Shown here: piece by piece, positions 1 to 64,000 of the stretch
How positions within the stretch are numbered: the stretch's first letter is position 1
How the letters are laid out: every line of letters starts with the position of its first letter
Origin: a virus
Lineage: Duplodnaviria; Caudoviricetes
Virus record (IMG/VR): IMGVR_UViG_3300009873_000007
Location: 9,693-73,692 of that record
Direction: 5' to 3' (one strand)
DNA: 64,000 nucleotides
The notes under the pieces: generated by a model
Seen by the model: the letters and a program-made list of their open reading frames with translations, nothing else
Database searches by the model: none
Told to the model about the DNA's origin: nothing
Translations under genes and position numbers: made by a program

Positions 1-2
1 CC

Positions 3-293
3 GACATCCTTAATCAATGGCTGCAAGGTGCGCCAGCGCCGCAAGTCACCACGAACGGACATGCCAACGGCAATGGTGTGCTACTCGAACAACTCCACAA
101 ACTAGGCGGCGAGCTATACGGCGATCAGTGGACGCAGGTATGCCGCCACAATGCCGAACGCATCAGCAACGGTGTGACCGTAGACGCCAACGCACTGAAC
201 ACCGAACAGGTGCAAAAGCTCATCAATGGACTGCAAAGCCTGAAGCGCAAACGACAAGCGCCGGATAACGCATTAGAACAGGAGGCAGCGTAA
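3..293 (+). CDS. C-terminal fragment of a phage protein, possibly recombination-related (5' truncated by window)
   Basis: Frame is open from the window start (DILNQWLQGAPAPQ...) to TAA at 291-293, abutting ssb; position suggests a recombination gene, function unproven. Confidence 0.4.
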   Translation, partial: DILNQWLQGAPAPQVTTNGHANGNGVLLEQLHKLGGELYGDQWTQVCRHNAERISNGVTVDANALNTEQVQKLINGLQSLKRKRQAPDNALEQEAA

Positions 294-701
294 GTGTTCC
301 AGCAAACAACTTTAGTCGGCAATGTCGGTAATCCACCGGACATGAGATATACACCCAGCGGTGTACCGGTTTGTACGTTCTCACTAGCTGTCAATAAGTC
401 TTGGATGGATGCCAACGGCAATAAGCAGGATAAAACAACGTGGTGGCGTGTGACCTGTTGGCGCAAGCTGGCCGAAACTGTAAGCCAGTATGTGACCAAA
501 GGAATGCGGGTGCTGGTGGTGGGTGAGGATGTAGAAGCCAGAGCCTACACCAACAGAGCCGGTGAAGCCGCTGCCAGTTTGGAAATCACGGCAAACGTGG
601 TGCGCTTCCTCAGTGCCAAGAATGAGAACAACCACGGCGCAGAATCAGCGCCACAGGCTGTACAGGATGCACCTGGCAGCGATATGGATGTGCCTTTTTG
701 A
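294..701 (+). CDS. ssb: Single-stranded DNA-binding protein
   Basis: LVGNVGNPPDMRYTPSG N-terminus, TTWWRVTCW motif, acidic DVPF C-terminal tip. Confidence 0.95.
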   Translation: MFQQTTLVGNVGNPPDMRYTPSGVPVCTFSLAVNKSWMDANGNKQDKTTWWRVTCWRKLAETVSQYVTKGMRVLVVGEDVEARAYTNRAGEAAASLEITANVVRFLSAKNENNHGAESAPQAVQDAPGSDMDVPF

Positions 702-710
702 GATAAGCAG

Positions 711-1146
711 ATGAATCAGAAAGAATGCTTTGTTTGTCACCAAATGAAATCGTTAACCGAGTTTTACCGCCACCCTCGGATGGGAGATGGACATCTCAAC
801 AAGTGCAAGGAATGTACCAAGAGAGATGTCAAGAACAACTATGCTGCACGCAGAGAACATTACTCGGCATACGAACACGAACGCAACCAAGAACCTGAGC
901 GTAAACGCAAGAGGCTTGACTATCAAAGAACACGTCGCCTGCGTTTTCCTGAGAAATACAAGGCACGACAGGCGGTAAGTAATGCACTGCGGACGCATTG
1001 ATCGTCAACCGTGTCACTTTTGCGGCAATCACGAATCGCAAGCACACCACACGGATTACAGCAAGCCGCTGGACGTGGAATGGGTATGCTTCAAGTGCCA
1101 TCGGGAACATTATCACGGTCAGACGGTAGTTGCAGAAACTTTTTGA
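711..1146 (+). pseudogene. Frameshifted HNH-type Zn-binding endonuclease
   Basis: 711-1001 stops after [11 protein letters not shown]; the +1 frame from about 991 continues [35 protein letters not shown] to TGA 1144-1146, completing the usual domain. Confidence 0.75.
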
Positions 1147-1240
1147 TATTGATTCTCGCCTACTCGTGACAAGCGTTGGCCGTGAAGCTGCCGGACATTC
1201 GCCAACAATCCGGCATAGACGGTAGGTGGGATGACCAAAG

Positions 1241-1477
1241 GTGATGACCATGAACCTAGATTTTGCGCCACTAGATGAAGCGTTTGATCTTGACGATTAC
1301 GAATGGATGAACCGCAACGCACCCAACCACATGGCCGCTATCGAGCGCATGTTGGCACAAGGCGCAACAATTGAGCAGATTAAAGAACGTGCGCAGCGCC
1401 GGGTGCATATCAATCGGGAACCATTCGTCAAACGGTGCGAAGGTGCGGCACGGTACGTGATGAGCCGGAGAGGGTGA
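1241..1477 (+). CDS. Hypothetical protein
   Basis: 78-aa ORF packed in operon with GGTG RBS-like leader. Confidence 0.6.
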   Translation: MMTMNLDFAPLDEAFDLDDYEWMNRNAPNHMAAIERMLAQGATIEQIKERAQRRVHINREPFVKRCEGAARYVMSRRG

Positions 1478-1480
1478 GCT

Positions 1481-2146
1481 ATGACGAATGAAGTGTTAGC
1501 CTTGAATGAACATAATCGACTGGTAGAATTAGAGCGAACGATTGAAGCGGGACTAAAGACATTTGTAATTGTTGGTTCGGCACTGATTGAAATCAACAAT
1601 GGTCGTCTATACCGTTCTACACATGATACATTCGAGCGTTATTTGGCCGACCGATGGCCCGATATCAGTAGACGACGGGCCTATCAATTGATGGACACTG
1701 CCGCAGTAGTTGGCAATATCACCGACGATGTGAAAAATTTTTCACATCGTGAATCCCATGTTGCTCCACTTGCCCAACTCCCGGCTGATATTCAACCAGA
1801 GGTGTTTAAGAAGGCGGTAGAGACAGCACCTAACGGCAAGGTCACAGCCAAGCACGTTGAACGCACGGTCAAGGCATATCAGCGACAATCAGAGCCGGAT
1901 GAAGATAAGCAGTTTTTAGACGAGTTAGCGGGGGATGGTTACGAATGGTCAGATGACCAAGAAAAGGAGGATAAGCCGGCCATCGAACTAGACGAGGAAG
2001 AACAACGCAACGCATATTTTTTTGGGTTATTTCAGGACGGGGAACGGCTATATAACCACTGGTTTGACGCCGAATTACCAGAGAGTCGCAAGAAGTACCG
2101 AGAGCAGTTGTGTGCGTTGATGGAACGTGTTGATAAGGAAAGATGA
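1481..2146 (+). CDS. Conserved phage protein (LxELExxIxxG...VGxAL...RLY...TFExY motif)
   Basis: N-terminal motif typical of phage DUF3102-like/methylase-associated proteins; acidic C-terminus. Confidence 0.65.
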   Translation: MTNEVLALNEHNRLVELERTIEAGLKTFVIVGSALIEINNGRLYRSTHDTFERYLADRWPDISRRRAYQLMDTAAVVGNITDDVKNFSHRESHVAPLAQLPADIQPEVFKKAVETAPNGKVTAKHVERTVKAYQRQSEPDEDKQFLDELAGDGYEWSDDQEKEDKPAIELDEEEQRNAYFFGLFQDGERLYNHWFDAELPESRKKYREQLCALMERVDKER

Positions 2147-2149
2147 GAG

Positions 2150-2947
2150 ATGCTAAACAATCCAGTGTACATCATCCACGAAACAACAGATTATGACAAG
2201 TTTCACGTTGATAAGACCAACCGACCTATCAAGTATGGTCATTTGCAGCGCATGAAAGCCGCTATCCGTGAAAAAAATTTCTTGTCTGAATTTCCGATTG
2301 TTGTTGATGCCGATATGAATCTGTTGGATGGTCAACACAGACTGGCGGCAGCTAGAGAGTTGGATGTACCGGTCTATTACATCGTATCAAATACGATGCG
2401 CTTGCGAGATGTGCCGGGAGTCAATGACGTTCATTTGGGCTGGACACAGCCCGATCATCTGCATCACTACGTCGAAAAGAGCTATCCTGACTATATCGCC
2501 TTGCAGCGATTTACCCAACAGTTCCCCGAAATCAAACTGAGCGATGCGATTGAACTTTGCCACCTGAACGGCAACAAAGATGGTGGCTGGTATGGCGATA
2601 TTGCGCTTGGCAAAAAACAGGTTATCGCCATGTTTGTTGCCGGTGATTACACCGTCAACAACCTCCCTTTTGCCGAAAAGGTGGCGTCAGCCGTGCGTGA
2701 TTTCAAAGTGTATATGAAGACGCACTACAAGCAACGTCAGTTTGTTCGAGCTATCGCCAACCTCATTGCTCACCCTCAATATGATCACGGTCGCATGATG
2801 CAAAAAATGGAATACCTCAGCGCAAAGTTGCGGCCATGCGTCTCTACATCTGACTATCTGCTCCTCCTGAGCGAAATCTATAATTACAAAGTCAGACCAA
2901 AGGACGTAGTTGAGTTCAAGATTCGTGGCAAGAAAGAAACGGTGTAG
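2150..2947 (+). CDS. ParB/Srx N-terminal domain protein
   Basis: NRPI...PIVVD...LLDGQHRLAAARELDVPV motif. Confidence 0.75.
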   Translation: MLNNPVYIIHETTDYDKFHVDKTNRPIKYGHLQRMKAAIREKNFLSEFPIVVDADMNLLDGQHRLAAARELDVPVYYIVSNTMRLRDVPGVNDVHLGWTQPDHLHHYVEKSYPDYIALQRFTQQFPEIKLSDAIELCHLNGNKDGGWYGDIALGKKQVIAMFVAGDYTVNNLPFAEKVASAVRDFKVYMKTHYKQRQFVRAIANLIAHPQYDHGRMMQKMEYLSAKLRPCVSTSDYLLLLSEIYNYKVRPKDVVEFKIRGKKETV

Positions 2948-2978
2948 GTCAAAACCCCAGTAGATTTGGAGAAGCAAC

Positions 2979-4010
2979 ATGGCACGCAGGATGATTGATG
3001 CCTCTCTTTGGCAAAGTGAAAGTTTCGCAGAATTGCCGTTTGGTGCAAGGCTGCTTCAGGTCGGCATGATAAATTTGGCCGATGATCAAGGCCGCATCAA
3101 AGCGCATCCTTCATACCTGCGTGCGCAAATATTCCCGTATGACGATATTCCAAACGCCGAGATCCAATCTTGGCTAGAAATGATTCACCGTCACGAAACC
3201 ATCATCCTATACACCGTGGACGGCAAACAATTCGCACAATTAACCAACTGGTGGAAGTATCAATCCCTTCAGTATGCGCAGCCGTCGCAATATCCCCGAC
3301 CCGAAGGCTGGCAGGATCGCATTCGCAAGACCTTTACCAAAGGCAACATCGTTACTTGCAACTGGTACACCGTAGACGGCAACCGGGTGGAAGATACCTG
3401 CGACATGGATGGAAACCCATTACCAAAGGTTGTCAAAACGCCGTCAGTACCGTCCACCCCATCCACTAATGGTGTATCTGCCCAACATTCAGCTACAGTA
3501 TCACCTGTTTATTCACCTGAATCATCACCTGAAGATACAAGATTAACTAAAGATAAAGAAGAAATTACAACTACACTACCATGCGCGCGCGGGGCGGAAC
3601 CGGAAGAACAGCCGAACAATGGTGGTGGTAGTGGTGGCGCTTCGCTTCTGGAACCACCAAAACTGGCTAATCGGCAAAACGATCCTGATTATGCGAAGGT
3701 TTGCACCGCTATTGAAAGCAATGGCTTTGGGTTTATGACGCCGTTTTTGGCTGAGGAGGTTGGCGAATTACTCAACGAATACCCGCTTCAGTGGATTTTG
3801 GATGCCATGCGGGTATCGGTTGAAGCCAACAAGCGCCAAATGCGCTATGTGCGGGGCATCCTGCGGAAATGGAGGGCTGACGGTCGTGATCCGTCACAGT
3901 CGGCAGTTTCGCAGGTGCAATCATCGTCACCGGCGCAGCCTGAAGTGTTCGTCATGCCCGCCGCCGCCCGTGTGCTTCGTGACCGTGCGCAAAGTCTTTC
4001 GCTACAGTAG
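2979..4010 (+). CDS. Phage replication initiator with C-terminal DnaD-like domain
   Basis: N-terminal RMI..SLW...ARLL..GMI..ADDQGR replisome-organiser motif; C-terminal WILDAM...YVRGILRKW; directly upstream of helicase. Confidence 0.85.
   Translation: MARRMIDASLWQSESFAELPFGARLLQVGMINLADDQGRIKAHPSYLRAQIFPYDDIPNAEIQSWLEMIHRHETIILYTVDGKQFAQLTNWWKYQSLQYAQPSQYPRPEGWQDRIRKTFTKGNIVTCNWYTVDGNRVEDTCDMDGNPLPKVVKTPSVPSTPSTNGVSAQHSATVSPVYSPESSPEDTRLTKDKEEITTTLPCARGAEPEEQPNNGGGSGGASLLEPPKLANRQNDPDYAKVCTAIESNGFGFMTPFLAEEVGELLNEYPLQWILDAMRVSVEANKRQMRYVRGILRKWRADGRDPSQSAVSQVQSSSPAQPEVFVMPAAARVLRDRAQSLSLQ
3501..3570. other. Candidate replication origin inside initiator gene
   Basis: TCACCTG at 3501, 3513, 3525 (12-bp period) followed by an A-rich tract, as for lambdoid ori within the initiator gene. 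Confidence 0.4.
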
Positions 4011-4018
4011 GAGGGATT

Positions 4019-5380
4019 ATGTCTGCTGGTTTGCCGTATCCTGCGAATCTGGAAGCTGAACAAGCCGTTCTCGGTTCAATTATGATTGACCCGGAACTGA
4101 TGACAGTGATTGAGCTAAACGATAAAGATTTTTTTGGAGAGCGTCATCAGGTCATCTATCAGTCGATGCGCAGTTTGTGGGATAGCGGAATGCCGATTGA
4201 CTTTACGCTACTCACAGATGAGATTGAACGTACCGGTAAACTAGGAACGATTGTTACCACCAGCGATCTATCATCGCTGCTCGACAACACGCCAACGGCG
4301 CTGTACGGCCAGCACTACGCAGCGATTGTCAAGCGTGCGTCAATTGCTCGTCAGTACATCTATATGGCGCAAAAGCTAGTAGAGATGGCATTTGAGGATC
4401 AGAATGTTGATACGCTGTACTCGTGGATTATGGAGCAGGTTGCCATTATCAACAGTGGCAAGACCGACGACAAGGCGCTGATGTTGTGGGAAGAATCGTT
4501 TGAGGTCTTTCGTCAGATTTTAGCAGAGCAACAAGCACGATTAGACGAAGGTGATGCCGGTTGGACATGGCCGTGGGATTCTTGGACAAGCATTTTAGGT
4601 GAGGCGCAGCCAGGTATGCCGGTGCTAGGCGCAGCGGCTACCGGTGTTGGCAAAACAACATTTGTGGAATGTATTGCCGAACACTGGGCAAGACAGGGTA
4701 AGCGGGTGGTCATTGTTCATCTGGAATTGAACCGCAAAATCATGTTGGCACGGCGCATGACCCGGCACACAGCGATTGATGTACGCTCTATTCTGAGTGG
4801 TAAGTTAGTGCCGGCGCAAATGCAGGTGATTGACCAAGCCGATAGATTTATGCAGGACTGGATCGGCAATATTCACTACTTGCACGCTCCGGGGTGGAGT
4901 GCAGAGCGTATCGTCAAGGAATTGACCAAACTGTATGAGCAGGGCGCTTGCGATGGTTTTTTGATTGATTATATGCAAAAGGTACAGCCAAGCCAGAATC
5001 AAGTGCGTATGTTCCGTGACAATATCTATGCTCGGCAAGCCGACGATGCCGAACGGTTTAAGACGCTGGCAGAATCCAAAGAGATACGATGTTTTCTTTT
5101 AAGCCAGCTGACCAAAGAGGCACAAGACATCCAGTTTGATTTGCTATCGCTGTCGAATCTACGAGGTACGCAAGAAGTAGCGGATAAGGTCAATGTGGTG
5201 GCTTTGTTCCACCGGCAAACGTTAGCCGCCGGCAAGGTTGACGAGAATGGTAGAGAGTTGGTGCGGGCTGGTGGATTAGATGTGATTGTACGCACCAAGA
5301 TTGACAAAAATACGCTTGGTGAACATGGCGCAATTGAGCAGGTGATTGTGCCGGAGCAGTTCAATATCTTTGATAAGTGA
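4019..5380 (+). CDS. dnaB: DnaB-like replicative helicase
   Basis: PANLEAEQAVLGSIM N-terminus, Walker A AATGVGKT, IDYMQ, LSQL motifs. Confidence 0.9.
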   Translation: MSAGLPYPANLEAEQAVLGSIMIDPELMTVIELNDKDFFGERHQVIYQSMRSLWDSGMPIDFTLLTDEIERTGKLGTIVTTSDLSSLLDNTPTALYGQHYAAIVKRASIARQYIYMAQKLVEMAFEDQNVDTLYSWIMEQVAIINSGKTDDKALMLWEESFEVFRQILAEQQARLDEGDAGWTWPWDSWTSILGEAQPGMPVLGAAATGVGKTTFVECIAEHWARQGKRVVIVHLELNRKIMLARRMTRHTAIDVRSILSGKLVPAQMQVIDQADRFMQDWIGNIHYLHAPGWSAERIVKELTKLYEQGACDGFLIDYMQKVQPSQNQVRMFRDNIYARQADDAERFKTLAESKEIRCFLLSQLTKEAQDIQFDLLSLSNLRGTQEVADKVNVVALFHRQTLAAGKVDENGRELVRAGGLDVIVRTKIDKNTLGEHGAIEQVIVPEQFNIFDK

Positions 5381-5384
5381 GGTT

Positions 5385-5726
5385 ATGAGATACACAATCG
5401 ATTTACCATATCCGCCTAGCAGCAATCGGTACTGGCGCAACTGGAATGGCCGCATGGTCAAATCCGACGAGGCGAGAAACTACCAGACGCAAGCCGGATG
5501 GTGCGCAAAAGCTGCCGGCGTTGAATTGTTCGATGGTAACGTGGCGCTGGAATTGCACCTGTACCGGCCACAGAAGCGGGGCGATCTTGATAATCGTATA
5601 AAGGTGCTTTTGGATTCCTTACAGGGTGTCTGCTTCGATAACGATAGTCAGGTTGTAGAACTACATGCGTTTCTAAATGACGATAAGCACAATCCACGGG
5701 TAGAAGTCACGATTTGGGGAAAATAA
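5385..5726 (+). CDS. rusA: RusA-like Holliday junction resolvase
   Basis: LPYPPSSNRYWR, RGDLDNRIKVLLDSL, NDSQV motifs; start moved to ATG 5385. Confidence 0.9.
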   Translation: MRYTIDLPYPPSSNRYWRNWNGRMVKSDEARNYQTQAGWCAKAAGVELFDGNVALELHLYRPQKRGDLDNRIKVLLDSLQGVCFDNDSQVVELHAFLNDDKHNPRVEVTIWGK

Positions 5727-5728
5727 CC

Positions 5729-6892
5729 ATGCACTTATCCATCAACCAACCAACCCTACAGAAAGCCTTATCACTCGTCAGCAAAGCCGTCAATCCCCGT
5801 TCGTCGCTGCCAGTGTTGTCGAATGTGTTGCTCGAAGCCACCGAAGACGGTCTACGCATCGCAGCGACCAACCGAGCTATAGCGATCAGCGTGTGGTGTG
5901 TTGCCGAGGTTAAAGAGCCAGGTAGCACCACAGTACCGGCGAGATTGTTTCAGGAGTTCATCAATAGCCTGCCAGGTGAGGCTGTGTGGATGGAATTGAA
6001 TAGCCGCACAGAGACGCTACGGGTATCGACACGTCGCAACAATGCCAACATCAAAGGCATTAGTGCTGAGGATTTTCCGATCCTCCCGACCATCGGCAGT
6101 AGCGCAATCGAGTTGGATGCAACCATACTCACCAGTATGATCGACAGCGTAACTTTTGCGGCCAGTGGTGATGAGTCAAGGCTGACACTAACAGGCGTGC
6201 TAGTCTCTGTGGATGTTGAAACCGGTGCTGGTATCGAGATGGCGGCCACTGACGGCTATCGATTGGCGACACGCAGCAATTTGCCGTTAGACACGAGTAG
6301 CATTATCAGTAGTGTGATTGTGCCATCGTCGCATCTTGACCACCTCTCTAAGCTGATGAGAGAAGCCGATAGCGCCGCCGCTGTTGGTTGTGAGATTAGC
6401 CAGGAGCGAAGCCAAATCATTTTTGATCTGACCTGCGATGCCGTCACGACAGGATTGCAGCGTATCGAGTTGAGTAGTGAGTTGATTGACGCCAAATACC
6501 CCGACTACATGATGATTGTGCCGAAAACGTGTGACACCTCGGTCACAGTGACAACCGCAGAATTACTAAATGCACTGAAGGTTGCGGCTCTGTTTGCTCG
6601 TGACGATAGTTTTCGTGTGTTCCTGCGTGTCCACGGCGGAGGTGTGGAAGTCAAGGCCACATCTCCGCACATGGGCGACTCGTGCAATGAGGTGGCGGCC
6701 ACGGTGGAAGGCGATGGGCTAGAAATCGTCTTTGACGTGCGATACCTGATTGAGTCGTTGAATCATGTCAATGCCGATTCTGTGCGAGTTGAGTTCACGC
6801 ACCCCACACGACCGGCACAACTGTGCCCATCGGGAATGGAGTTTGAGAACTGGCGTCATGTGGTCATGCCGATGTTTCCGGGGAACCGATGA
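5729..6892 (+). CDS. dnaN: DNA polymerase III beta sliding clamp
   Basis: SLPVLSNVLL, SAEDFP, ATDGYRL, KYPDY and terminal VVMPM motifs; full length. Confidence 0.93.
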   Translation: MHLSINQPTLQKALSLVSKAVNPRSSLPVLSNVLLEATEDGLRIAATNRAIAISVWCVAEVKEPGSTTVPARLFQEFINSLPGEAVWMELNSRTETLRVSTRRNNANIKGISAEDFPILPTIGSSAIELDATILTSMIDSVTFAASGDESRLTLTGVLVSVDVETGAGIEMAATDGYRLATRSNLPLDTSSIISSVIVPSSHLDHLSKLMREADSAAAVGCEISQERSQIIFDLTCDAVTTGLQRIELSSELIDAKYPDYMMIVPKTCDTSVTVTTAELLNALKVAALFARDDSFRVFLRVHGGGVEVKATSPHMGDSCNEVAATVEGDGLEIVFDVRYLIESLNHVNADSVRVEFTHPTRPAQLCPSGMEFENWRHVVMPMFPGNR

Positions 6893-7167
6893 TGAGCAAC
6901 GAATTGACCAACGCTGAACGTGAGACGCATTTATCAATGATGGCAGATGACCGCAGCGTGTGGGTAGTATTCAGTGATGATCCTGTGATGATGCGGCATT
7001 TTGATAAGGTTGCCGAGGCTATCAAAGTTGTGGGCGCTGGCAAACAATACAAACTGCGTGCCGATCAACTTTCTTTCCGTAAAGGCAAGAAACAGCTATC
7101 GGAGACGCAAAAGGCACAATTAGCCGCCCGTATGCGTGCGTTGCGCCAAAACACAGTACGTGCTTAG
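6889..7167 (+). CDS. Hypothetical protein
   Basis: ATGA overlap with dnaN; 92 aa. Confidence 0.65.
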   Translation: MMSNELTNAERETHLSMMADDRSVWVVFSDDPVMMRHFDKVAEAIKVVGAGKQYKLRADQLSFRKGKKQLSETQKAQLAARMRALRQNTVRA

Positions 7168-7252
7168 AGAAAACAGGCAAACAGGGCATTCTGGAGGAGA
7201 AGCGGCGACTAGGGTCAGCGATTGCACCAACATTGTTTGATGTGGAAATGGT

Positions 7253-7501
7253 ATGAGCGAACCGTGGGAGATTGAATTAAACGGTCATATCGAGCTATTG
7301 CACTTTGCGAACGGCACGTTCGAGGAGTACATACCATATCTGGCGGCCAAACAGATGATAGCGGCGTTGCATGAGCGGATAGCCGAGTTGGAGCGGCAAA
7401 CGCAATGGCAGCCAGTGTCGGAGGATGTGTTGATCCATGCAAACGCTTATATCGCAGGGGTGTTTATGTCGCCGTGGAAGATTTGCCGTAAGGTGAGATG
7501 A
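7253..7501 (+). CDS. Hypothetical protein
   Basis: 82-aa ORF in operon. Confidence 0.55.
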   Translation: MSEPWEIELNGHIELLHFANGTFEEYIPYLAAKQMIAALHERIAELERQTQWQPVSEDVLIHANAYIAGVFMSPWKICRKVR

Positions 7502-7836
7502 TGATAACTAAACTCCTGTCAACTATCCTGATTTTAACTTTCGTAATCCACATCCGCATCTATGCCGATCTCAATGTCAACGGTCAGCAAGACGATAACG
7601 AACCATATCTGGCCGGTGTCCCTGTTGGTGTCCACAACTTCGATACCGGCACAATCATCACCGGTACATCAAATGAGACTGGCGAGTTTATCTCACAAAG
7701 CAGCGAGTATGGTATCTGGCAAGTCACCGCTAGTTGCCACTGGATACGGTTGCGAGTGACGCCAGATGATGAGTTTGGCCTACTGGCGAGTGTTGGCGTT
7801 ACTGAGTGCGTGTGGATGCCGGTGGTGCGCAAATGA
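7498..7836 (+). CDS. Secreted protein with SdrD-B/Cna-B-like motif
   Basis: Hydrophobic N-terminus; IYADLNVNGQQDDNEPYLAGVPV; C-terminal WMPVVRK. Confidence 0.55.
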   Translation: MMITKLLSTILILTFVIHIRIYADLNVNGQQDDNEPYLAGVPVGVHNFDTGTIITGTSNETGEFISQSSEYGIWQVTASCHWIRLRVTPDDEFGLLASVGVTECVWMPVVRK

Positions 7837-8096
7837 CACCTCACCTCGCTTGTCCACTAACCGATGCCACAGCGCCACTCTATGACGAACTCTACGCTAT
7901 CAAGGCGCAATGGCGGCAAGAGACGGATCACCTGAAGCGATTAGCGTTACTGACGGTACTAGGCAAACTGACCCAACAACTCTGGAGGGAATCACGCAAT
8001 GGCAATCACTCTACCATCAATGACCGATCTCAAGAAAACCAGTCTCAACATTGCCGACAACGAGATGCGCAAGTTGGCGCAGACGCAGCAAGGTAG
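7833..8096 (+). CDS. Hypothetical protein
   Basis: ATGA overlap with the previous gene, but about 98-nt overlap with the next ORF. Confidence 0.4.
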   Translation: MTPHLACPLTDATAPLYDELYAIKAQWRQETDHLKRLALLTVLGKLTQQLWRESRNGNHSTINDRSQENQSQHCRQRDAQVGADAAR

Positions 8097-8244
8097 TCTG
8101 TCGCTACAGTATCATCTTGAGTCGGACACCTGGCATGGTACGATTGTAGGCGCATTCGGCTTGCGTACGGCGCACGGTGGGATTGTGGAGGTGATAGCCA
8201 GCCTACAGCGGATGCACGAGGATCGGATGAAAGAATCCGCATAA
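7999..8244 (+). CDS. Hypothetical protein
   Basis: GGAGGGA RBS upstream; 81 aa. Confidence 0.55.
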   Translation: MAITLPSMTDLKKTSLNIADNEMRKLAQTQQGSLSLQYHLESDTWHGTIVGAFGLRTAHGGIVEVIASLQRMHEDRMKESA

Positions 8245-8266
8245 TGCGTTGCATGAATTTTCGTTA

Positions 8267-8295
8267 TTGTCAAGCGGCATAAATCGTGTTATGAT
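8267..8295 (+). promoter_or_regulatory. sigma70-like promoter at start of late region
   Basis: TTGTCA-17 nt-TATGAT with extended TG. Confidence 0.6.
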
Positions 8296-8307
8296 AGAGG
8301 TGCAGGT

Positions 8308-8502
8308 GTGGAGCAGGGATACAAAGACGAGCGAATGAACCGAATCGCTCAACAATTGTTGGATAGGCTCATTCAGGATTTGACCAAAGAACTGCTGCCA
8401 CTCCTGAAAAGTGATTGTCGATTTAAGGTTGAGATCAACAGTGGTAGCGAAAGAACCGTTGAGAAGCCGATAGGATTTGCTATCACGAAGCATATCAACT
8501 AA
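8308..8502 (+). CDS. Small protein heading the late operon
   Basis: GAGGTG RBS, 64 aa, followed by AACTGAATAG and a terminator-like hairpin. Confidence 0.6.
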   Translation: MEQGYKDERMNRIAQQLLDRLIQDLTKELLPLLKSDCRFKVEINSGSERTVEKPIGFAITKHIN

Positions 8503-8529
8503 CTGAATAGCTGCGTAAACGGTAAAGCG

Positions 8530-8576
8530 GGCGCACGTAATGGGGATCACTCCCTGATACGTGCGCCTTTTGTTTT
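8530..8576 (+). terminator. Intrinsic terminator/attenuator
   Basis: GGCGCACGTA...TACGTGCGCC stem followed by TTTTGTTTT. Confidence 0.7.
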
Positions 8577-8697
8577 ACCTGAAAATATACGGATACGCCC
8601 TGCCCAGCGGTTAGCCTTCAGAACTTCACCGCCGAACAGAGCGCAAGGATATGATAAAGCAAGTTTCGTATCCTGGCAAGGCGATGTTTTTTGGACT

Positions 8698-9264
8698 GTG
8701 CCAGGTGTGGATGTGGATGAACAGCATGATGTTACCGGGCGTAACAGCACGATTGGCGGTGATCATGTTGGTGGCACAAAGGCCGGACAGGATTATATCG
8801 AGGGTGAAGTTTCCGTCGAAGGTGACGACGCTCTCACTGTTGTTGGCAAAAACGTTAACCAAGACATCACCAGATTACGTGATCAGGTGGTTGGCGGCAG
8901 CGTCCAGATCAACGTACCCGGCTGGAATCCAACGGTTTCACATGGTCAGGATAGTGGTCGTGGAGACATTAGCGTGAGCGTCGAGGCTGAATTGCGTGGC
9001 GAATTAGGCCGGTTGCGTGACACTATCAATAATCTGGCTGTGCAGGTTGGTCGCCTAGATACGACGTTGGTATTCGAGGTTAAATCGACCGAGGCACGAT
9101 TCGCTAAAATTGAGGAGCTACTAGAGAAGTTTTCTGACATCGCTAAAGAGCCAAGATCGACGCTCGGCACAAACGCATTGTATTCAATTCTTTTTGTGCT
9201 CGGCTTAATCGCTATCCTGTTGGGTATCGGCCTATGGATGTTGGCGAATGGTGGTGGCGTATGA
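8698..9264 (+). CDS. Coiled-coil protein with C-terminal TM helix (holin/lysis candidate)
   Basis: Heptad region then ALYSILFVLGLIAILLGIGLWML. Confidence 0.55.
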   Translation: MPGVDVDEQHDVTGRNSTIGGDHVGGTKAGQDYIEGEVSVEGDDALTVVGKNVNQDITRLRDQVVGGSVQINVPGWNPTVSHGQDSGRGDISVSVEAELRGELGRLRDTINNLAVQVGRLDTTLVFEVKSTEARFAKIEELLEKFSDIAKEPRSTLGTNALYSILFVLGLIAILLGIGLWMLANGGGV

Positions 9265-9623
9265 TGCCGATCCTGTATGACCTGTGGGATCGCCTGATGA
9301 GTATCCCATATGAACTATGGCAGACGCTCATCTACAACGGCCTCGCCGTGTGGACGTTTGTAGCTGCCGCCGGTACGGTACTTTGGTATATCAATGTGCG
9401 ACGGGAAGCAGTGACGCTCGGACTGGCATTTTATTTGTTTTTTCAATTCATCAACGTTGTGCTGATTGCACTCTCTACCGGTATTGCTCCGATGTTTGAG
9501 TTAGACGAGTTTCGACCATACATCCTGGCGAGTCGTGGCCTAGTGCTACTGTCATTGCATGTGATTGTGCCGGTTGTGATCTGGCGAGTGATTCAGGCAT
9601 CAAAGCAGCAAGGTGGTGATTAG
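9261..9623 (+). CDS. Three-TM membrane protein (holin candidate)
   Basis: Three hydrophobic segments; overlaps upstream stop. Confidence 0.55.
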   Translation: MMPILYDLWDRLMSIPYELWQTLIYNGLAVWTFVAAAGTVLWYINVRREAVTLGLAFYLFFQFINVVLIALSTGIAPMFELDEFRPYILASRGLVLLSLHVIVPVVIWRVIQASKQQGGD

Positions 9624-10114
9624 TGGCTACTCGTTTTGTCGGTACTCCATTTGGTGCAGAGTTTCCAGCGTCGAATTTTCCGCAATTGACGCTGGTCAAC
9701 CGGCGGCCAGTGCTTGCTTTCGATGCTTCAACCGACGAAACGGCCTACTGGACGTTCGTTGCGCCGCAGGGATTGACCGGCACGATTACGTTGGTGATCA
9801 CCTACATGATGGCATCGGCCACTAGCGGTACAGTTGGGCTTCAGGCACAACTAGAGGCGGTTACGGATGGTGATGCGACCGACCTAGACAATACCACGTC
9901 ATTTGACAGCGTGAACAATTCGGCCAGCACCACGGTTCCAGGCACGGCGGGCCACATCGATCAGATTTCAATCACACTTACAAACAGTGATTCGTTGGCC
10001 GCTGGTGATTATGTGCGCCTGAGCGTCAACCGCGATGCCGATGGTTCGGCTATTACTGATAGCGCCACTGGCGATCTCTATTTGTTGACTGTCGAACTGC
10101 GGGATGCAGCTTAA
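9623..10114 (+). CDS. Putative virion beta-sandwich protein
   Basis: Beta-rich Thr/Ala/Asp composition, LAFDASTDETAYW motif; late operon position. Confidence 0.6.
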   Translation: MATRFVGTPFGAEFPASNFPQLTLVNRRPVLAFDASTDETAYWTFVAPQGLTGTITLVITYMMASATSGTVGLQAQLEAVTDGDATDLDNTTSFDSVNNSASTTVPGTAGHIDQISITLTNSDSLAAGDYVRLSVNRDADGSAITDSATGDLYLLTVELRDAA

Positions 10115-10261
10115 ACAGTCGTGAGGATTATCAGATTCCAAAATTTCTTCTAACTGGCGAAGGCATAAAACACACACGCCATCATCATTGAAACGGTGTT
10201 CGATGCCTTCGATTAGCGGGCCGATAAATGGCATTTGTCGCATTTGTTCGTAATTAGTCAT
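9968..10261 (-). CDS. Small antisense ORF (moron-like) with own promoter
   Basis: AAAAGGAG RBS and extended -10 ATGCTATACT (10282-10291, minus); 3' half overlaps the upstream gene. Confidence 0.4.
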   Translation of the reverse strand: MTNYEQMRQMPFIGPLIEGIEHRFNDDGVCVLCLRQLEEILESDNPHDCLSCIPQFDSQQIEIASGAISNSRTIGIAVDAQAHIITSGQRITVCKCD

Positions 10262-10338
10262 ATTTGCTCCTTTTGGATGCAAGTATAGCATAAAAACATC
10301 TTTATCTGTGTTGCAATTTGTTAACAAATCGGTGATCT

Positions 10339-12729
10339 GTGAGTGTACGATTTGATGCGTCAGGAGATAATTTAGCACTAGCAAGCGCACCATCTGGCGA
10401 CTTCGCCATCATGGGTTGGTTTTACATCAGTGTGGATCGCAATGACTATTCCACAATGATGTATATGGGGCCAACCACCAACAATTTTGCACAAACATTT
10501 TGGGTTGGCACAGGCTCGGATGGGGTAACGCTAGAGGTATTTTCGCTCCAAAATTCAACGCCACGATTTACCGCTGCCACACTATCGACGGCAACGTGGT
10601 ATCACCTGGCGCTAGTCGGCAACACCGGATCAGGCCAGACGCTAACGCTCTATGTCAACGGCGCATCGAGTGGAAGCGGAACAAGCGGCGCAGGCACATA
10701 CAACGCCGGCCAAACGAAATTCGGCGCTGACAACGAAGGCACAACCGAGCCGTTCAATGGCCGAGCGGCGTACATTAAAATTTTTAATTCGGCGCTGACC
10801 ATCACCGATGTGCAAGCCGAGATGAACACCATCCGGCCACATCGGGCGACCTGGGCATGGCTGCCGGTTTTCCCTGGCGCAACAGAACGGGCCAGAGATT
10901 ACAGCGGCAATGGTCGCAATTTCACCGAAAACGGCACGCTGACGGACGAGGCAGAGCCGCCAGTTTCACATGGCGGGCAGACGTGGTTTCTGCCATTCTA
11001 TGTGGCGACGGGTGGCGATTTATCGGTATCGGTCAGCGACTCTATCACAGTAAGCGAGTCGGTATCTCGCCTGCTTGAATCGTACATTAACAAATCAGAG
11101 AGTATTGAAGTTACCGAAGCGGTATCGGCGGAACTGATCCACCTGGCATCGGTGAGCGATAGCGTTGCTGTCGCAGAGTCGGTGACTGTGGATGTACCGT
11201 TGACCGTATCGGTTAGTGAATCGGTGACGGTGGCTGAGTCGATTATCCGGCATGTTGAATCCTACATCAGTGTAGCCGATTCTGCCACGGTCACAGACAC
11301 GCCAGCATTGACGCTAATCCATCTGGTAAGCGTGGCTGATAGTGTGGAGGTCAGCGAGTCGGCTAGTGCGTTGCTCGTCTCCGATGTCAGTGTCACCGAT
11401 GGTATTACGGTTGCAGAGACAGTCACCCGGCATCTGGAATCGTATGTCAGCGTCAGCGAGTCGGTTAATGTTGCTGAGTCAATCGAGCGGCTAGTAGAGT
11501 CCTACATCGGCGTAGCTGATAGCGCATCGGTCGCTGAGGCTGTTAGCGCCACATTGATTCATCTGGTCAGCGTTGAGGATACTGTCAGTGTTGCTGAGGT
11601 TATCACACGGCTACTAGAATCCTACATCAACGTTAGCGATTCTATTACCGTTGGTGAGTCGGTATCACTATCGATTGTATCGGCGGGCGATCTGACTGTC
11701 AGTGTCAGCGATGAAATTGCGGTAGCCGAAGCGGTATCACGGTTAGTCGAATCATACATCAATGCCAGCGACGCGATAGAAGTCACTGAGACGATTAGCC
11801 GAACGCTGATCAGTGATGTATCGGTAGCCGATAGCATCACGGCTGATGAAACAGTAGCAGCAATCTTGGTGCATCTACCGAGTGTGGCAGATAGCATCAC
11901 GGTTGATGAATCGCTATCGCTGGACGTGCCAGTATCGGTATCCGTTGCCGATGCTATCACCGCTAGCGAATCTATCACTGTTGCCGTGTTGGATAGCGGT
12001 ACACTGGCGATTAACGTATCTGACTCCGTAGCGGTCGCTGAGGCGGCTACAGTCAGTTTCGATGCCGAGATCGCAGTAAGTGACAGTGTAGCGGTTTCTG
12101 AAGCGTCTAGCGCCGTTCTGGTGAGTTTAGTCAGTGTCGCAGATTCTATCGCCGTCGCTGAGTCGATTGTCGTCGCCACGCTGATTGACATGGTGGCCGC
12201 CGACGCTATCACGGTCGCTGAATCAACCACACTGACGATTGATACTGAGATCGTAGCGGCGGAATCAATCACGGTCGCAGAATCCACATCGGCGCTCGTT
12301 GAATCACTCGTCAGCGTTGCAGACAGCATCACAGTAGCCGAGTCTGTGGAAGTCGCTACATCGCTGGCTGTGGCTGTCAGCGAAGCGATTACGGTCAGCG
12401 AGTCAATTACGCTAGTCGTTGTGGTGGAAACAGCGGTTAGTGACTCGGTAACGGTTAGTGAAGCGGTCGCTATCACTGTTGGCGCTGCGGGCCAGATTGA
12501 GATCAGCGTCAGTGAGTCAATCACGGTCACCGAGTCTGTAACGGTACTGCTACCTGACCCGCTGGCGATCAGCGCCAGTGATGCAATCACCGTGAGTGAG
12601 TTAGTAACGGCGTTCATTTTGGGCGCTGTCCTAATAGATGTCACATTGTCTGATAGTGCGGTCACCAGGCTATCACTATCCGATTCAGTTGTCACAAGGT
12701 TAGTTTTGTCAGACAGTTCTAGATCATAG
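10339..12729 (+). CDS. LamG-like lectin domain plus long Ser/Val/acidic 20-aa repeat stalk (putative fibre)
   Basis: FAIMGWF, TWYHLALV, LTLYVNG, FNG....IKIFNSALT LamG pattern; more than 20 SVSDSITVSES-type repeats. Confidence 0.75.
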   Translation: MSVRFDASGDNLALASAPSGDFAIMGWFYISVDRNDYSTMMYMGPTTNNFAQTFWVGTGSDGVTLEVFSLQNSTPRFTAATLSTATWYHLALVGNTGSGQTLTLYVNGASSGSGTSGAGTYNAGQTKFGADNEGTTEPFNGRAAYIKIFNSALTITDVQAEMNTIRPHRATWAWLPVFPGATERARDYSGNGRNFTENGTLTDEAEPPVSHGGQTWFLPFYVATGGDLSVSVSDSITVSESVSRLLESYINKSESIEVTEAVSAELIHLASVSDSVAVAESVTVDVPLTVSVSESVTVAESIIRHVESYISVADSATVTDTPALTLIHLVSVADSVEVSESASALLVSDVSVTDGITVAETVTRHLESYVSVSESVNVAESIERLVESYIGVADSASVAEAVSATLIHLVSVEDTVSVAEVITRLLESYINVSDSITVGESVSLSIVSAGDLTVSVSDEIAVAEAVSRLVESYINASDAIEVTETISRTLISDVSVADSITADETVAAILVHLPSVADSITVDESLSLDVPVSVSVADAITASESITVAVLDSGTLAINVSDSVAVAEAATVSFDAEIAVSDSVAVSEASSAVLVSLVSVADSIAVAESIVVATLIDMVAADAITVAESTTLTIDTEIVAAESITVAESTSALVESLVSVADSITVAESVEVATSLAVAVSEAITVSESITLVVVVETAVSDSVTVSEAVAITVGAAGQIEISVSESITVTESVTVLLPDPLAISASDAITVSELVTAFILGAVLIDVTLSDSAVTRLSLSDSVVTRLVLSDSSRS

Positions 12730-12740
12730 GAGTTTCAACA

Positions 12741-13253
12741 ATGAGTTACGCAACACTTGAGCAGGCGATTGCGGCGAAGTCCAATGTTCCTGCGGAACCG
12801 GTTAAAATCCGTGGTTTCTTCCGCGTGCAGATCGATCAGAGCGGCGAGATCGTCGGGGATTCCGGTTGGAAAGAAAACCAGGTGGTCAACCTGGGATTCA
12901 ATCAGTATTTGGTCAGCACGTTGGGTGCTATCGCTGGTAGTAAGCAAGTCTCGCATATGGTGCTCGGCACTGGCGGTGCTCCTGCGGCTGGTGATACTAC
13001 CCTGGCCGGCGAAGTCGAGAAACGAGCGGCTGTGACCGCTGCCACGTCCAGCACGAGCAAGGCTGTGCAATTCACCGCTACCTTTGCCAGCGCCAACAGT
13101 TTTGTGACCAACACGCAAAACATCAGCAACATTGCCCTGGCGCACACTAGCACGAAGGATGCTGCGACGATCTTCGCCGGCAATACTTTTGCGTCAAGCG
13201 CCGTGGCTACGAATCAGAGCGTTAACGCCACTTATGTTGTGAGTTTTACGTAA
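12741..13253 (+). CDS. Tail-collar/fibre-base-like protein
   Basis: NQVVNLG...HMVLGTGGAPAAGDTTLAGEV pattern; similar to 31889-32521. Confidence 0.6.
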   Translation: MSYATLEQAIAAKSNVPAEPVKIRGFFRVQIDQSGEIVGDSGWKENQVVNLGFNQYLVSTLGAIAGSKQVSHMVLGTGGAPAAGDTTLAGEVEKRAAVTAATSSTSKAVQFTATFASANSFVTNTQNISNIALAHTSTKDAATIFAGNTFASSAVATNQSVNATYVVSFT

Positions 13254-13311
13254 TAATCAACATAAATTGCAGAATCACATCAGGGCTGTATAGCCGTCAG
13301 ATGAGAGGTTT

Positions 13312-13926
13312 ATGAAAGACATTCAAGAATTGTTAGCCAGTCGAAGCGGCATCCGCTTAGACATCGGCGGGGGTGCAAATCCGCAGCCCGGCTTCGTTAA
13401 TCTCGATGTGAGAGATTTACCGACTGTGGATATTTGCTGGGACGCCAGGCGTATGCCGTGGCCGTTGCCAGATGAATCGGTGCTATGTGCGGTCGCTAGT
13501 CATCTCGTGGAGCATATTAGCCCGGATGCTGGCGACCATCGCATCGAATTGTTGGTGAATCTGTTAGTTAGCAAGGGTTTGCTATCGGCGGATGAAGTCA
13601 ATGAGCATCTAGGCGAAGTGGAATCAAAGCCAAGATTCATTCGATTCATGGATGAGGTGTGGAGGGTGCTAAAGCCGGGTGGTGAGTTTGCGATCTCCTG
13701 CCCTCATGCGTTTAGTGTGGGCCAGTCGCAAGACCCAACGCATGTCAATCCGGTGAATGAGATCACATGGGCCTATTTCGATCCATTTGAGTCGAATACT
13801 GGCGGGCTTTTGTGGCGTATTTATCGACCCATGCCCTATCGAATTAAGTACATCGCATTCGATCCATCGGCCAACATGGAAGTTGTTTTGGTGAAACGCT
13901 CATTGTCGGAGGTTGCCAATGTCTAA
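13312..13926 (+). CDS. Class I SAM-dependent methyltransferase
   Basis: RLDIGGG, FVNLD, SHLVEH, MDEVWRVLKPGG, DPTH motifs. Confidence 0.9.
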   Translation: MKDIQELLASRSGIRLDIGGGANPQPGFVNLDVRDLPTVDICWDARRMPWPLPDESVLCAVASHLVEHISPDAGDHRIELLVNLLVSKGLLSADEVNEHLGEVESKPRFIRFMDEVWRVLKPGGEFAISCPHAFSVGQSQDPTHVNPVNEITWAYFDPFESNTGGLLWRIYRPMPYRIKYIAFDPSANMEVVLVKRSLSEVANV

Positions 13927-14698
13927 CGGTATCCAAGATTCTGGCAACTCCGGCTATGTCAATCGGTTTCTGATTGCGACCGCCACTACCGGTAACGTGC
14001 GTATCGAGTGGGTCGCTGCACGCTACAATCAGACGATCCCGGCAAACTGGTCAATGGTGCAGATGAACCAGTTTATGAACTCGTATTACCCGCTGCGTTA
14101 TCAGGTGGCGGATGCACAAAACCTAATCGCAAGAGAATGCGTCAGAGGTGACTTCGAGTGGTTATTTTTGCTTGAACATGACGTGATTCTGCCATCTGAG
14201 GCGTTCGTTGTACTTCAGGAGTACATGCGAGAAAAGCGGTATCCTGTGGTTAGTGGGCTGTACTTCACTCGCTCACATCCATCGGAACCGGTGCTGTATC
14301 GTGGCCGGGGCAATAGCTACTATGCCGACTGGAAGATGGGCGATAAGGTGTGGTGCGATGGTGTGCCTACGGGTTGCTTGCTGATTCACGGTAGTCTCAT
14401 CAAAGCCATGTGGGACGAATCAGAAGAATACCGGCTTGGTGACATTGTGACAAGGCGAGTATTTGACACGCCACGCCATGCCTGGAGCGATCCTGAGACC
14501 GGCGCATTCAACACGAGTAGTGGCACATCCGATCTGGAATGGTGTAGCCGGGTGATGCAGGGCAACTTCTTTGCCAAAGCAGGCTGGCCGGAATATCAAA
14601 ATATGCGATGGCCGTTTCTTGTTGATACCGCAAAACTTTTTTGCCGCCACATCAACCCAAACGGTGAACAATTCCCGCCAGCGGGTACGAGGTGGTGA
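13919..14698 (+). CDS. GT-A fold (GT2-like) glycosyltransferase
   Basis: ARECVRGDFEWLFLLEHDVIL, PVVSGLY, GVPTGCLLIH, SDLEWC motifs. Confidence 0.85.
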   Translation: MSNGIQDSGNSGYVNRFLIATATTGNVRIEWVAARYNQTIPANWSMVQMNQFMNSYYPLRYQVADAQNLIARECVRGDFEWLFLLEHDVILPSEAFVVLQEYMREKRYPVVSGLYFTRSHPSEPVLYRGRGNSYYADWKMGDKVWCDGVPTGCLLIHGSLIKAMWDESEEYRLGDIVTRRVFDTPRHAWSDPETGAFNTSSGTSDLEWCSRVMQGNFFAKAGWPEYQNMRWPFLVDTAKLFCRHINPNGEQFPPAGTRW

Positions 14699-14701
14699 CA
14701 A

Positions 14702-15091
14702 ATGATTCAATGGGGCCATGAGGATTCCAAGACGGTTGCCACCGGTAAATTCTATGTCACTGGCGGTACAGGCACTATCTACACCTCTGATGGTGTATCT
14801 ATCGGGTCGTGTACGGTGAACGATAATGGCTGGAAAATCAGCACGAATGAACTTTCGATAGGCTACAGCGGAGGCAACATGCGAGGATTGTACAAGGCAT
14901 ACATTGTGACGGCGGACGATGAGATCATCGAAGTTGAACCGTTCCTGTCTTACAAGGACAAGGCTGAAACAAAAGCATTGCTGAAATCCGGCTTGTTGAC
15001 CGCCGATAATGCTGATGACGTTGACGATTTCACCGTGATTCTGCAACGCCTCGGTGATGCGCCAGAGCATGATGAGGATGATAACGAGTGA
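14702..15091 (+). CDS. Hypothetical protein
   Basis: 129-aa ORF in operon. Confidence 0.65.
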   Translation: MIQWGHEDSKTVATGKFYVTGGTGTIYTSDGVSIGSCTVNDNGWKISTNELSIGYSGGNMRGLYKAYIVTADDEIIEVEPFLSYKDKAETKALLKSGLLTADNADDVDDFTVILQRLGDAPEHDEDDNE

Positions 15092-15303
15092 CCAACGTTA
15101 CTGTTTTCATCACCATCACTGGCGATGCCACCATTGATCGTGTTGCTATCCACGCACAGGGCGTCGATTATCATGCGGTCGATTGCGCCAGAGTGAATGA
15201 CCTACATCGTTACACATTTCGCCTACCGCTGATTGAGGATACCACACCGACGATTGCTGTTAGCGTTACCGATGGCATTGCCACAGGAGAGCGACTTGGC
15301 TAA
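15088..15303 (+). CDS. Hypothetical protein
   Basis: GTGA overlap with upstream stop. Confidence 0.5.
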   Translation: MTNVTVFITITGDATIDRVAIHAQGVDYHAVDCARVNDLHRYTFRLPLIEDTTPTIAVSVTDGIATGERLG

Positions 15304-15604
15304 CTTTGTTGCAAACACCTACGATATAGGCGATGTGGTCAGATGTAGGGCGATCTTCACTGACGCCGATAGTGTGGCTGTTGATCCCGCTGCTGTCGTG
15401 TTCAAATTCAAAGCGCCAGGATCGGCTATCGTCACCTATACGTATGGCGTTGATGGTCAACTACTCAAGACCTCCACAGGCATCTATTACGTTGACCTGA
15501 CGATTGCCGCCGCCGGTACATATCGCTATCGGTTTGCTGCGACCGGCAGCGGTACGAGTGCCGGCGAGAAAACGTTTGTGGTGAGTGAGAGTGCGTTTGT
15601 GTAG
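15272..15604 (+). CDS. Ig-like virion adaptor protein
   Basis: YDIGD...FTDAD..AVDP...STGIYYVDLTIAAAGTYRYRF pattern. Confidence 0.6.
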   Translation: MALPQESDLANFVANTYDIGDVVRCRAIFTDADSVAVDPAAVVFKFKAPGSAIVTYTYGVDGQLLKTSTGIYYVDLTIAAAGTYRYRFAATGSGTSAGEKTFVVSESAFV

Positions 15605-15606
15605 CT

Positions 15607-16152
15607 ATGTTAAGCCTGAAGCATCAGCAGTTTGTAAATGAATACTTAAAATGCTGGAATGCAACCGAGGCATATCAACGGGTTTATCAGCGCGCAAGTT
15701 ATGATACTGCCAGAGCGAACGCTGCAACATTACTAGCAGATACTAACATCTCTGAAGTGATCCGAAAACGCATCGAAGAAAACGCTATGTCTGCTGATGA
15801 GGTATTGAAGCGACTAGGCGAGCAGGCACGAGGCAGTATCGGTGATTTTGTTAGTATCAAAGACGGTTTACCGTTTGTTGACTTCAGCTTGGCGCAAGAC
15901 AAGATACACTTGGTTAAAAAGCTGAAAACTAAAACCAAGACATACACGCTGAAGGGTGATGAGGATAAATCAATCACCGAAACCGATGTGGAGTTTGAAT
16001 TGTATGATGCACAATCGGCGCTAGTGCATCTTGGCAAGCATCACGGTTTATTTGTGGATAAACAAGAAGTAACCGGGGCAAACGGCGAACCGATGCGGAT
16101 GCGAGTTGAGTACGTAAATAACTGGCGTGCGTCATCTGATGAAAACAATTAG
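15607..16152 (+). CDS. terS: Terminase small subunit
   Basis: KHQQFVNEYLKCWNATEAY..A, SADEVLKRL, LYDAQSAL..LGKH..LF motifs. Confidence 0.93.
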   Translation: MLSLKHQQFVNEYLKCWNATEAYQRVYQRASYDTARANAATLLADTNISEVIRKRIEENAMSADEVLKRLGEQARGSIGDFVSIKDGLPFVDFSLAQDKIHLVKKLKTKTKTYTLKGDEDKSITETDVEFELYDAQSALVHLGKHHGLFVDKQEVTGANGEPMRMRVEYVNNWRASSDENN

Positions 16153-17428
16153 ATTGCCATATCCGCACACCGGTCAACAGATTGTGCGCCAACAGGCGAA
16201 GCGATTCAATTTTCTTAGTGGAGGCCGTCGCTGGCGCAAAACTACACTCGTCATGTCAATCGCCGTGGAAAGTGCCATCAAAAACCGTCGCATTATCTGG
16301 GGTGCGCCAACATACCAACAGGTACGGATTGGATTCAATGAAACGTACAAGGCGGCGGGCGGCATTGCTGATTTCAATCAATCACGCATGGAGGTTGTCT
16401 TTCCTACCGGTGGTTCTATCCTCTATCGTAGCCTTGATGATCCTGATAATGCTCGTGGTGAAACCGCCGATGGTGTGGTAATTGATGAGGTAGCAGACGT
16501 AAAACCGGCGGCATGGTATGAGGTGCTGCGACCGATGTTGATTGATACCGGCGGGTGGCTGTGGGCGATAGGCACGCCAAAAGGACGCAACTGGTTCTTT
16601 CAGGAGCATACCGGCGCATTTAACCGTGATGATTCAATGGCATGGCAAGCACCGACCGTGGGCGCAGTGATTGAGAATGGCGTGTTGGTGCGTAAGCCAC
16701 ATCCATTAGAAAATCCACATATCCCGTTTGGTGAGATTGTTAGCTTGCATCAAACAATGACGGAACGGGCATTTCGACAGGAAGTGATGTCAGAGTTCCT
16801 CGAAGGGGAGGGAAGCGTCTTCCGAAACATCTATGCCTGTATGAATGCACCAGTATCGACACCGGAAGATCACAGAGGCCATCGCATTGTGGCCGGCTGT
16901 GACTGGGGCAAGCAGAATGATTACACTGCAATCTCGTTTGGGTGTGTTACTTGCCGCCAAGAGGTTGACAGAGATCGATTCAACAAGATTGACTATATGT
17001 TTCAGGCGCAACGGCTTCGTGCTATGTGCGAGAAATGGCGACCTGCCAGCATCCTGGCAGAACGCAATAGCATCGGTGAACCGGTGATTGAACAACTTGT
17101 TCGCATGGGCATGCCGATGGCACGAGGCGCTGATGAACAGTTTGGTTTTCTGACCACAGCGACAACCAAGCCGCCATTGATTGAGAATCTAGCGTTGACG
17201 CTGGAAAAAACAGAATGGCAGTTTCAAGCCGATCCTGTATGGACGGCGGAACTCGAAGCCTACGAACGTGAGGTATCGACTTCCACAGGGCGAAGCACAT
17301 ACGGTGCGCCGGAAGGCGGCCATGATGATACGGTTGTCGCTAGGGCGCTTATGGTGTGGCAAGCAACCAACATGGCGTCAGGTATGCCGCTAGTGATGGG
17401 TAGAGTTAAAGGTTGGAATCCAAGATGA
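16139..17428 (+). CDS. terL: Terminase large subunit
   Basis: GRRWRKT Walker A-like, IDEVA Walker B, GTPKG, DWGKQND nuclease Asp, HDDTVVARAL. Confidence 0.93.
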   Translation: MKTIRLPYPHTGQQIVRQQAKRFNFLSGGRRWRKTTLVMSIAVESAIKNRRIIWGAPTYQQVRIGFNETYKAAGGIADFNQSRMEVVFPTGGSILYRSLDDPDNARGETADGVVIDEVADVKPAAWYEVLRPMLIDTGGWLWAIGTPKGRNWFFQEHTGAFNRDDSMAWQAPTVGAVIENGVLVRKPHPLENPHIPFGEIVSLHQTMTERAFRQEVMSEFLEGEGSVFRNIYACMNAPVSTPEDHRGHRIVAGCDWGKQNDYTAISFGCVTCRQEVDRDRFNKIDYMFQAQRLRAMCEKWRPASILAERNSIGEPVIEQLVRMGMPMARGADEQFGFLTTATTKPPLIENLALTLEKTEWQFQADPVWTAELEAYEREVSTSTGRSTYGAPEGGHDDTVVARALMVWQATNMASGMPLVMGRVKGWNPR

Positions 17429-18966
17429 GATGGTACGAACGATGGTACAACCGTATATTTCCACGAGCCACACCGCCAGCGCCGCAAGCCGCTAATGTGT
17501 TGCGCCGCTTGCCGGGTGGTCGTACAAGTCGAGATACAGACAACTCATTCCTCACTCGCAACTGGGTTGTAGAGCCGCCACCTGATTATGATAGCAATTG
17601 GCGACTGATTAACCTCGATACTCGTTACCTTGACCGGCTATCCCCAACAGAGTTGATTGATCTCCTGGCTGATTTCTCACCAGAGGTTAGCAAGGCACTG
17701 TGGGATTTCCTACGACTCTGCAATCCCGGTTGGGAGTTTCAGGCTGTGGGCGACGATGGGGAGACACAAGACGAGCGGGGCCAGGAGGCAACGCAATTGT
17801 TTCTCGATACGCTTGCTGATCTCTATGGCTCTACCGATGTCGTGTGGGGAAAACTCTTTTTCGGTGCGTTTTCTCGTGGGGCATTGTGCGCAGAGTTGGT
17901 ACTAGATCGTCGTGGACGTGTACCGATTGACTTTGCCACACCCGACCCATACAGCATTCGCCATCGTCGTAAGAGTGACCCTGTTCGTGGTGAAATCTGG
18001 CAAGCGGGGCAATGGCAAGGCAACAATTTCATGCCGCTAGACATTCCCACGTTTCGCTATGTACCGATTGACCCTGGCTTTGGCGCTCCATACGGGCGAC
18101 CGTTGGTGATGCCAGCATTATTTACGACGTTATTTTTGCTAGGGATGCTGCATGACCTGAAACGTGTTATTCAGCAGCAAGGCTATCCACGGCTCGATAT
18201 TTCTATCGATACTGAACGCATGGCGACCATCAATCCTGCGATGGCAAGCGATTCAGCGGCGTTCAACACTTGGGCCAACGACATTGTTTCTCAAGTGACA
18301 GCGGCACTCGCACAACTTGACCCCGATGATACGTTCGTCCACACAGACCTATTGACCGTCAATCGGCCTGTGGGAACCGCCGATAGTGGTTCGTTAGGTG
18401 GCATTGATGCTGTTATCAAAATGCTCGAACGCATGGCGGTGCGGGCGCTGAAAACAATGCCATTGATGTTGGGCATCACGGAAACAACTGGCGATGTGCA
18501 GAGCAACCGCCAATTTGAAATCTTCGCCGCCGGTATCAAGAGCATCCAACATTACGCTGAGACGATGATCGGGCGACTGTTGACGCTCGGACTTGAGGCG
18601 CAAGGCATCCAGGCCAAAGTGATATTCACGTTTGCTGAGGTGCGGGCCAGCGAAGCCCTTCGAGACGCTCAGACCGAAGCCATGCAGATCGCCAACGCTG
18701 AAGCGAAATACAAAGCCGGTTGGGTCAGTCAGGACGAAGCATCTGAGGAAATTACCGGCCATCCGGCAGACGCACCAGAGCCGAGATTGTTTGGCTTCGA
18801 TAATCCTGCAATGGTGCAAGGTGATGGCGACGGGCAGGAACAAATGGATGATGAAACCGACGAGGCCGCTAACCGTGTGTTGTACCTGAATGAGATTCGA
18901 GCGGCACGTAATGATGTGGCGACGATGTTGGAGAGAATTGCGCTTAATGGCTATCACCCTGCCTGA
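17425..18966 (+). CDS. Portal protein
   Basis: About 510 aa directly after terL; PYGRP motif; acidic C-terminal tail. Confidence 0.85.
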   Translation: MRWYERWYNRIFPRATPPAPQAANVLRRLPGGRTSRDTDNSFLTRNWVVEPPPDYDSNWRLINLDTRYLDRLSPTELIDLLADFSPEVSKALWDFLRLCNPGWEFQAVGDDGETQDERGQEATQLFLDTLADLYGSTDVVWGKLFFGAFSRGALCAELVLDRRGRVPIDFATPDPYSIRHRRKSDPVRGEIWQAGQWQGNNFMPLDIPTFRYVPIDPGFGAPYGRPLVMPALFTTLFLLGMLHDLKRVIQQQGYPRLDISIDTERMATINPAMASDSAAFNTWANDIVSQVTAALAQLDPDDTFVHTDLLTVNRPVGTADSGSLGGIDAVIKMLERMAVRALKTMPLMLGITETTGDVQSNRQFEIFAAGIKSIQHYAETMIGRLLTLGLEAQGIQAKVIFTFAEVRASEALRDAQTEAMQIANAEAKYKAGWVSQDEASEEITGHPADAPEPRLFGFDNPAMVQGDGDGQEQMDDETDEAANRVLYLNEIRAARNDVATMLERIALNGYHPA

Positions 18967-19771
18967 CGCCGCTTTTGCCGCCGGCCTAACCCGCCTCCAC
19001 AGTGCGCTATCCGCTCTGCTGGCTGTGGAGGTACGCCAGCTTGACGAGTTGACGCCGGAAGAAATCGCACTAGAAACGCAGTGGATTGCAGAGCTTGACC
19101 CGGTATTGACCGATCTCTACTGGTGGCCGCTGCGCAATGGTGTACAGGAAGCGCCAGAGGATGAAGATAGCCTGAAGGAATGGCTACTAGCGGCATTCCT
19201 GCTAGGCGGTACTTCCACACTTCGTAACCTGCTGAGTCGCAATCAGCGACGGGGCGCAAACATCGGTGGGCGTGTGGGCCTGGAGTTGATGGGCATCGGC
19301 GGCGGATTTAGCTTACAGAATCGTGACTATCTGGACATTATCGATGCTCACGCTGCACAACTGACCACGCCGGGTGGTGACATGAGTCTGATTGACACAA
19401 CAATCAATCATTTGACTGTGGGAATCCCGCTAGCACGAGCCAACGAAGGTAACACCGTGCAGATGCTACAACGGATGATTGCCGGATGGGTAGCAGTGCG
19501 GGCGGTGAACATTACAGTCACTGAGTTATCACGGTCATTTGCACGTGGTTTGAACTGGGTATACCGGCGCAACAATGTAGCACAGCAGATATTTCAAACT
19601 AGGCAAGATGATAGGGTTTGCCGTCTATGTTTGCCGCTGCATGGCCGTATTATGCCGGTGAACAATATTCCGCTCGAATTGCTTGTTCCTATCCATGCCG
19701 GTTGCCGGTGTGGATATGTCCCGTACACTGAAGGATGGTCGCAACCTGAGCAGATTTGGCGAGGTGAGTAA
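18947..19771 (+). CDS. Head morphogenesis protein (SPP1 gp7/Mu gpF-like)
   Basis: DDRVCRLC..LHG...PIHAGCRC after portal. Confidence 0.85.
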   Translation: MAITLPDAAFAAGLTRLHSALSALLAVEVRQLDELTPEEIALETQWIAELDPVLTDLYWWPLRNGVQEAPEDEDSLKEWLLAAFLLGGTSTLRNLLSRNQRRGANIGGRVGLELMGIGGGFSLQNRDYLDIIDAHAAQLTTPGGDMSLIDTTINHLTVGIPLARANEGNTVQMLQRMIAGWVAVRAVNITVTELSRSFARGLNWVYRRNNVAQQIFQTRQDDRVCRLCLPLHGRIMPVNNIPLELLVPIHAGCRCGYVPYTEGWSQPEQIWRGE

Positions 19772-20010
19772 TGCAATGGACTACGGAAACACCAACGCAG
19801 AATGGTATGTACTGCGCTAGACTTGTAACCAGTGGTGGCGATTATTTATATGTTGTTCATATCGTGCATATGGATGGTCAAATCTACGCAATTGACACAA
19901 ACAAACGCATGTTTTCGCTTAATTCATTTTCGGCTTGGCTAGGGCCACTGCCGCCTGAATCGCAACCGGGCAACAAACCACCTAATCCACGCCATGCGCA
20001 GCCGCTATAG
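19771..20010 (+). CDS. Hypothetical protein
   Basis: TAATG overlap; WTTETPTQNGMY motif. Confidence 0.55.
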   Translation: MQWTTETPTQNGMYCARLVTSGGDYLYVVHIVHMDGQIYAIDTNKRMFSLNSFSAWLGPLPPESQPGNKPPNPRHAQPL

Positions 20011-20022
20011 GAATTTGACATA

Positions 20023-20232
20023 ATGACGCAACCGGTATTGACTAACGTAAAAAAATCTACTATACTTATTGTCAACGAAGCGGCTGAAACCGTAACGCTA
20101 TCGCTGGACTATATTAAGATGCGCCACGATCAAGCGGTGGCAGAGGCGCAATTCTGGCGTAAGCTGATGGGGTTGGAACCGTTGCCAACCGGAGCAATGC
20201 AGCGTAGGACAGCGAAGCAGGTGAATCGTTAA
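20023..20232 (+). CDS. Small protein with basic C-terminus
   Basis: 69 aa; immediately precedes tRNA-like RNA. Confidence 0.6.
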   Translation: MTQPVLTNVKKSTILIVNEAAETVTLSLDYIKMRHDQAVAEAQFWRKLMGLEPLPTGAMQRRTAKQVNR

Positions 20233-20237
20233 TTATG

Positions 20238-20368
20238 TTGTCTGTAGCTCAGAAGCAGAGCAGTCGCCTACCGGCGATGATACACGCAACGTCAGGTTGA
20301 CATCTGGCCGAGAAAACGTGTAACCGCAAGTCAAAGCGGTGGCGCTAGTGCAAATCTAGCTGGACAGC
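20238..20368 (+). ncRNA. tRNA-like RNA with about 60-nt two-hairpin insertion in the variable region
   Basis: Acceptor TTGTCTG/TGGACAG, T8A9, D-stem GCTC/GAGC, anticodon-like stem GTCGC/GCGAT with 6-nt loop, T-arm GCTAG-TGCAAAT-CTAGC; no encoded CCA. Confidence 0.75.
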
Positions 20369-20387
20369 CTCAAAAAATTAAATATTA

Positions 20388-20447
20388 CGCCTAGAGCGTT
20401 CCGTTGATAAGGCGAGCATCGATTTAGTTCGATGTCTCGCCTTTTTT
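20388..20447 (+). promoter_or_regulatory. Late antiterminator/terminator element, copy A
   Basis: CGCCT-AG-AGCG-TTC-CGTT-GATA-AGGCG hairpin overlapping the terminator stem AGGCGAG..CTCGCCT-TTTTT. Confidence 0.75.
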
Positions 20448-20460
20448 GTTACCCGAAATT

Positions 20461-21663
20461 ATGACCATGAACGACGTTTCAGAACTCACATTTCCCTATC
20501 CGGCTCGTGTGTTGCGTGTGGATGTAGCGACACGAGCAACCGATTTGCTATCACTGGCGAAATCGCAAAGCGCCTTTGATCCATCCATTTTCGATGAACG
20601 AGCGCCTTTTTTCTGGACTGCCGAGATCAGCAACGACCAGATCGACTACTATTTCACCCACATGCTCGATAGTACGTTGGAAAACTTCGCCGCCGATGCC
20701 CGTTCCGGTGTCGCCTTTCAAAATAGCCATAACGTGCGAGAGTTGCCGCTTGGCCGAAGCCTGGATAGCCGCATTGAGACTGAAACTAACCGCAAGCGGG
20801 TAATGGTGGATTTTTATACGCTTGCCGGTCTGCGATTGAACGATGTCAGCACCGATGATTTCATTGCTGGCGTGCGCAGTGGCATCGTATCGGATGTTTC
20901 TGTTGGGTTCGGCGGTGGGAAGCATTTCTGCGATATTTGTCGCTCCAACTATCTGAGTTGGGATTGCCCACACGTTGCCGGCATGACCTATGACGTGAAA
21001 GACGCTGGCAGTGTGGTTGCTACTGTGAGTATTGATGGCGCACGATTGCACGAGGTCAGCGCCGTCTATGAGGGTGCTACACCTGACGCAACGATTGTCA
21101 AGGCACAACGCATGGCAGAGGCGGGCGAACTCCGACCCGAAGCCGTGCAAGTGTTGGAAGCTAGATACCGAATGCGATTACCGGCTAAACGAACATTCGC
21201 CGGGGTTGATGTACCAAAAAAGGATGAACCAATGGACTTTGAAACAATTGTGAATCAAGTGCGTGAGGCGCTCAGTGTTCCCGCCGATGGCGATGTGGTT
21301 GCCACTGTCACCGGCATCACTGGCGAGTTGGCGCAGTTGCGCACGGCCAAAGAAGCCGCCGATCAACGAATTCGCACACTCGAAACTGAGGCCGCCGATG
21401 GCCGTCAGTATCGCACAGATTTGGTGGCTGAAACGCTGGCGGAGGGCGTGCGAGCCTACGGTGATAAGTTCGAGCGGGCGACGTATGAGGAGCTTTTGAA
21501 AACAGCCTCACTGACCGTCATCAAGCGGATGAAAGCCGACTGGCAGAGTGTGGGCGACGAACGGTTCAGCGGTGGCCGCAAGAGCAATGATAACGGCGAT
21601 GCGCCTGTCAAGTCGCAAAGCAAACAGGCCGCTCGTGTTCCGAATGCAGCGTACAAGGCGTGA
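20461..21663 (+). CDS. Prohead protease/scaffold protein
   Basis: NSH...LPLGRS, VSDVSVGF, EVSAVYEGA protease-like motifs plus coiled-coil C-terminus. Confidence 0.75.
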   Translation: MTMNDVSELTFPYPARVLRVDVATRATDLLSLAKSQSAFDPSIFDERAPFFWTAEISNDQIDYYFTHMLDSTLENFAADARSGVAFQNSHNVRELPLGRSLDSRIETETNRKRVMVDFYTLAGLRLNDVSTDDFIAGVRSGIVSDVSVGFGGGKHFCDICRSNYLSWDCPHVAGMTYDVKDAGSVVATVSIDGARLHEVSAVYEGATPDATIVKAQRMAEAGELRPEAVQVLEARYRMRLPAKRTFAGVDVPKKDEPMDFETIVNQVREALSVPADGDVVATVTGITGELAQLRTAKEAADQRIRTLETEAADGRQYRTDLVAETLAEGVRAYGDKFERATYEELLKTASLTVIKRMKADWQSVGDERFSGGRKSNDNGDAPVKSQSKQAARVPNAAYKA

Positions 21664-21672
21664 GGTGATGAG

Positions 21673-22176
21673 ATGAAACAAAAATTCTACGTTGCTGGAT
21701 TTGTGGCTTTTGCGCTGCTGAGTGCGTTGCTGCTGTCTGTGATGCTCACCGGCTCGACTGTAGCTCAGTCGGACGTGAGCAATTACGATAATGTGCGCAC
21801 GTCGGGCTATGTCATTGCCGGTACTACCGTCACTGCCGGTACGGATGTTATCGCCGGGGATGATGTGACGTTGGGCGGCCATCTAGGTATGACTCCGGCC
21901 ACGACTATCACCGTAGGCTATCAAGGCACGATTACACCCACCGGCGGACTGCAATATCTCACTAGCACTGCCAATCGTGGCACTCGCCTGGTGGTAACTA
22001 CGACGTTGACCGCCGGGACGATTCAGGCATTTTACAACAGTGGTTCCAACACAATCACACTGACTGACACAGCGCCGTTGGTGCTGGGCGGCAATGCTGC
22101 TCTTGGGCCTGGCGATACGTTAGTTCTGTTTCACAACGGTACGTCTTGGGTTCAGTTGAGCAAGACAGATAATTAG
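21673..22176 (+). CDS. Head-module fibre-like protein with signal peptide
   Basis: MKQK plus long hydrophobic stretch; Thr/Gly-rich beta C-terminus (GDTLVLFHNGTSWVQLS). Confidence 0.6.
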   Translation: MKQKFYVAGFVAFALLSALLLSVMLTGSTVAQSDVSNYDNVRTSGYVIAGTTVTAGTDVIAGDDVTLGGHLGMTPATTITVGYQGTITPTGGLQYLTSTANRGTRLVVTTTLTAGTIQAFYNSGSNTITLTDTAPLVLGGNAALGPGDTLVLFHNGTSWVQLSKTDN

Positions 22177-22192
22177 TTCAGGAGCAATCACA

Positions 22193-22618
22193 ATGGCAGA
22201 CCCTAGAGCGACTACGACGGTAGTCGGCATCGGCTACGAAGCCGAAACTTATCCGCACGATAATACCATCGTGTACAGTGCCACCACAGCCGGTGGATCA
22301 GCGCAGGTTGGCTTGGCTGTGACCATCGAAGCCAGCAATGCCGTATCGCTGGTTGGCGATGGCGAGAACGTGCTTGGCAAGTTGATCAAAGTCGAAAGCG
22401 ACGGTCTGTGCGTCGTGCAAACCGGCGGCCACATGACCCTGCCAGGTGGCGACGGCGCTACGTTGACCGCTGGCCTGAAGATCGTAGGCGATCTTGGTGC
22501 GGCAAACGCTGAAGGCTACATCCAAGCCGTTAGCACGCAGGACACGGTATCTCGTGGCATGATTATCGATTCCTCCACCTCAACCGCTGTGGTTGTGCGT
22601 ATGGAACGGGCAGCGTAA
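22193..22618 (+). CDS. Capsid decoration/cement protein
   Basis: VSLVGDGENVLGKLIKVESDG..VVQTGG pattern directly before capsid gene. Confidence 0.75.
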   Translation: MADPRATTTVVGIGYEAETYPHDNTIVYSATTAGGSAQVGLAVTIEASNAVSLVGDGENVLGKLIKVESDGLCVVQTGGHMTLPGGDGATLTAGLKIVGDLGAANAEGYIQAVSTQDTVSRGMIIDSSTSTAVVVRMERAA

Positions 22619-22633
22619 GAGGAGATTAGCAGA

Positions 22634-23878
22634 ATGGATACACAAGTTACCACGTTGGGTACTCGTGAACTGTGGGAACAGTTTGAGAAGAACCCGCTGA
22701 ATGTTTACACCGATGTCGCTGTGCGGATGAAAGATGCTGGCATTGAGGAAGCGCCTACGCTCAGCCGTGCGTTGGAAGAAGTTAGCCCGACCGAAAAAGG
22801 CGACAATCTGGATGCGTTCGAGCGTCTCTTGCAAGAGGCTGGTATTCGCACCCACAGCGACCCGACCGCCGGATACTGGGCCAGCAATGCCGGTGTGTTT
22901 GCCAAGTCGCCCGGTACTCGTGCGTTGCTGACTGAGTTCTACGCCCGCAACTGGCGCAAGGTTAGCTACGGCATCAGCAACCGCAACGAACGTGCGATTC
23001 TGCTGAGTAGCGATAGCGTGGTTGGTTCGTTTGACCGCCCATACGCTGACGCCATGACGCCTCGTGAAAGCCAAAAGGTTGAACCGGCGATCCCGCTAAG
23101 CGAGCTGGTTGCGATGACCACCGCCATCGATGGCGATGCGTTTCGCAGCTACTACCTGACCTATAGTGCCGCTAACCTGCGCCAAGTGCGTGTGGGTGAG
23201 AGCGCCGAAATTCCTATCGCCACAATCACAGGTAGCGAGCATACCATTCGCCTGAAGAAATACGGGCGTGGTCTGCGAGCGTCCTATGAGGATTTGCGTC
23301 GCCTGCGTGTGGATAAGCTCGCTCGTTTCATTCAGTGGCAAGCCGTGCAGAGCGAGATTGATAAAGTCGTGGCCGCTATGGATGTGATCATCAATGGCGA
23401 CGGCAATTCTAGCACCGCTGCGACTGAAACTGACATCACCACACTGGATAGCAGCGCCACGAACGATGTGCTGACGCTCAAAGGTTGGCTGGCATTTAAA
23501 ATGCTGTTTGCGCAGCCGTATGTGCTGACCACAGCCTTGATGCGGTCTGATGTGGCACTGCAACTGGCAATGCTCAACACTGGTTCGGCTAACGTACCGT
23601 TGGTGAGTGTCAATCTTGGCGGCTTGGGCGTTGGTGCTACGCCGATCAATCGCTTCGCTGATAACGTGCGCTATGGCTGGCTGAGTGATGCGCCGGCCAA
23701 CAAGATCGTGGCATTCGACAATCGCTTCGCCCTGGAACGTGTCACCGAGATCGGTTCAGAAATCACCGAAATGGAGCGGTACATCACCAACCAAACGCAG
23801 GTGATGGTTGTCTCCGAGGTGGAAGGGTACGGGGTAATGGATCCCAACGCTTCCCGAATCCTTGACGTTGCCAATTAG
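22634..23878 (+). CDS. Major capsid protein (HK97-like fold)
   Basis: 414 aa; VGESAEIP, LKKYGRGLRASYE motif; strong AGGAG RBS. Confidence 0.88.
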   Translation: MDTQVTTLGTRELWEQFEKNPLNVYTDVAVRMKDAGIEEAPTLSRALEEVSPTEKGDNLDAFERLLQEAGIRTHSDPTAGYWASNAGVFAKSPGTRALLTEFYARNWRKVSYGISNRNERAILLSSDSVVGSFDRPYADAMTPRESQKVEPAIPLSELVAMTTAIDGDAFRSYYLTYSAANLRQVRVGESAEIPIATITGSEHTIRLKKYGRGLRASYEDLRRLRVDKLARFIQWQAVQSEIDKVVAAMDVIINGDGNSSTAATETDITTLDSSATNDVLTLKGWLAFKMLFAQPYVLTTALMRSDVALQLAMLNTGSANVPLVSVNLGGLGVGATPINRFADNVRYGWLSDAPANKIVAFDNRFALERVTEIGSEITEMERYITNQTQVMVVSEVEGYGVMDPNASRILDVAN

Positions 23879-23880
23879 CC

Positions 23881-24540
23881 TTACGGTCTAGGGATATGAC
23901 ACCAAGATTTACCGGCGACGATACTATGAATGGTTCCAGGGTTTACACCAAATTCACGAGCGAGAGCGGATTGACGTTCGCCTTGTTTCAATCGCTGAAG
24001 AATTTCAGTAACCTTGCTATCGTTCAGTATGCGCACGGCATCGGTAAATGTTACGGCTGGGCGTGCGATGTGCGCCCATGTTTCACCTCGGCAAATTTCG
24101 CCAATGGATTGAGACAACAAGCCGTAATGATTAGCGATTTCTTGGTAAGAGTATCCACGGTTGCGCAAATCAAGGATTTCAAGCACCTGTGTTTCGGTCA
24201 GCCTAGAATTGCCATGCTTTTCACCACGGCAAGCAAGTTCAATGCCGCCATTGCGCATTCTGCCCTTTTTTGCTGCATCAGCTATGTTGTCAGCCGGTGT
24301 ACCAAGAAACAAATGATCGGGGCGAACACAAGCGGGGATGTCACAATGATGACAAACGCACAATCCGTCAGGGATAGTGCCAAAGTGCAATTTCCAACTG
24401 AAGCGGTGTACGAGTTGGGTACGTCCATTAACTCGCATTTGTCCGTGACCGAATGGCATAGTGCATCCAGTCCAGAGCCAACAAGTGTCGGTCTTGTTGA
24501 CCTTATTCCAGAATCTTACTTCGGGAGATGGGTGGGCCAT
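23881..24540 (-). CDS. HNH homing endonuclease with HTH repeats, antisense insertion
   Basis: RFWNKVNKTDTCWLWTG, VHRFSW, HHCDIPACVRPDHLFLGTPADN, GEKHGNSRLTE; GGAG RBS. Confidence 0.92.
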   Translation of the reverse strand: MAHPSPEVRFWNKVNKTDTCWLWTGCTMPFGHGQMRVNGRTQLVHRFSWKLHFGTIPDGLCVCHHCDIPACVRPDHLFLGTPADNIADAAKKGRMRNGGIELACRGEKHGNSRLTETQVLEILDLRNRGYSYQEIANHYGLLSQSIGEICRGETWAHIARPAVTFTDAVRILNDSKVTEILQRLKQGERQSALAREFGVNPGTIHSIVAGKSWCHIPRP

Positions 24541-24695
24541 ATTTGTTCTCCAATCAAAAAGTCCTTTGCCGGCATCCAAGCGTTTGTGTCGAGCAAGCGC
24601 ATAGATCAGCAAAGGACAATGAAAGCATATCCTAGATATGCTTGGATGACAAATACGCTTGCTCGACAGGTGTATTGTACCACAGAAGGGGGCGT

Positions 24696-24977
24696 ATGAG
24701 CGAATTTGTAACCGTGAAATCCGCTAGTCGAGATGATCGGGTAGCTCTGTGGGAGTCGAATACCGATCATCCTAATGGCGAGGCGTTTATTGTCGGCAAT
24801 GGCAAGACGCACAAGGTTGCGTTGACCGCCGCTGTACAGCAACGCCTCAACGCTGGCGTGCTTGTGGAAGTCAAGACGAAGATCGTTGAAGCCGTTGCCG
24901 AGACTGTCACTGAGGCTGTGGAAGCCGCTACCGATGCTGTGACTAAACCGACTAGCCGCAAGCGCAAGGCTGACTAA
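24696..24977 (+). CDS. Hypothetical head-tail region protein
   Basis: GAAGGGG RBS; basic C-terminal tail. Confidence 0.65.
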   Translation: MSEFVTVKSASRDDRVALWESNTDHPNGEAFIVGNGKTHKVALTAAVQQRLNAGVLVEVKTKIVEAVAETVTEAVEAATDAVTKPTSRKRKAD

Positions 24978-25387
24978 TGGCTGCTGTGACACTGACAGTA
25001 TCGGATTTTATCTATCCACAAGGCGAGCTACAGCCTGCGATGTTTCCGACCGCTGGCGAGTTGCAAGCCAATCTTGCACAGTGGCTAGATGAGGCTGCCG
25101 GTAAATCCGCCATTACGTCGCTATCCACTGCTGACGAAGCCAACACCGCTGCAACGCACTGGGTTCTCTACCGTGCCTATGCTGCGGTGGCGCAGCGTAT
25201 CGCTCTACAGCCGTCCAGCGAAAGCCGTGGGGATGTGGATCGTAGCTGGGGGCAGGGTCGCATCGATTATTTCAGCGGCCTATCGGCGGCACACAAAGCT
25301 AGTTTTGATGGTCTGGTAACGGTCACAGGAACGGCTACCGGCATGGCATTGTTCACAGTGGCAAAGGCAAACCGTCTCAATGGGTGA
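24977..25387 (+). CDS. Head-tail adaptor
   Basis: Position and size; SESRGDVDRSW motif. Confidence 0.6.
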   Translation: MAAVTLTVSDFIYPQGELQPAMFPTAGELQANLAQWLDEAAGKSAITSLSTADEANTAATHWVLYRAYAAVAQRIALQPSSESRGDVDRSWGQGRIDYFSGLSAAHKASFDGLVTVTGTATGMALFTVAKANRLNG

Positions 25388-25889
25388 ATCTGCCTGGGTT
25401 GATACCGATGCAGCGTTGGTCGCACTGTTTGACGAGCATATGGGCAATAGTAGCGATTACACAACACTACAGGTTCAATACGTCGCTTCCCTAATCGGCA
25501 TGGATGTGACCGACTGGGATACGTGGGCGACCGAAGGCAAGCTGCCTGCGATCATCGTGCAAGGTCGCTTCACACGTCCACAGCAGCGGGAACATGGCAC
25601 AATGTTTACATCACCGCTACATATCGCCAAAGAGTATCAGTATATCGTTGGTGCTGTGGTTGAGGGTGATAGGCAAACTGCTGAACAGTATGCCAAGATT
25701 CTCGTCAAGCGCATCGAAAAAGTTGTGTTGACAGAGAAGAAAGTTAATGTCACTGATAGCAACGGCGAGCAGGTGCAACGCATCCAGCTTGACGGGCCAA
25801 CCGGCATCCATCCATTTAGGAAAGCCGACAGCGATAACCGCTGGTATGCTGTGGGCGCTGTGGGTCTAGTAGCAAAGACAACGACTTAA
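25380..25889 (+). CDS. Tail completion/terminator protein
   Basis: Position before tail tube; LPAIIVQ motif. Confidence 0.55.
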   Translation: MGESAWVDTDAALVALFDEHMGNSSDYTTLQVQYVASLIGMDVTDWDTWATEGKLPAIIVQGRFTRPQQREHGTMFTSPLHIAKEYQYIVGAVVEGDRQTAEQYAKILVKRIEKVVLTEKKVNVTDSNGEQVQRIQLDGPTGIHPFRKADSDNRWYAVGAVGLVAKTTT

Positions 25890-25917
25890 CAATAAGTCGC
25901 TTAACAATAACAAATCA

Positions 25918-26027
25918 CGCCTAGAACGAACACGTTGACAAGGCGACATGGTAGCCTAAAGGCTGCTTTGTCTTCCTTTGATGCAGGCGACAGGTAGCAA
26001 ATCGCTACTATGTCGCCTGTTTCATTT
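25918..26027 (+). promoter_or_regulatory. Late antiterminator/terminator element, copy B (duplicated stem arm)
   Basis: CGCCT-AG-AACG-AACA-CGTT-GACA-AGGCG; 3' arm GCTACTATGTCGCCT at 26004-26018. Confidence 0.7.
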
Positions 26028-26038
26028 GGAGGACTCGC

Positions 26039-27055
26039 ATGTCCGTTAATTCACTAGATGCCAGTATTAGCGTTGGCGTGCAATCCGCCAAAGGAACTGC
26101 CGCCACTGCGTATAAAACCGCACTGGCAACCACGAGCGGTGTCAACGCACGATTTGATGAGCGTCCTACGTTGTTGGAGCATCCTGGGTCGGGTAGCTCT
26201 GTGCCGTGGGAACTCAAAGCGGTCGCTGAACGCACCGGTTATCTCGTGCCGGTAAATGCCACATTCCTATTGCGCCCTCGATTTATCGGGCCAGTGTTGC
26301 GGGGTGTTATGGGCGTGAGCAGCGTCAACAATACGACGCACTACACCCACACGTTTACTCCTGCGACCAACGCCAACCTTGCATGGTTGACCGTCCTGCA
26401 TAAATTCGTTGGTGACAGCGATTTCGAGCGGAAGATCACCGATGTTCGACTGACGCAACTCAACATCGATGCAACACTGGAACAAGTGCAATGCCAAATG
26501 CAGGGGATGGGGCTAACAGAAGGGATTGCTGCCGGTACAGAAACCAAAGTTGCGGAAATCGGTACGGAGATTTCGCCCTACAGCGGCTCTGTCACTTGGA
26601 CAATTGCCGGGGATGCGCCTACCTCCACAATCCGTGGTGCGCAGGTTCAGATCACCCAAACGCTTGACGAGAATGATCGTGTGCTGTTCTCGCAGACTCG
26701 TGCCAACCTGCCACGCCAGCGGATTGCCGTAACTGGCACGGTGCGAGGTGTGGATATTGACGCTGATACGTATGAAGCGTACAAACTGACCAAATACGGT
26801 TCTGCCGCTGGTACTGCTCCCACACTGACTGCTCCTACCGGCCCACTCACCCTCACTTTTCAATCGCTGTCTAACATTAGCGGCGCTGCGGTTCCGTTCC
26901 GGCTGACGATGGCTTTCGCCAAAGTGCAATGGGACTTAGAGTCACCCAACGCCAACAATGATGATACCGTGAGGGCTGATATTACCTGGCGGCTAGTCGG
27001 TGATTCGAGTCCTGCCATGACATTTACGGTTGTTTCCGATCAGGCGACACCATAG
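26039..27055 (+). CDS. Major tail tube protein
   Basis: SVGVQSAKGTAAT, THYTHTFTP motifs; GGAGG RBS; precedes chaperone. Confidence 0.85.
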   Translation: MSVNSLDASISVGVQSAKGTAATAYKTALATTSGVNARFDERPTLLEHPGSGSSVPWELKAVAERTGYLVPVNATFLLRPRFIGPVLRGVMGVSSVNNTTHYTHTFTPATNANLAWLTVLHKFVGDSDFERKITDVRLTQLNIDATLEQVQCQMQGMGLTEGIAAGTETKVAEIGTEISPYSGSVTWTIAGDAPTSTIRGAQVQITQTLDENDRVLFSQTRANLPRQRIAVTGTVRGVDIDADTYEAYKLTKYGSAAGTAPTLTAPTGPLTLTFQSLSNISGAAVPFRLTMAFAKVQWDLESPNANNDDTVRADITWRLVGDSSPAMTFTVVSDQATP

Positions 27056-27070
27056 GAATCTTAACAATCT

Positions 27071-27583
27071 ATGCCACGAGCTACTAAGGCGACTACGCCC
27101 AAAGCTAACATCGAATCCACTCCCTTGATGGACTGGGAGCAATTCGCACAGATTGATTGCCGCACGCCGGACGGCCAGCAGGCTCGCATCTATGCAGGCG
27201 AGTGCCAGGTGCTAGACCAGGGTCGCTACAACAAATATATCAACGAGGCTGCCGATTATCTACGTCAAAAGTACGGCGAATCGGTTGACGATATGGAGAT
27301 TTGGAGCGACCGATTTAACGAGAATGTGGCGCTGCGCAACCGGGCGGCGATGCTGGCGACGTTCCGCAAATTCGAGGTGATGAACGGCGACGGTGCATAC
27401 CACGAAGCGCCATTACCGAGGGAATGGGTAGAGATTGAATCCTTTTTCAAGATGAACGGCAAACTGTACCGGGAATGGTCGCAGAATGCCGTGATGCTCA
27501 ATCCCGATCTTTTTGGCGTCAATCTGGATGATGACCAAAAAAAAGGATTAAGCGTCTCAACGACTTGGTTAACTCGTATGTAG
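27071..27583 (+). CDS. Tail assembly chaperone (gpG-like)
   Basis: Follows tail tube; ends after DDDQKK slippery site. Confidence 0.8.
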   Translation: MPRATKATTPKANIESTPLMDWEQFAQIDCRTPDGQQARIYAGECQVLDQGRYNKYINEAADYLRQKYGESVDDMEIWSDRFNENVALRNRAAMLATFRKFEVMNGDGAYHEAPLPREWVEIESFFKMNGKLYREWSQNAVMLNPDLFGVNLDDDQKKGLSVSTTWLTRM

Positions 27584-27882
27584 TGCGGGTTGTGGACGCT
27601 GACGAGGAGCGGGAAAAGCGGCGCAAGGATGAGGCCGACAAAAAGTTACTTGCGCCAGAAGTGCGCCACAAACGCAATGAGGAACGCAAAAAGCGCCACG
27701 AGGCAGAATCATTGATAGACGAAGCAAACCTGAGAATCTATCAAATCTGGCGTTTTTTTGGTGGTCGTGAGCGGGGTATCAGTCCTGTAGAAGCTAGGGA
27801 TATGCCTGCAGACTTGTGCCATGATTTTATGTTGATTGAATCTCGATTGTTTGATGAAGAAGAAAGACGGAAGGGTAGATAG
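27071..27882 (+). CDS. Tail assembly chaperone long form via -1 frameshift (gpGT-like)
   Basis: A_AAA_AAA at 27538-27544; -1 frame continues KRIKRLNDLVNSY... to 27882. Confidence 0.75.
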
Positions 27883-30800
27883 GTGACAACTTATTGGATT
27901 GCCCCTCCGACGCACGCTACCACCCCCGGCAATGATTCTACCGGCAACGGCAGCAACGCTACCCCGTGGGCGACCTTTGCCAAAGCCATCACGGTGCTAG
28001 TCGCTGGTGACACGCTCAAGGTCAAAGCCGGCACATACACCCCTGCCGCCAAAGTTGAATTTAAGATCAACGGCACATCCTCCGGTAATCCTGTGGTTGT
28101 GGAAGCCGACGATCCCACCAACAAGCCGACTGTTGATGGTCAATACAACATTCCGCCAGATGACGACCCAGAGGCCGGCTATACCTCCACAAACGGGACT
28201 CGCGGTTTGTTTGGCGGCTTAATCACCATTCGCACCTCCTATTTCACCTGGCGCAATATCAATGTCAAGCGGTCGCAAGGTCGTGGATTCAATGTGTACG
28301 GCTCTCCATCCTCGCGCATCACAAATATCGTGATAGAAGATTGTGAAATACAGAAAAGCCGTACAAATAATGTTGCGATTCAGGATGCAAACTATGTAAC
28401 CGTTCGCCGCAACCACTCGCATCACTCGTGCGATTATCTCGAAGGTTTGACCAATTCCATTAGTCCCGACGACAAATGGTGTGCCTCCATCAAAGGCATC
28501 AAGATGGGCAATATCACCTTCGAGTATAACCATGTCCACACGGGCTGGGGCGAAGGGATGATCTTCGGGCCAGGGAGTGAGAATTGCACAAGCCGCTACA
28601 ATCTCATTTACAACACGGCAAGCGGCAAAATGTATGTGCAACGTGGAACCGGCCATCGCATTTATGGCAACCTTATTTATGACACTCGTGATAACGAGGT
28701 ACACAAAGGTGCATCCGGTTCTACCGGCATGTCGGTGCGTAACGAGGCTGGCAGCGAAGGCACACCGATTGATGATGTGTGGTTCTACAATAACATCAGC
28801 ATCGGCAACAGTTACAATTTTACGCTAGGTGGATCGCAGGGCGGCTCAGAGGAAGCTGTAACTGGCGTCAAAGTATGGCATAACATTTTTGTCAATGCCA
28901 TATTGCCGGGAACACGTCCGTTTGCTGCACTATCTATCACAGGCAATACCTACATTGTCGATTGTGAATTTGTCAATAACATCATCTGGCAGCCAGATCA
29001 CGAGTATTGCAATCGCAACAGTCTACCGAATAATCCAGATGGTACGCCAGCGGATTTAGATTTTCGTGACAATGCCTGGGATAGTGCTAGTGGTGATGTC
29101 CCTGCGTGGTTGCGAGACGGCAATGATGATTACAGCATTAGCTTGTTTGCACCAAATACCGCATTGACGCCAGGCACGACAGCTTACAATAACTATCGAC
29201 CAACGACTGATTATATCGGTGAAACAATAGCCGGTGTCACCACGGATTTCCTGGGTGAGCTACGAGCGACGTATTTCAAGGGCGGGCTGCCGAGTGGTAA
29301 CAATGTCACACCACCGCCAGCCTCTACCGGTCTAGTACGTGCCGGCGTGACCTACAATACGGTAGGTCAAGCGACCGGCACAGTTGATCACACCGATTCG
29401 ACTGGTATGGCAGGCGAGACGCCATCGGCGGCGCTAGTGTTTGCTTCGCATGCTACAAGCGCCGGTAGTGTGGCGCAATTCGCTCGTCTGTCTGTGGGTG
29501 TCTATGCGACCGGTCAGGCTGTGGGTACAATCCGGCTTCGTGATGCTGTAGGGACAGCCGCTAACCACACGTCGGGCTCTACATCAGCACTCGTGCAACT
29601 TCGCCACAACAGCACGACGGCGGTTGACCACCAGCAAGAAGCTGATGCTTTTATTGCCAACGGTCTACGCACCACACGAACCGTACTGCCATCAATGGAT
29701 GCTGGTACGATTACGGCATTGTTTGGCGGTACTGCGTTCCGTGCGCAATCCGGTACGGTGACTTGCTCAAGCAGTAATGGCGGCACTGCTACGATCTCAC
29801 TGCCGTGGACGCCATCAATATTGTTTTTGTTCTGTACGAATACCGACTTCGCCGGTACTAACTCTAGTGGCGGCGCTATGATGTCGCATGGTGTGGCGAC
29901 GGGAACAGGTGCACAGTTCGCATTGTCGTTCTACGCATCCACAGCTATCAATAGTGAGGCGACGGCATATTTAACCAATGCCAGCATCGGGTATAACGCA
30001 GCAAATTCACAAACTCATACGATCACGACCTGGGGTGCAAGCACTGTTCTCACCACTGGCGGCACAACCGGCACACGCATCTATGAGTATTTGGCGTTGG
30101 AAGTGACGGGCGCTGCGGTCTATGCGGGAACATTCAGCAGCCGTACAACCACAGGCAGTCAGACACTATCCGGGCCAAACTTTGAACCTGCCATCTGCGG
30201 CACATTTATGTCGCTTGTGGATGCGTTGAACACGAGCAAAACTGATGCGCAGGCCGGTGCAATGGCGGTCAGTGTGTTTACCGCCGATGCCGAGGAATCA
30301 ATCGCCTTTAGCTATCAGGATAACGTTGCCACGACCAACAGCGGCACGGTGTACGATGCCAAAGCCATCAATATCATGCAGCATGATCAGAGTGCGGGCA
30401 TCACAGCCACATTAACGAGCATGGGCGGCACTGGCCCAGTGCTGGATTACACTGCGGTGCTCGGTTCCGCCCGCTATGGCATCCTGTGGGCCATTGAGGC
30501 GCAGAATGTAACGAGTATCGTTAAGCTCGTGCCAGAGGTGTTGAGGTTGATTGACAACACTAGCCGCCGCATGGCGATGTGGAGGTTGAAAACCGAAACA
30601 CTCAATCTTGTCGAGTCTGTGCGCAACGTGCGAGGGTTAAGCCGGGTTGCCAGTGAGGTATTGAATCTCGTGGAATCCGTTAGCTATCTGTATGGTGCGG
30701 TAAAAGTCATCAGCGAGGTATTGAATCTCGTTGAAGGTGTGATTCCGCATCGCAAATTGCGCCAGGTGATTATCGAGATTCTCAATTTTCACGAAACGGT

Positions 30801-31131
30801 ACTTCCACGCCGGGGATTCGCACGAATTATCAATGAGACGCTGAATCTCGTAGAGGGCAATATCGGCAAGAAACTATTGCTGATGATCATCAATGAGGTG
30901 CTAGACCTGGCAGAGTCAATTGTTCCGGCTCGTGCAATTCGACGTGTAATCAACGAGGGTCTTTTGCTTGATGAATCCATCCGGCGCATCCGTGGATTAA
31001 AAGAGATCATCAGCGAAACGCTGAATCTGTCTGAAATCACCGACAAGATCAAGAACTTTACCGTGATTCGCAGCATCATTCGCATCGCCGGCAACGTGAC
31101 ACGGCGCATCCGGCTAGGGGGCCGCCTATGA
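27883..31131 (+). CDS. Large fibre/depolymerase: parallel beta-helix, Thr/Gly-rich middle, basic 20-aa repeats
   Basis: GNDSTGNGS..PWATFAKA...GDTLKVKAGTY beta-helix start; Asn-rich coils; I(N/S)ExLNLxE repeats. Confidence 0.8.
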   Translation: MTTYWIAPPTHATTPGNDSTGNGSNATPWATFAKAITVLVAGDTLKVKAGTYTPAAKVEFKINGTSSGNPVVVEADDPTNKPTVDGQYNIPPDDDPEAGYTSTNGTRGLFGGLITIRTSYFTWRNINVKRSQGRGFNVYGSPSSRITNIVIEDCEIQKSRTNNVAIQDANYVTVRRNHSHHSCDYLEGLTNSISPDDKWCASIKGIKMGNITFEYNHVHTGWGEGMIFGPGSENCTSRYNLIYNTASGKMYVQRGTGHRIYGNLIYDTRDNEVHKGASGSTGMSVRNEAGSEGTPIDDVWFYNNISIGNSYNFTLGGSQGGSEEAVTGVKVWHNIFVNAILPGTRPFAALSITGNTYIVDCEFVNNIIWQPDHEYCNRNSLPNNPDGTPADLDFRDNAWDSASGDVPAWLRDGNDDYSISLFAPNTALTPGTTAYNNYRPTTDYIGETIAGVTTDFLGELRATYFKGGLPSGNNVTPPPASTGLVRAGVTYNTVGQATGTVDHTDSTGMAGETPSAALVFASHATSAGSVAQFARLSVGVYATGQAVGTIRLRDAVGTAANHTSGSTSALVQLRHNSTTAVDHQQEADAFIANGLRTTRTVLPSMDAGTITALFGGTAFRAQSGTVTCSSSNGGTATISLPWTPSILFLFCTNTDFAGTNSSGGAMMSHGVATGTGAQFALSFYASTAINSEATAYLTNASIGYNAANSQTHTITTWGASTVLTTGGTTGTRIYEYLALEVTGAAVYAGTFSSRTTTGSQTLSGPNFEPAICGTFMSLVDALNTSKTDAQAGAMAVSVFTADAEESIAFSYQDNVATTNSGTVYDAKAINIMQHDQSAGITATLTSMGGTGPVLDYTAVLGSARYGILWAIEAQNVTSIVKLVPEVLRLIDNTSRRMAMWRLKTETLNLVESVRNVRGLSRVASEVLNLVESVSYLYGAVKVISEVLNLVEGVIPHRKLRQVIIEILNFHETVLPRRGFARIINETLNLVEGNIGKKLLLMIINEVLDLAESIVPARAIRRVINEGLLLDESIRRIRGLKEIISETLNLSEITDKIKNFTVIRSIIRIAGNVTRRIRLGGRL

Positions 31132-31751
31132 CGGCAACTGCACAGAATTTTGCATTTTACCAGGGTGAGACGAAAACGTTGGAGGTGCTTGTCACCGATG
31201 GCGATAATGAGAATGCGCCGTTTTCACTGACCAACGTAATCGAAATCGACTGGGGTGCATGGGTTGACATCAACACTCGCATCCTCACCAAAAAATTGAC
31301 GCTAGGCGCACCGGATAATATTGTTCGGTTTAGTTCTGCCGGTACAGATGATGCGCTGCGAATGAATTTCACCGTTACCGATACGCAAATCCTGAACGGT
31401 GATTACTACCACGAATGTCGCATTATCGATAGTAGCGGTAATCAAGACGTAATTTTCATCGGCACAATGACGATTGGTGACAGTCGCACGGTGCAACCAT
31501 CGATGCTCGGTTCGGAGACTATCACGGTTACGGAAGCGGTAACAGTATCGGTGCAAGCGACCTCCACACCGTCTATCAGCGTGAGTGATAGCGTAACAGT
31601 GACGGAAGCGGTAACGCTGATGATTGAATCATACATCGTTGTAAGCGATGGCGTGAGCGTGGCCGAGTTGATTGAGTTGATCCTGGTGTCACTGGCGAAT
31701 GTGAGTGAGTCGATTACGTTGGCCGAGGAAGTGACGGTGGCGATTGAGTAA
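31128..31751 (+). CDS. BppU-like adaptor with three acidic repeats
   Basis: FYQGETKTLEVLVTD...YYHECRI; C-terminal SVSDSVTVTEAV repeats. Confidence 0.65.
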   Translation: MTATAQNFAFYQGETKTLEVLVTDGDNENAPFSLTNVIEIDWGAWVDINTRILTKKLTLGAPDNIVRFSSAGTDDALRMNFTVTDTQILNGDYYHECRIIDSSGNQDVIFIGTMTIGDSRTVQPSMLGSETITVTEAVTVSVQATSTPSISVSDSVTVTEAVTLMIESYIVVSDGVSVAELIELILVSLANVSESITLAEEVTVAIE

Positions 31752-31888
31752 ATTGTTTAGAACACTGACAGGATTGCTGCTGTACTGGTGCGATCCCGTC
31801 TTTCGCAAAATGGTAGACAACAAACGAAAAAACGTTGAAACGATTCAGCGTGGCGAGAGTGTATTAGCAGTCAAGAGGAGCAACGGCA

Positions 31889-32521
31889 ATGTTTCTAAAA
31901 TTGAAATCGGCGGCGCTTGAACACTACCGGCGCACTTATCCACAATACTGGCTGGATTGTCTGGTTGACCGGATTATGAAGGATGTACGCAATCAGCGTG
32001 CGAAATTTGACGGTGTGCGATTGACATTCGGCCAGGTGTTGGCGGTCAAACGCCATGCGTATCTCGATTTGGAGTTGGTGATTCCCGGCCTAAACATCGT
32101 CACCAACAATGGCGATCTGTACTATGCTCAGATGGCCGCTGGCGAGTCGCCTGCATCCACAATCGACTACGATGGTAGTAATGGTGGCTTGCGCCTCGGT
32201 AGCGGATCAACATCACCGACTAAGACGAGCAACGATGTGACAACGTTTCTTGCTGGTACAGGTCATGCGTTGGATGCGACCTACGAGAAAACCAACGATG
32301 GTGATAGCGATAATACCGGCGCTGCTACCGATACGGTGACGTGGCGATACTCATACACCACATCGGAAGGCAATGTCAGCGGCATCAATGAGGGAGCGAT
32401 TGTCGATAATCGCACTACGCCAAACACGGCATTGACGCATTTTCTCTTTGCTGCAACATTCCAGAAAACGAGTTCAGACACCCTGAAGTGCTTCGCCAAT
32501 CATAATTATTTGGGAGTCTAG
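31889..32521 (+). CDS. Tail-collar/fibre-base-like protein
   Basis: NIVTNNG...LRLGSGSTSP...GNVSGINEGAI pattern; similar to 12741-13253. Confidence 0.55.
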   Translation: MFLKLKSAALEHYRRTYPQYWLDCLVDRIMKDVRNQRAKFDGVRLTFGQVLAVKRHAYLDLELVIPGLNIVTNNGDLYYAQMAAGESPASTIDYDGSNGGLRLGSGSTSPTKTSNDVTTFLAGTGHALDATYEKTNDGDSDNTGAATDTVTWRYSYTTSEGNVSGINEGAIVDNRTTPNTALTHFLFAATFQKTSSDTLKCFANHNYLGV

Positions 32522-32586
32522 TCTTATTGCATAAATAAAAAATTATGCAATATAAATTGTAAGAGGATTGTGACACAACCGCAACC

Positions 32587-33078
32587 ATGAATCTCACCAT
32601 CACCGGCCCAACCGATCCATTCGCCGCCCTGCGTCAGTTCTTTGCGAGGCTCGAACGTCCCGGCAATGGTGAGATTCGCCAGGTTGCTACTGCTATAGCG
32701 CAGGGTCATCAGGCGAATTTTAGCGGTGAGCGTAGCGGCAGCGGCGAAGCATGGGCAGAACTGTCACGAGTAACGGTGCTGGAGCGTGTGCAACAAGGCT
32801 ACCCCGGCGCACATCCGATCCTGAGACGGTCGGGGCGTCTACGTGATAGCCTTGTCAATCCTGCGCATCCTGACCACTACCAGGCGATGAATCGTGCCGC
32901 CGATGGATGGTCGCTAGAGGTTGGAACGAATGTTGATTATGCGTTGGAACTAGAGATCGGTGAAGGTCGAATGCCAGCTAGACCGTTTACCGGCCTGTCT
33001 GACGATGCGGAAAATCGAATTGTGACCGTACTGGAACACGTTATCGACCAGGCGAGACAACGTTATTTGAGGAAATAG
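32587..33078 (+). CDS. Phage virion morphogenesis protein (Mu gpG-like)
   Basis: WAELS, ILRRSGRLRDSL, VGTNVDYA, MPARPFTG motifs. Confidence 0.85.
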   Translation: MNLTITGPTDPFAALRQFFARLERPGNGEIRQVATAIAQGHQANFSGERSGSGEAWAELSRVTVLERVQQGYPGAHPILRRSGRLRDSLVNPAHPDHYQAMNRAADGWSLEVGTNVDYALELEIGEGRMPARPFTGLSDDAENRIVTVLEHVIDQARQRYLRK

Positions 33079-36000
33079 TGCCAGATCAAAGACTCCTTTA
33101 CACCGTTGCGCTGAGTGTGGGTAACGCTCAGGCTGAACTAAATAAACTGACACAGATTGTGCAACGCACCAATGCGCAACTCGCCAATCAGCCAGCGGCT
33201 CGTGCAATAGCGACGGGTGCGATTGAGGCTGAACGACGACTAACGGCTACTACCAGAGCAGAAGCACAATCACGGATAGCAGCAGCACGGGCAGAGGCGA
33301 ACGAACGGACACAACAAGCACGGGCGGCGGCAGAAGGTGTCATCCAACAAGAGCGCAGAATCACACAACAGGCGGTAGCCGAAGCACGTCAGCGAGCGCA
33401 GGCGCAACGAGCGCCAACAGTGGCGTCCACACCACCACCAGGGGGTACGGGTGGTGGGCTAGGGCTTGGTGGCGCTGTGCTTGGTGGTTTAGCTGGCTAT
33501 GCGACCATTCAGGGCGTACAAGAGATTGGCCGGCAAGCGATTGCTCTATCCGAGCTTGGCACACAGGCTAATCGTGCTGAGGCTGGATTTCGTATTCTAT
33601 CTGGCGGTGCTACTGAAGCCGCCAGGCGCATCCGTGCTATCCAAGAGGCGGCAGGCGGTACAATTGATTCACTGACCGCAATGCAGGTTGGCAATCAGGC
33701 CATTGCACTGGGACTCGCTAAAACAACATCTGAATTTGGCAAGCTGACCACAGCGGCCAGAGCCGTGGCGCTTGTATCGCCAATCATCCACGATGTACAA
33801 GGCGCAATGGCCGAACTTGGTTTGGCGGCTGCAAACCTATCATTTCGGCGCTTGGATCAGCTAGGGTTATCGGTTGGCGAAGTCAAAGATCGCATGGCCG
33901 AATTGCAAGCCGAAAATGCCAACCTGGATGATTCGCAGGCGTTTTTGGCGGCCAGCGTTGACATTTTAAATACCAAATATGGCGCTCTATTGCAGAGCAC
34001 CGAAGCGCAAGCGTCTGGTTTTGAACGACTGAAAGTTGCCATCCAAGAGGCGAGATTGGCGCTGGCTGAAGGGCCTGTTGGTGGTGGCATTGATGCGCTG
34101 TTGGGCGGCCTTGTGCCAACCGTGGAAGCTATCGGCGGCACACCAGGCGAAGCGGTCGTCAACTGGAAACTATTGCTTGGTATTAGCGACCTGGAAGATA
34201 ACATTGAACGCATCAAGACGTTGATTGACCCGAAAGGGTTATCGTCTGTACTTGAACAAGGGCTACGTTTTGCTACCGGCAACCAGGTAAATCAGCAACA
34301 ATTGCTAGAGGTGGTGAATGTCACTGAGCAGTACAACGCTGCTATTGAACGTGGTGTGCCAGGGTTGGAGGGTTATCGGGTAGCACTAGCAGCTATCGCA
34401 GAACAGGCATCACGCACTGGTAGCCTGACCGCCGAAAATCAGGTTGCGCTCGATGCGCTTTCTCTTTCCATCTCTCAGGCAGAATCCGCTTACAACAGAC
34501 TAAATAGTGCTAATGTTGATGTCAACCTTGAAGCCTTCGAGGGACTAGACGATCTTTCCAAGCGCATCACTGACGCTTTTACCGCCGCCGATGCCGCTGT
34601 ACGTGCCGGCATTCCTGGCGCTGAGGAGTACCGTAGTGCAATTTCGCAACTAGCCGCCGATATTGCCAGCGGTACAGGCACAATGGAGGAGCAATCAGCG
34701 GCGCTAGGTGAGTTAGAAAGCTGGCTCACATTTGCCGGTGATGCGTCTAATCTCCTCACACAAGCGCAAGGCGGCACGGCTAACGCATCTGGCATCATGG
34801 GATCATCGGCGTTGGATGCTGCACAACTCATCTCAATGCTTGGTGATGAGTCGCTGACCTCTGCGGAAAAGGTCAACATCCTGCGGGCGGCGCTGGCTGG
34901 CGTTTCTGCGTTACAGGGACAATTCGACGCTGCACGTAGACAAGCGGATGCAGCGGTGCTCGGTGCGTCAAAATCGTTGATTGACATTGGCGGCGATCCA
35001 TTTGCCTATTTACGCCAAAATCAAATCAGCGATACGCAGATTAAACAGCTACAGGCGCAATATCCCGATCCTAAAGAGTTTCAGCTTGCACTAGCACAAC
35101 AAATTGAAATGAGTACCGCTGGCGCTGAGGCGCAAATCGAAGCCGTGCGGGAATCCGAACGAGCCATGAAACGGGCAGCATCGGAATCCGAAAAAGCATT
35201 CAAAAAGGCCGCACAAGCTGCTGAGGATGCTTGGCAGGATGCCGCCAGTTCGCTGCAACGTGGGTTGGAAACAACACCAGGACTATTTGGCTCATCAAAA
35301 GTCACACAGGAACAATTAACACTGGCCGAAGGTGGCATACCGCAGAACTTTGCCGATAATTTTATCCGTCGCCTTGAAGCCGAGATCAACGAAAAGAAAG
35401 ATTTATTCCCCGATGTCTCACTCGACAAAGCACGAGAGGCGCTATCTCGTGTGGGTATCATCCCTGGCGAAACTGTGGAAGCCACGCTGATCCAGTTACG
35501 CCAAGCCTGGGAGAATAGCGCATTGTTTGCGCATCCGGCGAACCTTGAGTTAATCGACCAAGCGGCGGTCAAAGAGAATTTGGCGTTGCAGGAAAAAGCC
35601 GAGCAGGGCCGCAAAAACATCTATCAATTTTTCGCCAGCACGATTGATGCAGCGTTGAAACCATTTTTACCAGGTGGTGAGGGGTTGGAGAAACCTTCAG
35701 GGTTGCCAGAGGGGTACACTGTGGATGCTGATGGTAATGTGACAGCACCGCAGGGCGCATGGGCAGGCATCGATCAGGATAAATTAGAGCAGATTCAGCA
35801 ATTGCCGAACAAGATCATCGAAACAGCACTGACGCAGGTTGACCAAGCACTAGCCGGTACAGGTGGCATTGGCGGCGCTGGTGGTCTAACTGGTGGCCTA
35901 GCCGCTGGTGTGGAGGGTGCGCCGCCGATCCAGGGCTTAACTGGTGGCGTGCTAACCATCTCCACAATTGAAATAGCGCCGGATGCGTTGGAATCAGCAC

Positions 36001-36323
36001 TAGCCGGTCTATCTGGCGGCATCAATGAAGAAAATCAAGCCATGTTGGAAGGTATCGGGGACGGGATGGCACAGTTTATCGATGTCGGTCTAATCGGTTA
36101 CGACTTCGCACCGGCGGCCACATCGATTATCACGAATCTGCGCAGCGGGTTTGCGACCGAAGATAATCTTGACAAGCTCATTGGCATCGGTGACGGTTTT
36201 ATGGAGTTCATCAGGCAAGGCATGTCAGCACGAGCGGGCCGGCCAGAGTTTGCCGAGGATTTAGTCAATATTCTCGTGTCTGCTTTTGCCGAACAATTGC
36301 AGGAGGCATTAGCAAATGGCTGA
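33078..36323 (+). CDS. Tape measure protein
   Basis: 1081 aa, Ala/Gln/Leu-rich helical; upstream of tail tip genes. Confidence 0.85.
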   Translation: MPDQRLLYTVALSVGNAQAELNKLTQIVQRTNAQLANQPAARAIATGAIEAERRLTATTRAEAQSRIAAARAEANERTQQARAAAEGVIQQERRITQQAVAEARQRAQAQRAPTVASTPPPGGTGGGLGLGGAVLGGLAGYATIQGVQEIGRQAIALSELGTQANRAEAGFRILSGGATEAARRIRAIQEAAGGTIDSLTAMQVGNQAIALGLAKTTSEFGKLTTAARAVALVSPIIHDVQGAMAELGLAAANLSFRRLDQLGLSVGEVKDRMAELQAENANLDDSQAFLAASVDILNTKYGALLQSTEAQASGFERLKVAIQEARLALAEGPVGGGIDALLGGLVPTVEAIGGTPGEAVVNWKLLLGISDLEDNIERIKTLIDPKGLSSVLEQGLRFATGNQVNQQQLLEVVNVTEQYNAAIERGVPGLEGYRVALAAIAEQASRTGSLTAENQVALDALSLSISQAESAYNRLNSANVDVNLEAFEGLDDLSKRITDAFTAADAAVRAGIPGAEEYRSAISQLAADIASGTGTMEEQSAALGELESWLTFAGDASNLLTQAQGGTANASGIMGSSALDAAQLISMLGDESLTSAEKVNILRAALAGVSALQGQFDAARRQADAAVLGASKSLIDIGGDPFAYLRQNQISDTQIKQLQAQYPDPKEFQLALAQQIEMSTAGAEAQIEAVRESERAMKRAASESEKAFKKAAQAAEDAWQDAASSLQRGLETTPGLFGSSKVTQEQLTLAEGGIPQNFADNFIRRLEAEINEKKDLFPDVSLDKAREALSRVGIIPGETVEATLIQLRQAWENSALFAHPANLELIDQAAVKENLALQEKAEQGRKNIYQFFASTIDAALKPFLPGGEGLEKPSGLPEGYTVDADGNVTAPQGAWAGIDQDKLEQIQQLPNKIIETALTQVDQALAGTGGIGGAGGLTGGLAAGVEGAPPIQGLTGGVLTISTIEIAPDALESALAGLSGGINEENQAMLEGIGDGMAQFIDVGLIGYDFAPAATSIITNLRSGFATEDNLDKLIGIGDGFMEFIRQGMSARAGRPEFAEDLVNILVSAFAEQLQEALANG

Positions 36324-36708
36324 TCTTCCATTGCCGATGCAGATCGGAACATATACGCTCACACGAGTTGATGCGGCTGGTACGTATTTGTTGGGCGGTC
36401 GTGGTGATTATAAATTCGAGCCATACACGTTGACCGGGCGGCGTAATGGTCGTGGGTTGCAAGTCGCTACGGGATATGCAAAAATCGTGTGGAAGTGGAG
36501 TACATTGCCGTGGATCGACTGGCAATTCCTGGCAGGCGTGCTATTGTTGGAGCAACCATCTAGGCGATTCACGTTCGCACGATTCTACAATCAATTCAAC
36601 TCGCTGCAAACATTCTCTCATTGCATCGTCCACACGCCTACGTATGAGGGTCAGTATGGCGGCGACTTTCTCAACGTGGTGCTGAATATCGACAGGATCA
36701 TGGTATGA
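36316..36708 (+). CDS. Distal tail (Dit-like) protein
   Basis: Position after TMP; GYAKIVWKW pattern. Confidence 0.55.
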   Translation: MADLPLPMQIGTYTLTRVDAAGTYLLGGRGDYKFEPYTLTGRRNGRGLQVATGYAKIVWKWSTLPWIDWQFLAGVLLLEQPSRRFTFARFYNQFNSLQTFSHCIVHTPTYEGQYGGDFLNVVLNIDRIMV

Positions 36709-36911
36709 CCCTAGAAGAATCGTTTGCTTCAGTTCTCACGGGATTGATGGAACAGATAAAAGCCAGAAGGATGGCCGGCGATCCTGAACCTGTAATTTCT
36801 GAGTTTTGGGATACTTTCTTGTGGGAAGCGATGAAACCTAAATCGGAGATTGATACTAATGGCAACCAAACCACCAACACAGGCCGAACGCCTGTATATG
36901 CTGCTGGCTGA
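36705..36911 (+). CDS. Hypothetical protein
   Basis: ATGA overlap; 68 aa. Confidence 0.5.
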   Translation: MTLEESFASVLTGLMEQIKARRMAGDPEPVISEFWDTFLWEAMKPKSEIDTNGNQTTNTGRTPVYAAG

Positions 36912-37074
36912 TGCGTTGTGGAGTGCAGAGGGAACAGACAGCGCCGCCACGGTGCGCAATCGAGTGATGCAAGGTGTGGATGATGCCACACGCACTGAGG
37001 TGGAAGCGTTAGTCCGTGGCCGACGACTACTGTATACGCAACAGGCAACGCCAGAAAGTGCGGAAGCCGAATAG
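36859..37074 (+). CDS. Hypothetical protein
   Basis: GGAG upstream; 71 aa. Confidence 0.5.
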   Translation: MATKPPTQAERLYMLLADALWSAEGTDSAATVRNRVMQGVDDATRTEVEALVRGRRLLYTQQATPESAEAE

Positions 37075-37090
37075 GTGTGGTAGAATGAAA

Positions 37091-37260
37091 GTCGTTGCGG
37101 CCTCGACAGCGAACGCAGGCAGGTGAATACACCATCGAGGCTTACACTGGCGTCGGTGTGGATGGACACACAGGGATTGACCAACACGCAAACATCCTTT
37201 GAGGTGTACCCGTAGGTGACGGTTTCAGCAGCCTACTAGCCGGATACCGGCACGCCAGTA
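37091..37260 (+). ncRNA. Candidate structured ncRNA
   Basis: Extended -10 TGGTAGAAT at 37078-37086; stems GCCTCGA/TCGAGGC, ACTGGCGT/ACGCCAGT, AGGGAT/ATCCTT, GTAGG/CCTAC. Confidence 0.5.
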
Positions 37261-37273
37261 TAACTACATATCA

Positions 37274-37335
37274 CGCTTAGAACGTTCTCGTTGACAAAGC
37301 GACAGTATCCCATCGGGGGTATTGTCGCTTTTTTT
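37274..37335 (+). promoter_or_regulatory. Late antiterminator/terminator element, copy C
   Basis: CGCTT-AG-AACG-TTCT-CGTT-GACA-AAGCG overlapping terminator AAAGCGACAGTATCC..GGGTATTGTCGCTTT-TTTT. Confidence 0.75.
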
Positions 37336-37346
37336 GTTTCCTATGT

Positions 37347-40079
37347 ATGTCCTTTTATTGCGAATGGCGTGCGCTAATCGGGCCACGATACGACCATTAT
37401 AACTGGTGGCAGCTTAATTACGGTGCGACAACCGAATTAAGCTTTAACACGTTCCTCGCACAACCGATCCTCCCAAATTCGACAGTTATCACACCATCCT
37501 CGTTGACCTATTTTTCCACACCTGGCGGCGGCTTGTGGATTGGGCCAGGTGCGACCGGCGAACAATGGGCATATTTTCGCTACACTGGCACGACTGGCAG
37601 TCAGTTTGGTGGTCTCACCAAGCAACAGATCGATACTGAATATACCGGCAATCATTCGATCAATTCCATTGTCTACCAGTGGTATCCAGTGGATGGCGAC
37701 GATGGTACGTACATCCTCAACGAGATGAGCGATTCATCATTCGCCGCTGTAGGTATGTGGACGCTGAAGCTAAAAGGCGTCAACTTCCCGCAATGGGCGC
37801 TGCGCAACAATCATCTCTGTGTAGTTCAGACTCGCACAAGTCCGACCGGCACATGGGCGATTCAGAACGTAGGCGTTATTGATGGGCCGGCGGTGCGTGA
37901 TGACTGGCAGGGGTTGAGAGAATGGACAGTAACGGTTCGGTCGCTTGATTTTGTCTATGGTAAAAATCCGGTGAAGGGTGTCAAAGTTGGTCAGTTGAAC
38001 GTCGCCAAACTATCACAAGCTTCGGCGTCAATGCCGCTTGTCAATCCATTCGAGGAGCGTCACCGCGGCGAATTTAAGGCAGCGGAACCATCATTTGATG
38101 CTGGTGTAGTCATTGACGAAGACCCTGGTACGCTATGGATCGGGGAACGATACATCGGCAGTCAGTATCCGATTTATCGACAAGCGACTGAAGATGGAAA
38201 CAATGGCAAATCCGGCGGCACATTCCATCAACTTTATTTGAATCCTCCTCCTGGCACGCCGCCGGGCGCACGGTGGATAGAGATTATCGTTCTATCTGGC
38301 GGCTTGAACGGCTGGACGATTGTTTCCTCCAACGGCAATAATCGCACAGAGATTTGTAGTCTTGCCGGCGCTGGCGATGTAGAGAATGATCCAGATCGTA
38401 ACCAATCCAAATTGATTATTTGTGAAGATCAAGAAGTTTTTACTCGTCTCAATCCACTGGCGCAACCTGGCGCAATTATCGAGCGCCGTGCGTGGTTTCG
38501 GCACATTCGAGCGGCGGGCGGTGATCTGTGGTTGCGACAACCACAGCTAGGATTTTGGTACAACCGTGTGGCCTGGGGTGACGGCAATTATGGTAGCGAT
38601 CCCTGGCCGGATCACGAGGATGCGCCAGAGCGGGCATTTGGTGGTGGCATGATTCGAGCGCCAGGGCCAGGAGAAAATATCCGCTATATGTTTAGCGGTA
38701 ATGCTCAAAATCTTGCCAACAGTGGGAATACCCACTGGCGAGTTGAGCTAATCAAAAATGCCGGATACGAGATTACGACCTCACCGGATGAATGGGTGAT
38801 GATTACCTTGCCGCCGCTGGGGTTAAAACTTACTGCGGATATTTCATTTGAGCGACCATCGGCGGGCGAAACATTACGGATTAGTAATGACGGCGGGCCA
38901 TCCACAGCAGGGCTACCGGATAGTGGTACATTGCTATTTGCGGCGGAGCAAATCACCTACAACGGCAAAACCACTGACGGTGTAACGGTTGTGGCTCGTG
39001 GCGCAAACAGTACCATTGCCGATGACCACAAGGCGGGAGATACGGTTTATCTCCTCGTCAGCGGCATTGCAACCGATGGGCAACTCGTCAAATCCGTTGG
39101 ATGGTATCGTTATCTCGGACTCATCAACCCCAAAAATTTTACTTTTCGATACTCTCTCCTTGCTGGCAATGCTCGCGATCCTGGTCAACCTGACTGGCAG
39201 AACGATTGGCAAAATGCCGTAGTCGATTTTGATAATTACACAGCGCCGCAATGGGAGTATTTTTTTAGTCCGTCCATTCGAGCGAAGCATTTATTGCTGC
39301 AAATCGAACGGATGAATGTCGATCCGGCTCGTGCCAGGGTGAATGAGATCAGGGCGATTCTCGATCCTGCGGCGTACTCCTCTGATCTGTGGCTGCCGGA
39401 TGGTCAGCCGTCATTTGCGGTATTGCGTGCCATCATCCTGCAGTCCGGCTATCCTGTGGATGCCATTAGCTATGAGAACGCTAATTCACCAACCATCAGC
39501 GATGTGATCACCGCAGATGATACCATGTGGACGGTGGCAGTAGATTTTGCTGAGTACGCCAACTGTCAGATTAGGGTGCGTAGGGATAGCAAGATTGAAC
39601 TCTATAACAATCCACTGTGGACAAACACACTAGCACCGTCATTCACCTGGACGGATGAAAATACCGCTGCTGTGGATGTCAACTGGCAGAACGGCATCGG
39701 CGTCAATCAGGTCAAATTGAAATGGAAACGGTTCAACGCTAGTGAGAGCGGCGAACAATCGTATCCATCCACACCGCAGGCGGTTGGTCAGCCATTAGAG
39801 CTTGACGAGGTGAGATACGCCAACGACGCTGCGATGCTGGCGGCTATCCGTCGCAAATTCACGCTCGCACGCTATCCAACATTGATTGATGTTGAGTCCG
39901 CCGATGCGCAACCGACTTTCCGGCCAGGGGGAGTGTGCAAGACGCAATGGCGACTACATGGGGAGATGAATGCGTTAGATCGTACTTGTTTCGTTGTGGA
40001 AGCGCAGCATTCGATTGAGGAAAATCAGTGGTATACGGCGGCGTCATTGCAGCAGGTGGGGAGGGAGCAAGAAGACTAA
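37347..40079 (+). CDS. Tail tip/baseplate hub protein with putative carbohydrate-binding inserts
   Basis: 910 aa after Dit-like gene; PPPGTPPGARWIEI and KHLLLQI..VNEIRA beta-sandwich patterns. Confidence 0.7.
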   Translation: MSFYCEWRALIGPRYDHYNWWQLNYGATTELSFNTFLAQPILPNSTVITPSSLTYFSTPGGGLWIGPGATGEQWAYFRYTGTTGSQFGGLTKQQIDTEYTGNHSINSIVYQWYPVDGDDGTYILNEMSDSSFAAVGMWTLKLKGVNFPQWALRNNHLCVVQTRTSPTGTWAIQNVGVIDGPAVRDDWQGLREWTVTVRSLDFVYGKNPVKGVKVGQLNVAKLSQASASMPLVNPFEERHRGEFKAAEPSFDAGVVIDEDPGTLWIGERYIGSQYPIYRQATEDGNNGKSGGTFHQLYLNPPPGTPPGARWIEIIVLSGGLNGWTIVSSNGNNRTEICSLAGAGDVENDPDRNQSKLIICEDQEVFTRLNPLAQPGAIIERRAWFRHIRAAGGDLWLRQPQLGFWYNRVAWGDGNYGSDPWPDHEDAPERAFGGGMIRAPGPGENIRYMFSGNAQNLANSGNTHWRVELIKNAGYEITTSPDEWVMITLPPLGLKLTADISFERPSAGETLRISNDGGPSTAGLPDSGTLLFAAEQITYNGKTTDGVTVVARGANSTIADDHKAGDTVYLLVSGIATDGQLVKSVGWYRYLGLINPKNFTFRYSLLAGNARDPGQPDWQNDWQNAVVDFDNYTAPQWEYFFSPSIRAKHLLLQIERMNVDPARARVNEIRAILDPAAYSSDLWLPDGQPSFAVLRAIILQSGYPVDAISYENANSPTISDVITADDTMWTVAVDFAEYANCQIRVRRDSKIELYNNPLWTNTLAPSFTWTDENTAAVDVNWQNGIGVNQVKLKWKRFNASESGEQSYPSTPQAVGQPLELDEVRYANDAAMLAAIRRKFTLARYPTLIDVESADAQPTFRPGGVCKTQWRLHGEMNALDRTCFVVEAQHSIEENQWYTAASLQQVGREQED

Positions 40080-43000
40080 TGGCAACCACACCACGTATCC
40101 GCCGAATGCAGGCACGGCGCAATCTTCGTGACCTGAAATCAACGCTATCGGACAATTACAGCACCAACGAAACCACACGTACTGCCACGGCGTGGGGGCG
40201 TGGCTATGTGCAGATCAATGGGCAACTCTATCCTGGCTCGTTAGATGGGCCTGCGGGTGAGGTCATCAATGCAGGCAGACCAGCGGCGGCGAACTATGTG
40301 CCAAAAACCGGCGCTGGTGTGGTTGTCGTGAATGGCAGCGTTAGCGGTAGTGGCGATGTGGGTGCGGCTGGTGGCAGCATCAATGGCACTGTACGATGGC
40401 GTGATATTGATTTTACCGGATCAAATATCACGAGTGTACAGACCAGACGGCTAGGCGATCTTCAGGGTCTTGGTGAAGATGTGCTACCTCAGTACGTTCA
40501 CAAAGACAACGCACGCACGATCACTGCACAACACACGTTTGCGCCAGAAACAGCCAAAGCGCCGTTTGTCCTCGGTTCGTTGGCGCTGGGCCAGCTAGTC
40601 ACTGGCCTAAATAGTCAATATGTTGGCGGCCAGCTTGAAAACGTATTCATGCGGAAATACGCCAACAGTCCGCTAGATATGAATCAATATCAAATAACAA
40701 GTAATGATGCTGATATTGCAACGTATCTAGGTCGTATTGCATTAGGTGGTATGCAATTTGCCGGTCATGCTGGATTTAGCCATCGTGCGCAGGTAGGACA
40801 GGGCAGTTTTGCTTTGTTGCAGAACGCCAGCGGCGACACTATCATAAACGCTGCCAACACTCGCACGCTCCATTTTCGCATCAACAATCAAAACAAGTTG
40901 CAATTATCCGCTTCTACATTTCGGATGTTTGCTGACACCGATTCTACGGTCTACGCCGGGTATAGTGCTATCGGCCACATGGGTCATCTCGGCTATGCGG
41001 GATTTGCTCACCAGAATCAGGCAACACAGACAGGATATGCACTATTACAGGATGGTGGCGGACATACACTCCTAAATGCAGCAACGAGCCGTTCTATCTT
41101 CCTCAAAACCGGCAACGTCAATCAATTATCCATTTCTTCTGGATTGATGAACGTCCACAGCGCCGTGGCGGTATCGACGGACAACTATCAAAGCCAGGTG
41201 CGTGGGTGGCGGCTAACCTACAGCGGCGAGGCGGATTTCCGCTATCTCTATGTTGATGAGATGCACGCCAAGCTGTTTATTGCTGACTTGGAACAAGCGT
41301 TAGCTGGCGGTCAGATCATCGCAAAATCGGTGTGTCTATTAGCTCAAGTGTTTACAGCACCATCGCCAGGGGGAGCACCGGTGATTCTGCGGGTGCGGGA
41401 TTTGCCCTCCGCTCCAGGCATGGCGGTCTTTCAGCCAAATGACATCATCCGTTTGCGCATTATGAGCCGTGCAAATGGCAGTTTGATTCTCTCCGATTGT
41501 TGGGGCAAAGTCGATAATTTCATTCCCGCCGGCGATGGCACGCAAGCCTGGGATTTCTTTCGCTCGGCAACGCCGAACGCCGGGAGTATGAGCGCAGGCC
41601 ATCAAGTGCCTGTGGATAGCATCGTACTCGACTATGGCACGAGTGGCAACGGCTTCCATGAGATCAACGCCATTGATGGTCGGTATGGAGCGAACTCACC
41701 ATACAGCCAGCTAGTGACCTGGACGGATCATCCAGCGACGGGTCAGGTTGTCCGAGTGCGTACCGGCAATCTAACAGGGTTGAACTTCCCCGGCGAATTT
41801 GGATTTTACACGCAAGGATCGACCAATTCGCAGTATCTCAAAGCGACTAATACCGGTCTCACCCTGCGCAATGCCGATGTGAGAGCGTACAATGGATCGC
41901 TGCCGACCGTCCACATTAGCAGCGCCGATGGTTCGATGAAACTTGGTGCTGACATCAATAATCCCGCGCTGACCACATTCGATTTTGTCGGCACAAATGG
42001 TGCATGGCGATTAGGGCCAGTCGGAACCAACAAGCCGAATCTGTACTGGACAGCCACGGAAATGCAGTTGCGAATGAACGCAACGCCAGTCATCACGCTA
42101 GACGCCAGCGGCAACAGCTATTTCTCTGGCGTAATGACCATCGGCACATCTGGCGAGATTCGTCAGGGTAGTGGGTCATTAGCCGCCAACAGTTTCACTG
42201 GTCTACGCATCCATCGCAGCGGTGAGGTAGGGTTGATCACCGGTTACAATGGCAGCATTCCGCAATGGTACGCTAGTACCGATGGTAGAATGTATGCTGG
42301 CGGCGGCAATGTCGTATTGTCCGCCGATGGCATCGATTTGCAAGCCGATACGACGCCATCCGATGGCCGTAAAGTCATTTCCTGGTGGCAGAATGTCGGC
42401 ACTCGCACCGGCAACGCACAATCAACCATCCGTGGATTTGCCGATCCGGTGTTTCAGGCAGAGACATTAGAGTTATCGGTTCGTGGATCACAGACTAGAA
42501 ACATAAGCGCCATTCGTCTACTTGCAACAAACAACGCTGGCACAACCAGCTATTTGCAGATGTTCAGCACTGACGGCATCTCCACAAATACCGGTCTAGC
42601 GGTTGTGCCTGACCCACAGGCCATTAACGCCACTCTGGGACTTATTCCCGGCCAGATTCGCACCCACTGGCTGGCAATGAAAAGCACAACAACACCGGCG
42701 GTTGTGAGCGGTCACGCCATGATGTATCAGGATAGCGCCGATAATGGCATCAAGGTGCTGTTTGATAGTGGCGTATCATATCGGGTTTTCGATCCGCTTG
42801 CCGTGGGTTTTACGTCTCTCACACTCGGCACTGGCTGGGCGTTCTGGGGAGCACCGTATCATCCGCTAATGTATACTCGCCAGTACAACGGCGTAATTGA
42901 GGTACGAGGGTTGGTTAAGGCAACCACAGCAACGCCAGCTACCGCAATCGCTGTCATGCCAGCGGGATCACGGCCACCGTACCGATTGATTTTTGCCTGC

Positions 43001-43141
43001 ATGAGCATCAATGGTGATGGCAATACGGCAGCAGTGCGACGTGTGGATGTGGACACGAACGGGGAAATTACGCCAACCGGTTGGACACCAGGGTTAAATG
43101 ACTGGATTTCAATTCATTTGATTTATTCACGAGGAGGGTAA
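40079..43141 (+). CDS. Tail fibre/receptor-binding protein
   Basis: About 1020 aa Gly-rich; C-terminal TLGTGW...NGVIEVRGLVK...PAGSRPP receptor-type domain. Confidence 0.8.
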   Translation: MATTPRIRRMQARRNLRDLKSTLSDNYSTNETTRTATAWGRGYVQINGQLYPGSLDGPAGEVINAGRPAAANYVPKTGAGVVVVNGSVSGSGDVGAAGGSINGTVRWRDIDFTGSNITSVQTRRLGDLQGLGEDVLPQYVHKDNARTITAQHTFAPETAKAPFVLGSLALGQLVTGLNSQYVGGQLENVFMRKYANSPLDMNQYQITSNDADIATYLGRIALGGMQFAGHAGFSHRAQVGQGSFALLQNASGDTIINAANTRTLHFRINNQNKLQLSASTFRMFADTDSTVYAGYSAIGHMGHLGYAGFAHQNQATQTGYALLQDGGGHTLLNAATSRSIFLKTGNVNQLSISSGLMNVHSAVAVSTDNYQSQVRGWRLTYSGEADFRYLYVDEMHAKLFIADLEQALAGGQIIAKSVCLLAQVFTAPSPGGAPVILRVRDLPSAPGMAVFQPNDIIRLRIMSRANGSLILSDCWGKVDNFIPAGDGTQAWDFFRSATPNAGSMSAGHQVPVDSIVLDYGTSGNGFHEINAIDGRYGANSPYSQLVTWTDHPATGQVVRVRTGNLTGLNFPGEFGFYTQGSTNSQYLKATNTGLTLRNADVRAYNGSLPTVHISSADGSMKLGADINNPALTTFDFVGTNGAWRLGPVGTNKPNLYWTATEMQLRMNATPVITLDASGNSYFSGVMTIGTSGEIRQGSGSLAANSFTGLRIHRSGEVGLITGYNGSIPQWYASTDGRMYAGGGNVVLSADGIDLQADTTPSDGRKVISWWQNVGTRTGNAQSTIRGFADPVFQAETLELSVRGSQTRNISAIRLLATNNAGTTSYLQMFSTDGISTNTGLAVVPDPQAINATLGLIPGQIRTHWLAMKSTTTPAVVSGHAMMYQDSADNGIKVLFDSGVSYRVFDPLAVGFTSLTLGTGWAFWGAPYHPLMYTRQYNGVIEVRGLVKATTATPATAIAVMPAGSRPPYRLIFACMSINGDGNTAAVRRVDVDTNGEITPTGWTPGLNDWISIHLIYSRGG

Positions 43142-43142
43142 C

Positions 43143-43346
43143 ATGAGGGAAATAATCATCGAGCGTCGCAAGGCGCTGATCAGTGATCTTGAGACGCTCG
43201 ACAAACAAATTCTGACGTTGGAAGCGAGGTTGAATGAGGCAACAGAACTCAGGATTCGGATGTCGGGTGCGGTTCAGGTTCTTGATGAGTTGTTGAATCC
43301 GGCGGCTTCAACGCTTGAATCGCCAGAGGCAACTCCTCAGTCGTGA
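43143..43346 (+). CDS. Small coiled-coil protein (fibre chaperone-like)
   Basis: GGAGG RBS; heptad pattern; last late gene. Confidence 0.65.
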   Translation: MREIIIERRKALISDLETLDKQILTLEARLNEATELRIRMSGAVQVLDELLNPAASTLESPEATPQS

Positions 43347-43442
43347 TTGGGTGAAATGCACTTAACAATAGTAACTCGATTTCATCTTCGGTTAGTTCAT
43401 CGCAAATCAATTCGTCTATCATCATATTCTCCTTTCAATACT

Positions 43443-43473
43443 AGCCCGGCGCAGATGTGGCCGGGCTTTGTTG
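43443..43473 (+). terminator. Terminator at convergence of late and early transcription
   Basis: AGCCCGGC..GCCGGGCT stem then TTGTT. Confidence 0.6.
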
Positions 43474-43495
43474 GTGGGCAGGGCGCTGAGGGCTA

Positions 43496-43795
43496 CTACG
43501 CTGCGTTAAGTTCCAACGACAGGGGGAAGGCCGTTTTCTGCTGCCCGCCCCGCCAGACGTTGAGAAAATCGTGCCACAATCGCAACGACTCCTCGTTGTG
43601 CTTCACAATCCACATCTTTGCGCCGTCAACTACTAGCGCATGTTCCTCCCACACGCCGGATACTTCGTCACCGGCCTTCGCCAACGCCAGCGCAAGAGGC
43701 TGGCAGATGACCATGTGAGATTTGGCGGTACGCTGCCGCATGGCCTCTAGGCCGCTGTCAAAATCTTCTTGTGTGACGGTCGTCTGGATTTTCAT
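43496..43795 (-). CDS. Hypothetical early protein
   Basis: GAGGAG RBS in repeated leader. Confidence 0.7.
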   Translation of the reverse strand: MKIQTTVTQEDFDSGLEAMRQRTAKSHMVICQPLALALAKAGDEVSGVWEEHALVVDGAKMWIVKHNEESLRLWHDFLNVWRGGQQKTAFPLSLELNAA

Positions 43796-43867
43796 GTCGT
43801 TCTCCTCCCCGCATCTAAGGCGGCGGGGCTGCCAGTGTGGCCGGGCTAGTTGCTGATTACACTGCGC

Positions 43868-44194
43868 CTATCGTTCGCACAGGTGAGGTGGTAATTTTCC
43901 CCCGTTCAACTTCTGAAATAGTCCCCCCCCCCAAAGGGGGAGGTTCAGGGCGATAGCCTGCTCGATGGCTTCGTCCTGAATCCAGGGGGGGAGATTATCG
44001 GACGCCAAGAACCACTCACAACCAACCATGTTCCGGTCGTATGCCCCCCAGCGCAAGACCGCCAACATGCGGTCTTGCTCGTCTTTTGGCTCGTTTGCCA
44101 AGCCGTACCGCTTCTTCGTTTTCGACACAACCGCCAGAATTGTTGGTCGGTCTTCATAATCGCCATCATTCGTTTTGCCAAAATCGATTTTCAT
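43868..44194 (-). CDS. Hypothetical early protein
   Basis: AAAGGAG RBS in repeated leader. Confidence 0.7.
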   Translation of the reverse strand: MKIDFGKTNDGDYEDRPTILAVVSKTKKRYGLANEPKDEQDRMLAVLRWGAYDRNMVGCEWFLASDNLPPWIQDEAIEQAIALNLPLWGGGLFQKLNGGKLPPHLCER

Positions 44195-44241
44195 CTCATT
44201 CTCCTTTGCCGCACTGGGCGGCGGGGCTGCCAGTGTGGTTG

Positions 44242-44547
44242 TCAGGCCAGCTTGCTGCGTTCGAATAGTAGACGCTCGGCCAAAGCGAACTCGACTGCGG
44301 GATGTGCCTGCACCTCGACCTTGCAGGCGTGGGCCGGGGTGTCCCAGGCAATCAGGGTGTCCCCCTCGTGGAGGGAGAGTTGGTGGCGAAAGGCCGATGT
44401 CGGCTGGCCTTCTGCGTACTCCGCTCGCAAGCTGTTGACGTAATCTTCCACCGCTGCGGCCAGTGCTTGACGCTGCGCTAGCGTTGGCGGATTTCCAAAC
44501 ACTGGCTTATTTTCTGCCAAAAATTGATTGAGTTGATTAAGGTTCAT
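44242..44547 (-). CDS. Hypothetical early protein (MNLNQLNQF...)
   Basis: AAAGGAG RBS in repeated leader. Confidence 0.7.
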   Translation of the reverse strand: MNLNQLNQFLAENKPVFGNPPTLAQRQALAAAVEDYVNSLRAEYAEGQPTSAFRHQLSLHEGDTLIAWDTPAHACKVEVQAHPAVEFALAERLLFERSKLA

Positions 44548-44578
44548 CTCATTCTCTCCTTTGCCGCACTCTGCGCCG

Positions 44579-44881
44579 TCAATTTCCGTATGTAACTGCG
44601 TGCCACAGCCTGCCGGTGGCATCCCGGCGGCAAGGCCAGCCGTGCGTGCCGGGGCCGCACTGGATACTAATGCAACGGGGGCGGCGAATGCCGTCGGCTT
44701 TCGATTTGTGGTGGTGTGGATTTGGAACTTCTATCACCACCGGGAATCCGCCACGAAGAACGATATGGCTGACATCGGCAAGTGAAAATCCGAATGCTTG
44801 CACGGCATTTAAAACGATGTCTTTGCCTGCGACTTCGATTAATTCCTGCGTCATTTCGGCATCATATTGTTGGCTGTTCAT
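44579..44881 (-). CDS. Hypothetical early protein
   Basis: AAAGGAG RBS in repeated leader. Confidence 0.7.
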   Translation of the reverse strand: MNSQQYDAEMTQELIEVAGKDIVLNAVQAFGFSLADVSHIVLRGGFPVVIEVPNPHHHKSKADGIRRPRCISIQCGPGTHGWPCRRDATGRLWHAVTYGN

Positions 44882-44908
44882 CTTATTCTCCTTTGCCGCA
44901 CTGGGCGG

Positions 44909-45196
44909 CTAGTTGCTGAAACTAAACTCTGCTATCACTCTCTCGACTGCTTCCATGTCTTCCGCCATCCATTGCGGCCAGGTAGCGAAGCCACGAGCTT
45001 CGAGTTCGCTGATGCGCTGGCGAAGGTAGCTGATGGCGTGGCGGAGTCCTTCGGTGTCGCTTAACTCACTGTGGTATAGCCGGTCAACTGCCAGCGTAAT
45101 TGTCTCTGTGTGGCTGAGTGTCAGCCGTGATTGCAATTCGTTTAACTGGCGTTCGGTTAACTGATTAATGCGTAGGTTCTTTTGTGTTTTTGCCAT
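44909..45196 (-). CDS. Ribbon-helix-helix-like DNA-binding protein
   Basis: KNLRINQLTERQLNELQ...TETITLAVDRLY. Confidence 0.6.
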   Translation of the reverse strand: MAKTQKNLRINQLTERQLNELQSRLTLSHTETITLAVDRLYHSELSDTEGLRHAISYLRQRISELEARGFATWPQWMAEDMEAVERVIAEFSFSN

Positions 45197-45240
45197 GTGC
45201 GTCACCCGGATTGGATTCGGCTCCGGGTGGGCCGAATTCG

Positions 45241-45441
45241 TTAGGCGGTCAGGTTCTCAACGATAATGTCAATCGCTTGTTGTTCGGTGAGTCCGGCGAC
45301 TTCTTCGCCGTTGTCGCAGACACTATACGTGCCGTCTGCGTTCAGAACCAGCACCGTGGTGTCTGCTACCGATTCCGGCTCACCTACTGCTACCACATCC
45401 ATTGCATCCTGCGCTAATTGTTTGGCTTGTTTGGCGTTCAT
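45241..45441 (-). CDS. Hypothetical early protein (MNAKQAKQ...)
   Basis: AAAGGAA RBS. Confidence 0.6.
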   Translation of the reverse strand: MNAKQAKQLAQDAMDVVAVGEPESVADTTVLVLNADGTYSVCDNGEEVAGLTEQQAIDIIVENLTA

Positions 45442-45496
45442 TGTTCGTTCCTTTCTGTTGGTTGGTGTGCCAGGCGGGGGACACCCGGCGGGGCGC

Positions 45497-45688
45497 TTAC
45501 TGATTCTCAATCTGTTCTCGTAGTCGGTACGCATCACGCCGCAATTGATTGCGTCGCTGTGCGGTCTCTGCGTTGCACACATCCGCACGGAAGGCTAGGT
45601 CGTTGCGGCAACGCTCAACAATTACGCTGTCATTCTGCGCCCACGTGGGCAGGTCGCTGGCGTTAAACCTCGTGTTGATGGTGGTCAT
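45497..45688 (-). CDS. Hypothetical early protein
   Basis: AAAGGA RBS; first gene after consensus promoter. Confidence 0.6.
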   Translation of the reverse strand: MTTINTRFNASDLPTWAQNDSVIVERCRNDLAFRADVCNAETAQRRNQLRRDAYRLREQIENQ

Positions 45689-45774
45689 TGTTCTTTGTCC
45701 TTTGGTTATCTCCGGCGCTCGATGGCCGGGTACTCACTCTGTAGAGTCGTTATCTGTTTGCTTCTGATGGATTC

Positions 45775-45803
45775 AGTATAGCATATAGATATACGGTTGT
45801 CAA
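45775..45803 (-). promoter_or_regulatory. Strong sigma70 promoter
   Basis: TTGACA-17 nt-TATACT with extended TG. Confidence 0.85.
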
Positions 45804-45823
45804 TAGGGTTGAGTGACGGGTTT

Positions 45824-46030
45824 TCAAGAAGACGATAATTTTAAGGTTCGCCGCGCCATCGCTCGCCTCACCCGCCGCACCTCCTCCACACTGAGCGAGT
45901 TGCGCACCTGCTGCGCCGTCGCCTGGTGTGGAGTCCAGTAGCCAACTTCGCCGGTATCGGTGAGGGTGGCGATGAGTGCGCCGCCGGCTACGAGTGTGTC
46001 GAGGTGAACGAGTAATTCTTTCTGCGTCAT
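45824..46030 (-). CDS. Hypothetical protein (MTQKELL...)
   Basis: 68 aa; starts directly after a terminator U-tract. Confidence 0.5.
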   Translation of the reverse strand: MTQKELLVHLDTLVAGGALIATLTDTGEVGYWTPHQATAQQVRNSLSVEEVRRVRRAMARRTLKLSSS

Positions 46031-46087
46031 AAAAAAAGCCTCCTGGGTGATTATGAGTGGTGTACTCACTATATCACGACAGGAGGC
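46031..46087 (-). terminator. Long-stem intrinsic terminator
   Basis: GCCTCCTG...CAGGAGGC stem then TTTTTTT on minus strand. Confidence 0.7.
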
Positions 46088-46114
46088 GGAAAGACGCAAC
46101 TCTGGCGAAACTCG

Positions 46115-46456
46115 TCAGCGCACTGGTCGCACCAGACCGCCCGGCAAAAACACCGGCGGCAAGCCGCGGCTTGCCATGACGATGATGTTGGCGGTCGGAA
46201 ACCGCCGAGCGATGTAGCCAGCGGCAACGCTGTGGCCGGGTAAAATCACGCAATCGACGTTGAACGGATTGCCGTGGATTTCCGGCAATGCCAGGGCTTC
46301 GTCGGCCAGGGCATCCAGTTGCGACGTGAGCGGCTGGGCCATGTCCAACTGGACTTTGATGGTATGGACGACGGCATCGCCAGCACCGTACTCGTCGGTG
46401 ATGATGCGCTGCGCTTCGGCGTTGAGCGGATGCGAGAAATTGATTACGACGATCAT
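46115..46456 (-). CDS. csx15: Csx15-like protein (type III CRISPR-associated family homologue)
   Basis: INFSHPL, VQLDMAQPLTSQ, ILPG..VAA, RFP and LPPVF match the Csx15 motif order as recalled; CAGGAG RBS. Confidence 0.78.
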   Translation of the reverse strand: MIVVINFSHPLNAEAQRIITDEYGAGDAVVHTIKVQLDMAQPLTSQLDALADEALALPEIHGNPFNVDCVILPGHSVAAGYIARRFPTANIIVMASRGLPPVFLPGGLVRPVR

Positions 46457-46508
46457 GTTCTGTTCTCCTGATTGATTGTGCCAGGTGGGGGGACCCTGGC
46501 GGGGTGGG

Positions 46509-46829
46509 TTAGGGCTTGCGATCTGGATGCAGCACGCACCAGCGATAATGCTGCTGTGGCTGCGCTGGCCGCTCTACATCTGCCAACTCATGGAAGTAAT
46601 AGCCGTTGGCGTCTGGCTCGTCGTAATACTTCGCTGTTTTGTAGGTGGCGACGAACGGTTCCCACCAGACAGCACCGCACTGCGGACACCACGATAGCGA
46701 GATGTCAGCGTGAGCCGTGGCAGGCTCACCGAACACTAAGCCTGGCGGTGTGGCAGTCAGCGTGCGCACACTCGTGCGTTTGCGACCGCCACCAGAGCGC
46801 CGGGACTTGCCGGGGCCACCTTTAGCCAT
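46509..46829 (-). CDS. Hypothetical protein with CPQC motif
   Basis: 106 aa; basic N-terminus. Confidence 0.55.
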   Translation of the reverse strand: MAKGGPGKSRRSGGGRKRTSVRTLTATPPGLVFGEPATAHADISLSWCPQCGAVWWEPFVATYKTAKYYDEPDANGYYFHELADVERPAQPQQHYRWCVLHPDRKP

Positions 46830-47059
46830 TAGACGCTTACCCGTGGGTCATATCTGCCGATGAAAATCCATTCATCGGCGGGCGTCGCATCGGTGGCTAC
46901 GATAGCTGCCACCACTTCGTTCTCAGAGGCATACAGGTAGCACGCTTCTGAAATATCGAGATCGGCAACGATCTCTTGAATCGGCGTTGTCAGCGCATAC
47001 GTGGCAATGTCGGGGCCACAGACATCATTTGAGAACTTCTTGGCTGCTAAAACTTTCAC
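46829..47059 (-). CDS. Hypothetical protein
   Basis: GAAGGA RBS; TAATG overlap. Confidence 0.6.
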   Translation of the reverse strand: MKVLAAKKFSNDVCGPDIATYALTTPIQEIVADLDISEACYLYASENEVVAAIVATDATPADEWIFIGRYDPRVSV

Positions 47060-47105
47060 GGTAATCCTTCCCCCGGTGTACGATGCCCGCCGGGAGGCTC
47101 AGAAA

Positions 47106-47336
47106 TTAGCTCAGAAACGCTGCCGCTGAGGGCTTGACTTCCAAACTATTGTACCGAACGATTTCACGAATCAGACTGTAGTTACCGTTCAGCGGAGCGA
47201 TTTCGATGCTCCAAATCTTTTTTTCGGGATTCCAGCGACCACCGGCTTGCTTCATCAGCTTGACGCTACGGCCATCGTAGCTGGTGGCGATGATAAAGAA
47301 TTTCTTATTGGTGTCCGTGCAGATTACGTTGCTCAT
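47106..47336 (-). CDS. Small protein with GGRWNPEKKIW (HARP/DUF5710-like) motif
   Basis: CAGGAG RBS; motif recognition. Confidence 0.6.
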   Translation of the reverse strand: MSNVICTDTNKKFFIIATSYDGRSVKLMKQAGGRWNPEKKIWSIEIAPLNGNYSLIREIVRYNSLEVKPSAAAFLS

Positions 47337-47488
47337 TTTTGCCTCTCCTGAATCACTCCGTTTCTCTGCTATTTATTTTAGCAGAAATAAATAATCTTGT
47401 CTAGTAGGGGAACCTTAAATTTTCATGCTTTTGCAAAACTCACCACGCCAAACAAAAAGCCGCCAGCACCAGGCCGGCGGCGAGTGGG

Positions 47489-47767
47489 TTAGGGGTGCGT
47501 TGGGGGTCTGCCAGCACCCTCACGAGCGCCGCCCCACTGTTTTTCATCCGACTGCCCACGCAATTGCCGGGCGGCCTGGGCCAGATGCACCCTCGCCGTC
47601 TCCCTGTGGCATCCCGTCTGCGCTATCAATTGATGACGGAATACTGAGTATTGCGCCTTGCGCGCTGGGCCGCCGGGGATTTGGTCTAGCTGCTCGATTC
47701 CAAATTTTCTGATGATAGCAAGCGCCGCCTCGTGAATCTCCTGATAGCGTTCTTTGGTTGTTGGCAT
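47489..47767 (-). CDS. Putative DNA-binding protein with WGGAREGAGRP tail
   Basis: AT-hook-like C-terminus; CAGGAG RBS. Confidence 0.65.
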   Translation of the reverse strand: MPTTKERYQEIHEAALAIIRKFGIEQLDQIPGGPARKAQYSVFRHQLIAQTGCHRETARVHLAQAARQLRGQSDEKQWGGAREGAGRPPTHP

Positions 47768-48126
47768 CAGTAATCTCCTGCATCGTTCGTGGTAGACGGA
47801 AACAGGCTCAGGCGATAGAAGCCTAGCTGCTTGCTCACGCCCAAATCGGCCAGCGGGATAAACTCGTTTTCATCGTGGAACACAACGCCGATTTCGCCAT
47901 TATCTCGTGTAATCCAGTGGGCCTGGCCGGATTCCTCGATATATTGTTGAATCACCGAGGCGATCAATAGTTGCTCGCGGGGTAGCGCATCGTCAACGCC
48001 GCCGTGCGTGATGTGTTGGTAGACCAAGCCTCGTTGGTCATCAATTCTAGCGTAGACGGTTCCGGCATCGTAGCCGGTGAGCAGGATTTGAAACAGTTCG
48101 TCGTTGTATAGGTCGGGATGTGCCAT
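47767..48126 (-). CDS. Hypothetical protein (MAHPDLY...)
   Basis: CAGGA RBS. Confidence 0.6.
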   Translation of the reverse strand: MAHPDLYNDELFQILLTGYDAGTVYARIDDQRGLVYQHITHGGVDDALPREQLLIASVIQQYIEESGQAHWITRDNGEIGVVFHDENEFIPLADLGVSKQLGFYRLSLFPSTTNDAGDY

Positions 48127-48170
48127 ACGATCCTGCCGGTTACAAGGCCACCGGCTGGGCGCATAGTTAT

Positions 48171-48770
48171 TTAATTGCTCATTCGGTCGTAACAGTCCGG
48201 GCAAGTTGTACCCTGGCTGCTCGTCATCACCAACACTTGCGGCACACTATGACCGCAAGCGCAATCAATCAATTTGACCTGTGGCGCGCTACGCTTGCGA
48301 CGAATAACGCCTTTGCTGTGGTCGTAGTAGTAGTTCGGTGAGTCTTGCCACTCGACAGCCTTGCCAGTCAGAAGCAACCGTTTAATTTCCTCCTCGGTTT
48401 TGCCGTTACGCTCTGCCGCCAGTGTGACGGCTTCCGTCAACGTTTCATCTGTGGCTGGCTTGTAGGTTTTGCCATACATCCCCACATAACCATCGGTGAT
48501 TTCGTACTCTGCCGGCTGTAGGGTGATGGTCGGCTTGGGCTGCTCAGACGGCCAAAGCATTTCCCAGTAATCTTCCGGTTCCATTTCTTTTGACGGTGCA
48601 ATCTGATCCTGAGTCTCACCGGCTAACTGGTGGGCCTGCTCATCACTCAGGTCTAACACCTTCGCCACGCTGTATAGGATAGCGTCGAAATACTCGTCTA
48701 ATTCGTCGTTGCCACGCACCGACTCATTGCGATACTGCATCAATCGCTCAAAAATCTCTTGGCTGGTCAT
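48171..48770 (-). CDS. Hypothetical protein with C-terminal Cys motifs
   Basis: CACGH...CPDC Zn-finger-like end. Confidence 0.7.
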   Translation of the reverse strand: MTSQEIFERLMQYRNESVRGNDELDEYFDAILYSVAKVLDLSDEQAHQLAGETQDQIAPSKEMEPEDYWEMLWPSEQPKPTITLQPAEYEITDGYVGMYGKTYKPATDETLTEAVTLAAERNGKTEEEIKRLLLTGKAVEWQDSPNYYYDHSKGVIRRKRSAPQVKLIDCACGHSVPQVLVMTSSQGTTCPDCYDRMSN

Positions 48771-48773
48771 GGT

Positions 48774-49103
48774 TTACTTTCCTTTGCTGATGATTTTCTT
48801 GGCGGTCGTCTTGCCGTACTTGTCGCTGATCTTCGCAAACCCTTTGCGCCCGTAGTGCTGGCGTTGCTTGTGGGCGGCGGCTTCGTAAATCTGCTCAACG
48901 GTCTGACCTAGAAACTGCTCCCACTTCATCGTAACGCCGCCGTGCGCCTTGCTGGCATCATCGCACAAATCCATGTGGGCGGCCAGTTCATCAATCGTTA
49001 CATTGCCGAGTGGGTGCGAGTAAGTCATCCCCATCTGCTCGTATCGGGCCTTCGCCGCCTGATGGTCACTCACGATTTTCTCTGCCTGTTGTCGGTTTTT
49101 CAT
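48774..49103 (-). CDS. Hypothetical protein (MKNRQQ...)
   Basis: GGAGAG RBS; TTGTAT-17-TATAAT upstream. Confidence 0.6.
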   Translation of the reverse strand: MKNRQQAEKIVSDHQAAKARYEQMGMTYSHPLGNVTIDELAAHMDLCDDASKAHGGVTMKWEQFLGQTVEQIYEAAAHKQRQHYGRKGFAKISDKYGKTTAKKIISKGK

Positions 49104-49235
49104 TGCTTGCTCTCTCCGCTTGTCTGTTTGCCGTTCGATGTCTCCATTATAAATCAACTATCGCCAAAATACAAGTAGTTGAATTATACGATTGCCCTAC
49201 GAAATTATACGTTTTGGCGTAGTATTTTGGGCAAC

Positions 49236-49269
49236 AAAAAGAGCCGGCTCCCATCAGAACCGACTCCTT
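49236..49269 (-). terminator. Intrinsic terminator
   Basis: GAGTCGGTT..AGCCGGCTC stem (G-U pairs only on minus) then TTTTT. Confidence 0.75.
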
Positions 49270-49527
49270 GTGTAAAGCTATGCTTTGGTCCTGCTTGAAA
49301 CTACAATCTACACCCTACGCTCAATCCTCACGGGTCTTGCAATTTGCCAAACATCACGATTCCGAAACCTCACACGATAACTGCGACGCCTGCGACGTTG
49401 TACCATGTGTTGCTCCTTGAATGTGGCGTTGATGGGGGCTGCTGGGGAGTCTCGCTGCGGGTTCCCCCGTCGGCGCTGTGCGCCACCCGATGGGCGATGC
49501 TCCCCAATTGAAAATAGCACAATTTTG

Positions 49528-49833
49528 CTAATCTGCAAATTCGACAATTGACCGATTGCGATGAATAGCTGAATGGCATTTATCGCACAGGCATATCGTT
49601 GCGCCGATCTCCTGCGTCAGCGACCACACATCCAGCCACGCACCGGGGAACATCCGCACAGGTGCGTAACTCGCATGGTGGACTTCCACATCGCTACGCT
49701 CATGGCAGGTTCGGCACTGACGGCCATCCAGCCACAGCCGCACACCTCGCACGAGTTTCCATCGCCACGAGTGCGCTAGATAGTGGCGATAGGCGATCTG
49801 TCTATCTGACATTGCAGAGACGAAATTAGCCAT
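49528..49833 (-). CDS. HNH endonuclease
   Basis: QCRTCH...EVHH...CLCDKCHSAIH. Confidence 0.85.
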   Translation of the reverse strand: MANFVSAMSDRQIAYRHYLAHSWRWKLVRGVRLWLDGRQCRTCHERSDVEVHHASYAPVRMFPGAWLDVWSLTQEIGATICLCDKCHSAIHRNRSIVEFAD

Positions 49834-50284
49834 TGCGCACCGCCGGCAACGCCTTAACCTCATAGCTATTATCGCCGGCAACTAGATAGTATCGGCCATT
49901 GTCCATTTCGATTTGTGCGTTGTGCTTGCGTGCAACCCGGCGCAGGGCTGGCACAAAACCAGGATCGCCAGGTTGCAGCATGGCCGGCTGCCGCCGCACC
50001 TGCTCCAGCGCAATTTGCCCTCGCCACCACAGCACGATGGCGAGCAGGATGATTGCACCGATAATCACCAGCACCCAGGGCAGCATATCCGCCCAGGTGC
50101 GGGCAACCTCCACAGACGCCTGTGATTGCAACTCGGCCACCCTCACGGCGGCATCGGCTTCGATGCGCGCCCGCTCGACATTGCCGAATAAATCAAGGCT
50201 GGGGAAAGCAACGCTAACCCCGCCTGACATTAACACAAAGACGACAGCGACCAAAACCATCAAAACTGCAACGAATTTTGCCAT
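49826..50284 (-). CDS. Two-TM membrane protein
   Basis: Hydrophobic N-terminus and LPWVLVIIGAIILLAIVLWW. Confidence 0.75.
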   Translation of the reverse strand: MAKFVAVLMVLVAVVFVLMSGGVSVAFPSLDLFGNVERARIEADAAVRVAELQSQASVEVARTWADMLPWVLVIIGAIILLAIVLWWRGQIALEQVRRQPAMLQPGDPGFVPALRRVARKHNAQIEMDNGRYYLVAGDNSYEVKALPAVRNG

Positions 50285-50328
50285 TTACCCCTCCCCTACC
50301 CTACTGGGTTGATGCTCGGATGACTCGG

Positions 50329-51033
50329 CTACACGAGGCCCGGCTCGGCGGCAACCGAGCGCCGAGCAAATTCCTCTGCCATAGACAAGGCCATGTCTGA
50401 TGATACCCCCATACTCCCATTGTTGATGGGCACACCGGCATCGGCTAAGAATTGTCGGGCAGATTCCCATTGATCTCTTGACATCACTCCCGCCGCCATA
50501 ACTTTATCTCTGGAAATTGTTCCATTTGTCTCATAGAATCCACATAGAGCAATGACACTCTCCATGCGCCGCCGATCAGCAACTTCAGCTAGTTGAGGGG
50601 CTAATTTTTCATCTTTCAGCAGAGAGCGTGCCCCACTTTTGCCCTCCATATCTAACATGCGCTGCAAAGTCTTGACCTTGTTTTCTGCCCGCAGAGCCAA
50701 CCTTTTCCAGTATTCAATTTCCTTTTCCTTTGGGTCAAGCTTTACGTATTCACGATGCAGCGCCTCACTATCATTTAAGGCGATGATGGGTAATGGGCAC
50801 GGCAGATAATCATTCTGCCAACAAATTATCATGTCACAAAACCTATGATCGTGACCATGATTCAGAAAGTTTGACGCCACAAACTCAAATTCTACTGCCC
50901 AAACCTCTCCATTCTTGCGGATTTTTGCATCCGGAAAGGTCAAATCGCTGATCTCGACAAATTCCCATCCTGCTTTTTCAGCTAAAGTCGAAAACAACAC
51001 AATTACACCTTGTTCGTTTTGTGGGATAAACAT
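50329..51033 (-). CDS. PD-(D/E)xK-type nuclease domain fused to shared C-terminal domain
   Basis: NEQGVIVLF..FPD..VEFE..SNF..HGHD..CDMIICW motif; AGGAG RBS. Confidence 0.75.
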   Translation of the reverse strand: MFIPQNEQGVIVLFSTLAEKAGWEFVEISDLTFPDAKIRKNGEVWAVEFEFVASNFLNHGHDHRFCDMIICWQNDYLPCPLPIIALNDSEALHREYVKLDPKEKEIEYWKRLALRAENKVKTLQRMLDMEGKSGARSLLKDEKLAPQLAEVADRRRMESVIALCGFYETNGTISRDKVMAAGVMSRDQWESARQFLADAGVPINNGSMGVSSDMALSMAEEFARRSVAAEPGLV

Positions 51034-51041
51034 GACTCCTC

Positions 51042-51812
51042 CTATCTTGCACTTGGCGCAACAAAACCTTCCGGCATTTGACGTTGACGAGCAACGAACT
51101 CACGTACTTTGCCCATAGCCTCTACAGCCGATGAACCGATTATTCCATTCGCCACGGGTACGCCGGAATGCTCCAGCAGGCGCTTGGCAGCCTCCCAGCG
51201 GGTGCGATCCATTGCGCCCGATTGAATCACCACATCACGACTAATTTTGCCGTGGGCATCCTGAAACCGGCATAGGGCCAGCGCATCGCGCAACGGCTCT
51301 GCGTATTCGTCCTGTGGCAATCGAGGCGGCGCCTTGGGCAACTCATCAACGCCGGTGGTCACACGCACGTTGCGCACCATCTGAGCGTTGGCGATGGAGA
51401 GTTCACGAATCTCCTGATTGAGTCGGTCATTCTCGTTTTCGAGCGCCTCAATACGCTCGGTGGAATATCCCTCCGCCCAACCCCGCCCCCAGCGGTGAAT
51501 GAACATTTGGATTTCGTCTTTGAACGCACGGATCGCACACACCACGCCGAACGCACCGCCTGACCAGTACACTGCCTCCAGCATGATCCGCTCAACCGTG
51601 GCTTTGGAATTGCCAAAATCAATGCGCCACATCTGCACAGCCACAATTGCCACAAAGAGACCTAGACCGCCGGCCACATTCTGCAATAGCGGCACAAGCA
51701 CATCGCGCTCTAGGTTCTGCGTCAGCAAATGCTCGATTACCGGATCGTACTCGGCTTGTGGCGCTTCCGGCGCTACAAATGTACTGGCTGTGTTGTATCT
51801 GCGCATGGTCAC
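51042..51812 (-). CDS. Two-TM protein with coiled coil and shared C-terminal domain
   Basis: Two hydrophobic helices; C-terminus about 44% identical to that of 50329-51033. Confidence 0.75.
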   Translation of the reverse strand: MTMRRYNTASTFVAPEAPQAEYDPVIEHLLTQNLERDVLVPLLQNVAGGLGLFVAIVAVQMWRIDFGNSKATVERIMLEAVYWSGGAFGVVCAIRAFKDEIQMFIHRWGRGWAEGYSTERIEALENENDRLNQEIRELSIANAQMVRNVRVTTGVDELPKAPPRLPQDEYAEPLRDALALCRFQDAHGKISRDVVIQSGAMDRTRWEAAKRLLEHSGVPVANGIIGSSAVEAMGKVREFVARQRQMPEGFVAPSAR

Positions 51813-52234
51813 TCCGATGTCGTACCCTGATACTCGCACTGTTCGAGGTCGCTGACTGTCTGTGGCATCGCCTCGCACAATGCCAGGTCGCCATCAAATG
51901 TAACCTCCACACCGCCGGCGACTGTACGAACTCGGAACACCTCATCAACGCCATCAATCACAAACACAACCGGTTGCCACTCACCTACCGGTTGCGCTCG
52001 TGGCGTTGGTACGGGTGTGGGCGTCGGTGTGGCTTGCACTGTGGCCGGTTGCTGCATAGACACAGCCGCCTGTACTGGCGCATCGTGACGAGCGTTCAAT
52101 CGAGACTCACCCCAGTACCGCAGACCATAGACGGCAGCGGCGGTCAGCACAATCACGATAAAGATTTTAGCCAGACCACTGCCAGCAGCAGCGGGTTGCG
52201 TCGGATTCGGTGTCACTACTCGATAGGTTGCCAT
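51809..52234 (-). CDS. Single-TM protein with PT-rich linker
   Basis: IFIVIVLTAAAVYGL; ATPTPTPVPTP. Confidence 0.7.
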   Translation of the reverse strand: MATYRVVTPNPTQPAAAGSGLAKIFIVIVLTAAAVYGLRYWGESRLNARHDAPVQAAVSMQQPATVQATPTPTPVPTPRAQPVGEWQPVVFVIDGVDEVFRVRTVAGGVEVTFDGDLALCEAMPQTVSDLEQCEYQGTTSE

Positions 52235-52404
52235 TATGGTTGCTCCTCGGTCGCACAACCGCTCAATACACTCGTCACCACAGGCGCAGCGGCTTGTGTG
52301 TGAGAATCATTCGACACGTACAGGGCCAGCACAATGCCGACTAGCAGCAATGTGGTTTTGATAGCGAGTAGCACTAGAATGATTGTTTCTCTGATGTCGA
52401 TCAC
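52234..52404 (-). CDS. 56-aa single-TM protein (not in ORF track)
   Basis: MIDIRETIILVLLAIKTTLLLVGIVLALYV...; GAGGAG upstream; TAATG overlap with next gene. Confidence 0.55.
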   Translation of the reverse strand: MIDIRETIILVLLAIKTTLLLVGIVLALYVSNDSHTQAAAPVVTSVLSGCATEEQP

Positions 52405-52498
52405 AGGTCGCTCTCCTCACGCATACCGAACATTCCAGCAATCAGTATTATCACAAACGCACCGGCCAGCATACCGGCGAGGAATGCAAGCAATGTTT

Positions 52499-53155
52499 TC
52501 ATTGTGCGGCCTCCATTGTGCCATTCGTCTGTTTCAGCCAGTTCGCAATTGTGTTGCGATGTACGCCTAGTTCTTTGGCGATCTGTGGGTAGCTCAATCC
52601 CTCATCATGCAATTGTTGTGCTCGTTGTCGCTTGTCGATTGTGATTAGCGCATCGGGCAATGGCTCCGATTGTACGTCTTCCACAGCCTGTGGTTGTACC
52701 GGTTCCGGCTCGGTCTGTGGGTCTGTGGTTGTCGCCTTTGTGGTGCGAGTTGTGCGCTTGGACGGCTGCTCAGCGTGTGGCTGTGCTTCCACAACCACAT
52801 GGCTGTACCGTGCAATGGCCGCCGGCAGCGCCACAGACACCAACCAGGACGGCAACGCACCAAACGAGAACAACGAAACATCAATCAAATAGTAGTAGCT
52901 CAGATTCATCGCAATGCTGACGGCGGCAAATCCGTAGCTCTCGTTTTGTCTGTTTTGCACCACAAACACAAGCACGGCTAGTTCCAGCGCAATGGCAAAG
53001 AAATAGCTATGGATGTATGCCAGGATGCCGTGCGCATGGCCGATGCCTCTGAACACATCGGCGGCGTGTGGGATTTGAGCCACAAGCGCGAGCACCAACA
53101 CAATCAGGATAGCGTTGGGTGATTTTAGGATGTCAAGAAAGCGGATATTGTGCAT
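52499..53155 (-). CDS. Multi-TM protein with C-terminal HTH (DUF2637/SpdA-like architecture)
   Basis: Four hydrophobic segments; QLHDEGLSYPQIAKELGVHRNTIANWLK. Confidence 0.75.
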   Translation of the reverse strand: MHNIRFLDILKSPNAILIVLVLALVAQIPHAADVFRGIGHAHGILAYIHSYFFAIALELAVLVFVVQNRQNESYGFAAVSIAMNLSYYYLIDVSLFSFGALPSWLVSVALPAAIARYSHVVVEAQPHAEQPSKRTTRTTKATTTDPQTEPEPVQPQAVEDVQSEPLPDALITIDKRQRAQQLHDEGLSYPQIAKELGVHRNTIANWLKQTNGTMEAAQ

Positions 53156-53285
53156 TGCTCCACCTTACATTTGCAGGTAGAGCGGGGAGAGGCTAATAAT
53201 ATGCGATTAGCCTATCAGCCCGCTACTACGGGTTGATACGGTTAGTCACCTATCTGTGTTTGCTCCACGGGTAGGTGACGCTGGG

Positions 53286-53525
53286 TTATTTCCAGTAAAT
53301 CATCGAATTGATACAATCCACGGCACAGCCGGCCACCTCCACGCCGCTTTTGTCCGCCATCTGTAGAGCCTCCACAACAAACGATACCCGCTCGTGCGGT
53401 TCCAACTGGGCCAGCACACCGGGGATAGCTGCCAGCCATGCCGTGGGCGTCAGGGCGAGGGGTGGCAGTGTTGGCGCTGTGAATGGCGGATTTCCGGCAA
53501 GGATCACAAAGTCATCGTTGGTCAT
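53286..53525 (-). CDS. Hypothetical protein
   Basis: ATGA overlap with upstream gene. Confidence 0.55.
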   Translation of the reverse strand: MTNDDFVILAGNPPFTAPTLPPLALTPTAWLAAIPGVLAQLEPHERVSFVVEALQMADKSGVEVAGCAVDCINSMIYWK

Positions 53526-53743
53526 TTTCCCGGCTCCAGTGCATTCAGCAAACGATCTATTTTCTTTTCTATACGCTGCATGATGCTAACTTTACTGTTC
53601 TCCTCTTGGTCATAAAACCATCGCAACAATGCTCGTGTAAGTGCTTGTGAATCGTTGGTGGTATCGGGGAAAGTCTTACGTGCAAGATTGACCACCTCTC
53701 CCATTTTACCTTTAGTTGTAATCCACGCTTGCCCTTTTGCCAT
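53522..53743 (-). CDS. Small RHH-like regulator
   Basis: First gene after promoter; DSQALTRALLRW helix. Confidence 0.55.
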   Translation of the reverse strand: MAKGQAWITTKGKMGEVVNLARKTFPDTTNDSQALTRALLRWFYDQEENSKVSIMQRIEKKIDRLLNALEPGK

Positions 53744-53782
53744 TATCCCCGCCTAACTGTAAAAATATGGTAAGTTAGAACG

Positions 53783-53811
53783 ATTCTAAACTAAAATCGT
53801 CAGTTTGTCAA
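53783..53811 (-). promoter_or_regulatory. sigma70 promoter of membrane/nuclease operon
   Basis: TTGACA-17 nt-TAGAAT. Confidence 0.8.
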
Positions 53812-53823
53812 TAGGCAAAAATA

Positions 53824-53868
53824 CCATACGGTACGGTATGGAAAAACATACGATACAGTATGGTATGG
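53824..53868. promoter_or_regulatory. Tandem palindromic binding sites
   Basis: CATAC-N6-GTATG at 53825-53840 and 53847-53862. Confidence 0.65.
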
Positions 53869-53934
53869 TTCCGCCAACCTCCACACTTGCACACAACCCC
53901 GGCGCTATATCCAAAAATGATGGAAAATGGATAT

Positions 53935-53973
53935 AAAAAAACCGTCCGGGCGCTCTCCACGCCTCAGACGGTT
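53935..53973 (-). terminator. Intrinsic terminator
   Basis: ACCGTC..GACGGT stem then TTTTTT on minus. Confidence 0.7.
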
Positions 53974-54209
53974 GACATTCAGCGACTATATAGAAGATGT
54001 AGTTTGCACGAGTAGCTAACGATTGTTGCGATGTGTCAGTTATTTAGTTAGCGGTCGTGTGGCGGTATAGGCGATCTCCATTCACTCAGCGACACGCCAG
54101 GGCTGGCGTCAACAGATGCGTATGCGGTTATTTATGTCAAACGCTGCTCAGTGGCGGCGTGTTGGCATCTTGCCGTAGGCGATGCGCCATGTATCGCATG
54201 ATACTAAAG

Positions 54210-54436
54210 TCAGCCACAAATAGGCCATTTGTAGTGCTTGGCAACCCACGACCGGATTTTAACGATGTGATTGTAGCGCAGGCGATGCCATTCAAAGGTA
54301 GTCGCATCCTGCGCACCATCGGTCAGGTGCTTGGCGATTGCATCTAACGAACCTCGCATGACCCTAGCTGATGCCTCGGAGGTCAGCTTGTCCAGGTAGA
54401 TTCTAATGGTGTGTCTTGCTTGTCAAAGTTAATCAC
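54210..54436 (-). pseudogene. Remnant of tyrosine recombinase N-terminal domain
   Basis: MINFDKQDTPLE, frameshift, then IYLDKLTSEASARVMRGSLDAIAKHLT..FEWHRLRYNHIVKIRSWV..HY, then stop. Confidence 0.6.
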
Positions 54437-54437
54437 A

Positions 54438-54650
54438 CTATCCCTCTTTCGATCTCCACTCAATAAGACTGACACAGTTCTGACATAGCACGCTTGTATG
54501 CTTAGAAATCTCACCAAAATAGTGAGGATCAACGCCTGCCATTTGCAAGCCGCAATACGTCTGAGCGATTCGAGTTTCGTCAACGTCCGGCAACACAAGA
54601 CGCTTTACAGCATGAATCTTTTTGCGTCCAACCTGACGAACAAATTGCAT
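54438..54650 (-). CDS. Small Cys-containing protein
   Basis: TYCG...LCQNC; AAGGAGG RBS. Confidence 0.55.
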   Translation of the reverse strand: MQFVRQVGRKKIHAVKRLVLPDVDETRIAQTYCGLQMAGVDPHYFGEISKHTSVLCQNCVSLIEWRSKEG

Positions 54651-54762
54651 GTCGTCCTCCTTGTTTACTCACCTGTGTTTGCCAATTTTCACAGAGAATC
54701 CGAACGTTTGACCCACCATCAGTGTCATGGTTCCCCCTTATGCTAAGCCCTATTAGCAGAAC

Positions 54763-54981
54763 CTAAAACGGCACTTCTTCTTTGCGGCACACCAGACAAG
54801 GGATGGCATGGAATATATCTTCCACCTCTACCGGCGTCTGGCAAACGTCGCACTTGCCACCTAATTTTTGCCATCTGTTATAAGCGTCCAGCCACATCTG
54901 GCGCAACAAATCATTTTCGTACAGTTCATCTTCGGTTAGTTCAATGTCAGGGTCTACACCCTCAGCTAACCAGTCTCGCAT
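54763..54981 (-). CDS. Small Zn-ribbon protein
   Basis: CDVC...CLVC. Confidence 0.6.
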   Translation of the reverse strand: MRDWLAEGVDPDIELTEDELYENDLLRQMWLDAYNRWQKLGGKCDVCQTPVEVEDIFHAIPCLVCRKEEVPF

Positions 54982-55045
54982 AGTTCCCCCATTCTTTCTA
55001 TGAAAAACACAAGTCTCTCAGCCAATCTACCGGTCATTAGCAGAA

Positions 55046-55309
55046 CTAATCCGCCACGTTGTCTTGTACGTGCTCTTTAATCTCTGGGTGGTTGCGCAGG
55101 CAATCAGCACCAATCGGAAAGAAACCCATATCCCCAGCCGGTTCGCTTTCCCCTTCCTGGTTTGTGCCAATCCAGCACCCACCATTGACAACCCGCACCC
55201 ACTTACGGGGAGTTGCGATAGACTTCCCACACACAACACAAGGCAACTCATTATGCTTAACCTTTTCTAAGTTGCTGCTGAAGTTAGGATGAAACGGAAT
55301 AGCAATCAT
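55046..55309 (-). CDS. Small Cys-containing protein
   Basis: PCVVCGK...IGADC; GGGGAG RBS. Confidence 0.65.
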   Translation of the reverse strand: MIAIPFHPNFSSNLEKVKHNELPCVVCGKSIATPRKWVRVVNGGCWIGTNQEGESEPAGDMGFFPIGADCLRNHPEIKEHVQDNVAD

Positions 55310-55406
55310 GGCTCCCCCTTAACGTCCGATAATTCCCACTTATCCGACTCTACCCTCCAGGGATCATCCGCTGCCGGTCAACCCCTGGAGGGGGGTGGTT
55401 ATGCCG

Positions 55407-55715
55407 CTACCAGTTGTATGGCGATTCGCTAAACTCGCCGCCGATACGCTCATCTTCGATCTCAGCCATCGCCGCCTCGGTGTGGTGGAACACTGGCACA
55501 GCACCGGCACGCACCTCAGCCAAATCAGCGTCAAGTTCCGCCACAGCCGCATTATACATTGCCGCCTCTTGCATCCGCCGATTGACGTAGATGCCGGCGT
55601 AGTAACCTTCAACGTACTCGATTGGCCGCCCACGGACTGTGGAGGCATCCACACCGCTGCGGGCGGCTTCGTAGCCGGCGATCCAAACTGGTGTAGGGAT
55701 GGCGATGGCGGTCAT
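55407..55715 (-). CDS. Hypothetical protein
   Basis: GGAGG RBS before MTAIAIP. Confidence 0.65.
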   Translation of the reverse strand: MTAIAIPTPVWIAGYEAARSGVDASTVRGRPIEYVEGYYAGIYVNRRMQEAAMYNAAVAELDADLAEVRAGAVPVFHHTEAAMAEIEDERIGGEFSESPYNW

Positions 55716-56041
55716 AGTGCCACCTCCGAGATTCCACCCCATAGCCGGGTGCATTGCTGGCCGGCGAGTTCATCACTGATGATCCTGCTGACAATATCGG
55801 TGGTGAGCGTCTCCGGCAACTGACCACCATTGATCGGCATCACTCGCACCCACCCATCGGCGGCAACGATCTGCGCTTGCCGGTTGGCGTTTAGTTGGCG
55901 CAACTCAGGCCAGACACGAGCGATCCACACCATCACGGACTGATACTGCTCCGGTGTCATGTCAACCTTGATACGCACATCACGAGACGGCATCACAAAA
56001 TTGCGATACTTCGATTGTTGCATTGCTTCTTGGTATGACAT
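55712..56041 (-). CDS. Hypothetical protein
   Basis: GAGGA RBS; ATGA overlap. Confidence 0.65.
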   Translation of the reverse strand: MSYQEAMQQSKYRNFVMPSRDVRIKVDMTPEQYQSVMVWIARVWPELRQLNANRQAQIVAADGWVRVMPINGGQLPETLTTDIVSRIISDELAGQQCTRLWGGISEVAL

Positions 56042-56141
56042 TATAATGATCCTCGCTTGGCTACTGACTCTCGTTGGTTAACTAAGCGTCTGACCTGTGA
56101 CTCAGCGATACTTTCCACGGTGGCGCTGAGTCACAGAACCG

Positions 56142-56360
56142 CTATTTCCCCATCGGATTTTCATCTGCAAAGGCAATCGCTTTCGCTACTGCTTTTTTGC
56201 GTGACTCCGATAAATTTACGGTATAACGAAATTGTTTGACCAGCATATACATATCGTGGCTAATCCATCGACGCACTTGGATCGTTGAGGTCTTCTTTGC
56301 ACCTACTATAGTCTTGCCGTGACCTACCGATTCAGCGATTTCGTAACCTTTATAATCCAT
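56142..56360 (-). CDS. Hypothetical protein
   Basis: GGAGG RBS. Confidence 0.6.
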   Translation of the reverse strand: MDYKGYEIAESVGHGKTIVGAKKTSTIQVRRWISHDMYMLVKQFRYTVNLSESRKKAVAKAIAFADENPMGK

Positions 56361-56430
56361 CTATCCTATCCTCCTCGTCTGATTGTGGCCGGTGAGACTT
56401 TCCACGGTGACACCGGCCACATGACCGCTA

Positions 56431-56646
56431 CTAAAATGCCTTATCCATCGTTTCAACACGTAGCCACTTGTCATTGACACATCCGGCTAACGACTCCAAC
56501 GCCGTTGCAATCCGCTGCATGGCTTCGGCTTGAACCTTTGCGGCTTCAGCCTGAGCAAACATCAGATTCATCTGAGTCTGCTCAAATGATCTAGCATCTC
56601 TAGCCATGTTGAGATAAAATTCGATTCCTTGAATGTCAATAGTCAT
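56431..56646 (-). CDS. Hypothetical protein
   Basis: GAGGTG RBS. Confidence 0.6.
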   Translation of the reverse strand: MTIDIQGIEFYLNMARDARSFEQTQMNLMFAQAEAAKVQAEAMQRIATALESLAGCVNDKWLRVETMDKAF

Positions 56647-56655
56647 CTCGTCACC

Positions 56656-56943
56656 TCAATCAATTGTAATCTGCTCCACAAACTTTCTCAGGACTTCCAC
56701 ACGCACCGTGTCAAGGTTTGGGATGGCGTCACGTTTGATACGTGTGTTGTCGCTTTCCCAGTAGCGAGCCTCAAGCCGATCCCACTTCGCTGTTACTCGC
56801 CAGTTATGGCGCTTGGTTGGTTTGTTTTCGTGCCGGTAGTGATCTAGAACAAGTTGGAACGTATCGTTACGAAACCAGTATTGATAAAAAACCTTGTTCA
56901 ACCCGTCTTCTGAAATGACCTCGTGATTGATTGGCCCACTCAT
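56656..56943 (-). CDS. Hypothetical protein
   Basis: GGAGGTG RBS. Confidence 0.6.
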   Translation of the reverse strand: MSGPINHEVISEDGLNKVFYQYWFRNDTFQLVLDHYRHENKPTKRHNWRVTAKWDRLEARYWESDNTRIKRDAIPNLDTVRVEVLRKFVEQITID

Positions 56944-57194
56944 CTCGTCACCTCCACACACTCCGCTCTGACCATCGCCTCATGTCGTTCGTGCCTCGCC
57001 ATCCATCCATCGATAAACGCATCAGACGCACCTGGTGGTATCGTCTGACCGTCATGGCGGGCGTACCAGCCGGCACGGTAGCTGGCGGCATTGCGGTGCT
57101 TCAATTGCTCGGCTTGTTCCGCCTGTAGCGCATGACTGCGGTCTATGGCATCGAACATCATCGTTACTTGTTTGGCTGTTAGTTCTCTGATCAT
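56940..57194 (-). CDS. Hypothetical protein (YRAGW...F.DGW motif)
   Basis: GAGGAG RBS. Confidence 0.6.
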   Translation of the reverse strand: MIRELTAKQVTMMFDAIDRSHALQAEQAEQLKHRNAASYRAGWYARHDGQTIPPGASDAFIDGWMARHERHEAMVRAECVEVTR

Positions 57195-57469
57195 TGTTGC
57201 TCCTCAATAATGTAATATTCTTCGCCTTCGCCACAACTGCCACTTATGCGGCTAGTTGGGCCAAATTCGGTATAGAAACAGACAAACGCTCTACCGTGGT
57301 ACTCGCTGACCCTCTGGGCGTGGATTTCCACAACCTGACGGGATTCACCGTAGCGGGCGTTCGGCAATGCTTTACCGTTGCGAGTGTCCAGCGTGTGGCG
57401 TACTCTATCGCCAACTTTCAGGTTCAAGACTTGTTCTCGTGTCATGTCGATTTCCTCACTTACTCTCAC
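57191..57469 (-). CDS. Hypothetical SH3-like protein
   Basis: LKVGDRVRH motif. Confidence 0.55.
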   Translation of the reverse strand: MRVSEEIDMTREQVLNLKVGDRVRHTLDTRNGKALPNARYGESRQVVEIHAQRVSEYHGRAFVCFYTEFGPTSRISGSCGEGEEYYIIEEQQ

Positions 57470-57671
57470 TCAACCATACCCACGGCTGACCCATTGACCG
57501 GTGCAACACCTGGCCCAGCCGCTTGGCTGTCGGCTTCCGGCTTAACGGCTTGATACCATGTAACGAAGCGATAGCACCATAGCCGCTCAGTAGATTCGCT
57601 ACATCCTGGCGGATACAATCATCGGCGGACAAAACGATCAGTGTCATCGTGCGGATGTATTTGATCGTCAC
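57456..57671 (-). CDS. Hypothetical protein
   Basis: 71-aa ORF co-oriented in operon. Confidence 0.4.
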   Translation of the reverse strand: MTIKYIRTMTLIVLSADDCIRQDVANLLSGYGAIASLHGIKPLSRKPTAKRLGQVLHRSMGQPWVWLSESK

Positions 57672-57776
57672 CTAGTAGTATCGCTCGTTCATCGTGCTTC
57701 CCTCCTCATTCACACCGGCTTTGCACCGGCAAAGCCTCATTGCTGAGGCTTCATCGGTTATAGCGCCGATTGCACT

Positions 57777-57968
57777 TTACAGCAGATTGAACCGCTCAAG
57801 CTCTTTGAAAATAAGAAAGCCAATGTCGTTATCTTCAAATTCCTCATACTCTAAATTAAAATGATCCTGAACGGCTTCTTCTAATGCGGTCAAATTGATT
57901 TCGCCGCAATCGTCTCGGTATTCTCCGCTGACGCTAACCGCATATCGGATAATTTGTTTAGTGTTCAT
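57777..57968 (-). CDS. Small acidic protein
   Basis: GAGGAG RBS. Confidence 0.6.
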   Translation of the reverse strand: MNTKQIIRYAVSVSGEYRDDCGEINLTALEEAVQDHFNLEYEEFEDNDIGFLIFKELERFNLL

Positions 57969-58018
57969 CGTGATTCTCTCCTCATTGCGGCCTTAGTCAC
58001 CTCAGCCGCACTCATCAG

Positions 58019-58219
58019 TTACGCAAACATCCCTGCCAAGTCATCGGGATCAATCCCCATCGTCGCCGCCCAGTCGCCCATCTCGCTCTTGAGTTCCTGC
58101 GCCCGTTGCTCTCGCTTGGCTTTGAACTCATCCACACGGGCGGCTGTCGTGATTGCGAATTGCCCGTTAGATTCCCGTCCGATTTGACCACGTTCATTGC
58201 GGATTGTATACTTGCTCAT
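58019..58219 (-). CDS. Hypothetical protein (MSKYTIRNERGQ...)
   Basis: GAAGAAAGG RBS. Confidence 0.55.
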   Translation of the reverse strand: MSKYTIRNERGQIGRESNGQFAITTAARVDEFKAKREQRAQELKSEMGDWAATMGIDPDDLAGMFA

Positions 58220-58299
58220 AGTGGAAACCTTTCTTCCATTCATGCCTCGGCAGTGAGTTGAGCACTGGCCGGGGTTTCTTTTTACTTGCGATTGACTAA

Positions 58300-58455
58300 C
58301 TACACTGCGTACTCGTAACCTTGCGCTACCAACTTTTCGGCCTGCGCTGGCGTGACTACCCAAAACTTACCATCATCGCCCAGTACAATCATCATCATCT
58401 TTTCACAGCGATTGCGGAAGCTGTCGGCTAAGGTGTAGGTGCTGAATTTGTACAT
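58300..58455 (-). CDS. 51-aa protein, first gene after strong promoter (not in ORF track)
   Basis: MYKFSTYTLADSFRNRCEKMMMIVLGDDGKFWVVTPAQAEKLVAQGYEYAV; GAGGAA RBS. Confidence 0.65.
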   Translation of the reverse strand: MYKFSTYTLADSFRNRCEKMMMIVLGDDGKFWVVTPAQAEKLVAQGYEYAV

Positions 58456-58497
58456 CTCTCGTTCCTCTCACTTCGGTTGATTGCTGTCTGTGGCTAT

Positions 58498-58527
58498 AGT
58501 ATAGCATGTATTCAATACACTTGTCAA
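58498..58527 (-). promoter_or_regulatory. Strong sigma70 promoter with internal palindrome
   Basis: TTGACA-18 nt-TATACT, extended TG; TGTATT-G-AATACA in spacer. Confidence 0.8.
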
Positions 58528-58576
58528 GTATCAAAACCTACGTTTCCCCTACGATATTTGACGAATTTTTGGCAAC

Positions 58577-58601
58577 AAAAAAGCCGGGGATTCCCCGGCT
58601 T
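58577..58601 (-). terminator. Intrinsic terminator
   Basis: AGCCGGGGA/TCCCCGGCT then TTTTT on minus. Confidence 0.75.
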
Positions 58602-58623
58602 GTCGCTGGCTGAAGATATAGGT

Positions 58624-59391
58624 TTACTCGCCTATTGCCACCACAGAATAGCTACCGACTTGCTCTCGATCTGGCCGGCCTTTCCAGACACTAACGTCAA
58701 CTTCAAACGGTGCGCTAAAGTTAGGTGCTATAAACTGTTGCACATGGCTGGAATCAGCGCCGATAACAGCACCAGCGTGATCGTACATTGTCAATATAAC
58801 CGCTACGTCTACTCGCTGGCTGCCGGTTTGGTTGCGCACCTCACCTCTCACATGGAAAGCGTCAGGATTATCAAAGAAATGTTCGTACTCTAGCACGGTC
58901 AGTGAATAGGCCGCTTGGGTATCTGTGTTCCAACTGGCCGCTAGTTCGTAAGTCGAGAACGCTGGTGCAAAGTCAAATACTACAACAAACGGCGACTTCA
59001 TCCCCGGTGGCAGTAGATCGATAATTACATAGCTGCGCCCACCATCCACAAGCCGCCCGTTGACATCTCGCAAAACGGCATCAATTACAGCGTTGCGTGC
59101 GTGCGTACTCGTGTTATTGATGACCTCGCCAACCACAAGCACAACATTTGAGCCATCAAAAGGCACAAAGGTATTTGTTCCGAGTATGGCGAGTGTGTTG
59201 GTTGGTATCGGTGTGGGCGTCAATGTGGGAGTAGGCAATGGGGTATTTGTAGGTGGTGGATCATTCCGCTCTATAATCGGTAGGTATGCCGGCAGTGGCG
59301 GCACGGTTTGACCTTTGCCAGCGGCAAACACGAGCGCAGCAAATACGACAATAAGCAGATAAATCATCGAAACAAAAAGTCTTATCGTCAC
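58624..59391 (-). CDS. Exported protein with two FxLYD-like domains
   Basis: Signal/TM N-terminus, YLPII, PT-rich linker, VVGEVINN and VRGEVRNQ repeats. Confidence 0.75.
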   Translation of the reverse strand: MTIRLFVSMIYLLIVVFAALVFAAGKGQTVPPLPAYLPIIERNDPPPTNTPLPTPTLTPTPIPTNTLAILGTNTFVPFDGSNVVLVVGEVINNTSTHARNAVIDAVLRDVNGRLVDGGRSYVIIDLLPPGMKSPFVVVFDFAPAFSTYELAASWNTDTQAAYSLTVLEYEHFFDNPDAFHVRGEVRNQTGSQRVDVAVILTMYDHAGAVIGADSSHVQQFIAPNFSAPFEVDVSVWKGRPDREQVGSYSVVAIGE

Positions 59392-59418
59392 AATGCCTCC
59401 TCATCAAAATTTTGGGTA

Positions 59419-59447
59419 TTGACAAATCTGCAAAAGTATTTTATACT
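59419..59447 (+). promoter_or_regulatory. sigma70 promoter
   Basis: TTGACA-17 nt-TATACT. Confidence 0.85.
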
Positions 59448-59492
59448 GATAAAAGTAAGTGATAGTCAATCCATTGAGAGGGGGTGAGGTAG

Positions 59493-59735
59493 TTGGAAAG
59501 CAAAAGCACGAAGCCTCGCAACAAAGGCATCTACGTTGGCGGATATGTCGAGAACGAACATATCGACAAAATTGCCGTGGTTGAACAAGAGTTTGACCGG
59601 CACTTTGGTGAAGTTGGTCGCAACCGAAGCCGTGCGCTTCGTTACATTGTGGAATGCTTCGATCCTGCATGGTTGAAAAACTTCCCAAAAAGCCCCGCCC
59701 CTGCGAGTGCAACGACTCAGGCGGGCAATAACTAA
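59493..59735 (+). CDS. Small RHH-like regulator
   Basis: NRSRALRYIVE helix; GGGGGTGAGG RBS; divergent promoter. Confidence 0.6.
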   Translation: MESKSTKPRNKGIYVGGYVENEHIDKIAVVEQEFDRHFGEVGRNRSRALRYIVECFDPAWLKNFPKSPAPASATTQAGNN

Positions 59736-60582
59736 ACCCATAGAGTATCGCAGGGGCAAACAAAAACCCCTGCGAACCGAAGCCCACAAGGGTTAATGCT
59801 TGTAGCATCACAATTGTAAGCAAATTGCAACAATTGCGAAGGAATTTACAGCAGAATCCGATTAACCTAATAACCAGATTTACTATAAATCGTGCTACAA
59901 TAGAATGTACTGACGATTTCCAGTCGTATTAGTTTCTCAGGCCGATCCGACAGGAAACCGTAAACCAAGAAACGGCTTGCGCCGTGGTGGTTTTATGTTA
60001 CTCCTCGCAGTGACCTCTAATGCCACCACTCAATCTATCCATCATCCTGGCCGCACGGCATTGCGCCAACTGACGCCGATGTGTAACCGGCGTGGGTGTG
60101 ACGAATATCACATCGACAATCAGGACTAGCGGCCATTATCGCAATCATTGTGTGACGTTCGACCGAGAGACTTATCAAATCAACCATACGCTGATATTGA
60201 GGCGTAGGGAACGGTTAGGGAACCTCTAGGCAAACGGTCGATTGCTCATAGGCCGTCAGCAATGGCGGCTAAACTGGCAACAACTGGCGTTTATCGATCA
60301 TCGCAGTCGATTGATAAGTGCAAGCGCCGGTTGATAGCATACGCCGGGCTAGGGTGAGTTGGTGACGATCATTCGGCTCCACAGGATGGAATGACCACAC
60401 CCTGGCACGGCGATAATCGATTGTATAAGGTGCGTGAAGCTGGCGCAATGGGTAATAAGTGCGAATCAGGTCATACAAAAATACTACAACTTTTGACGTA
60501 GATAACCACGATATTGTAACGGATTGTTCCGGTTGTAACAAGTAGGGATCACCCTACTTTGCATATGGAGATTACTTGACGG

Positions 60583-61068
60583 ATGGCTAAAGAAATCCTC
60601 TTAACCAAAGGTAAAGTTGCTATCGTTGATGATGCCGATTACGAGTATCTATCAAGATGGAAATGGCAGGTCTCTAAACAAGGATACGCCCGTCGCACTT
60701 ATTACAACAACGGCAAACGAACAAAACTCTTTATGCACCTTGCCATTCTTCAGCCACCTCCAGGTTTCATCATCGATCATATCAATGGTAACTCGCTGGA
60801 TAACCGCCGTGAAAACTTACGGCTTGCAACACCAAGCCAAAATAACGCTAATCGCCATCGGCCTAATCCTAAAATACATTCACAGTATAAAGGAGTAACG
60901 TTAGACACACGGCGACACCGATGGTATGCACAGATCAGCCATAATGACTGTGTAATTCATATCGGTACATTCACCAATGAACTCGAAGCCGCAAAAGCCT
61001 ACGATGCTAAAGCCAAAGAATTCTTTGGCGAGTTCGCTTACACGAATCTTGACGCTCAACTTTACTAG
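60583..61068 (+). CDS. HNH endonuclease with AP2 domain
   Basis: IDHINGNSLDNRRENLR; SQYKGV...WYAQI...AAKAYDAKA...FGEFA. Confidence 0.95.
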   Translation: MAKEILLTKGKVAIVDDADYEYLSRWKWQVSKQGYARRTYYNNGKRTKLFMHLAILQPPPGFIIDHINGNSLDNRRENLRLATPSQNNANRHRPNPKIHSQYKGVTLDTRRHRWYAQISHNDCVIHIGTFTNELEAAKAYDAKAKEFFGEFAYTNLDAQLY

Positions 61069-61206
61069 TAACTAACAGTTTCACTTCGCACTTTGACAAC
61101 CGAATAGCCTTAAATACTAAACATTACATTGATACCTGCGTGGATACTATCATGGAGTTGACAATTTGCTAATCATTCCGGCCAAGTTTACCACCGGCAT
61201 TCTATC

Positions 61207-62112
61207 TCATTCGATGTCTTGCCACAATTCATCGAACATGCCTTGTACCAAGTCAGGCGAGATTTTCAAGTACTTCTCGGTGGTGGCGATGTTTGCATGG
61301 CCCAAAAGTGCCTGAATCAGTCGAGTGCTTGCACCCATTTTCAACATCTCGACGGCGAACCCATGCCGGTATCCATGTGGTGGTATCCAGTCCAACGCAG
61401 CATTTTCCGCCCTGGTCTTCATCGTCTCATAAATCGCCTGTTTGGTGATTGGCCCTCGCACCGTACCTCGACTAGTGGCAGAAAAGAATAACCACGGCGC
61501 GGGCTTACCATCAGAGTCTAGCACCTGAGGTCTGTGGACGTGAAGCCACTGAAACAACGGTTGCACTAGCTCATGTGGAAATGGCTGGAAGCGCACTCTT
61601 GATCCTTTACCGAGCACCGCAAGCCGGCGGGCATTCATATCCACATCAACCACACGCAGGTTAGCGCACTCGCTGACACGTAAGCCGGTACAGGCAAGAA
61701 TGTGGATGATGAGTTTATCACGGTGGTCAATCCAGGTCACAAGCCGGATTTTCTCTAGCATGTGTTGAACGTATGACCGTGCGGCAATCGGCGGGATGTG
61801 TTCAGGGACTTTGGGACGCTTCAGATGAATCGTAGGGTCTTTAACAATCAATTCCACCTCGATACACCAGCGATAGAAACAAATCAACGTGGTAGCCGCC
61901 TGACGGGTTGTGGAAGCCGAATAACTCTTGCGCATGTGCGCCAGAAACATTTGTAGGTCGAGTAGCTTCGTAGTGGTGTAGGTGTGGCTGTTAGCGGCCA
62001 GCCAGTCACCATAATGCCTCAAGTGAAACTTGTACCATTTGATGGTTTTGATGGAGCAACCAAGCGCAACACGACTATCAAGGAACAGATCAAATACATC
62101 GCTGTCAGGCAT
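61207..62112 (-). CDS. Tyrosine recombinase/integrase
   Basis: TGLRVSE, GKG, HGYRH, LLGH, TTEKY catalytic motifs. Confidence 0.95.
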   Translation of the reverse strand: MPDSDVFDLFLDSRVALGCSIKTIKWYKFHLRHYGDWLAANSHTYTTTKLLDLQMFLAHMRKSYSASTTRQAATTLICFYRWCIEVELIVKDPTIHLKRPKVPEHIPPIAARSYVQHMLEKIRLVTWIDHRDKLIIHILACTGLRVSECANLRVVDVDMNARRLAVLGKGSRVRFQPFPHELVQPLFQWLHVHRPQVLDSDGKPAPWLFFSATSRGTVRGPITKQAIYETMKTRAENAALDWIPPHGYRHGFAVEMLKMGASTRLIQALLGHANIATTEKYLKISPDLVQGMFDELWQDIE

Positions 62113-62404
62113 GGGGAACTCCTGTCGGTTGTCTACAAATGGATATATCCATTGTAGCATGATTTATTTGATTGTGCGTGATGAGTTTGGCAGAGGTGAG
62201 AAATCCATTATAGCTGATGAGATGAACAAGATCGCTGACAGTTTTTTGAAGATTTTGTGAAGCGGGCGAGTTGGTTGGAAATAATGCAAGAAAAAAGTGA
62301 AACGCAAGGAAACCAAAGTTATCCTGCGTTTATTCTAACCGGTAAAGTGTAGTTTGTCAGGTCAAGATCAGTAGTAAATTAGGTCAGGGAAAGAGGATGG
62401 GTCA

Positions 62405-64000
62405 ATGGTCACATATGAGGAATTTATCGAATCTAAGCGCATCGTAGCGCAACCGAGTGGTTTTGATGTGCCAGTTGAGGCGATTAACCCGGTCTTGTTC
62501 CCGTTCCAGCGTGATATTGTGCGCTGGGCATTGCGCAAGGGGCGGGCGGCGATTTTCGCTGATACTGGTCTTGGGAAAACGCTTCAGCAATTGGAATGGG
62601 CGAGGCTCACCGGCCAAAACACACTCATCATTGCGCCGCTGTCAGTGGCTCGGCAGACCGTCAAGATCGGCAAAGAGAAACTTGGCATTGATGTTCATTA
62701 TGTGCGTAGTCAGGGTCAAGTTGGCGAGGATGGCATCTATATCACCAACTACGAAATGATTGAACATTTTGACCCGGCTTGTTTTGGTGCTGTGGTACTG
62801 GATGAATCGAGTATTTTGAAAGCACTGGACGGAAAGACCCGCCGGTTGCTGACCGAACGATTCGCCAACACACCATACCGGTTATGCTGCACAGCCACAC
62901 CAGCGCCGAATGATCGGTCGGAAATCGGCAACCATAGCGAGTTTCTCGGCATCACCAAAATGACTGACATGCTGGCAATGTTCTTCATTCACGCCAACAA
63001 GGAAACGTATAGCGAGTTCAACGGCGTCAAACTGCGCAAGAAACTTGGCAACGATAACGGTCAGGAGTGGCGGCTGAAACATCACTCAGAAAAAGCGTTC
63101 TATCGCTGGATGGCATCATGGTCAATGGCAGTACGTAAACCGTCTGACCTCGGCTATGACGATAGCGGCTTTGTTTTGCCACCATTGCACATCAACCCGG
63201 TGTGGATTCCTTACGATTACGTACCAGCGGATCAACTTGTCTTTACCGGTCTGAATGGCTTGGCCGGCCATCGTGCGGTGCGCAGAGAGACCACAGACAT
63301 TCGTTGTCAGAAAGCCGCTGACCTCGTGAATGCCAGCGACGAACAATGGATCGTGTGGGCCGGCCTGAATGACGAAAGCAAACTGTTGGCGAGTCTAATC
63401 CCCGATGCTGTGGAGGTCACTGGTAGTGATTCACCAGAGGATAAGGCAACAGCCATTGAAGCATTTCAGGACGGTAAGTACAGAGTGATGGTAACTAAAT
63501 GTCAAATTGGAGGGTTTGGTCTTAATCTGCAAAATGCCCACAATCAAGTGTTCGTCGGCTTGTCCTACTCCTGGGAGGAATGGTATCAGGCAATCCGCCG
63601 ATGCTATCGATTCGGCCAGAAACACGCTGTCAATATCTATGTGGTGCTGACCGAGTTGGAGCGTGAAGTATTCGACACCATTATGAGCAAAGAGGCTGTT
63701 GCTAAAGAAATGTCTGAACAGTTGATCCAACACGTTAGGAGCTACGAAATGGACGAACTGAACGCCAGTCAGGAGACCGTCACCGGTAAGAACTGGACGG
63801 CGATGCTTGGTGATAGCTGCCAGCGGTTACAGGAATTGCAAGACGAAAGCATTGATTTGTCGGTTTATTCTCCTCCGTTTGCCGATCTTTACACGTATTC
63901 AAACAGCGAGTACGACCTCGGCAATAGCCGCAATGCTGATGAGTTTTTCAACCATTACGCCTTTATCATCCGGCAATTGCTGCGAGTAACAAAACCTGGC
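62405..64000 (+). CDS. SF2 helicase fused to N4/N6 DNA methyltransferase (3' truncated; not in ORF track)
   Basis: LFPFQ..DTGLGKT, LDESS, TATPAPND, QAIRRCYRFGQ, then in-frame GDSC..SPPF..RVTKPG. Confidence 0.9.
   Translation, partial: MVTYEEFIESKRIVAQPSGFDVPVEAINPVLFPFQRDIVRWALRKGRAAIFADTGLGKTLQQLEWARLTGQNTLIIAPLSVARQTVKIGKEKLGIDVHYVRSQGQVGEDGIYITNYEMIEHFDPACFGAVVLDESSILKALDGKTRRLLTERFANTPYRLCCTATPAPNDRSEIGNHSEFLGITKMTDMLAMFFIHANKETYSEFNGVKLRKKLGNDNGQEWRLKHHSEKAFYRWMASWSMAVRKPSDLGYDDSGFVLPPLHINPVWIPYDYVPADQLVFTGLNGLAGHRAVRRETTDIRCQKAADLVNASDEQWIVWAGLNDESKLLASLIPDAVEVTGSDSPEDKATAIEAFQDGKYRVMVTKCQIGGFGLNLQNAHNQVFVGLSYSWEEWYQAIRRCYRFGQKHAVNIYVVLTELEREVFDTIMSKEAVAKEMSEQLIQHVRSYEMDELNASQETVTGKNWTAMLGDSCQRLQELQDESIDLSVYSPPFADLYTYSNSEYDLGNSRNADEFFNHYAFIIRQLLRVTKPG

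What the first reader, a model, noticed from the sequence alone, without database searches (positions are those of the whole stretch)
20238..20368. Oversized tRNA-like RNA with two loop-complementary hairpins in the head module
Seen: all four tRNA arms are present (7-bp acceptor, T8A9, GCTC/GAGC D-stem, T-arm with TGCAAAT loop). The anticodon loop is only 6 nt (CTACCG), there is no CCA, and the variable arm is replaced by hairpin 1 (TACACG/CGTGTA plus GTCAGG/TCTGGC, loop TTGACA) and hairpin 2 (ACCGC/GCGGT, loop AAGTCAAA). The loops are complementary (TTGAC/GTCAA). An extra G-1:C73 pair is possible. Inference: not a decoding tRNA. Unequal stem lengths could favour intermolecular kissing and oligomerisation (phi29 pRNA-like, given its position between portal/head and scaffold genes), or it could be a decoy for anticodon nucleases, or a tRNA-processing signal that cuts the late mRNA.
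Basis: partly seen in the sequence, partly recalled or inferred. Interest (0 to 1): 0.85.

Follow-up and report, generated by a model that had tools for sequence, protein, structure and literature searches.

The report
Oversized tRNA-derived RNA gene in phage
A temperate phage carries, between its head genes, a 131-base gene that is clearly derived from a phage tRNA but holds an extra 60-base folded insert and cannot read codons as it stands; it is one more unexplained oversized phage tRNA look-alike, and no relative was found to test it.

Summary
It has an acceptor stem, D arm, a short anticodon-like hairpin, two extra hairpins and a T arm.

It is tRNA-derived beyond chance. Its 18-nt D arm is identical to that of 14 distinct normal phage tRNAs, and a covariance model built from 13 of them hits it at E 6e-8. 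Its 17-nt T arm is identical to that of phage tRNA-Tyr genes.

ARAGORN and Rfam do not call it a tRNA. The closest relative (75% identical neighbouring protein) has the same gene order but lacks exactly this block, so it is a discrete gained or lost module.

No homologue carrying the insert was found in IMG/VR or JGI metagenomes, so covariation could not be tested.

Most likely it is a non-decoding, tRNA-framed RNA cut out of the late transcript. Its role (decoy, scaffold or processing mark) is not shown.

A rival reading is a tRNA(UCA) with a 61-nt insert in the anticodon loop. It is formally possible but sub-threshold, and no splicing route is evident. The phi29 pRNA analogy has no support.

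This scan has noted oversized phage tRNA look-alikes before on other DNA. Lak megaphage "enigmatic introns" and T4 RNA C/D are the nearest published cases.

The parts
20237..20237 (+). G-1, able to pair with C73 (optional eighth acceptor pair)
   Evidence: Read directly from the sequence.
20238..20244 (+). Acceptor stem, 5' strand
   Evidence: Pairs with 20361-20367 (4 Watson-Crick and 3 G-U pairs). Pair probabilities are 0.2-0.99. The helix is in the MFE.
20245..20262 (+). U8 A9, D arm (4-bp stem, loop AGAAGCA) and A26
   Evidence: This 18-nt string is identical in 14 distinct phage tRNA genes. It is the core of the R1 hit at 32 bits.
20263..20278 (+). Anticodon-like hairpin (5 bp with loop CUACCG, or 6 bp with loop UACC)
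   Evidence: Pair probabilities 0.85-1.0. ARAGORN draws it as a 6-nt anticodon loop once the insert is trimmed.
20281..20322 (+). Hairpin 1: basal 6-bp stem, asymmetric internal loop, apical 6-7-bp stem, loop UUGACA
   Evidence: In the MFE and centroid. Pair probabilities 0.67-0.98.
20323..20340 (+). Hairpin 2: 5-bp stem, 8-nt loop AAGUCAAA. Its 3' strand can alternatively pair with 20263-20267.
   Evidence: Pair probabilities 0.93-0.99. The alternative pairing is used in ARAGORN's intron solution.
20341..20343 (+). GGC linker. The last base is in the position of C48.
   Evidence: Read directly from the sequence. The tRNA lineage has RGGUC at this place.
20344..20360 (+). T arm (5 bp, G53-C61 kept, loop UGCAAAU with G in place of U55)
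   Evidence: The 17-nt string is identical in phage tRNA-Tyr(GTA) genes and in a family of tRNA-like RNAs of large phages.
20361..20368 (+). Acceptor stem 3' strand and discriminator C73; no encoded CCA
   Evidence: Read directly from the sequence. Homology with relative L082 resumes at 20369-20372, within 4 nt after C73.
20270..20330 (+). The 61 nt that ARAGORN treats as an intron in the alternative tRNA(UCA) reading
   Evidence: Called only at lowered thresholds (ps95 and ps90). Both putative cut sites lie in hairpin loops of the MFE.
20023..20232 (+). Upstream 69-aa ORF. Its stop codon lies 5 nt before the element.
   Evidence: It is conserved in L082.
20388..20447 (+). Downstream conserved hairpin overlapping a strong intrinsic terminator (stem 20411-20441, U run 20442-20447). 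Not part of the insertion.
   Evidence: Read directly from the sequence. Also present in L082, which lacks the element.
20467..21663 (+). Protease/scaffold-like gene (398 aa from the ATG at 20467)
   Evidence: 358 homologues were found (120 listed). Invariant residues include His, Ser and a Cys/His cluster, and there is a conserved C-terminal part.

Best explanation
The element is a gene derived from a phage tRNA that carries a structured insert of about 60 nt. It was gained or lost as one discrete module at the 3' end of the portal/head-morphogenesis transcription unit.

Shown:
- Its D arm and T arm are those of a lineage of phage tRNAs with a variant elbow: D loop AGAAGCA without G18G19, and T loop with G55.
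- The whole 131 nt fold into a cloverleaf with two extra hairpins in the place of a variable arm.
- The module is absent from the nearest relative.

Inferred:
- It is transcribed with the upstream late genes and ends before or at the terminator at 20411-20447.
- Because the acceptor/T-arm stack and the elbow are intact, it is released by RNase P at the 5' end and by an RNase Z/BN-type enzyme at the 3' end. It may then receive CCA.
- The product is a stable RNA of about 131 nt. It cannot decode, because the anticodon-like hairpin has a 6-nt or 4-nt loop.
- It acts as a tRNA-framed RNA. The frame would give processing and stability. The two extra hairpins and the two anticodon-arm-like loops would be the working part, for example as a mimic or decoy for a tRNA-binding or tRNA-cutting host protein.

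The last step (what it binds) is the weakest.
For: - D-arm 18-mer exact in 14 distinct phage tRNAs with seven different amino-acid identities by anticodon. Rfam calls those genes tRNA at 44-56 bits.
- R1 hit at 32 bits, E 6e-8. There was no such hit in 79 loci of related phages.
- T-arm 17-mer exact in phage tRNA-Tyr genes.
- The MFE and centroid of the exact element are the six-helix cloverleaf, at -44.2 kcal/mol.
- ARAGORN default accepts the body once the two hairpins are removed.
- Indel against L082: flank homology ends at the stop codon 5 nt upstream of the element and resumes within 4 nt after C73.
- A second assembly (Logan run SRR6032603) has the same 234-nt spacer.
- All helices of the insert are intact, and the D, T and anticodon-like stems have no mismatch.
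- Precedents: T4 RNA C and RNA D from the tRNA region, role unknown (PMC3014915); oversized tRNA genes in Lak phages (PMC6784885); a covarying tRNA-like family of about 112 nt in large phages with the same T arm.
Against: - No homologue with the insert was found. There is therefore no covariation and no evidence of selection.
- The acceptor stem has three G-U pairs, and the folding z-score is only -2.07.
- The nearest relative does without the element, so it is dispensable for head assembly.
- The 'spliced' UCA variant matches the tRNA lineage profile better than the variant without the two hairpins: 36.7 against 30.1 bits.
- Nothing links the element to any defence system or binding partner.
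Confidence: 0.45

Rival explanations
1. Non-functional relic. A phage tRNA gene was hit by an insertion or internal rearrangement and no longer does anything. It persists because it is recent and harmless.
For: - It is a singleton, with no homologue in IMG/VR or JGI metagenomes.
- It is absent from the nearest relative.
- It has a 6-nt anticodon loop and three G-U pairs in the acceptor stem.
- The phage has no other tRNA.
- Model R1 splits the element into two partial tRNA-like hits, which could reflect a rearranged duplication.
Against: - The D, T and anticodon-like stems have no mismatch.
- The 60-nt insert is itself fully helical, and in silico it makes the cloverleaf the MFE, whereas trimmed versions misfold.
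- The module boundaries coincide with the ends of the tRNA.
- The two-unit fold is far less stable: -27 against -44 kcal/mol.
Confidence: 0.2
2. Interrupted opal-suppressor tRNA. The 61 nt at 20270-20330 are removed from the anticodon loop. Strand 20263-20267 then pairs with 20336-20340 and gives a 7-nt loop CUUCAAA (anticodon UCA). The tRNA would read UGA late in infection, for example the single UGA that ends the protease/scaffold gene in frame with the next ORF.
For: - ARAGORN with introns calls this solution at ps95 and ps90.
- The in-silico spliced form passes ARAGORN default and scores best against the lineage profile: 36.7 bits.
- The insert loop UUGAC is complementary to G+UCA+A, that is, to the would-be anticodon.
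- Both cut sites lie in exposed hairpin loops.
- The protease/scaffold gene ends in one TGA in frame with the next ORF, whereas L082 has TAA then TGA. TGA ends this gene in 7 of 44 relatives, none of them among the closest loci L002-L025.
- Lak phages carry tRNA genes with unexplained inserts (PMC6784885).
Against: - The call is sub-threshold. At ps95 there were 25 hits in 1.47 Mb of shuffles, about 1.25 per genome length. ARAGORN -i default does not report the element.
- The precursor fold with the mature anticodon stem is 13 kcal/mol worse, and that stem has zero probability in the ensemble.
- The variable loop would be only 3 nt, against RGGUC in the lineage.
- Other cut points give ACC instead of UCA.
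- The host is a bacterium (DnaB, Pol III beta clamp, RusA, SSB). Bacteria are not known to have a tRNA splicing endonuclease (established knowledge), and 61 nt is too short for a group I intron.
- No RNA ligase, kinase or endonuclease was seen in the held 73.7 kb.
- 49 of 113 ORFs end in TGA and coding density is 90% under code 11, so TGA is not recoded.
Confidence: 0.1
3. Cis-acting processing mark. The tRNA shape serves only to recruit RNase P and RNase Z. These cut the long late transcript between the portal/minor-head genes and the capsid operon leader, which uncouples their stabilities. The released RNA has no role.
For: - Its position is exactly between two gene blocks, 5 nt after a stop codon and 19 nt before a conserved leader hairpin and terminator.
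- It has an intact acceptor/T-arm stack.
- It has no usable anticodon loop.
Against: - A plain tRNA or hairpin would do the same job, and this idea does not explain the elaborate 60-nt insert.
- The relative L082 has the same leader and terminator without the element.
- The other two copies of the leader hairpin (25918, 37274) have no tRNA-like element upstream.
Confidence: 0.12
4. Self-assembling RNA in the manner of phi29 pRNA. The two complementary loops pair between molecules and build a ring or chain that takes part in head assembly or packaging.
For: - There is 5-nt Watson-Crick complementarity between the loops of hairpins 1 and 2 (P 0.006 for that pair).
- The two hairpins abut without a linker, so coaxial stacking would place the loops far apart. 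That would favour pairing between molecules (inference).
- The element lies in the head module.
Against: - The phage has TerS, TerL and portal of the ordinary kind.
- The nearest relative lacks the element.
- There is no Rfam match.
- The chance of some such loop pair in this structure is 6%.
- There are no homologues in which to test loop covariation.
Confidence: 0.02
5. tRNA-framed riboregulator of the phage's own late leaders. The hairpin 2 loop (GUCAA) pairs with the UUGAY segment in the 3' half of the three conserved leader hairpins (20388, 25918, 37274) and shifts the choice between hairpin and terminator. The hairpin 1 loop carries the same heptamer as leaders 2 and 3 and masks the seed.
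For: - The heptamer GUUGACA of the hairpin 1 loop region is identical to the conserved segment of leader copies 2 and 3. Copy 1 has GUUGAUA.
- The hairpin 2 loop is complementary to it.
Against: - By my own estimate (about 125 x 21 placements / 4^7) a shared heptamer has roughly a 16% chance.
- The seed is only 5 nt.
- L082 has a leader but no such RNA.
Confidence: 0.04

Closest known systems
tRNA genes with 'enigmatic introns' in Lak megaphages (Devoto et al. 2019, PMC6784885)
   Same: Both are phage-encoded tRNA genes that are much longer than normal and are missed by bacterial tRNA finders. In both, the insert has no known splicing route and matches no Rfam family. In both, copies with and without the insert exist among relatives.
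   Different: The Lak cases lie in tRNA arrays of genomes of about 540 kb that use an alternative code, and their inserts are conserved across cohorts. This element is a lone gene in the head module of a temperate phage using the standard code. In its most stable fold the insert sits in the variable-arm position, and no second copy is known.
Bacteriophage T4 RNA C and RNA D (stable RNAs of the tRNA region; PMC3014915)
   Same: They are small stable phage RNAs transcribed with tRNAs, and their role is unknown. They show that phages keep tRNA-associated non-decoding RNAs.
   Different: The T4 RNAs lie inside a tRNA cluster of a lytic phage.
Lineage of phage tRNAs with D loop AGAAGCA and T loop KGCARAW
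   Same: The 18-nt D arm with U8 A9 and A26 is identical. The T loop has G55 C56 A57. Acceptor and T stems have the same lengths.
   Different: Lineage members are 72 nt long, with a 7-nt anticodon loop and an RGGUC variable loop, and Rfam calls them tRNA. The element is 131 nt long, has a 6-nt loop, and has 60 extra nt between G-A and G-G-C.
Class II tRNAs and tRNA-Sec (long variable arm)
   Same: There is extra helical RNA between the anticodon arm and the T arm. An eighth acceptor pair (G-1:C73) is possible. UCA appears in the alternative reading.
   Different: Class II tRNAs have a single variable hairpin of up to about 20 nt, whereas the element has two hairpins totalling 60 nt. The 6-bp D stem of tRNA-Sec is absent. 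There is no 7-nt anticodon loop in the native fold.
phi29 pRNA
   Same: Similar size (about 120-130 nt), and two loops that are mutually complementary.
   Different: pRNA belongs to phages with a dedicated packaging ATPase and protein-primed genomes, and it is not tRNA-shaped. This phage has TerS and TerL, and the nearest relative lacks the RNA.
Engineered 'tRNA scaffold' RNAs (own knowledge, Ponchon and Dardel)
   Same: A foreign structured RNA is carried inside a tRNA frame, so that the cell processes and stabilises it like a tRNA.
   Different: The scaffold is man-made, and its insert replaces the anticodon stem. Whether the frame serves that purpose here is inference.

Membership tests
Canonical tRNA (Rfam RF00005 / ARAGORN) | Acceptor stem of 7 bp, U8, 4-bp D stem, 5-bp T stem with G53-C61, discriminator base | tested here: met
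   Sequence and MFE.
Canonical tRNA (Rfam RF00005 / ARAGORN) | 7-nt anticodon loop with U33 and a purine at 37 | tested here: not met
   The loop is 6 nt (CUACCG), or 4 nt in the MFE. A 7-nt loop arises only after a hypothetical removal of 61 nt.
Canonical tRNA (Rfam RF00005 / ARAGORN) | Score above the family threshold | tested here: not met
   No RF00005 match even at E <= 10 on 331 nt. ARAGORN finds 0 genes in the window and in the genome.
Canonical tRNA (Rfam RF00005 / ARAGORN) | G18 G19 in the D loop and U55 C56 in the T loop (elbow) | tested here: not met
   The D loop is AGAAGCA and the T loop is UGCAAAU. The same variant occurs in the lineage of normal phage tRNAs.
Phage tRNA lineage A3/R1 (variant elbow) | Invariant U8-A26 block (18 nt) and T loop with G55 C56 A57 | tested here: met
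   18 of 18 identical. R1 hit at 32 bits.
Phage tRNA lineage A3/R1 (variant elbow) | Length of 72 nt with an RGGUC variable loop and a 7-nt anticodon loop | tested here: not met
   The element is 131 nt. R1 aligns only the 5' 63 nt as one hit and the 3' 65 nt as a weak second hit at 9.3 bits.
Intron-bearing tRNA (archaeal/eukaryal type, or Lak type) | Insert inside the anticodon loop whose removal restores a normal tRNA | tested here: inconclusive
   This is possible (UCA or ACC), and the spliced forms pass ARAGORN default. The intron call is sub-threshold, and the variable loop would be 3 nt.
Intron-bearing tRNA (archaeal/eukaryal type, or Lak type) | Bulge-helix-bulge at the splice sites, with the anticodon stem formed in the precursor | tested here: not met
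   The putative cut sites lie in two separate hairpin loops. The mature anticodon stem has probability 0 and costs 13 kcal/mol.
Intron-bearing tRNA (archaeal/eukaryal type, or Lak type) | An uninterrupted allele, or a splicing enzyme, at hand | tested here: not met
   No uninterrupted homologue. No RNA ligase or endonuclease among the 59 ORFs scanned. The record is estimated to be 54% complete.
tRNA-Sec | 8-bp acceptor stem, 6-bp D stem, long variable arm, anticodon UCA | tested here: not met
   An eighth acceptor pair is possible, but the D stem is 4 bp. UCA appears only in the hypothetical spliced form, which then has no long arm.
phi29 pRNA | Rfam pRNA match; a phage with a pRNA-dependent motor instead of TerS/TerL | tested here: not met
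   No Rfam hit. TerL, TerS and portal are present.
phi29 pRNA | Intermolecular loop-loop pairing that builds a ring | not testable with these tools
   Complementarity of 5 nt exists. Whether it forms within or between molecules needs native gels.
tmRNA / Y-RNA-like (YrlA) | Family model match; a tag reading frame (tmRNA) | tested here: not met
   ARAGORN -m and Rfam find nothing.
T4 RNA C / RNA D | Sequence or structure similarity to the T4 RNAs | not tested
Only the literature statement that their roles are unknown was read.

The most novel reading that the evidence does not exclude
A bacteriophage tRNA is interrupted by a 61-nt non-group-I insert whose two ends sit in exposed anticodon-arm-like loops. 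It is cut and rejoined in a bacterial cell, by enzymes not yet tied to tRNA splicing in bacteria (for instance an anticodon-loop nuclease plus an RtcB-type ligase). The product would be an opal-suppressor tRNA(UCA). Late in infection it would read through the single UGA that ends the protease/scaffold gene and fuse that protein to the next ORF.
Probability: 0.06. Interest if true: 0.85.

Novelty: new variant of a known kind. Interest (0 to 1): 0.4.

Why it matters
Standard annotation misses oversized tRNA-shaped genes in phages, and their purpose is unknown. Published cases (T4 RNA C/D, Lak phage 'introns') have stayed unexplained for years.

This example is small and clean. It sits in a mid-sized temperate phage with only this one tRNA-related gene, and a close relative lacks it. 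A deletion or transplant experiment would therefore be simple to read.

If it is a decoy or a tRNA-framed regulator, it adds a way for phages to use the tRNA processing machinery. If it is spliced, it would show protein-dependent tRNA splicing in bacteria.

As it stands, it is a well-documented single case without evidence of conservation.

Tried and rejected
Searches for homologues
1. Blastn against 50,697 GenBank phages found nothing.
2. Single-protein scans of IMG/VR found nothing.
3. An alignment-based scan gave 80 related loci, but none holds the element by blastn, nhmmer, ARAGORN or model R1.
4. The D-arm pattern with an oversized spacer in JGI metagenomes gave 4 hits, all normal tRNAs with a chance downstream match.
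5. An insert-specific 19-mer had 0 hits in IMG/VR.
6. GTDB genomes gave only distant prophage-like loci in MAGs, with no clear host. These eight loci were not searched for the element.
7. Exact-protein look-ups of the flanking genes found only one other contig, with no DNA available.

Expression

Structure and family tests
9. Known ribozymes and RNA families: there is no relevant Rfam match at E <= 10. A hammerhead reading was checked by eye and rejected, because the core motif and stem II are missing.
10. A repeat or mobile-element origin of the insert was tested. There is no second copy in the genome.
11. A fold as two small tRNA-like units, suggested by the two R1 hits, was rejected on energy: -27 against -44 kcal/mol.
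12. The minus strand folds less well (z -1.62) and lacks tRNA landmarks.

Other readings
13. TGA recoding was rejected.
14. An attP reading was rejected. The integrase lies 41 kb away, and the element is a whole tRNA-like unit.
15. ARAGORN -i default calls a tRNA-Val with a 150-nt intron at window 26987-27229. It spans the junction of two coding ORFs (26039-27055 and 27071-27583), and I take it as a false positive.

Full report
**What is there**

The window is part of an IMG/VR virus record of 73.7 kb, estimated to be 54% complete. It is a temperate bacteriophage. It encodes a DnaB-type helicase, a Pol III beta clamp, SSB, RusA, a tyrosine integrase, TerS, TerL, a portal and an HK97-type major head protein.

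The finding lies in a 234-nt spacer. Upstream is a 69-aa ORF (20023-20232). Downstream is a protease/scaffold-like gene (20467-21663), which has hundreds of homologues.

Folded on its own, 20238-20368 gives as MFE and centroid the acceptor stem, D arm, a short anticodon-like hairpin, hairpin 1, hairpin 2 and the T arm (-44.2 kcal/mol, z -2.07). The minus strand folds less well and has no tRNA landmarks.

**Is it more than chance?**

Yes, as far as tRNA ancestry goes.
- The 18 nt from U8 to A26 recur exactly in 14 IMG/VR and 4 JGI loci. Each of these is a 72-nt tRNA gene with a proper cloverleaf. Their anticodons are for Pro, Lys, Ile, Thr, Val, Met and Gly.
- These tRNAs share an unusual elbow: D loop AGAAGCA without G18G19, and T loop KGCARAW with G55.
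- ARAGORN missed 11 of the 14 IMG/VR loci. Rfam calls the six I checked tRNA at 44-56 bits.
- A covariance model of 13 of them (A3, R1) hits the element at 32 bits, E 6e-8 over 480 kb, and hits nothing in 79 loci of related phages.
- The 17-nt T arm is identical to that of phage tRNA-Tyr(GTA) genes.
- ARAGORN in plain mode gives no hit in 1.47 Mb of shuffled genome, yet accepts the element when the two extra hairpins are deleted in silico.

The loop-loop complementarity (UUGAC/GUCAA) is real but only modestly improbable. Its chance is 0.6% for that pair of loops and 6.3% for any pair of the five terminal loops.

**A discrete module**

The closest relative is L082, a Logan contig whose protease/scaffold protein is 75% identical. 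It has the same gene order, but its spacer is about 130 nt shorter. Flank homology runs to the stop codon of the 69-aa ORF and resumes within 4 nt after C73, at the A-rich stretch that precedes a conserved leader hairpin and terminator. The whole tRNA-shaped unit, insert included, is therefore one indel. A second assembly of the same phage has the same 234-nt spacer, but its DNA could not be fetched.

**No relatives with the insert**

None of the following found one:
- GenBank phages
- 80 related IMG/VR loci
- the D-arm, T-arm and insert patterns in IMG/VR
- an oversized-spacer pattern in JGI metagenomes.

A scan of GTDB genomes gave only eight distant prophage-like loci, which I did not search for the element.

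**Two ways to read the middle**

The anticodon-like hairpin is 20263-20278, with a 6-nt loop. Then come G-A, 60 nt of two hairpins, and G-G-C, so the extra RNA sits where class II tRNAs carry their long arm. This is the thermodynamic optimum.

(A) ARAGORN with introns, at 95% or 90% of its thresholds. It pairs 20263-20267 with 20336-20340 and treats 20270-20330 as an intron. The result is a loop CUUCAAA with anticodon UCA.

Points in favour of A:
- The spliced form passes ARAGORN default and fits the lineage profile best: 36.7 bits, against 30.1 for B.
- The hairpin 1 loop is complementary to the would-be anticodon.
- Both cut sites lie in open loops.
- The protease/scaffold gene ends in a single TGA in frame with the next ORF. 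L082 has TAA then TGA, and 37 of 44 relatives, including all of the closest loci, use TAA or TAG.

Points against A:
- The call is sub-threshold. At ps95 there were 25 false hits in 1.47 Mb of shuffles, and ARAGORN -i default does not report the element.
- The mature stem has zero ensemble probability and costs 13 kcal/mol.
- The variable loop would be 3 nt, against the lineage's 5.
- A shift of the cut points gives ACC instead of UCA.
- The host is bacterial, where no tRNA splicing endonuclease is known, and 61 nt is too short for a group I intron (established knowledge).
- No RNA ligase, kinase or suitable nuclease was seen among the 59 ORFs scanned.
- TGA is the commonest stop (49 of 113 ORFs) and coding density is 90% under code 11, so there is no recoding.

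I give A about 0.1.

**Most likely mechanism**

Shown: the element is a tRNA-derived module with a well-folded insert. It lies on the coding strand, 5 nt after a stop codon and upstream of a strong terminator (20411-20447).

Inferred: it is co-transcribed with the portal/head-morphogenesis genes. The intact acceptor/T-arm stack and elbow let RNase P and an RNase Z/BN-type enzyme release it. Genes without encoded CCA are common in the lineage. The product is a stable RNA of about 131 nt that cannot decode. I take it to be a tRNA-framed RNA whose working part is the extra domain together with the two anticodon-arm-like loops. A mimic or decoy for a tRNA-binding or tRNA-cleaving host factor is the leading guess, and it is untested.

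Rivals, with my confidence in each:
- a harmless relic (0.2)
- a pure processing mark (0.12)
- the interrupted suppressor (0.1)
- a regulator of the phage's own leader hairpins (0.04)
- a pRNA-like assembly RNA (0.02).

The pRNA idea is weak. The phage has an ordinary terminase, the relative lacks the RNA, and the loop match is not strong evidence.

**Comparison with what is known**

The nearest published cases are:
- the 'enigmatic introns' in Lak megaphage tRNA genes (PMC6784885)
- T4 RNA C and RNA D, whose roles are still unknown (PMC3014915).

In my own data, large-phage loci contain two related things. One is tRNA hits of 121-135 nt with an insert of roughly 50-65 nt in the anticodon region. 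The other is a covarying tRNA-like family of about 112 nt with the very same T arm.

Notes from this scan list many oversized phage tRNA look-alikes on other DNA. They are unchecked AI notes and I use them only as context.

The element fails membership of RF00005, tRNA-Sec, tmRNA and pRNA on tested features. It shares the defining D arm and T loop of the variant-elbow phage tRNA lineage, but not that lineage's length or loops.

**Verdict**

The element is real, tRNA-derived and structurally striking. It is also a single case without conservation or expression evidence, and it belongs to a kind of oddity already seen in phages. I class it as a new variant of a known kind, with interest 0.4.

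Noticed in passing
window 20388-20447, 25918-25945, 37274-37335: Three copies of a conserved 27-nt hairpin (CGCYUAGARCG..CGUUGAYAARGCG). In at least copies 1 and 3 its 3' end overlaps the 5' strand of a terminator. Copy 1 is also present in relative L082. The hairpin 1 loop region of the tRNA-like element carries the same heptamer GUUGACA as copies 2 and 3, and the hairpin 2 loop is complementary to it. By my estimate the chance is about 16%.
   Followed up: partly
L083-L100 (e.g. L084:7246-7317 -, L085:7813-7884 +, L092:1926-1997 +): A lineage of 72-nt phage tRNAs with at least seven different amino-acid identities by anticodon. All share an invariant 18-nt U8-A26 block (D loop AGAAGCA, no G18G19) and a T loop with G55. 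Most have a U53-U61 or U53-C61 mismatch. ARAGORN missed 11 of the 14 IMG/VR loci. Rfam scores the six I checked at 44-56 bits.
   Followed up: partly
L120:10153-10268 +, L102:12027-12142 -, L103:4949-5064 -, L110:13783-13898 -, L112:3537-3652 -, L135:4630-4745 -: A tRNA-like RNA of about 112 nt in large (95-295 kb) phage contigs, next to a tRNA (tRNA-Met where called; tRNA-Ile in L112). It has an 8-bp acceptor stem, the same T arm as the finding, and three internal hairpins. 14 of 37 pairs show compensatory changes. There is no Rfam match at gathering score at the four of these sites that were scanned.
   Followed up: partly
L103:3877-4000 -, L135:2962-3082 -, L112:674-808 -: Three homologous oversized tRNA hits (121-135 nt, RF00005 at 34-40 bits) with an insert of roughly 50-65 nt in the anticodon region. 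ARAGORN's intron solutions disagree among them (Asn, Arg, Arg).
   Followed up: partly
L103:4016-4449 -: A GOLLD-like match (73.7 bits, E 7e-19 in a 1.35-kb search, below the gathering score of 150) directly beside the oversized tRNA. tmRNA genes are present in the four of these loci that were scanned (L103, L112, L120, L135).
   Followed up: no
window 21655-21675; L082:3350-3375: The protease/scaffold gene ends in a single TGA that is part of the next gene's ribosome-binding site and is in frame with that gene (three sense codons between). L082 has TAA followed by TGA. 37 of 44 relatives use TAA or TAG.
   Followed up: partly
window 26987-27229: ARAGORN with introns (default threshold) calls a tRNA-Val(GAC) with a 150-nt intron across the junction of two coding ORFs. 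This is probably a false positive.
   Followed up: no
L144 (G000:C1:1-10000) and window 60583-61068: The left arm outside the window encodes two HNH endonucleases, N6/N4 and C5 DNA methylases, a trypsin-like protease, ThyX and a dCTP deaminase-like protein. An HNH-AP2 protein lies near the integrase.
   Followed up: no

Follow-up and report, generated by a model that had tools for sequence, protein, structure and literature searches.

A covarying hairpin that travels with a small basic protein gene: a candidate antitermination switch ahead of phage late genes

A short hairpin motif that travels between phages together with a gene for a tiny protein looks like a new antitermination switch, and it is presented here as a candidate. 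The preferred reading of the sequences, in which we place about even confidence, is that the hairpin acts as an antiterminator when stabilised by a factor, and that a basic protein of 69 amino acids (aa) is its likely binder. To our knowledge, late-gene timing is understood only for a few model phages (N, Q, put and Ogr/C/Mor-type activators). If the reading is true, the element would add to the known antitermination modules a compact one, made of RNA and protein, that is unrelated to them in sequence, and its small parts (a 28-nt hairpin and a 69-aa protein) could possibly serve as an orthogonal transcription switch. Should the reading be wrong, what is left is an RNA motif that is conserved but unexplained and that occurs only in a rare phage lineage.

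The window, meaning the whole stretch of DNA that was analysed (64,000 nt), contains three plus-strand copies of the string ACGCYTAGARCG-(3-4 nt)-CGTTGAYAARGCG, named site A (20388..20414), site B (25918..25945) and site C (37274..37301). The sequence-only reading had reported the motif at these three places, and this was confirmed with the covariance model R1, under which the copies reached 48-51 bits (48, 49.9 and 51.1 bits, respectively) vs. 12.7 bits for the next-best match in the window. Copy A is built from an outer stem of 5 bp, an AG/GAUA internal loop, an inner stem of 4 bp and a 3-nt loop. The 24-nt core pattern is expected to occur 0.02 times by chance, and the three copies are the total for the whole 73.7-kb virus record. 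The phage that carries the motif is uncultured and temperate.

The motif had also been taken for an undescribed one, and the Rfam check agreed with this, since no match at gathering thresholds was obtained in the whole window, and permissive scans around sites A and C gave only chance-level matches (P10, sR43 and Pistol at 13 bits). The Pistol ribozyme (RF02679) was rejected, with a score of 13.2 bits vs. a threshold of 34.5 (E = 8.3), cleavage-site columns that are deleted in the motif and no pseudoknot complement. A tRNA or tmRNA was also rejected, the results of ARAGORN/Rfam being negative in the window, L101, L107, L108, L116 and L121. For a sigma70 -35 element (TTGACA), TAnnnT at 16-18 nt was absent from every copy and CTGATA or CTGAAA was observed in relatives. 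Exact and relaxed motif patterns gave 0, 3, 2 and 17 matches in IMG/VR and JGI metagenomes, which is approximately the chance number, and these lay in coding or unrelated contexts without terminators; the metagenome matches L096 and L097 were by eye part of a real tRNA, unrelated to the motif. With R1, no credible match was obtained in 73 loci of more distant relatives, and the motif is absent from relatives L109, L115, L116, L122 and L123-127. A megablast search for close annotated phages returned none, and the corresponding tblastn search returned only distant proteases of Bacillus, Brevibacillus and Enterococcus phages.

In related phages, four further copies were found in three contigs, L101, L107 (copies A' and B') and L108, with the hairpin kept by compensatory and G-U changes. 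The L108 copy is identical to that of site B and likewise has the tube gene downstream, and the comparison set was six distinct sequences from four contigs. Within the window, the outer stem covaries as claimed (CGCCU/AGGCG in copies A and B, CGCUU/AAGCG in copy C), and the apical loop is indeed free, varying in both length and sequence. Across the six sequences, pairing was kept at 96% of cells vs. 33-50% with the partner strand slid, and compensatory double changes were observed at three pairs; the covariation statistics are only suggestive because the sample is small (six distinct copies, four contigs and some common ancestry). Every transition-type mismatch is a G-U (five cells that go back to four independent events), and A-C is absent, which points to an RNA made from the plus strand and not to a DNA palindrome. 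The internal loop is asymmetric (2 nt vs. 4 nt). It had been described as an invariant AG/GAYA, and AG is invariant and GAYA is present throughout the window, but one relative has GAAA, so that the conserved 3' internal loop is GANA. Outside the stems, conservation was observed in an AUCA flank, AG and GANA. The hairpin is kept between phages at approximately 50-75% protein identity, where neutral intergenic sequence has diverged.

Intrinsic terminators were found on the plus strand at site A (20409..20448, 14-bp stem and U6) and site C (37296..37337, 16-bp stem and U7), and in both the base of the hairpin ahead of the 6-7 U is the motif 3' strand ARGCG. The minimum-energy fold of site A is the terminator (about -24 kcal/mol), and when the motif stem is forced, the remaining hairpin stops at least 6 nt before the U tract. 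A stem-loop followed by a U tract is also present in L101, L107 A' and L107 B', and the motif 3' strand forms the terminator base in five of the six distinct sequences, namely these three and window sites A and C. The terminator stems differ in sequence among the five, and the common bases covary in both folds. At the exclusive sites, forcing the motif leaves a hairpin that ends 6-12 nt before the U tract and costs 6-13 kcal/mol, indicating that the motif fold would need a stabilising factor for overriding the termination predicted at these U tracts.

The two folds had been proposed to be mutually exclusive in each copy, which holds for sites A and C but not for site B, where the hairpins can form together. 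Base overlap with exclusive folds was found at site B neither in the window nor in L108; forcing the motif costs only 1.6 kcal/mol there, and motif and downstream hairpins can coexist because the terminator arm is duplicated. In the leader of site B (25945..26034, plus strand), a degenerate terminator copy adjoining the motif is followed by a strong hairpin (25983-26020) and a U-rich tail, which is interrupted. The terminator 5' arm is directly repeated (25941-55 and 25986-99), and the strong terminator uses the second copy of AGGCGACA-GGUAGC. Site B is outside the simple exclusive-fold model, since the hairpin there is followed by a full terminator which it has no means of disarming.

The genes behind the three sites had been named as capsid, tail tube and tail tip genes. 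The first gene after site B is a tail tube gene (26039..27055, plus strand), with PF18906 Phage_tube_2 on close homologues and a PHROG tail match, and the first after site C is a 910-aa gene of tail fibre/tip type (37347..40079, plus strand), with a weak structural-protein PHROG match and a homologous 914-aa gene in L119. At site A, the claim needed amending, as the first gene is of prohead protease/scaffold type (20467..21663, plus strand), with conserved His/Ser motifs in alignment A1 and a tblastn match to a gene annotated as head maturation protease, and the major capsid gene (22634-23878, major head protein PHROG) comes later in the same putatively gated block. The whole site C insert is missing from relative L119, in which the flanking genes overlap.

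The candidate trans factor is encoded directly upstream of site A (20023..20232, plus strand). In comparison with L101 and L107, third codon positions of this ORF change about twice as often as first and second positions, indicating that it is coding. Only four members of the family are known among 1.8 billion representatives, and each lies directly upstream of the hairpin, or of a divergent version, and a terminator. The representative search for homologues added only L121, its other matches being repeat proteins that resemble translated tRNA-like repeats, and no further homologues were found in IMG/VR or GTDB genomes. In a phage with non-homologous flanking head genes the protein is 61% identical; the portal, protease (the post-motif gene) and capsid of that phage have no similarity to those of the window, and the cassette is still kept. 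Three small ORFs had been put forward for the activator, and the one at 20023 stands out, as it moves with the motif and terminator across unrelated head modules. A homologue of the ORF at 36859 is present in a relative without site C, and of the 48-kb contig of that relative, 37.6 kb were sampled, in which no homologue of the ORF at 8308 was detected. The 69-aa protein gave no Pfam or PHROG match, with none to N among the latter, and its AF2 model (beta-hairpin, long helix and basic C-terminal helix; pLDDT 72) gave no PDB fold match. Judged by this model, the protein has no recognisable RNA-binding fold, which counts against the main reading.

Inside the 5' end of the 69-aa ORF lies a putative sigma70-type promoter, P_A (TTGACT-17-TATACT; 20038..20066, plus strand), from which the leader with motif A and terminator A is predicted to be transcribed. 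Its agreement with the consensus is 10 of 12 positions, and its -10 hexamer TATACT is the same as in the strong early promoters. Both hexamers and the 17-nt spacing are conserved in L107 and L101, and L121 has a TTGAAA-17-TAAGAT site at the corresponding place. A putative extended -10 promoter (TG-n-TAGAAT; 37078..37086, plus strand) lies approximately 190 nt upstream of motif C. No conserved promoter was found before site B, the TGGTATGCT site of the window being conserved in neither L108 nor L107. No similarity was found among the structured leaders upstream of A, C and L121, and no gene for an RNA polymerase or sigma factor was found in the window.

In the preferred reading, the motif would form on the plus-strand transcript just ahead of the terminator, having five to six bases in common with the base of its stem. 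Without the factor, the more stable terminator would win, and transcription would stop at A ahead of the head block, at B ahead of the tail block and at C ahead of the fibre gene. With the hairpin held closed by the factor, the remaining terminator stem would fall short of the U tract and RNA polymerase would read on. The factor would most likely be the basic 69-aa protein (20023-20232), made from the upstream terminase/portal transcript, and P_A within its ORF would make a leader ending at terminator A unless this protein is present. The result would be a feed-forward gate with a layout comparable to lambda PR'-tR'. We infer both the RNA binding of the protein and the direction of the regulation.

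In at least 12 distant relatives (L008, L011, L020, L021, L024, L025 and others), the same slot, after a MuF-like minor head gene and before the prohead protease, holds a LuxR/GerE HTH gene and tandem lux-box-like inverted repeats; a homologue of this regulator was not found in the window. The sister cassette resembles the present one in its type of terminator and in its U-rich leader, and its small regulator gene is also immediately upstream of its own cis sites, indicating that the position is a regulatory slot. It differs in its regulator, a DNA-binding HTH protein, in its cis sites, which are palindromes of 16-18 bp in tandem with the proximal repeat centred near -43, and in a conserved sigma70 -10 element (TGnTAYRnT) embedded in the apical loop of the terminator; its likely logic is to terminate and re-initiate, in contrast to the read-through proposed here. 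Tentatively, and with somewhat less than even confidence, a previously unrecognised family of phage proteins of approximately 69 aa is proposed that would bind a hairpin with a GNRA-like AG/GANA internal loop and disarm individual terminators. The gene with its internal promoter would, together with the hairpin and the terminator, be a portable cassette that replaced the LuxR-activator cassette in some lineages and then spread to tail and fibre intergenic sites of one genome. If true, this would be a natural exchange of two unrelated regulatory solutions at one slot, an activator with a promoter in the terminator vs. an RNA binder with an antiterminator.

By analogy with the LuxR-type relatives, the 69-aa protein could bind DNA instead. 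The motif would then be a double-stranded operator or activator site, at which the protein switches on a weak promoter in or near the terminator. The HTH gene, inverted repeats and -10 element in the same slot of the relatives speak for such DNA-level control, as do the imperfect palindrome of the motif and TTGACA in several copies. We consider it unlikely, however, as no -10 element is conserved at a fixed distance in the six copies, and TTGACA is not conserved as a -35 element, relatives having CTGATA and CTGAAA instead. Arms that differ by 2 nt and a centre of variable length are also a poor fit to a dimeric DNA binder, and the G-U-only mismatches and compensatory changes argue in the same direction.

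A cis-acting RNA without a dedicated phage protein would either slow or weaken terminator folding, as a built-in leak, or contact RNA polymerase or a host factor like HK022 put. This is consistent with the hairpin being transcribed before the terminator, so that displacement needs branch migration, and polymerase or a host protein could make contact with the AUCA flank, AG and GANA. It is nevertheless quite unlikely, given that the equilibrium favours the terminator by the 6-13 kcal/mol noted above, a constitutive override would make the terminator pointless, and the tight linkage to the 69-aa gene across mosaic genomes would be left unexplained. Put resembles the motif in being a phage RNA element with covarying stems and more than one copy per genome, and it suppresses termination; but it has approximately 65-70 nt and two stem-loops, lies near promoters, works processively and uses no phage protein, none of which was seen here.

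An RNA operator with a role other than termination is judged decidedly improbable. It might set the ends of the head, tail and fibre mRNAs as a site of processing or stability, or it might control translation of the gene starting 15-95 nt downstream. Behind A and C, the genes begin 14-20 nt past the U tract with no clear Shine-Dalgarno sequence, at site B GUCUUCC (25970-76) is predicted to pair with the tube-gene Shine-Dalgarno GGAGGAC (26028-34), and abundant virion proteins follow all three sites, all of which would suit such an operator. On the other hand, it does not explain the overlap of motif and terminator base in five independent contexts, and the distance to the start codon is variable (47 to 95 nt). 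Another reading, in which recombination has spread passive copies of a single intergenic terminator module and the upstream hairpin has no function, is very improbable. Terminator tails and leaders are alike at several sites and across relatives, site B has an internal duplication and one relative lacks the site C insertion, all of which would fit it; but from copy to copy the hairpin is conserved, with compensatory changes, although the terminator stems are different, even between phages whose neutral intergenic sequence has diverged.

Among known antitermination systems, the logic of the BglG/SacY RAT type had been invoked. The RAT of BglG/SacY/LicT is an imperfect hairpin of approximately 28 nt with asymmetric internal loops, located immediately 5' of an intrinsic terminator, whose 5' arm overlaps with the hairpin 3' strand. 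The terminator is thermodynamically favoured, so that bound protein is needed for read-through. The overlap of the hairpin 3' part with the terminator 5' arm recurs here in five of six distinct copies, those of relatives included. However, the motif sequence is unrelated to RAT, the genes are phage late genes instead of sugar operons, and one of the three sites, site B, is not exclusive. No CAT_RBD or PRD domain was found by Pfam in the 69-aa protein and 39 other products of the window, and the system is not a member of this family.

The lambda Q system (PR'-6S-tR') is similar in its strong constitutive-looking promoter, a non-coding or partly coding leader of 200-370 nt, a terminator and late structural genes behind it. 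Q, in contrast, is loaded on promoter DNA and then travels along with the polymerase, whereas the conserved element here adjoins the terminator and not the promoter, and the candidate 69-aa protein is about one third of the size of Q. With the N-nut system of lambda and P22, the motif has in common a gene for a small basic phage protein next to the RNA site and a hairpin just before a terminator. Its 3' internal loop (GANA and then A or G) also recalls GNRA-like boxB loops; boxB of P22 has a GACAA pentaloop (PMC12550061). Unlike boxB, a simple 15-nt hairpin, the motif has a second helix nested between AG and GANA, GANA being an internal-loop strand and not a hairpin loop, and no boxA was identified. 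Lambda N has an arginine-rich N-terminal motif, whereas the basic residues of the 69-aa protein are in the predicted C-terminal helix.

N works processively together with Nus factors. Here, in contrast, a separate copy of the motif accompanies each internal terminator, and the final terminator, which ends the late block, has none. On the plus strand, no R1 match lies near the feature at 44053..44078, which fits a local override and not a processive one. A further motif-less terminator (approximately 8528-8575) is located inside the same long plus-strand gene block, suggesting that some other read-through mechanism may exist.

The three hairpin sites of the sequence-only reading were recovered on the plus strand at the positions and in the form claimed (A, 20388..20414; B, 25918..25945; C, 37274..37301), ahead of head, tail and fibre genes, and the observation is real, with some corrections. 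The 24-nt core pattern has a chance expectation of 0.02 occurrences, and the covariance model R1, made from an alignment of four copies (A2), scored the three copies at 48-51 bits against 12.7 bits for the runner-up (64 kb, either strand). No further copies were found in the whole 73.7-kb IMG/VR virus record, of which the window is bases 9693-73692. The search for an existing Rfam family, which with another role would have refuted the sequence-only reading, gave no match. Folded in isolation, each copy forms a 5-bp outer stem, AG/GAYA internal loop, 4-bp inner stem and 3-4-nt loop (-7 to -10 kcal/mol).

The gene after site A is of prohead protease/scaffold type, with hundreds of homologues. 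In the relative L101 (75% identical) the motif lies at the same place as CGCUU-AG-AGC-GAUA-GCU-GAUA-GAGCG, and the terminator there differs in sequence yet starts with the motif's own GAGCG. A 48-kb Logan contig (L107, L119, L120) and L108 were reached via the tail tube protein. Site B of L108 is identical to that of the window, and the 48-kb relative carries two copies, the first ahead of the head block (3' loop GAAA), the second ahead of the tube gene (outer stem CGUCC/GGGCG), both overlapping terminators of their own that differ in sequence. The internal loop had been called invariant; GAYA holds in the window's three copies but not in the head-block copy of the 48-kb relative. Copies are thus present in related phages (L101, L107 A' and B', L108), but relatives whose tube gene is no more than 67% identical lack site B. 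Site C is absent from the 48-kb relative, where its two flanking genes overlap, and scanning IMG/VR and JGI metagenomes for the motif pattern yielded chance matches only.

At sites A and C, the motif 3' strand is the base of a downstream hairpin with a U tract (20409..20448 and 37296..37337), and these hairpins are predicted textbook intrinsic terminators. When the outer stem was forced in predicted folds of window A and C, L101, L107 A' and L107 B', the residual hairpin stopped 6-12 nt short of the U tract. By the established geometry of intrinsic terminators, motif formation at these sites should disable termination in the modelled folds. The antiterminator reading, in which a factor-held hairpin sharing bases with the terminator stem would allow read-through, is the best supported, with the chances for and against it about even. 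Its logic is similar to that of RAT/BglG and N/nut, but the motif system belongs to neither family.

Mutually exclusive folds had been proposed for every copy; this stands for A and C, where the base is shared, but fails at B, where the predicted folds coexist and forcing the motif costs just 1.6 kcal/mol, leaving the strong hairpin unaffected. The hairpin adjoining motif B is a decayed terminator copy, and the strong hairpin (25983-26020) is built on a duplicate of the same arm, so motif and hairpins can coexist; these non-exclusive predicted folds do not fit the antiterminator reading. The terminator 5' arm is tandemly duplicated there (25941-26034), and GUCUUCC, the 3' arm of the degenerate first copy, could base-pair with GGAGGAC, the Shine-Dalgarno of the tube gene. 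The motif may instead act in RNA processing or translation; the pairing, conserved in L108, suggests added translational control at site B. Alternatively, it may be an RNA element acting without protein. Forcing it costs 6-13 kcal/mol relative to the minimum-energy fold (window A and C, L101, L107 A' and L107 B'), so a stabilising factor or kinetic trap would be needed.

The structure was tested on seven copies, six of them distinct (alignment A3). Standard pairs occupied 96% of cells, against 33-50% with the 3' partners slid by 1-3 columns; two-sided changes occurred in 3 of 9 pairs, and the covariation score was matched in only 1 of 500 shuffles. The covariation claimed for the outer stem is supported by this re-test with relatives, at a level that is suggestive and short of proof because the copies are few and some of them are related to one another. 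The non-Watson-Crick cells were five G-U pairs (four independent events) and a G-A closing a GAUA tetraloop, with no A-C cells in A3. This one-sided mismatch pattern, a loop that varies in length and an internal loop of 2 nt versus 4 nt are suggestive of a plus-strand RNA hairpin more than of a DNA palindrome; a role as DNA operator is less probable than the antiterminator reading.

The same genomic slot is used differently in sister phages. Among relatives whose protease is 50-63% identical, many have a gene for a 68-85-aa LuxR/GerE-type HTH protein immediately upstream of the protease gene, followed by phage-specific tandem 16-18-bp lux-box-like palindromes and a terminator. At least 12 of these loci share a conserved TAYRnT hexamer in the terminator 5' arm or apex, often with a preceding TG, and this is a predicted sigma70 -10 element; cassettes with TGnTAYRnT in the apex lie upstream of the protease gene at L011:3820-3945 and L021:7860-8000 and in L020, L024, L025, L009, L013, L014, L019, L006 and L008. 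The proximal palindrome of L011 is near -43 (hand count), the usual lux-box-type activation position. The cassette resembles a promoter that needs an activator and is embedded in a terminator, and it appears to stop incoming transcription and then re-initiate inside the terminator. Such a -10 element is absent from the motif copies studied here and their TTGACA is not conserved, so their answer to the same gating problem most likely lies in the RNA, unlike that of the LuxR/GerE cassette.

For the trans factor of the antiterminator reading, the leading candidate is the 69-aa protein of ORF 20023-20232. The ORF is coding, judging from third codon positions that change about twice as often as first and second ones in all three comparisons. 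The protein has no Pfam or PHROG match; its AF2 model (pLDDT 72) comprises a beta-hairpin, a 22-residue helix and a basic C-terminal helix, without a fold match in PDB, and its net charge is +4 (hand count). The L101 homologue is 68% identical. In the 48-kb relative, a 61% identical gene lies directly upstream of a motif copy amid non-matching head genes, the portal, 322-aa, 415-aa post-motif and capsid genes giving no tblastn match to the window. One more true homologue (41% identity) was found among 1.8 billion representatives, in L121, which keeps the arrangement: after the portal-side genes come the 68-aa gene, a structured leader of 310 nt, GACAAGGGCG merging into a strong terminator, and a scaffold gene; this hairpin is divergent and undetected by R1. 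Linkage to a hairpin/terminator directly downstream in every known family member is the strongest argument for this protein, and of the small ORFs proposed earlier as activators it is ORF 20023 that now leads. The phmmer matches P0163 (1282 aa) and P0165 (275 aa) are unlikely to be true homologues: they stem from 4-21 tandem WRRCMGIEPT-like repeats, apparently repeat DNA (tRNA-like or other) read as protein. Long structured non-coding leaders separate gene and hairpin in the window (20238-20368) and L121 (6010-6200), the latter holding a tRNA T-arm-like GGTTCGATTCC hairpin; neither was called by ARAGORN or Rfam, and these two and the leader preceding site C show no sequence similarity to one another. 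As L101 and L107 have the hairpin but no such leader, the hairpin can do without one.

Inside the 69-aa ORF lies a putative promoter, TTGACT-17-TATACT (20038-20066; 10 of 12 consensus positions), whose spacing is exact in L107 and L101 (TTGACG in L101) with a different spacer sequence; in L121 the corresponding position holds TTGAAA-17-TAAGAT and an upstream TG, despite its different protein sequence there. Transcripts from this putative promoter would start past the start codon, span what remains of the ORF plus the leader, and stop at terminator A, a layout similar to lambda PR'-6S-tR'. A predicted extended -10 element (TG-n-TAGAAT, 37078-86) lies about 190 nt upstream of site C. No conserved promoter was found at site B; transcription would arrive there by reading through from the head block.

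The plus-strand terminator at about 8528-8575 lacks the motif and does not fit the antiterminator reading. It is a strong terminator that follows a promoter-like TTGTCA-17-TATGAT with TG and a 64-aa ORF (segment 8267-8590), and its U-rich tail and next bases are similar to those after terminator A and in relatives (TTTTGTTTTACCTGAAA). The terminator ending the late block (44053-78) also lacks the motif, which fits a local, not processive, mode of action. In L116, a more distant relative, the apical part of a terminator before a head gene (5260-5340; TATCCCAT-GCGGGGTAT) nearly matches that of terminator C, with no motif upstream. Downstream of terminators A and C, the genes begin 14-20 nt past the U tract (20449-20469, 37337-37349) without the Shine-Dalgarno present in most other window genes; the U-rich leader may be what their initiation relies on.

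The plus-strand block (1-43.7 kb) runs from SSB, DnaB, RusA and beta clamp through a fibre-like gene, methyltransferase, terminase subunits, portal and MuF-like gene to head and tail genes; the minus-strand block (43.8-60 kb) has near-consensus sigma70 promoters, mostly TTGACA-17-TATACT, and 61207-62160 encodes an integrase. Genes for an RNA polymerase or a sigma factor were not found in the window, so the phage should depend on the host polymerase for transcription. An early protein of 109-113 aa (46115-46456, minus strand; L120:533-862; 32% identity) is the only protein common to the window and the 48-kb relative besides the tail module, large terminase and 69-aa gene.

Follow-up and report, generated by a model that had tools for sequence, protein, structure and literature searches.

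The window analysed here is a stretch of 64,000 nt, bases 9693-73692 of a linear 73,692-bp IMG/VR virus record with a CheckV completeness of 54%. Its plus strand encodes a DnaB-type helicase, a clamp-like processivity factor, TerL, a portal and large tail or fibre proteins, and its minus strand carries a block of small genes that runs from approximately 59 kb down to 43.8 kb. Within this block lies the gene for a Csx15-like protein of 113 amino acids, which we refer to as P0001 (46115..46456, minus strand, with a TGA stop at 46115-46117). Inspection of the sequence revealed a Shine-Dalgarno-like AGGAG (46465..46469, minus strand) 8 nt 5’ of the ATG. The next gene downstream starts within approximately 15 nt, and the P0001 ORF therefore belongs to an operon of closely spaced leftward genes. 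One HTH protein excepted, no gene of the small leftward block matched a PHROG or Pfam family.

In Csx15, the loop that carries a Ser-His pair forms the ‘head’ face (bottom dimer), the His of the HGR motif and three arginines form the ‘tail’ face (top dimer), and cA4 is sandwiched between the two (bioRxiv 10.64898/2026.01.21.700848). The motifs that the initial annotation listed for the 113-residue ORF (NFSHPL, VQLD..QPL..Q, LPG..AA and LPP.F) are all present in the stated order, and all of the following coordinates refer to the minus strand. NFSHPL (residues 6–11; 46424..46441) falls in the head-face loop past strand 1; its S8 and H9 are the counterparts of PfCsx15 S9/H11, of CliCsx15 H13 and of HaCsx15 H8 (bioRxiv 10.64898/2026.01.21.700848; 10.64898/2026.10.26.761840). 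VQLD (residues 35–38; 46343..46354) lies in the head-face loop past strand 2, where Q36 aligns with R204 of CbCash (PMC13462974), and is followed by QPLTSQ (residues 41–46). LPGHS (residues 72–76; 46229..46243), the start of LPGHSVAA (residues 72–79), lies in the loop past strand 3 and has H75 aligned to CbCash F241 (PMC13462974). PPVF (residues 100–103; 46148..46159), within LPPVF (residues 99–103), is placed at a beta-hairpin turn, with F103 aligned to CliCsx15 Y113, PfCsx15 F106 and CbCash F275.

Two further segments set P0001 apart from canonical Csx15. RRFP (residues 84–87; 46196..46207) is a shortened loop that stands in place of the canonical LHGRxGYFP and is missing the tail-face His, and the C-terminus LVRPVR (residues 108–113; 46118..46135) ends the protein where the canonical RxxxRxxR helix would start. 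The reduction of HGRxGxFP to RRFP had been noticed initially, and the loop is indeed missing, but the divergence is larger than was proposed, since P0001 has also lost its WQT loop and, at the C-terminus, the RxxxRxxR helix. A truncation artefact was considered for the missing C-terminal helix and ruled out by the close start of the next gene and by the same end point across the clade.

The record holds several other features. At the right end of the window, an HNH_3-AP2 endonuclease (60583-61068, plus strand), a tyrosine integrase (61207-62160, minus strand) and an SNF2-family helicase truncated by the end of the record (62405-64000, plus strand) make up a lysogeny or accessory module, or possibly the border of a prophage (60583-64000). 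In a gap of the leftward small-gene block, a 27-bp unit with an internal palindrome (ACCATACAGTACGGTATGG) occurs twice in tandem (53817-53868) and may serve as an operator or origin-like site. On the plus strand, four proteins of 910–1082 amino acids (27883-43141), all very large and with no PHROG family at E<=1e-5, are presumably tail, fibre or tape-measure proteins.

No Cas10 (TIGR02578, TIGR02577), CRISPR-type tandem array or Rfam family was found in the whole 73.7-kb record, and no tRNA in the window. The gene thus stands alone among small ORFans, with no cas genes or array, as first described. P0001 may still act in trans. The record’s TerL is at most approximately 30% identical to those of GenBank phages, the structural module is very distant from described phages, and neither megablast of the 12 kb around the gene nor tblastn of P0001 (50,697 phages) found a GenBank phage match. 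The IMG/VR records with a related TerL are short fragments. Among species-representative genomes, the nearest TerL (55% identity) comes from a contig of 1.4 kb assigned to a Pseudomonadota MAG (L015; JAKQEE010000087.1), a weak hint to the host. Among sequencing runs, the sole carrier of the DNA was an activated sludge metagenome, the probable source sample, and the runs that carry the record’s sequence include no RNA run.

Homology to Csx15 and predicted fold

P0001 matched the NCBIfam model NF040560 (CAS_Csx15) with E=1.5e-7 over profile positions 1–77 of 125; its score of 31.7 bits does not reach the curated cut-off of 35 bits. A six-frame search of the record with the same model gave 30.2 bits, and the PADLOC Csx15/20 model matched P0001 at E=9.5e-4. 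An exhaustive phmmer search among 1.84 billion representatives returned 63 relatives of P0001, and NF040560 was matched by 55 of the 57 that were aligned (best E 2.4e-30). When a profile of 13 close relatives was compared by hhalign with a profile of 24 canonical Csx15 sequences, the two aligned over 112 columns with a probability of 99.7% and E=7.6e-26. Against PDB sequences, the family profile found CbCash (9ylu, 9.5e-11), CliCsx15 (9teu, 5.8e-8) and PfCsx15 (9tet, 6.4e-7), the 13-sequence clade profile reached PfCsx15 weakly (E=0.011), and single-protein phmmer of P0001 gave chance matches alone. P0001 matched no family in Pfam or PHROGs, and the only Pfam match at E up to 10 was a chance-level sulfotransferase.

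The AlphaFold2 model of P0001 has a mean pLDDT of 97.6 and elements in the order beta-alpha-beta-alpha-beta-alpha-beta-beta. It superposed on ESM-Atlas clusters named Csx15 with TM 0.79–0.80 and an rmsd of 2.2–2.4 Å over 110 residues, in a comparison with models on both sides. P0001 is thus predicted to share the five-stranded Rossmannoid fold of Csx15. The superposing clusters come mostly from Chloroflexota, in keeping with the earlier remark that Csx15 is common in that phylum. The initial annotation had suggested checking P0001 against Csx15 by profile and by fold: the hhalign comparison and the superposition on Csx15 clusters were positive, while Foldseek of the model against the PDB returned nothing at E<=0.001. 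No solved Csx15 chain is among the fold-search matches, though 9teu, 9tet and 9ylu stand in the PDB sequence copy.

Together, the NF040560 match, the hhalign result and the predicted fold bear out the original claim of homology: P0001 is a true Csx15 homologue, though not a canonical Csx15. It is homologous over all of its 113 residues to the canonical proteins (HaCsx15, CsCsx15, CliCsx15, PfCsx15; NF040560), with which it has in common the predicted fold and the head-face NFSHP, VQxD and LPGxS loops and PPxF/Y hairpin. It is, however, approximately 12–15 residues shorter, scores under the NCBIfam cut-off, has neither WQT loop nor HGRxGYFP His nor RxxxRxxR helix, and is encoded by a phage with no Cas10 beside it. 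A score above the curated cut-off, a His in the HGR motif, the arginine-rich C-terminal helix and linkage to Cas10 are among the features that define canonical Csx15. Among solved structures, the family profile matched the Csx15 domain of CbCash best (PDB 9ylu; PMC13462974); this domain differs in other ways, as it is fused to a Schlafen tRNase, has Gln for the head-face His, keeps a C-terminal extension and is part of a defence effector rather than a stand-alone protein.

Head-face and tail-face residues

A motif census of 168 family members gave a clean split. The canonical group has HGRxGYFP together with a C-terminal RxxARxxR, and the group of P0001 has neither. Common to both are the N-terminal N, F, S, H and P, together with Q36, D38, Q46, P73, A79 and the PPxF/Y hairpin. 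Within the clade of P0001, the head-face loop is conserved at N6 (100%), F7 (95%), S8 (95%), H9 (98%) and P10 (100%), and the F103 column is 80% F and 9% W. The canonical invariants absent from P0001’s relatives are WQT (91–96%), H-G-R (H 95%, G 100%, R 95%) and the three arginines of RxxxRxxR, each of which is found in 100% of the 61 canonical sequences and is missing from the clade. The relatives stop a few residues past the last strand, and R110 (59%) and R84 (31%) are the only semi-conserved basic residues near the clade’s C-terminus. We infer that the WQT loop belongs to the tail face because it is located before strand 3.

P0001 itself has the Ser-His of the NFSHP loop (S8, H9) and the hairpin aromatic of PPxF/Y (F103). 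The tail-face His of HGRxGYFP (PfCsx15 H82, CliCsx15 H90) is absent from P0001 and from the whole clade, and P0001 has no counterpart of RxxxRxxR (HaCsx15 R118/R122/R125; PfCsx15 R116/R120/R123). In the HMMER alignment, CbCash F275 corresponds to F103, F241 to H75 and R204 to Q36, and this numbering fits the residue types given in PMC13462974. P0001 thus retains the head half-site without the tail half-site.

Published mutants bear on both faces. PfCsx15 H11A lost binding and CliCsx15 H90A abolished oligomerisation (bioRxiv 10.64898/2026.01.21.700848), and catalysis in HaCsx15 involves H8 and R125, with R118 required for cA4-dependent multimerisation (bioRxiv 10.64898/2026.10.26.761840). The tail-face residues of canonical Csx15 serve as a phosphate clamp, in head-to-tail filament assembly and in completing a composite active site, to which the neighbouring dimer contributes R125 and R118. 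In the CbCash filament, cA4 touches only its own Csx15 dimer, via F241 and F275, with R204 moving in (PMC13462974), so that a head face alone is able to bind cA4. CbCash F241/F275 and CliCsx15 Y113 are the residues reported to stack on the adenines of cA4 (PMC13462974; bioRxiv 10.64898/2026.01.21.700848), and PfCsx15 F106 is the adenine-stacking aromatic at the same hairpin position.

Phage-borne tail-less relatives

The search for viral Csx15 clades that had been proposed for this gene succeeded, in that a phage-borne, tail-less clade of approximately 70 sequence clusters was found. When 152 family members were placed in a maximum-likelihood tree, P0001 fell in a set of 72 rows, all tail-less, separated from the remaining 80 (61 canonical and 19 tail-less) by a branch with SH-aLRT 98. 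After removal of the trait columns (the HGR-loop region and everything past residue 109), P0001 still fell in a starred set of 67 rows, all of the same clade. The clade is well supported. The tree is unrooted, and we therefore assign neither the canonical nor the tail-less form as ancestral.

All eight of the relatives with informative contexts lie in phage or prophage sequence, and none of them adjoins cas genes. These eight contexts span two tail-less groups: five belong to P0001’s clade, two (P0102 and P0097) to a second tail-less group on the canonical side of the tree, and P0067 was not placed separately. Near P0002 are an integrase, an HTH repressor, an RNase H-like exonuclease and an excisionase-like HTH protein; near P0067 are an FtsK-like ATPase and several small ORFans in a row; and near P0082 are an integrase, an RHH protein and a Laminin_G tail-like protein. 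P0102 lies with a tape measure, a GH25 lysin, DnaB and Lar, and P0097 with a tape measure, Dit and Gp80, while the small-gene or PAPS-reductase contexts of P0003 and P0096 are compatible with phage. Three more relatives are on contigs of approximately 1 kb and are uninformative.

The context of P0076 is available from two related phage contigs (L010:6962-9754 and L011:5461-8147), with RecT, T5orf172, HNH and integrase genes nearby. In both, the Csx15-like gene is the fourth in an operon divergent from an HTH_3 repressor-like gene, and is followed by a 185-aa ORFan and a T5orf172/MUG113 protein. This fourth-gene place is a typical site of early anti-defence genes.

A narrow pattern derived from the 13-sequence alignment found one IMG/VR locus (L002:4647-5003, plus strand; UViG_3300011436_000156), a 118-aa tail-less Csx15-like ORF with NFSHPL, VQLD and LPGQ and without RxxxRxxR. 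The same pattern found none in species-representative genomes, which is not proof of absence, the pattern being narrow. In a search of 5.8 billion proteins, no tail-less match down to E of about 1e-16 had an NCBI or UniRef record, while canonical matches carried NCBI names such as ‘CRISPR-associated protein Csx15’ (Anaerolineae, Ktedonobacteraceae, Bacillota).

Since approximately 70 clusters keep the invariant head-face residues in unrelated phage backbones, purifying selection appears to act on the ligand site that they share with cOA-binding proteins. The idea of a co-opted host gene stands in part: the gene is encoded by phages and lies far from cas genes, but a separate phage-borne clade from which the tail-face residues are gone does not fit a simple capture.

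Candidate role in countering type III signalling

Type III CRISPR immunity relies on cyclic-oligoadenylate signalling. The viral counter-measures to it that we know of are few, namely the AcrIII-1 and AcrIII-2 ring nucleases and 2H phosphodiesterases, and to our knowledge no phage-origin sponge for type III cOA has been proven.

The view of Csx15 itself has changed quickly. In 2024, it was a predicted ring nuclease and was absent from 28,114 phage genomes (bioRxiv 10.1101/2024.09.24.614671). In January 2026, it was shown to stack head to tail and to act as a cA4 sponge or as a slow ring nuclease, and was again reported absent from phages (bioRxiv 10.64898/2026.01.21.700848). In October 2026, Klimavicius et al. 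showed it to be a broad-specificity, filament-dependent ring nuclease, and described viral homologues as rare, counting one from NCBI and, across env_nr and IMG/VR, more than 20 that were ‘predominantly restricted to prophage regions’ (bioRxiv 10.64898/2026.10.26.761840). The same preprint tentatively names viral Csx15 AcrIII-3, as a proposed anti-type III factor and ahead of a functional test (bioRxiv 10.64898/2026.10.26.761840). The earlier proposal that Csx15 binds or degrades cOA has since been borne out by experiments on cA4 binding and/or cleavage and by neutralisation of type III immunity on over-expression (bioRxiv 10.64898/2026.01.21.700848; 10.64898/2026.10.26.761840). The suggestion of a possible new Acr class, on the other hand, is overtaken by the AcrIII-3 name, which the October preprint already gives to viral Csx15 from IMG/VR.

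P0001 is likewise a Csx15 homologue in a virus genome, on an IMG/VR record with TerL, portal, DnaB and integrase genes, and is plausibly a candidate anti-CRISPR in line with that proposal. The viral example in the preprint was modelled as closely similar to HaCsx15, whereas P0001 is tail-less (bioRxiv 10.64898/2026.10.26.761840). What we add is that the phage-borne sequences around P0001 form a clade of their own from which the whole tail face has been lost, although the viral set of the preprint may overlap with ours. This loss bears directly on mechanism: a sizeable and sequence-diverse branch of Csx15 in phages and prophages is systematically without the face needed for filament-dependent catalysis.

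By analogy with the studied proteins, we tentatively favour a reading in which P0001 binds cA4 with its head face and, acting like a sponge, damps type III signalling. P0001 would be expressed from the block of small leftward genes, during infection or lysogeny, and would form a homodimer, as do all studied Csx15 proteins. Its NFSHP, VQxD and LPGxS loops and PPxF hairpin would hold cA4 in the manner of the lone CbCash Csx15 dimer. The cA4 would be sequestered and at most slowly cleaved, as opposed to the filament-dependent reaction of canonical ring nucleases, and the lowered level of free cA4 would keep cA4-activated type III CRISPR effectors off. We expect sequestration, rather than the canonical ring-nuclease reaction, since neither the His of the tail face nor any of the three arginines near the C-terminus is present. 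The data show homology, fold, the kept and lost motifs and the phage setting; that P0001 dimerises, binds cA4, works as a sponge and counters CRISPR is what we infer. A precedent exists in that PfCsx15 is a cA4 sponge and CliCsx15 neutralised cA4-dependent immunity in vivo (bioRxiv 10.64898/2026.01.21.700848). The absence of all tail-face residues also means that cA4 binding by P0001 could be weak, and Chi et al. consider sponging a poor strategy against the large amounts of cOA that type III systems make.

The initial annotation had left the choice between ring nuclease and cOA sponge open. The canonical ring-nuclease mechanism can no longer be assumed, with the tail-face catalytic residues lost, and it is the sponge that we favour. 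A true ring nuclease in which H9 is catalytic, and a non-canonical partner (R110, R84) or head-to-head dimers replace the tail-face arginines, so that cA4 would be degraded enzymatically as by AcrIII-1 and AcrIII-2, seems unlikely to us, yet several observations favour it. S8 and H9 are conserved at 95–98% in the clade, the equivalent His is catalytic in CliCsx15 (H13A) and in HaCsx15 (H8A) (bioRxiv 10.64898/2026.01.21.700848; 10.64898/2026.10.26.761840), the pure sensor CbCash has Gln at this position, 59% of the clade keeps R110, and phages are expected to meet type III systems with enzymes in preference to sponges (Discussion of Chi et al.). On the other side, R125 and R118 are each essential in HaCsx15 and have no counterpart in P0001, and the central His (CliCsx15 H90) is missing. 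Hardest to explain is that H9 is nearly invariant, which fits binding (lost in PfCsx15 H11A) and a different catalytic arrangement equally.

That P0001 has no role in counter-defence, being instead a small nucleotide-binding or regulatory protein of the phage or the decaying remnant of a captured host gene, is in our judgement distinctly unlikely. The residues that define the family’s tail face are gone and the neighbouring genes are all without known function, both of which would fit such a protein. Decay or a role outside defence is harder to reconcile with an intact ORF with a Shine-Dalgarno site, a fold predicted at very high confidence, and the retention of the same head-face residues by so many clusters in unrelated phages.

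We consider it quite improbable that the ligand or substrate of P0001 is another cyclic nucleotide (CBASS-type trinucleotides, cA3 or cA6) and that P0001 counters CBASS or another signalling defence. The range of canonical Csx15, which cleaves cA3–cA6, 3’3’3’-cAAG and 2’3’3’-cAAA (bioRxiv 10.64898/2026.10.26.761840), leaves room for this, and a remodelled tail face could shift specificity. The residues that contact the adenines of cA4 in solved Csx15 domains are, however, conserved in P0001, and Csx15 is linked far more strongly to Cas10 than to CBASS (bioRxiv 10.64898/2026.10.26.761840).

Very improbable is a dominant-negative cap, in which P0001 would dock at the tail of filaments that host Csx15-domain proteins form (Csx15, Cash, Csx1-Csx15 fusions) and block their elongation: a selectively kept head face with a wholly lost tail face would suit it, as would the dependence of Csx15 and Cash activity on filaments (PMC13462974; bioRxiv 10.64898/2026.10.26.761840), but the stacking interface of CbCash is not mediated by cA4 and makes its contacts via Schlafen domains (PMC13462974), Csx15-fusion effectors are rare (<20 sequences per group; bioRxiv 10.64898/2026.10.26.761840), and blocking a host ring nuclease would bring a phage no benefit.

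If P0001 binds cA4, as the sponge reading predicts, it would be a candidate non-enzymatic anti-type III factor and a compact natural experiment in which binding by the head face of Csx15 is separated from catalysis at its tail face. Without cA4 binding, the clade would represent an unknown use of a CARF/SAVED-like fold in the early regions of phages. A bolder proposal, to which we give a low probability, is that the half-site proteins make up a class of their own. They would then be either the first sponge for type III cOA from a phage, with a lone dimer binding through its head face, or a cap that terminates the cA4-induced filaments of host Csx15-domain proteins; if true, this would be a counter-defence mechanism unlike every characterised AcrIII ring nuclease.

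Other viral proteins resemble P0001 in part. AcrIII-2, the viral SAVED ring nuclease (PDB 9r8s), counters type III signalling, but consists of two fused Csx15-like lobes (235 aa) at approximately 5–13% identity, and its catalytic Arg has no direct equivalent in P0001. AcrIII-1 (DUF1874/Crn2), which is likewise small, viral and stand-alone and which removes cA4, is a functional analogue of the role proposed here, but its fold and family are unrelated, and P0001 has no DUF1874 or other Pfam match. The sponges Acb2 and Tad1/Tad2 have the same proposed mode, in which a small phage protein sequesters an immune second messenger, but their folds are unrelated and their targets are CBASS and Thoeris signals.

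Language-model features pointed to other families in the ESM-Atlas. The nearest clusters were all-viral and named ‘Pam3_gp32’ (PF23992), with a score of 0.83 that serves as a lead only and a structural TM of 0.58, and others nearby were named Csx20/MJ1673 (PF27247; TM 0.67), one of these clusters being 64% viral. Both may be further small phage families with the same Rossmannoid fold.
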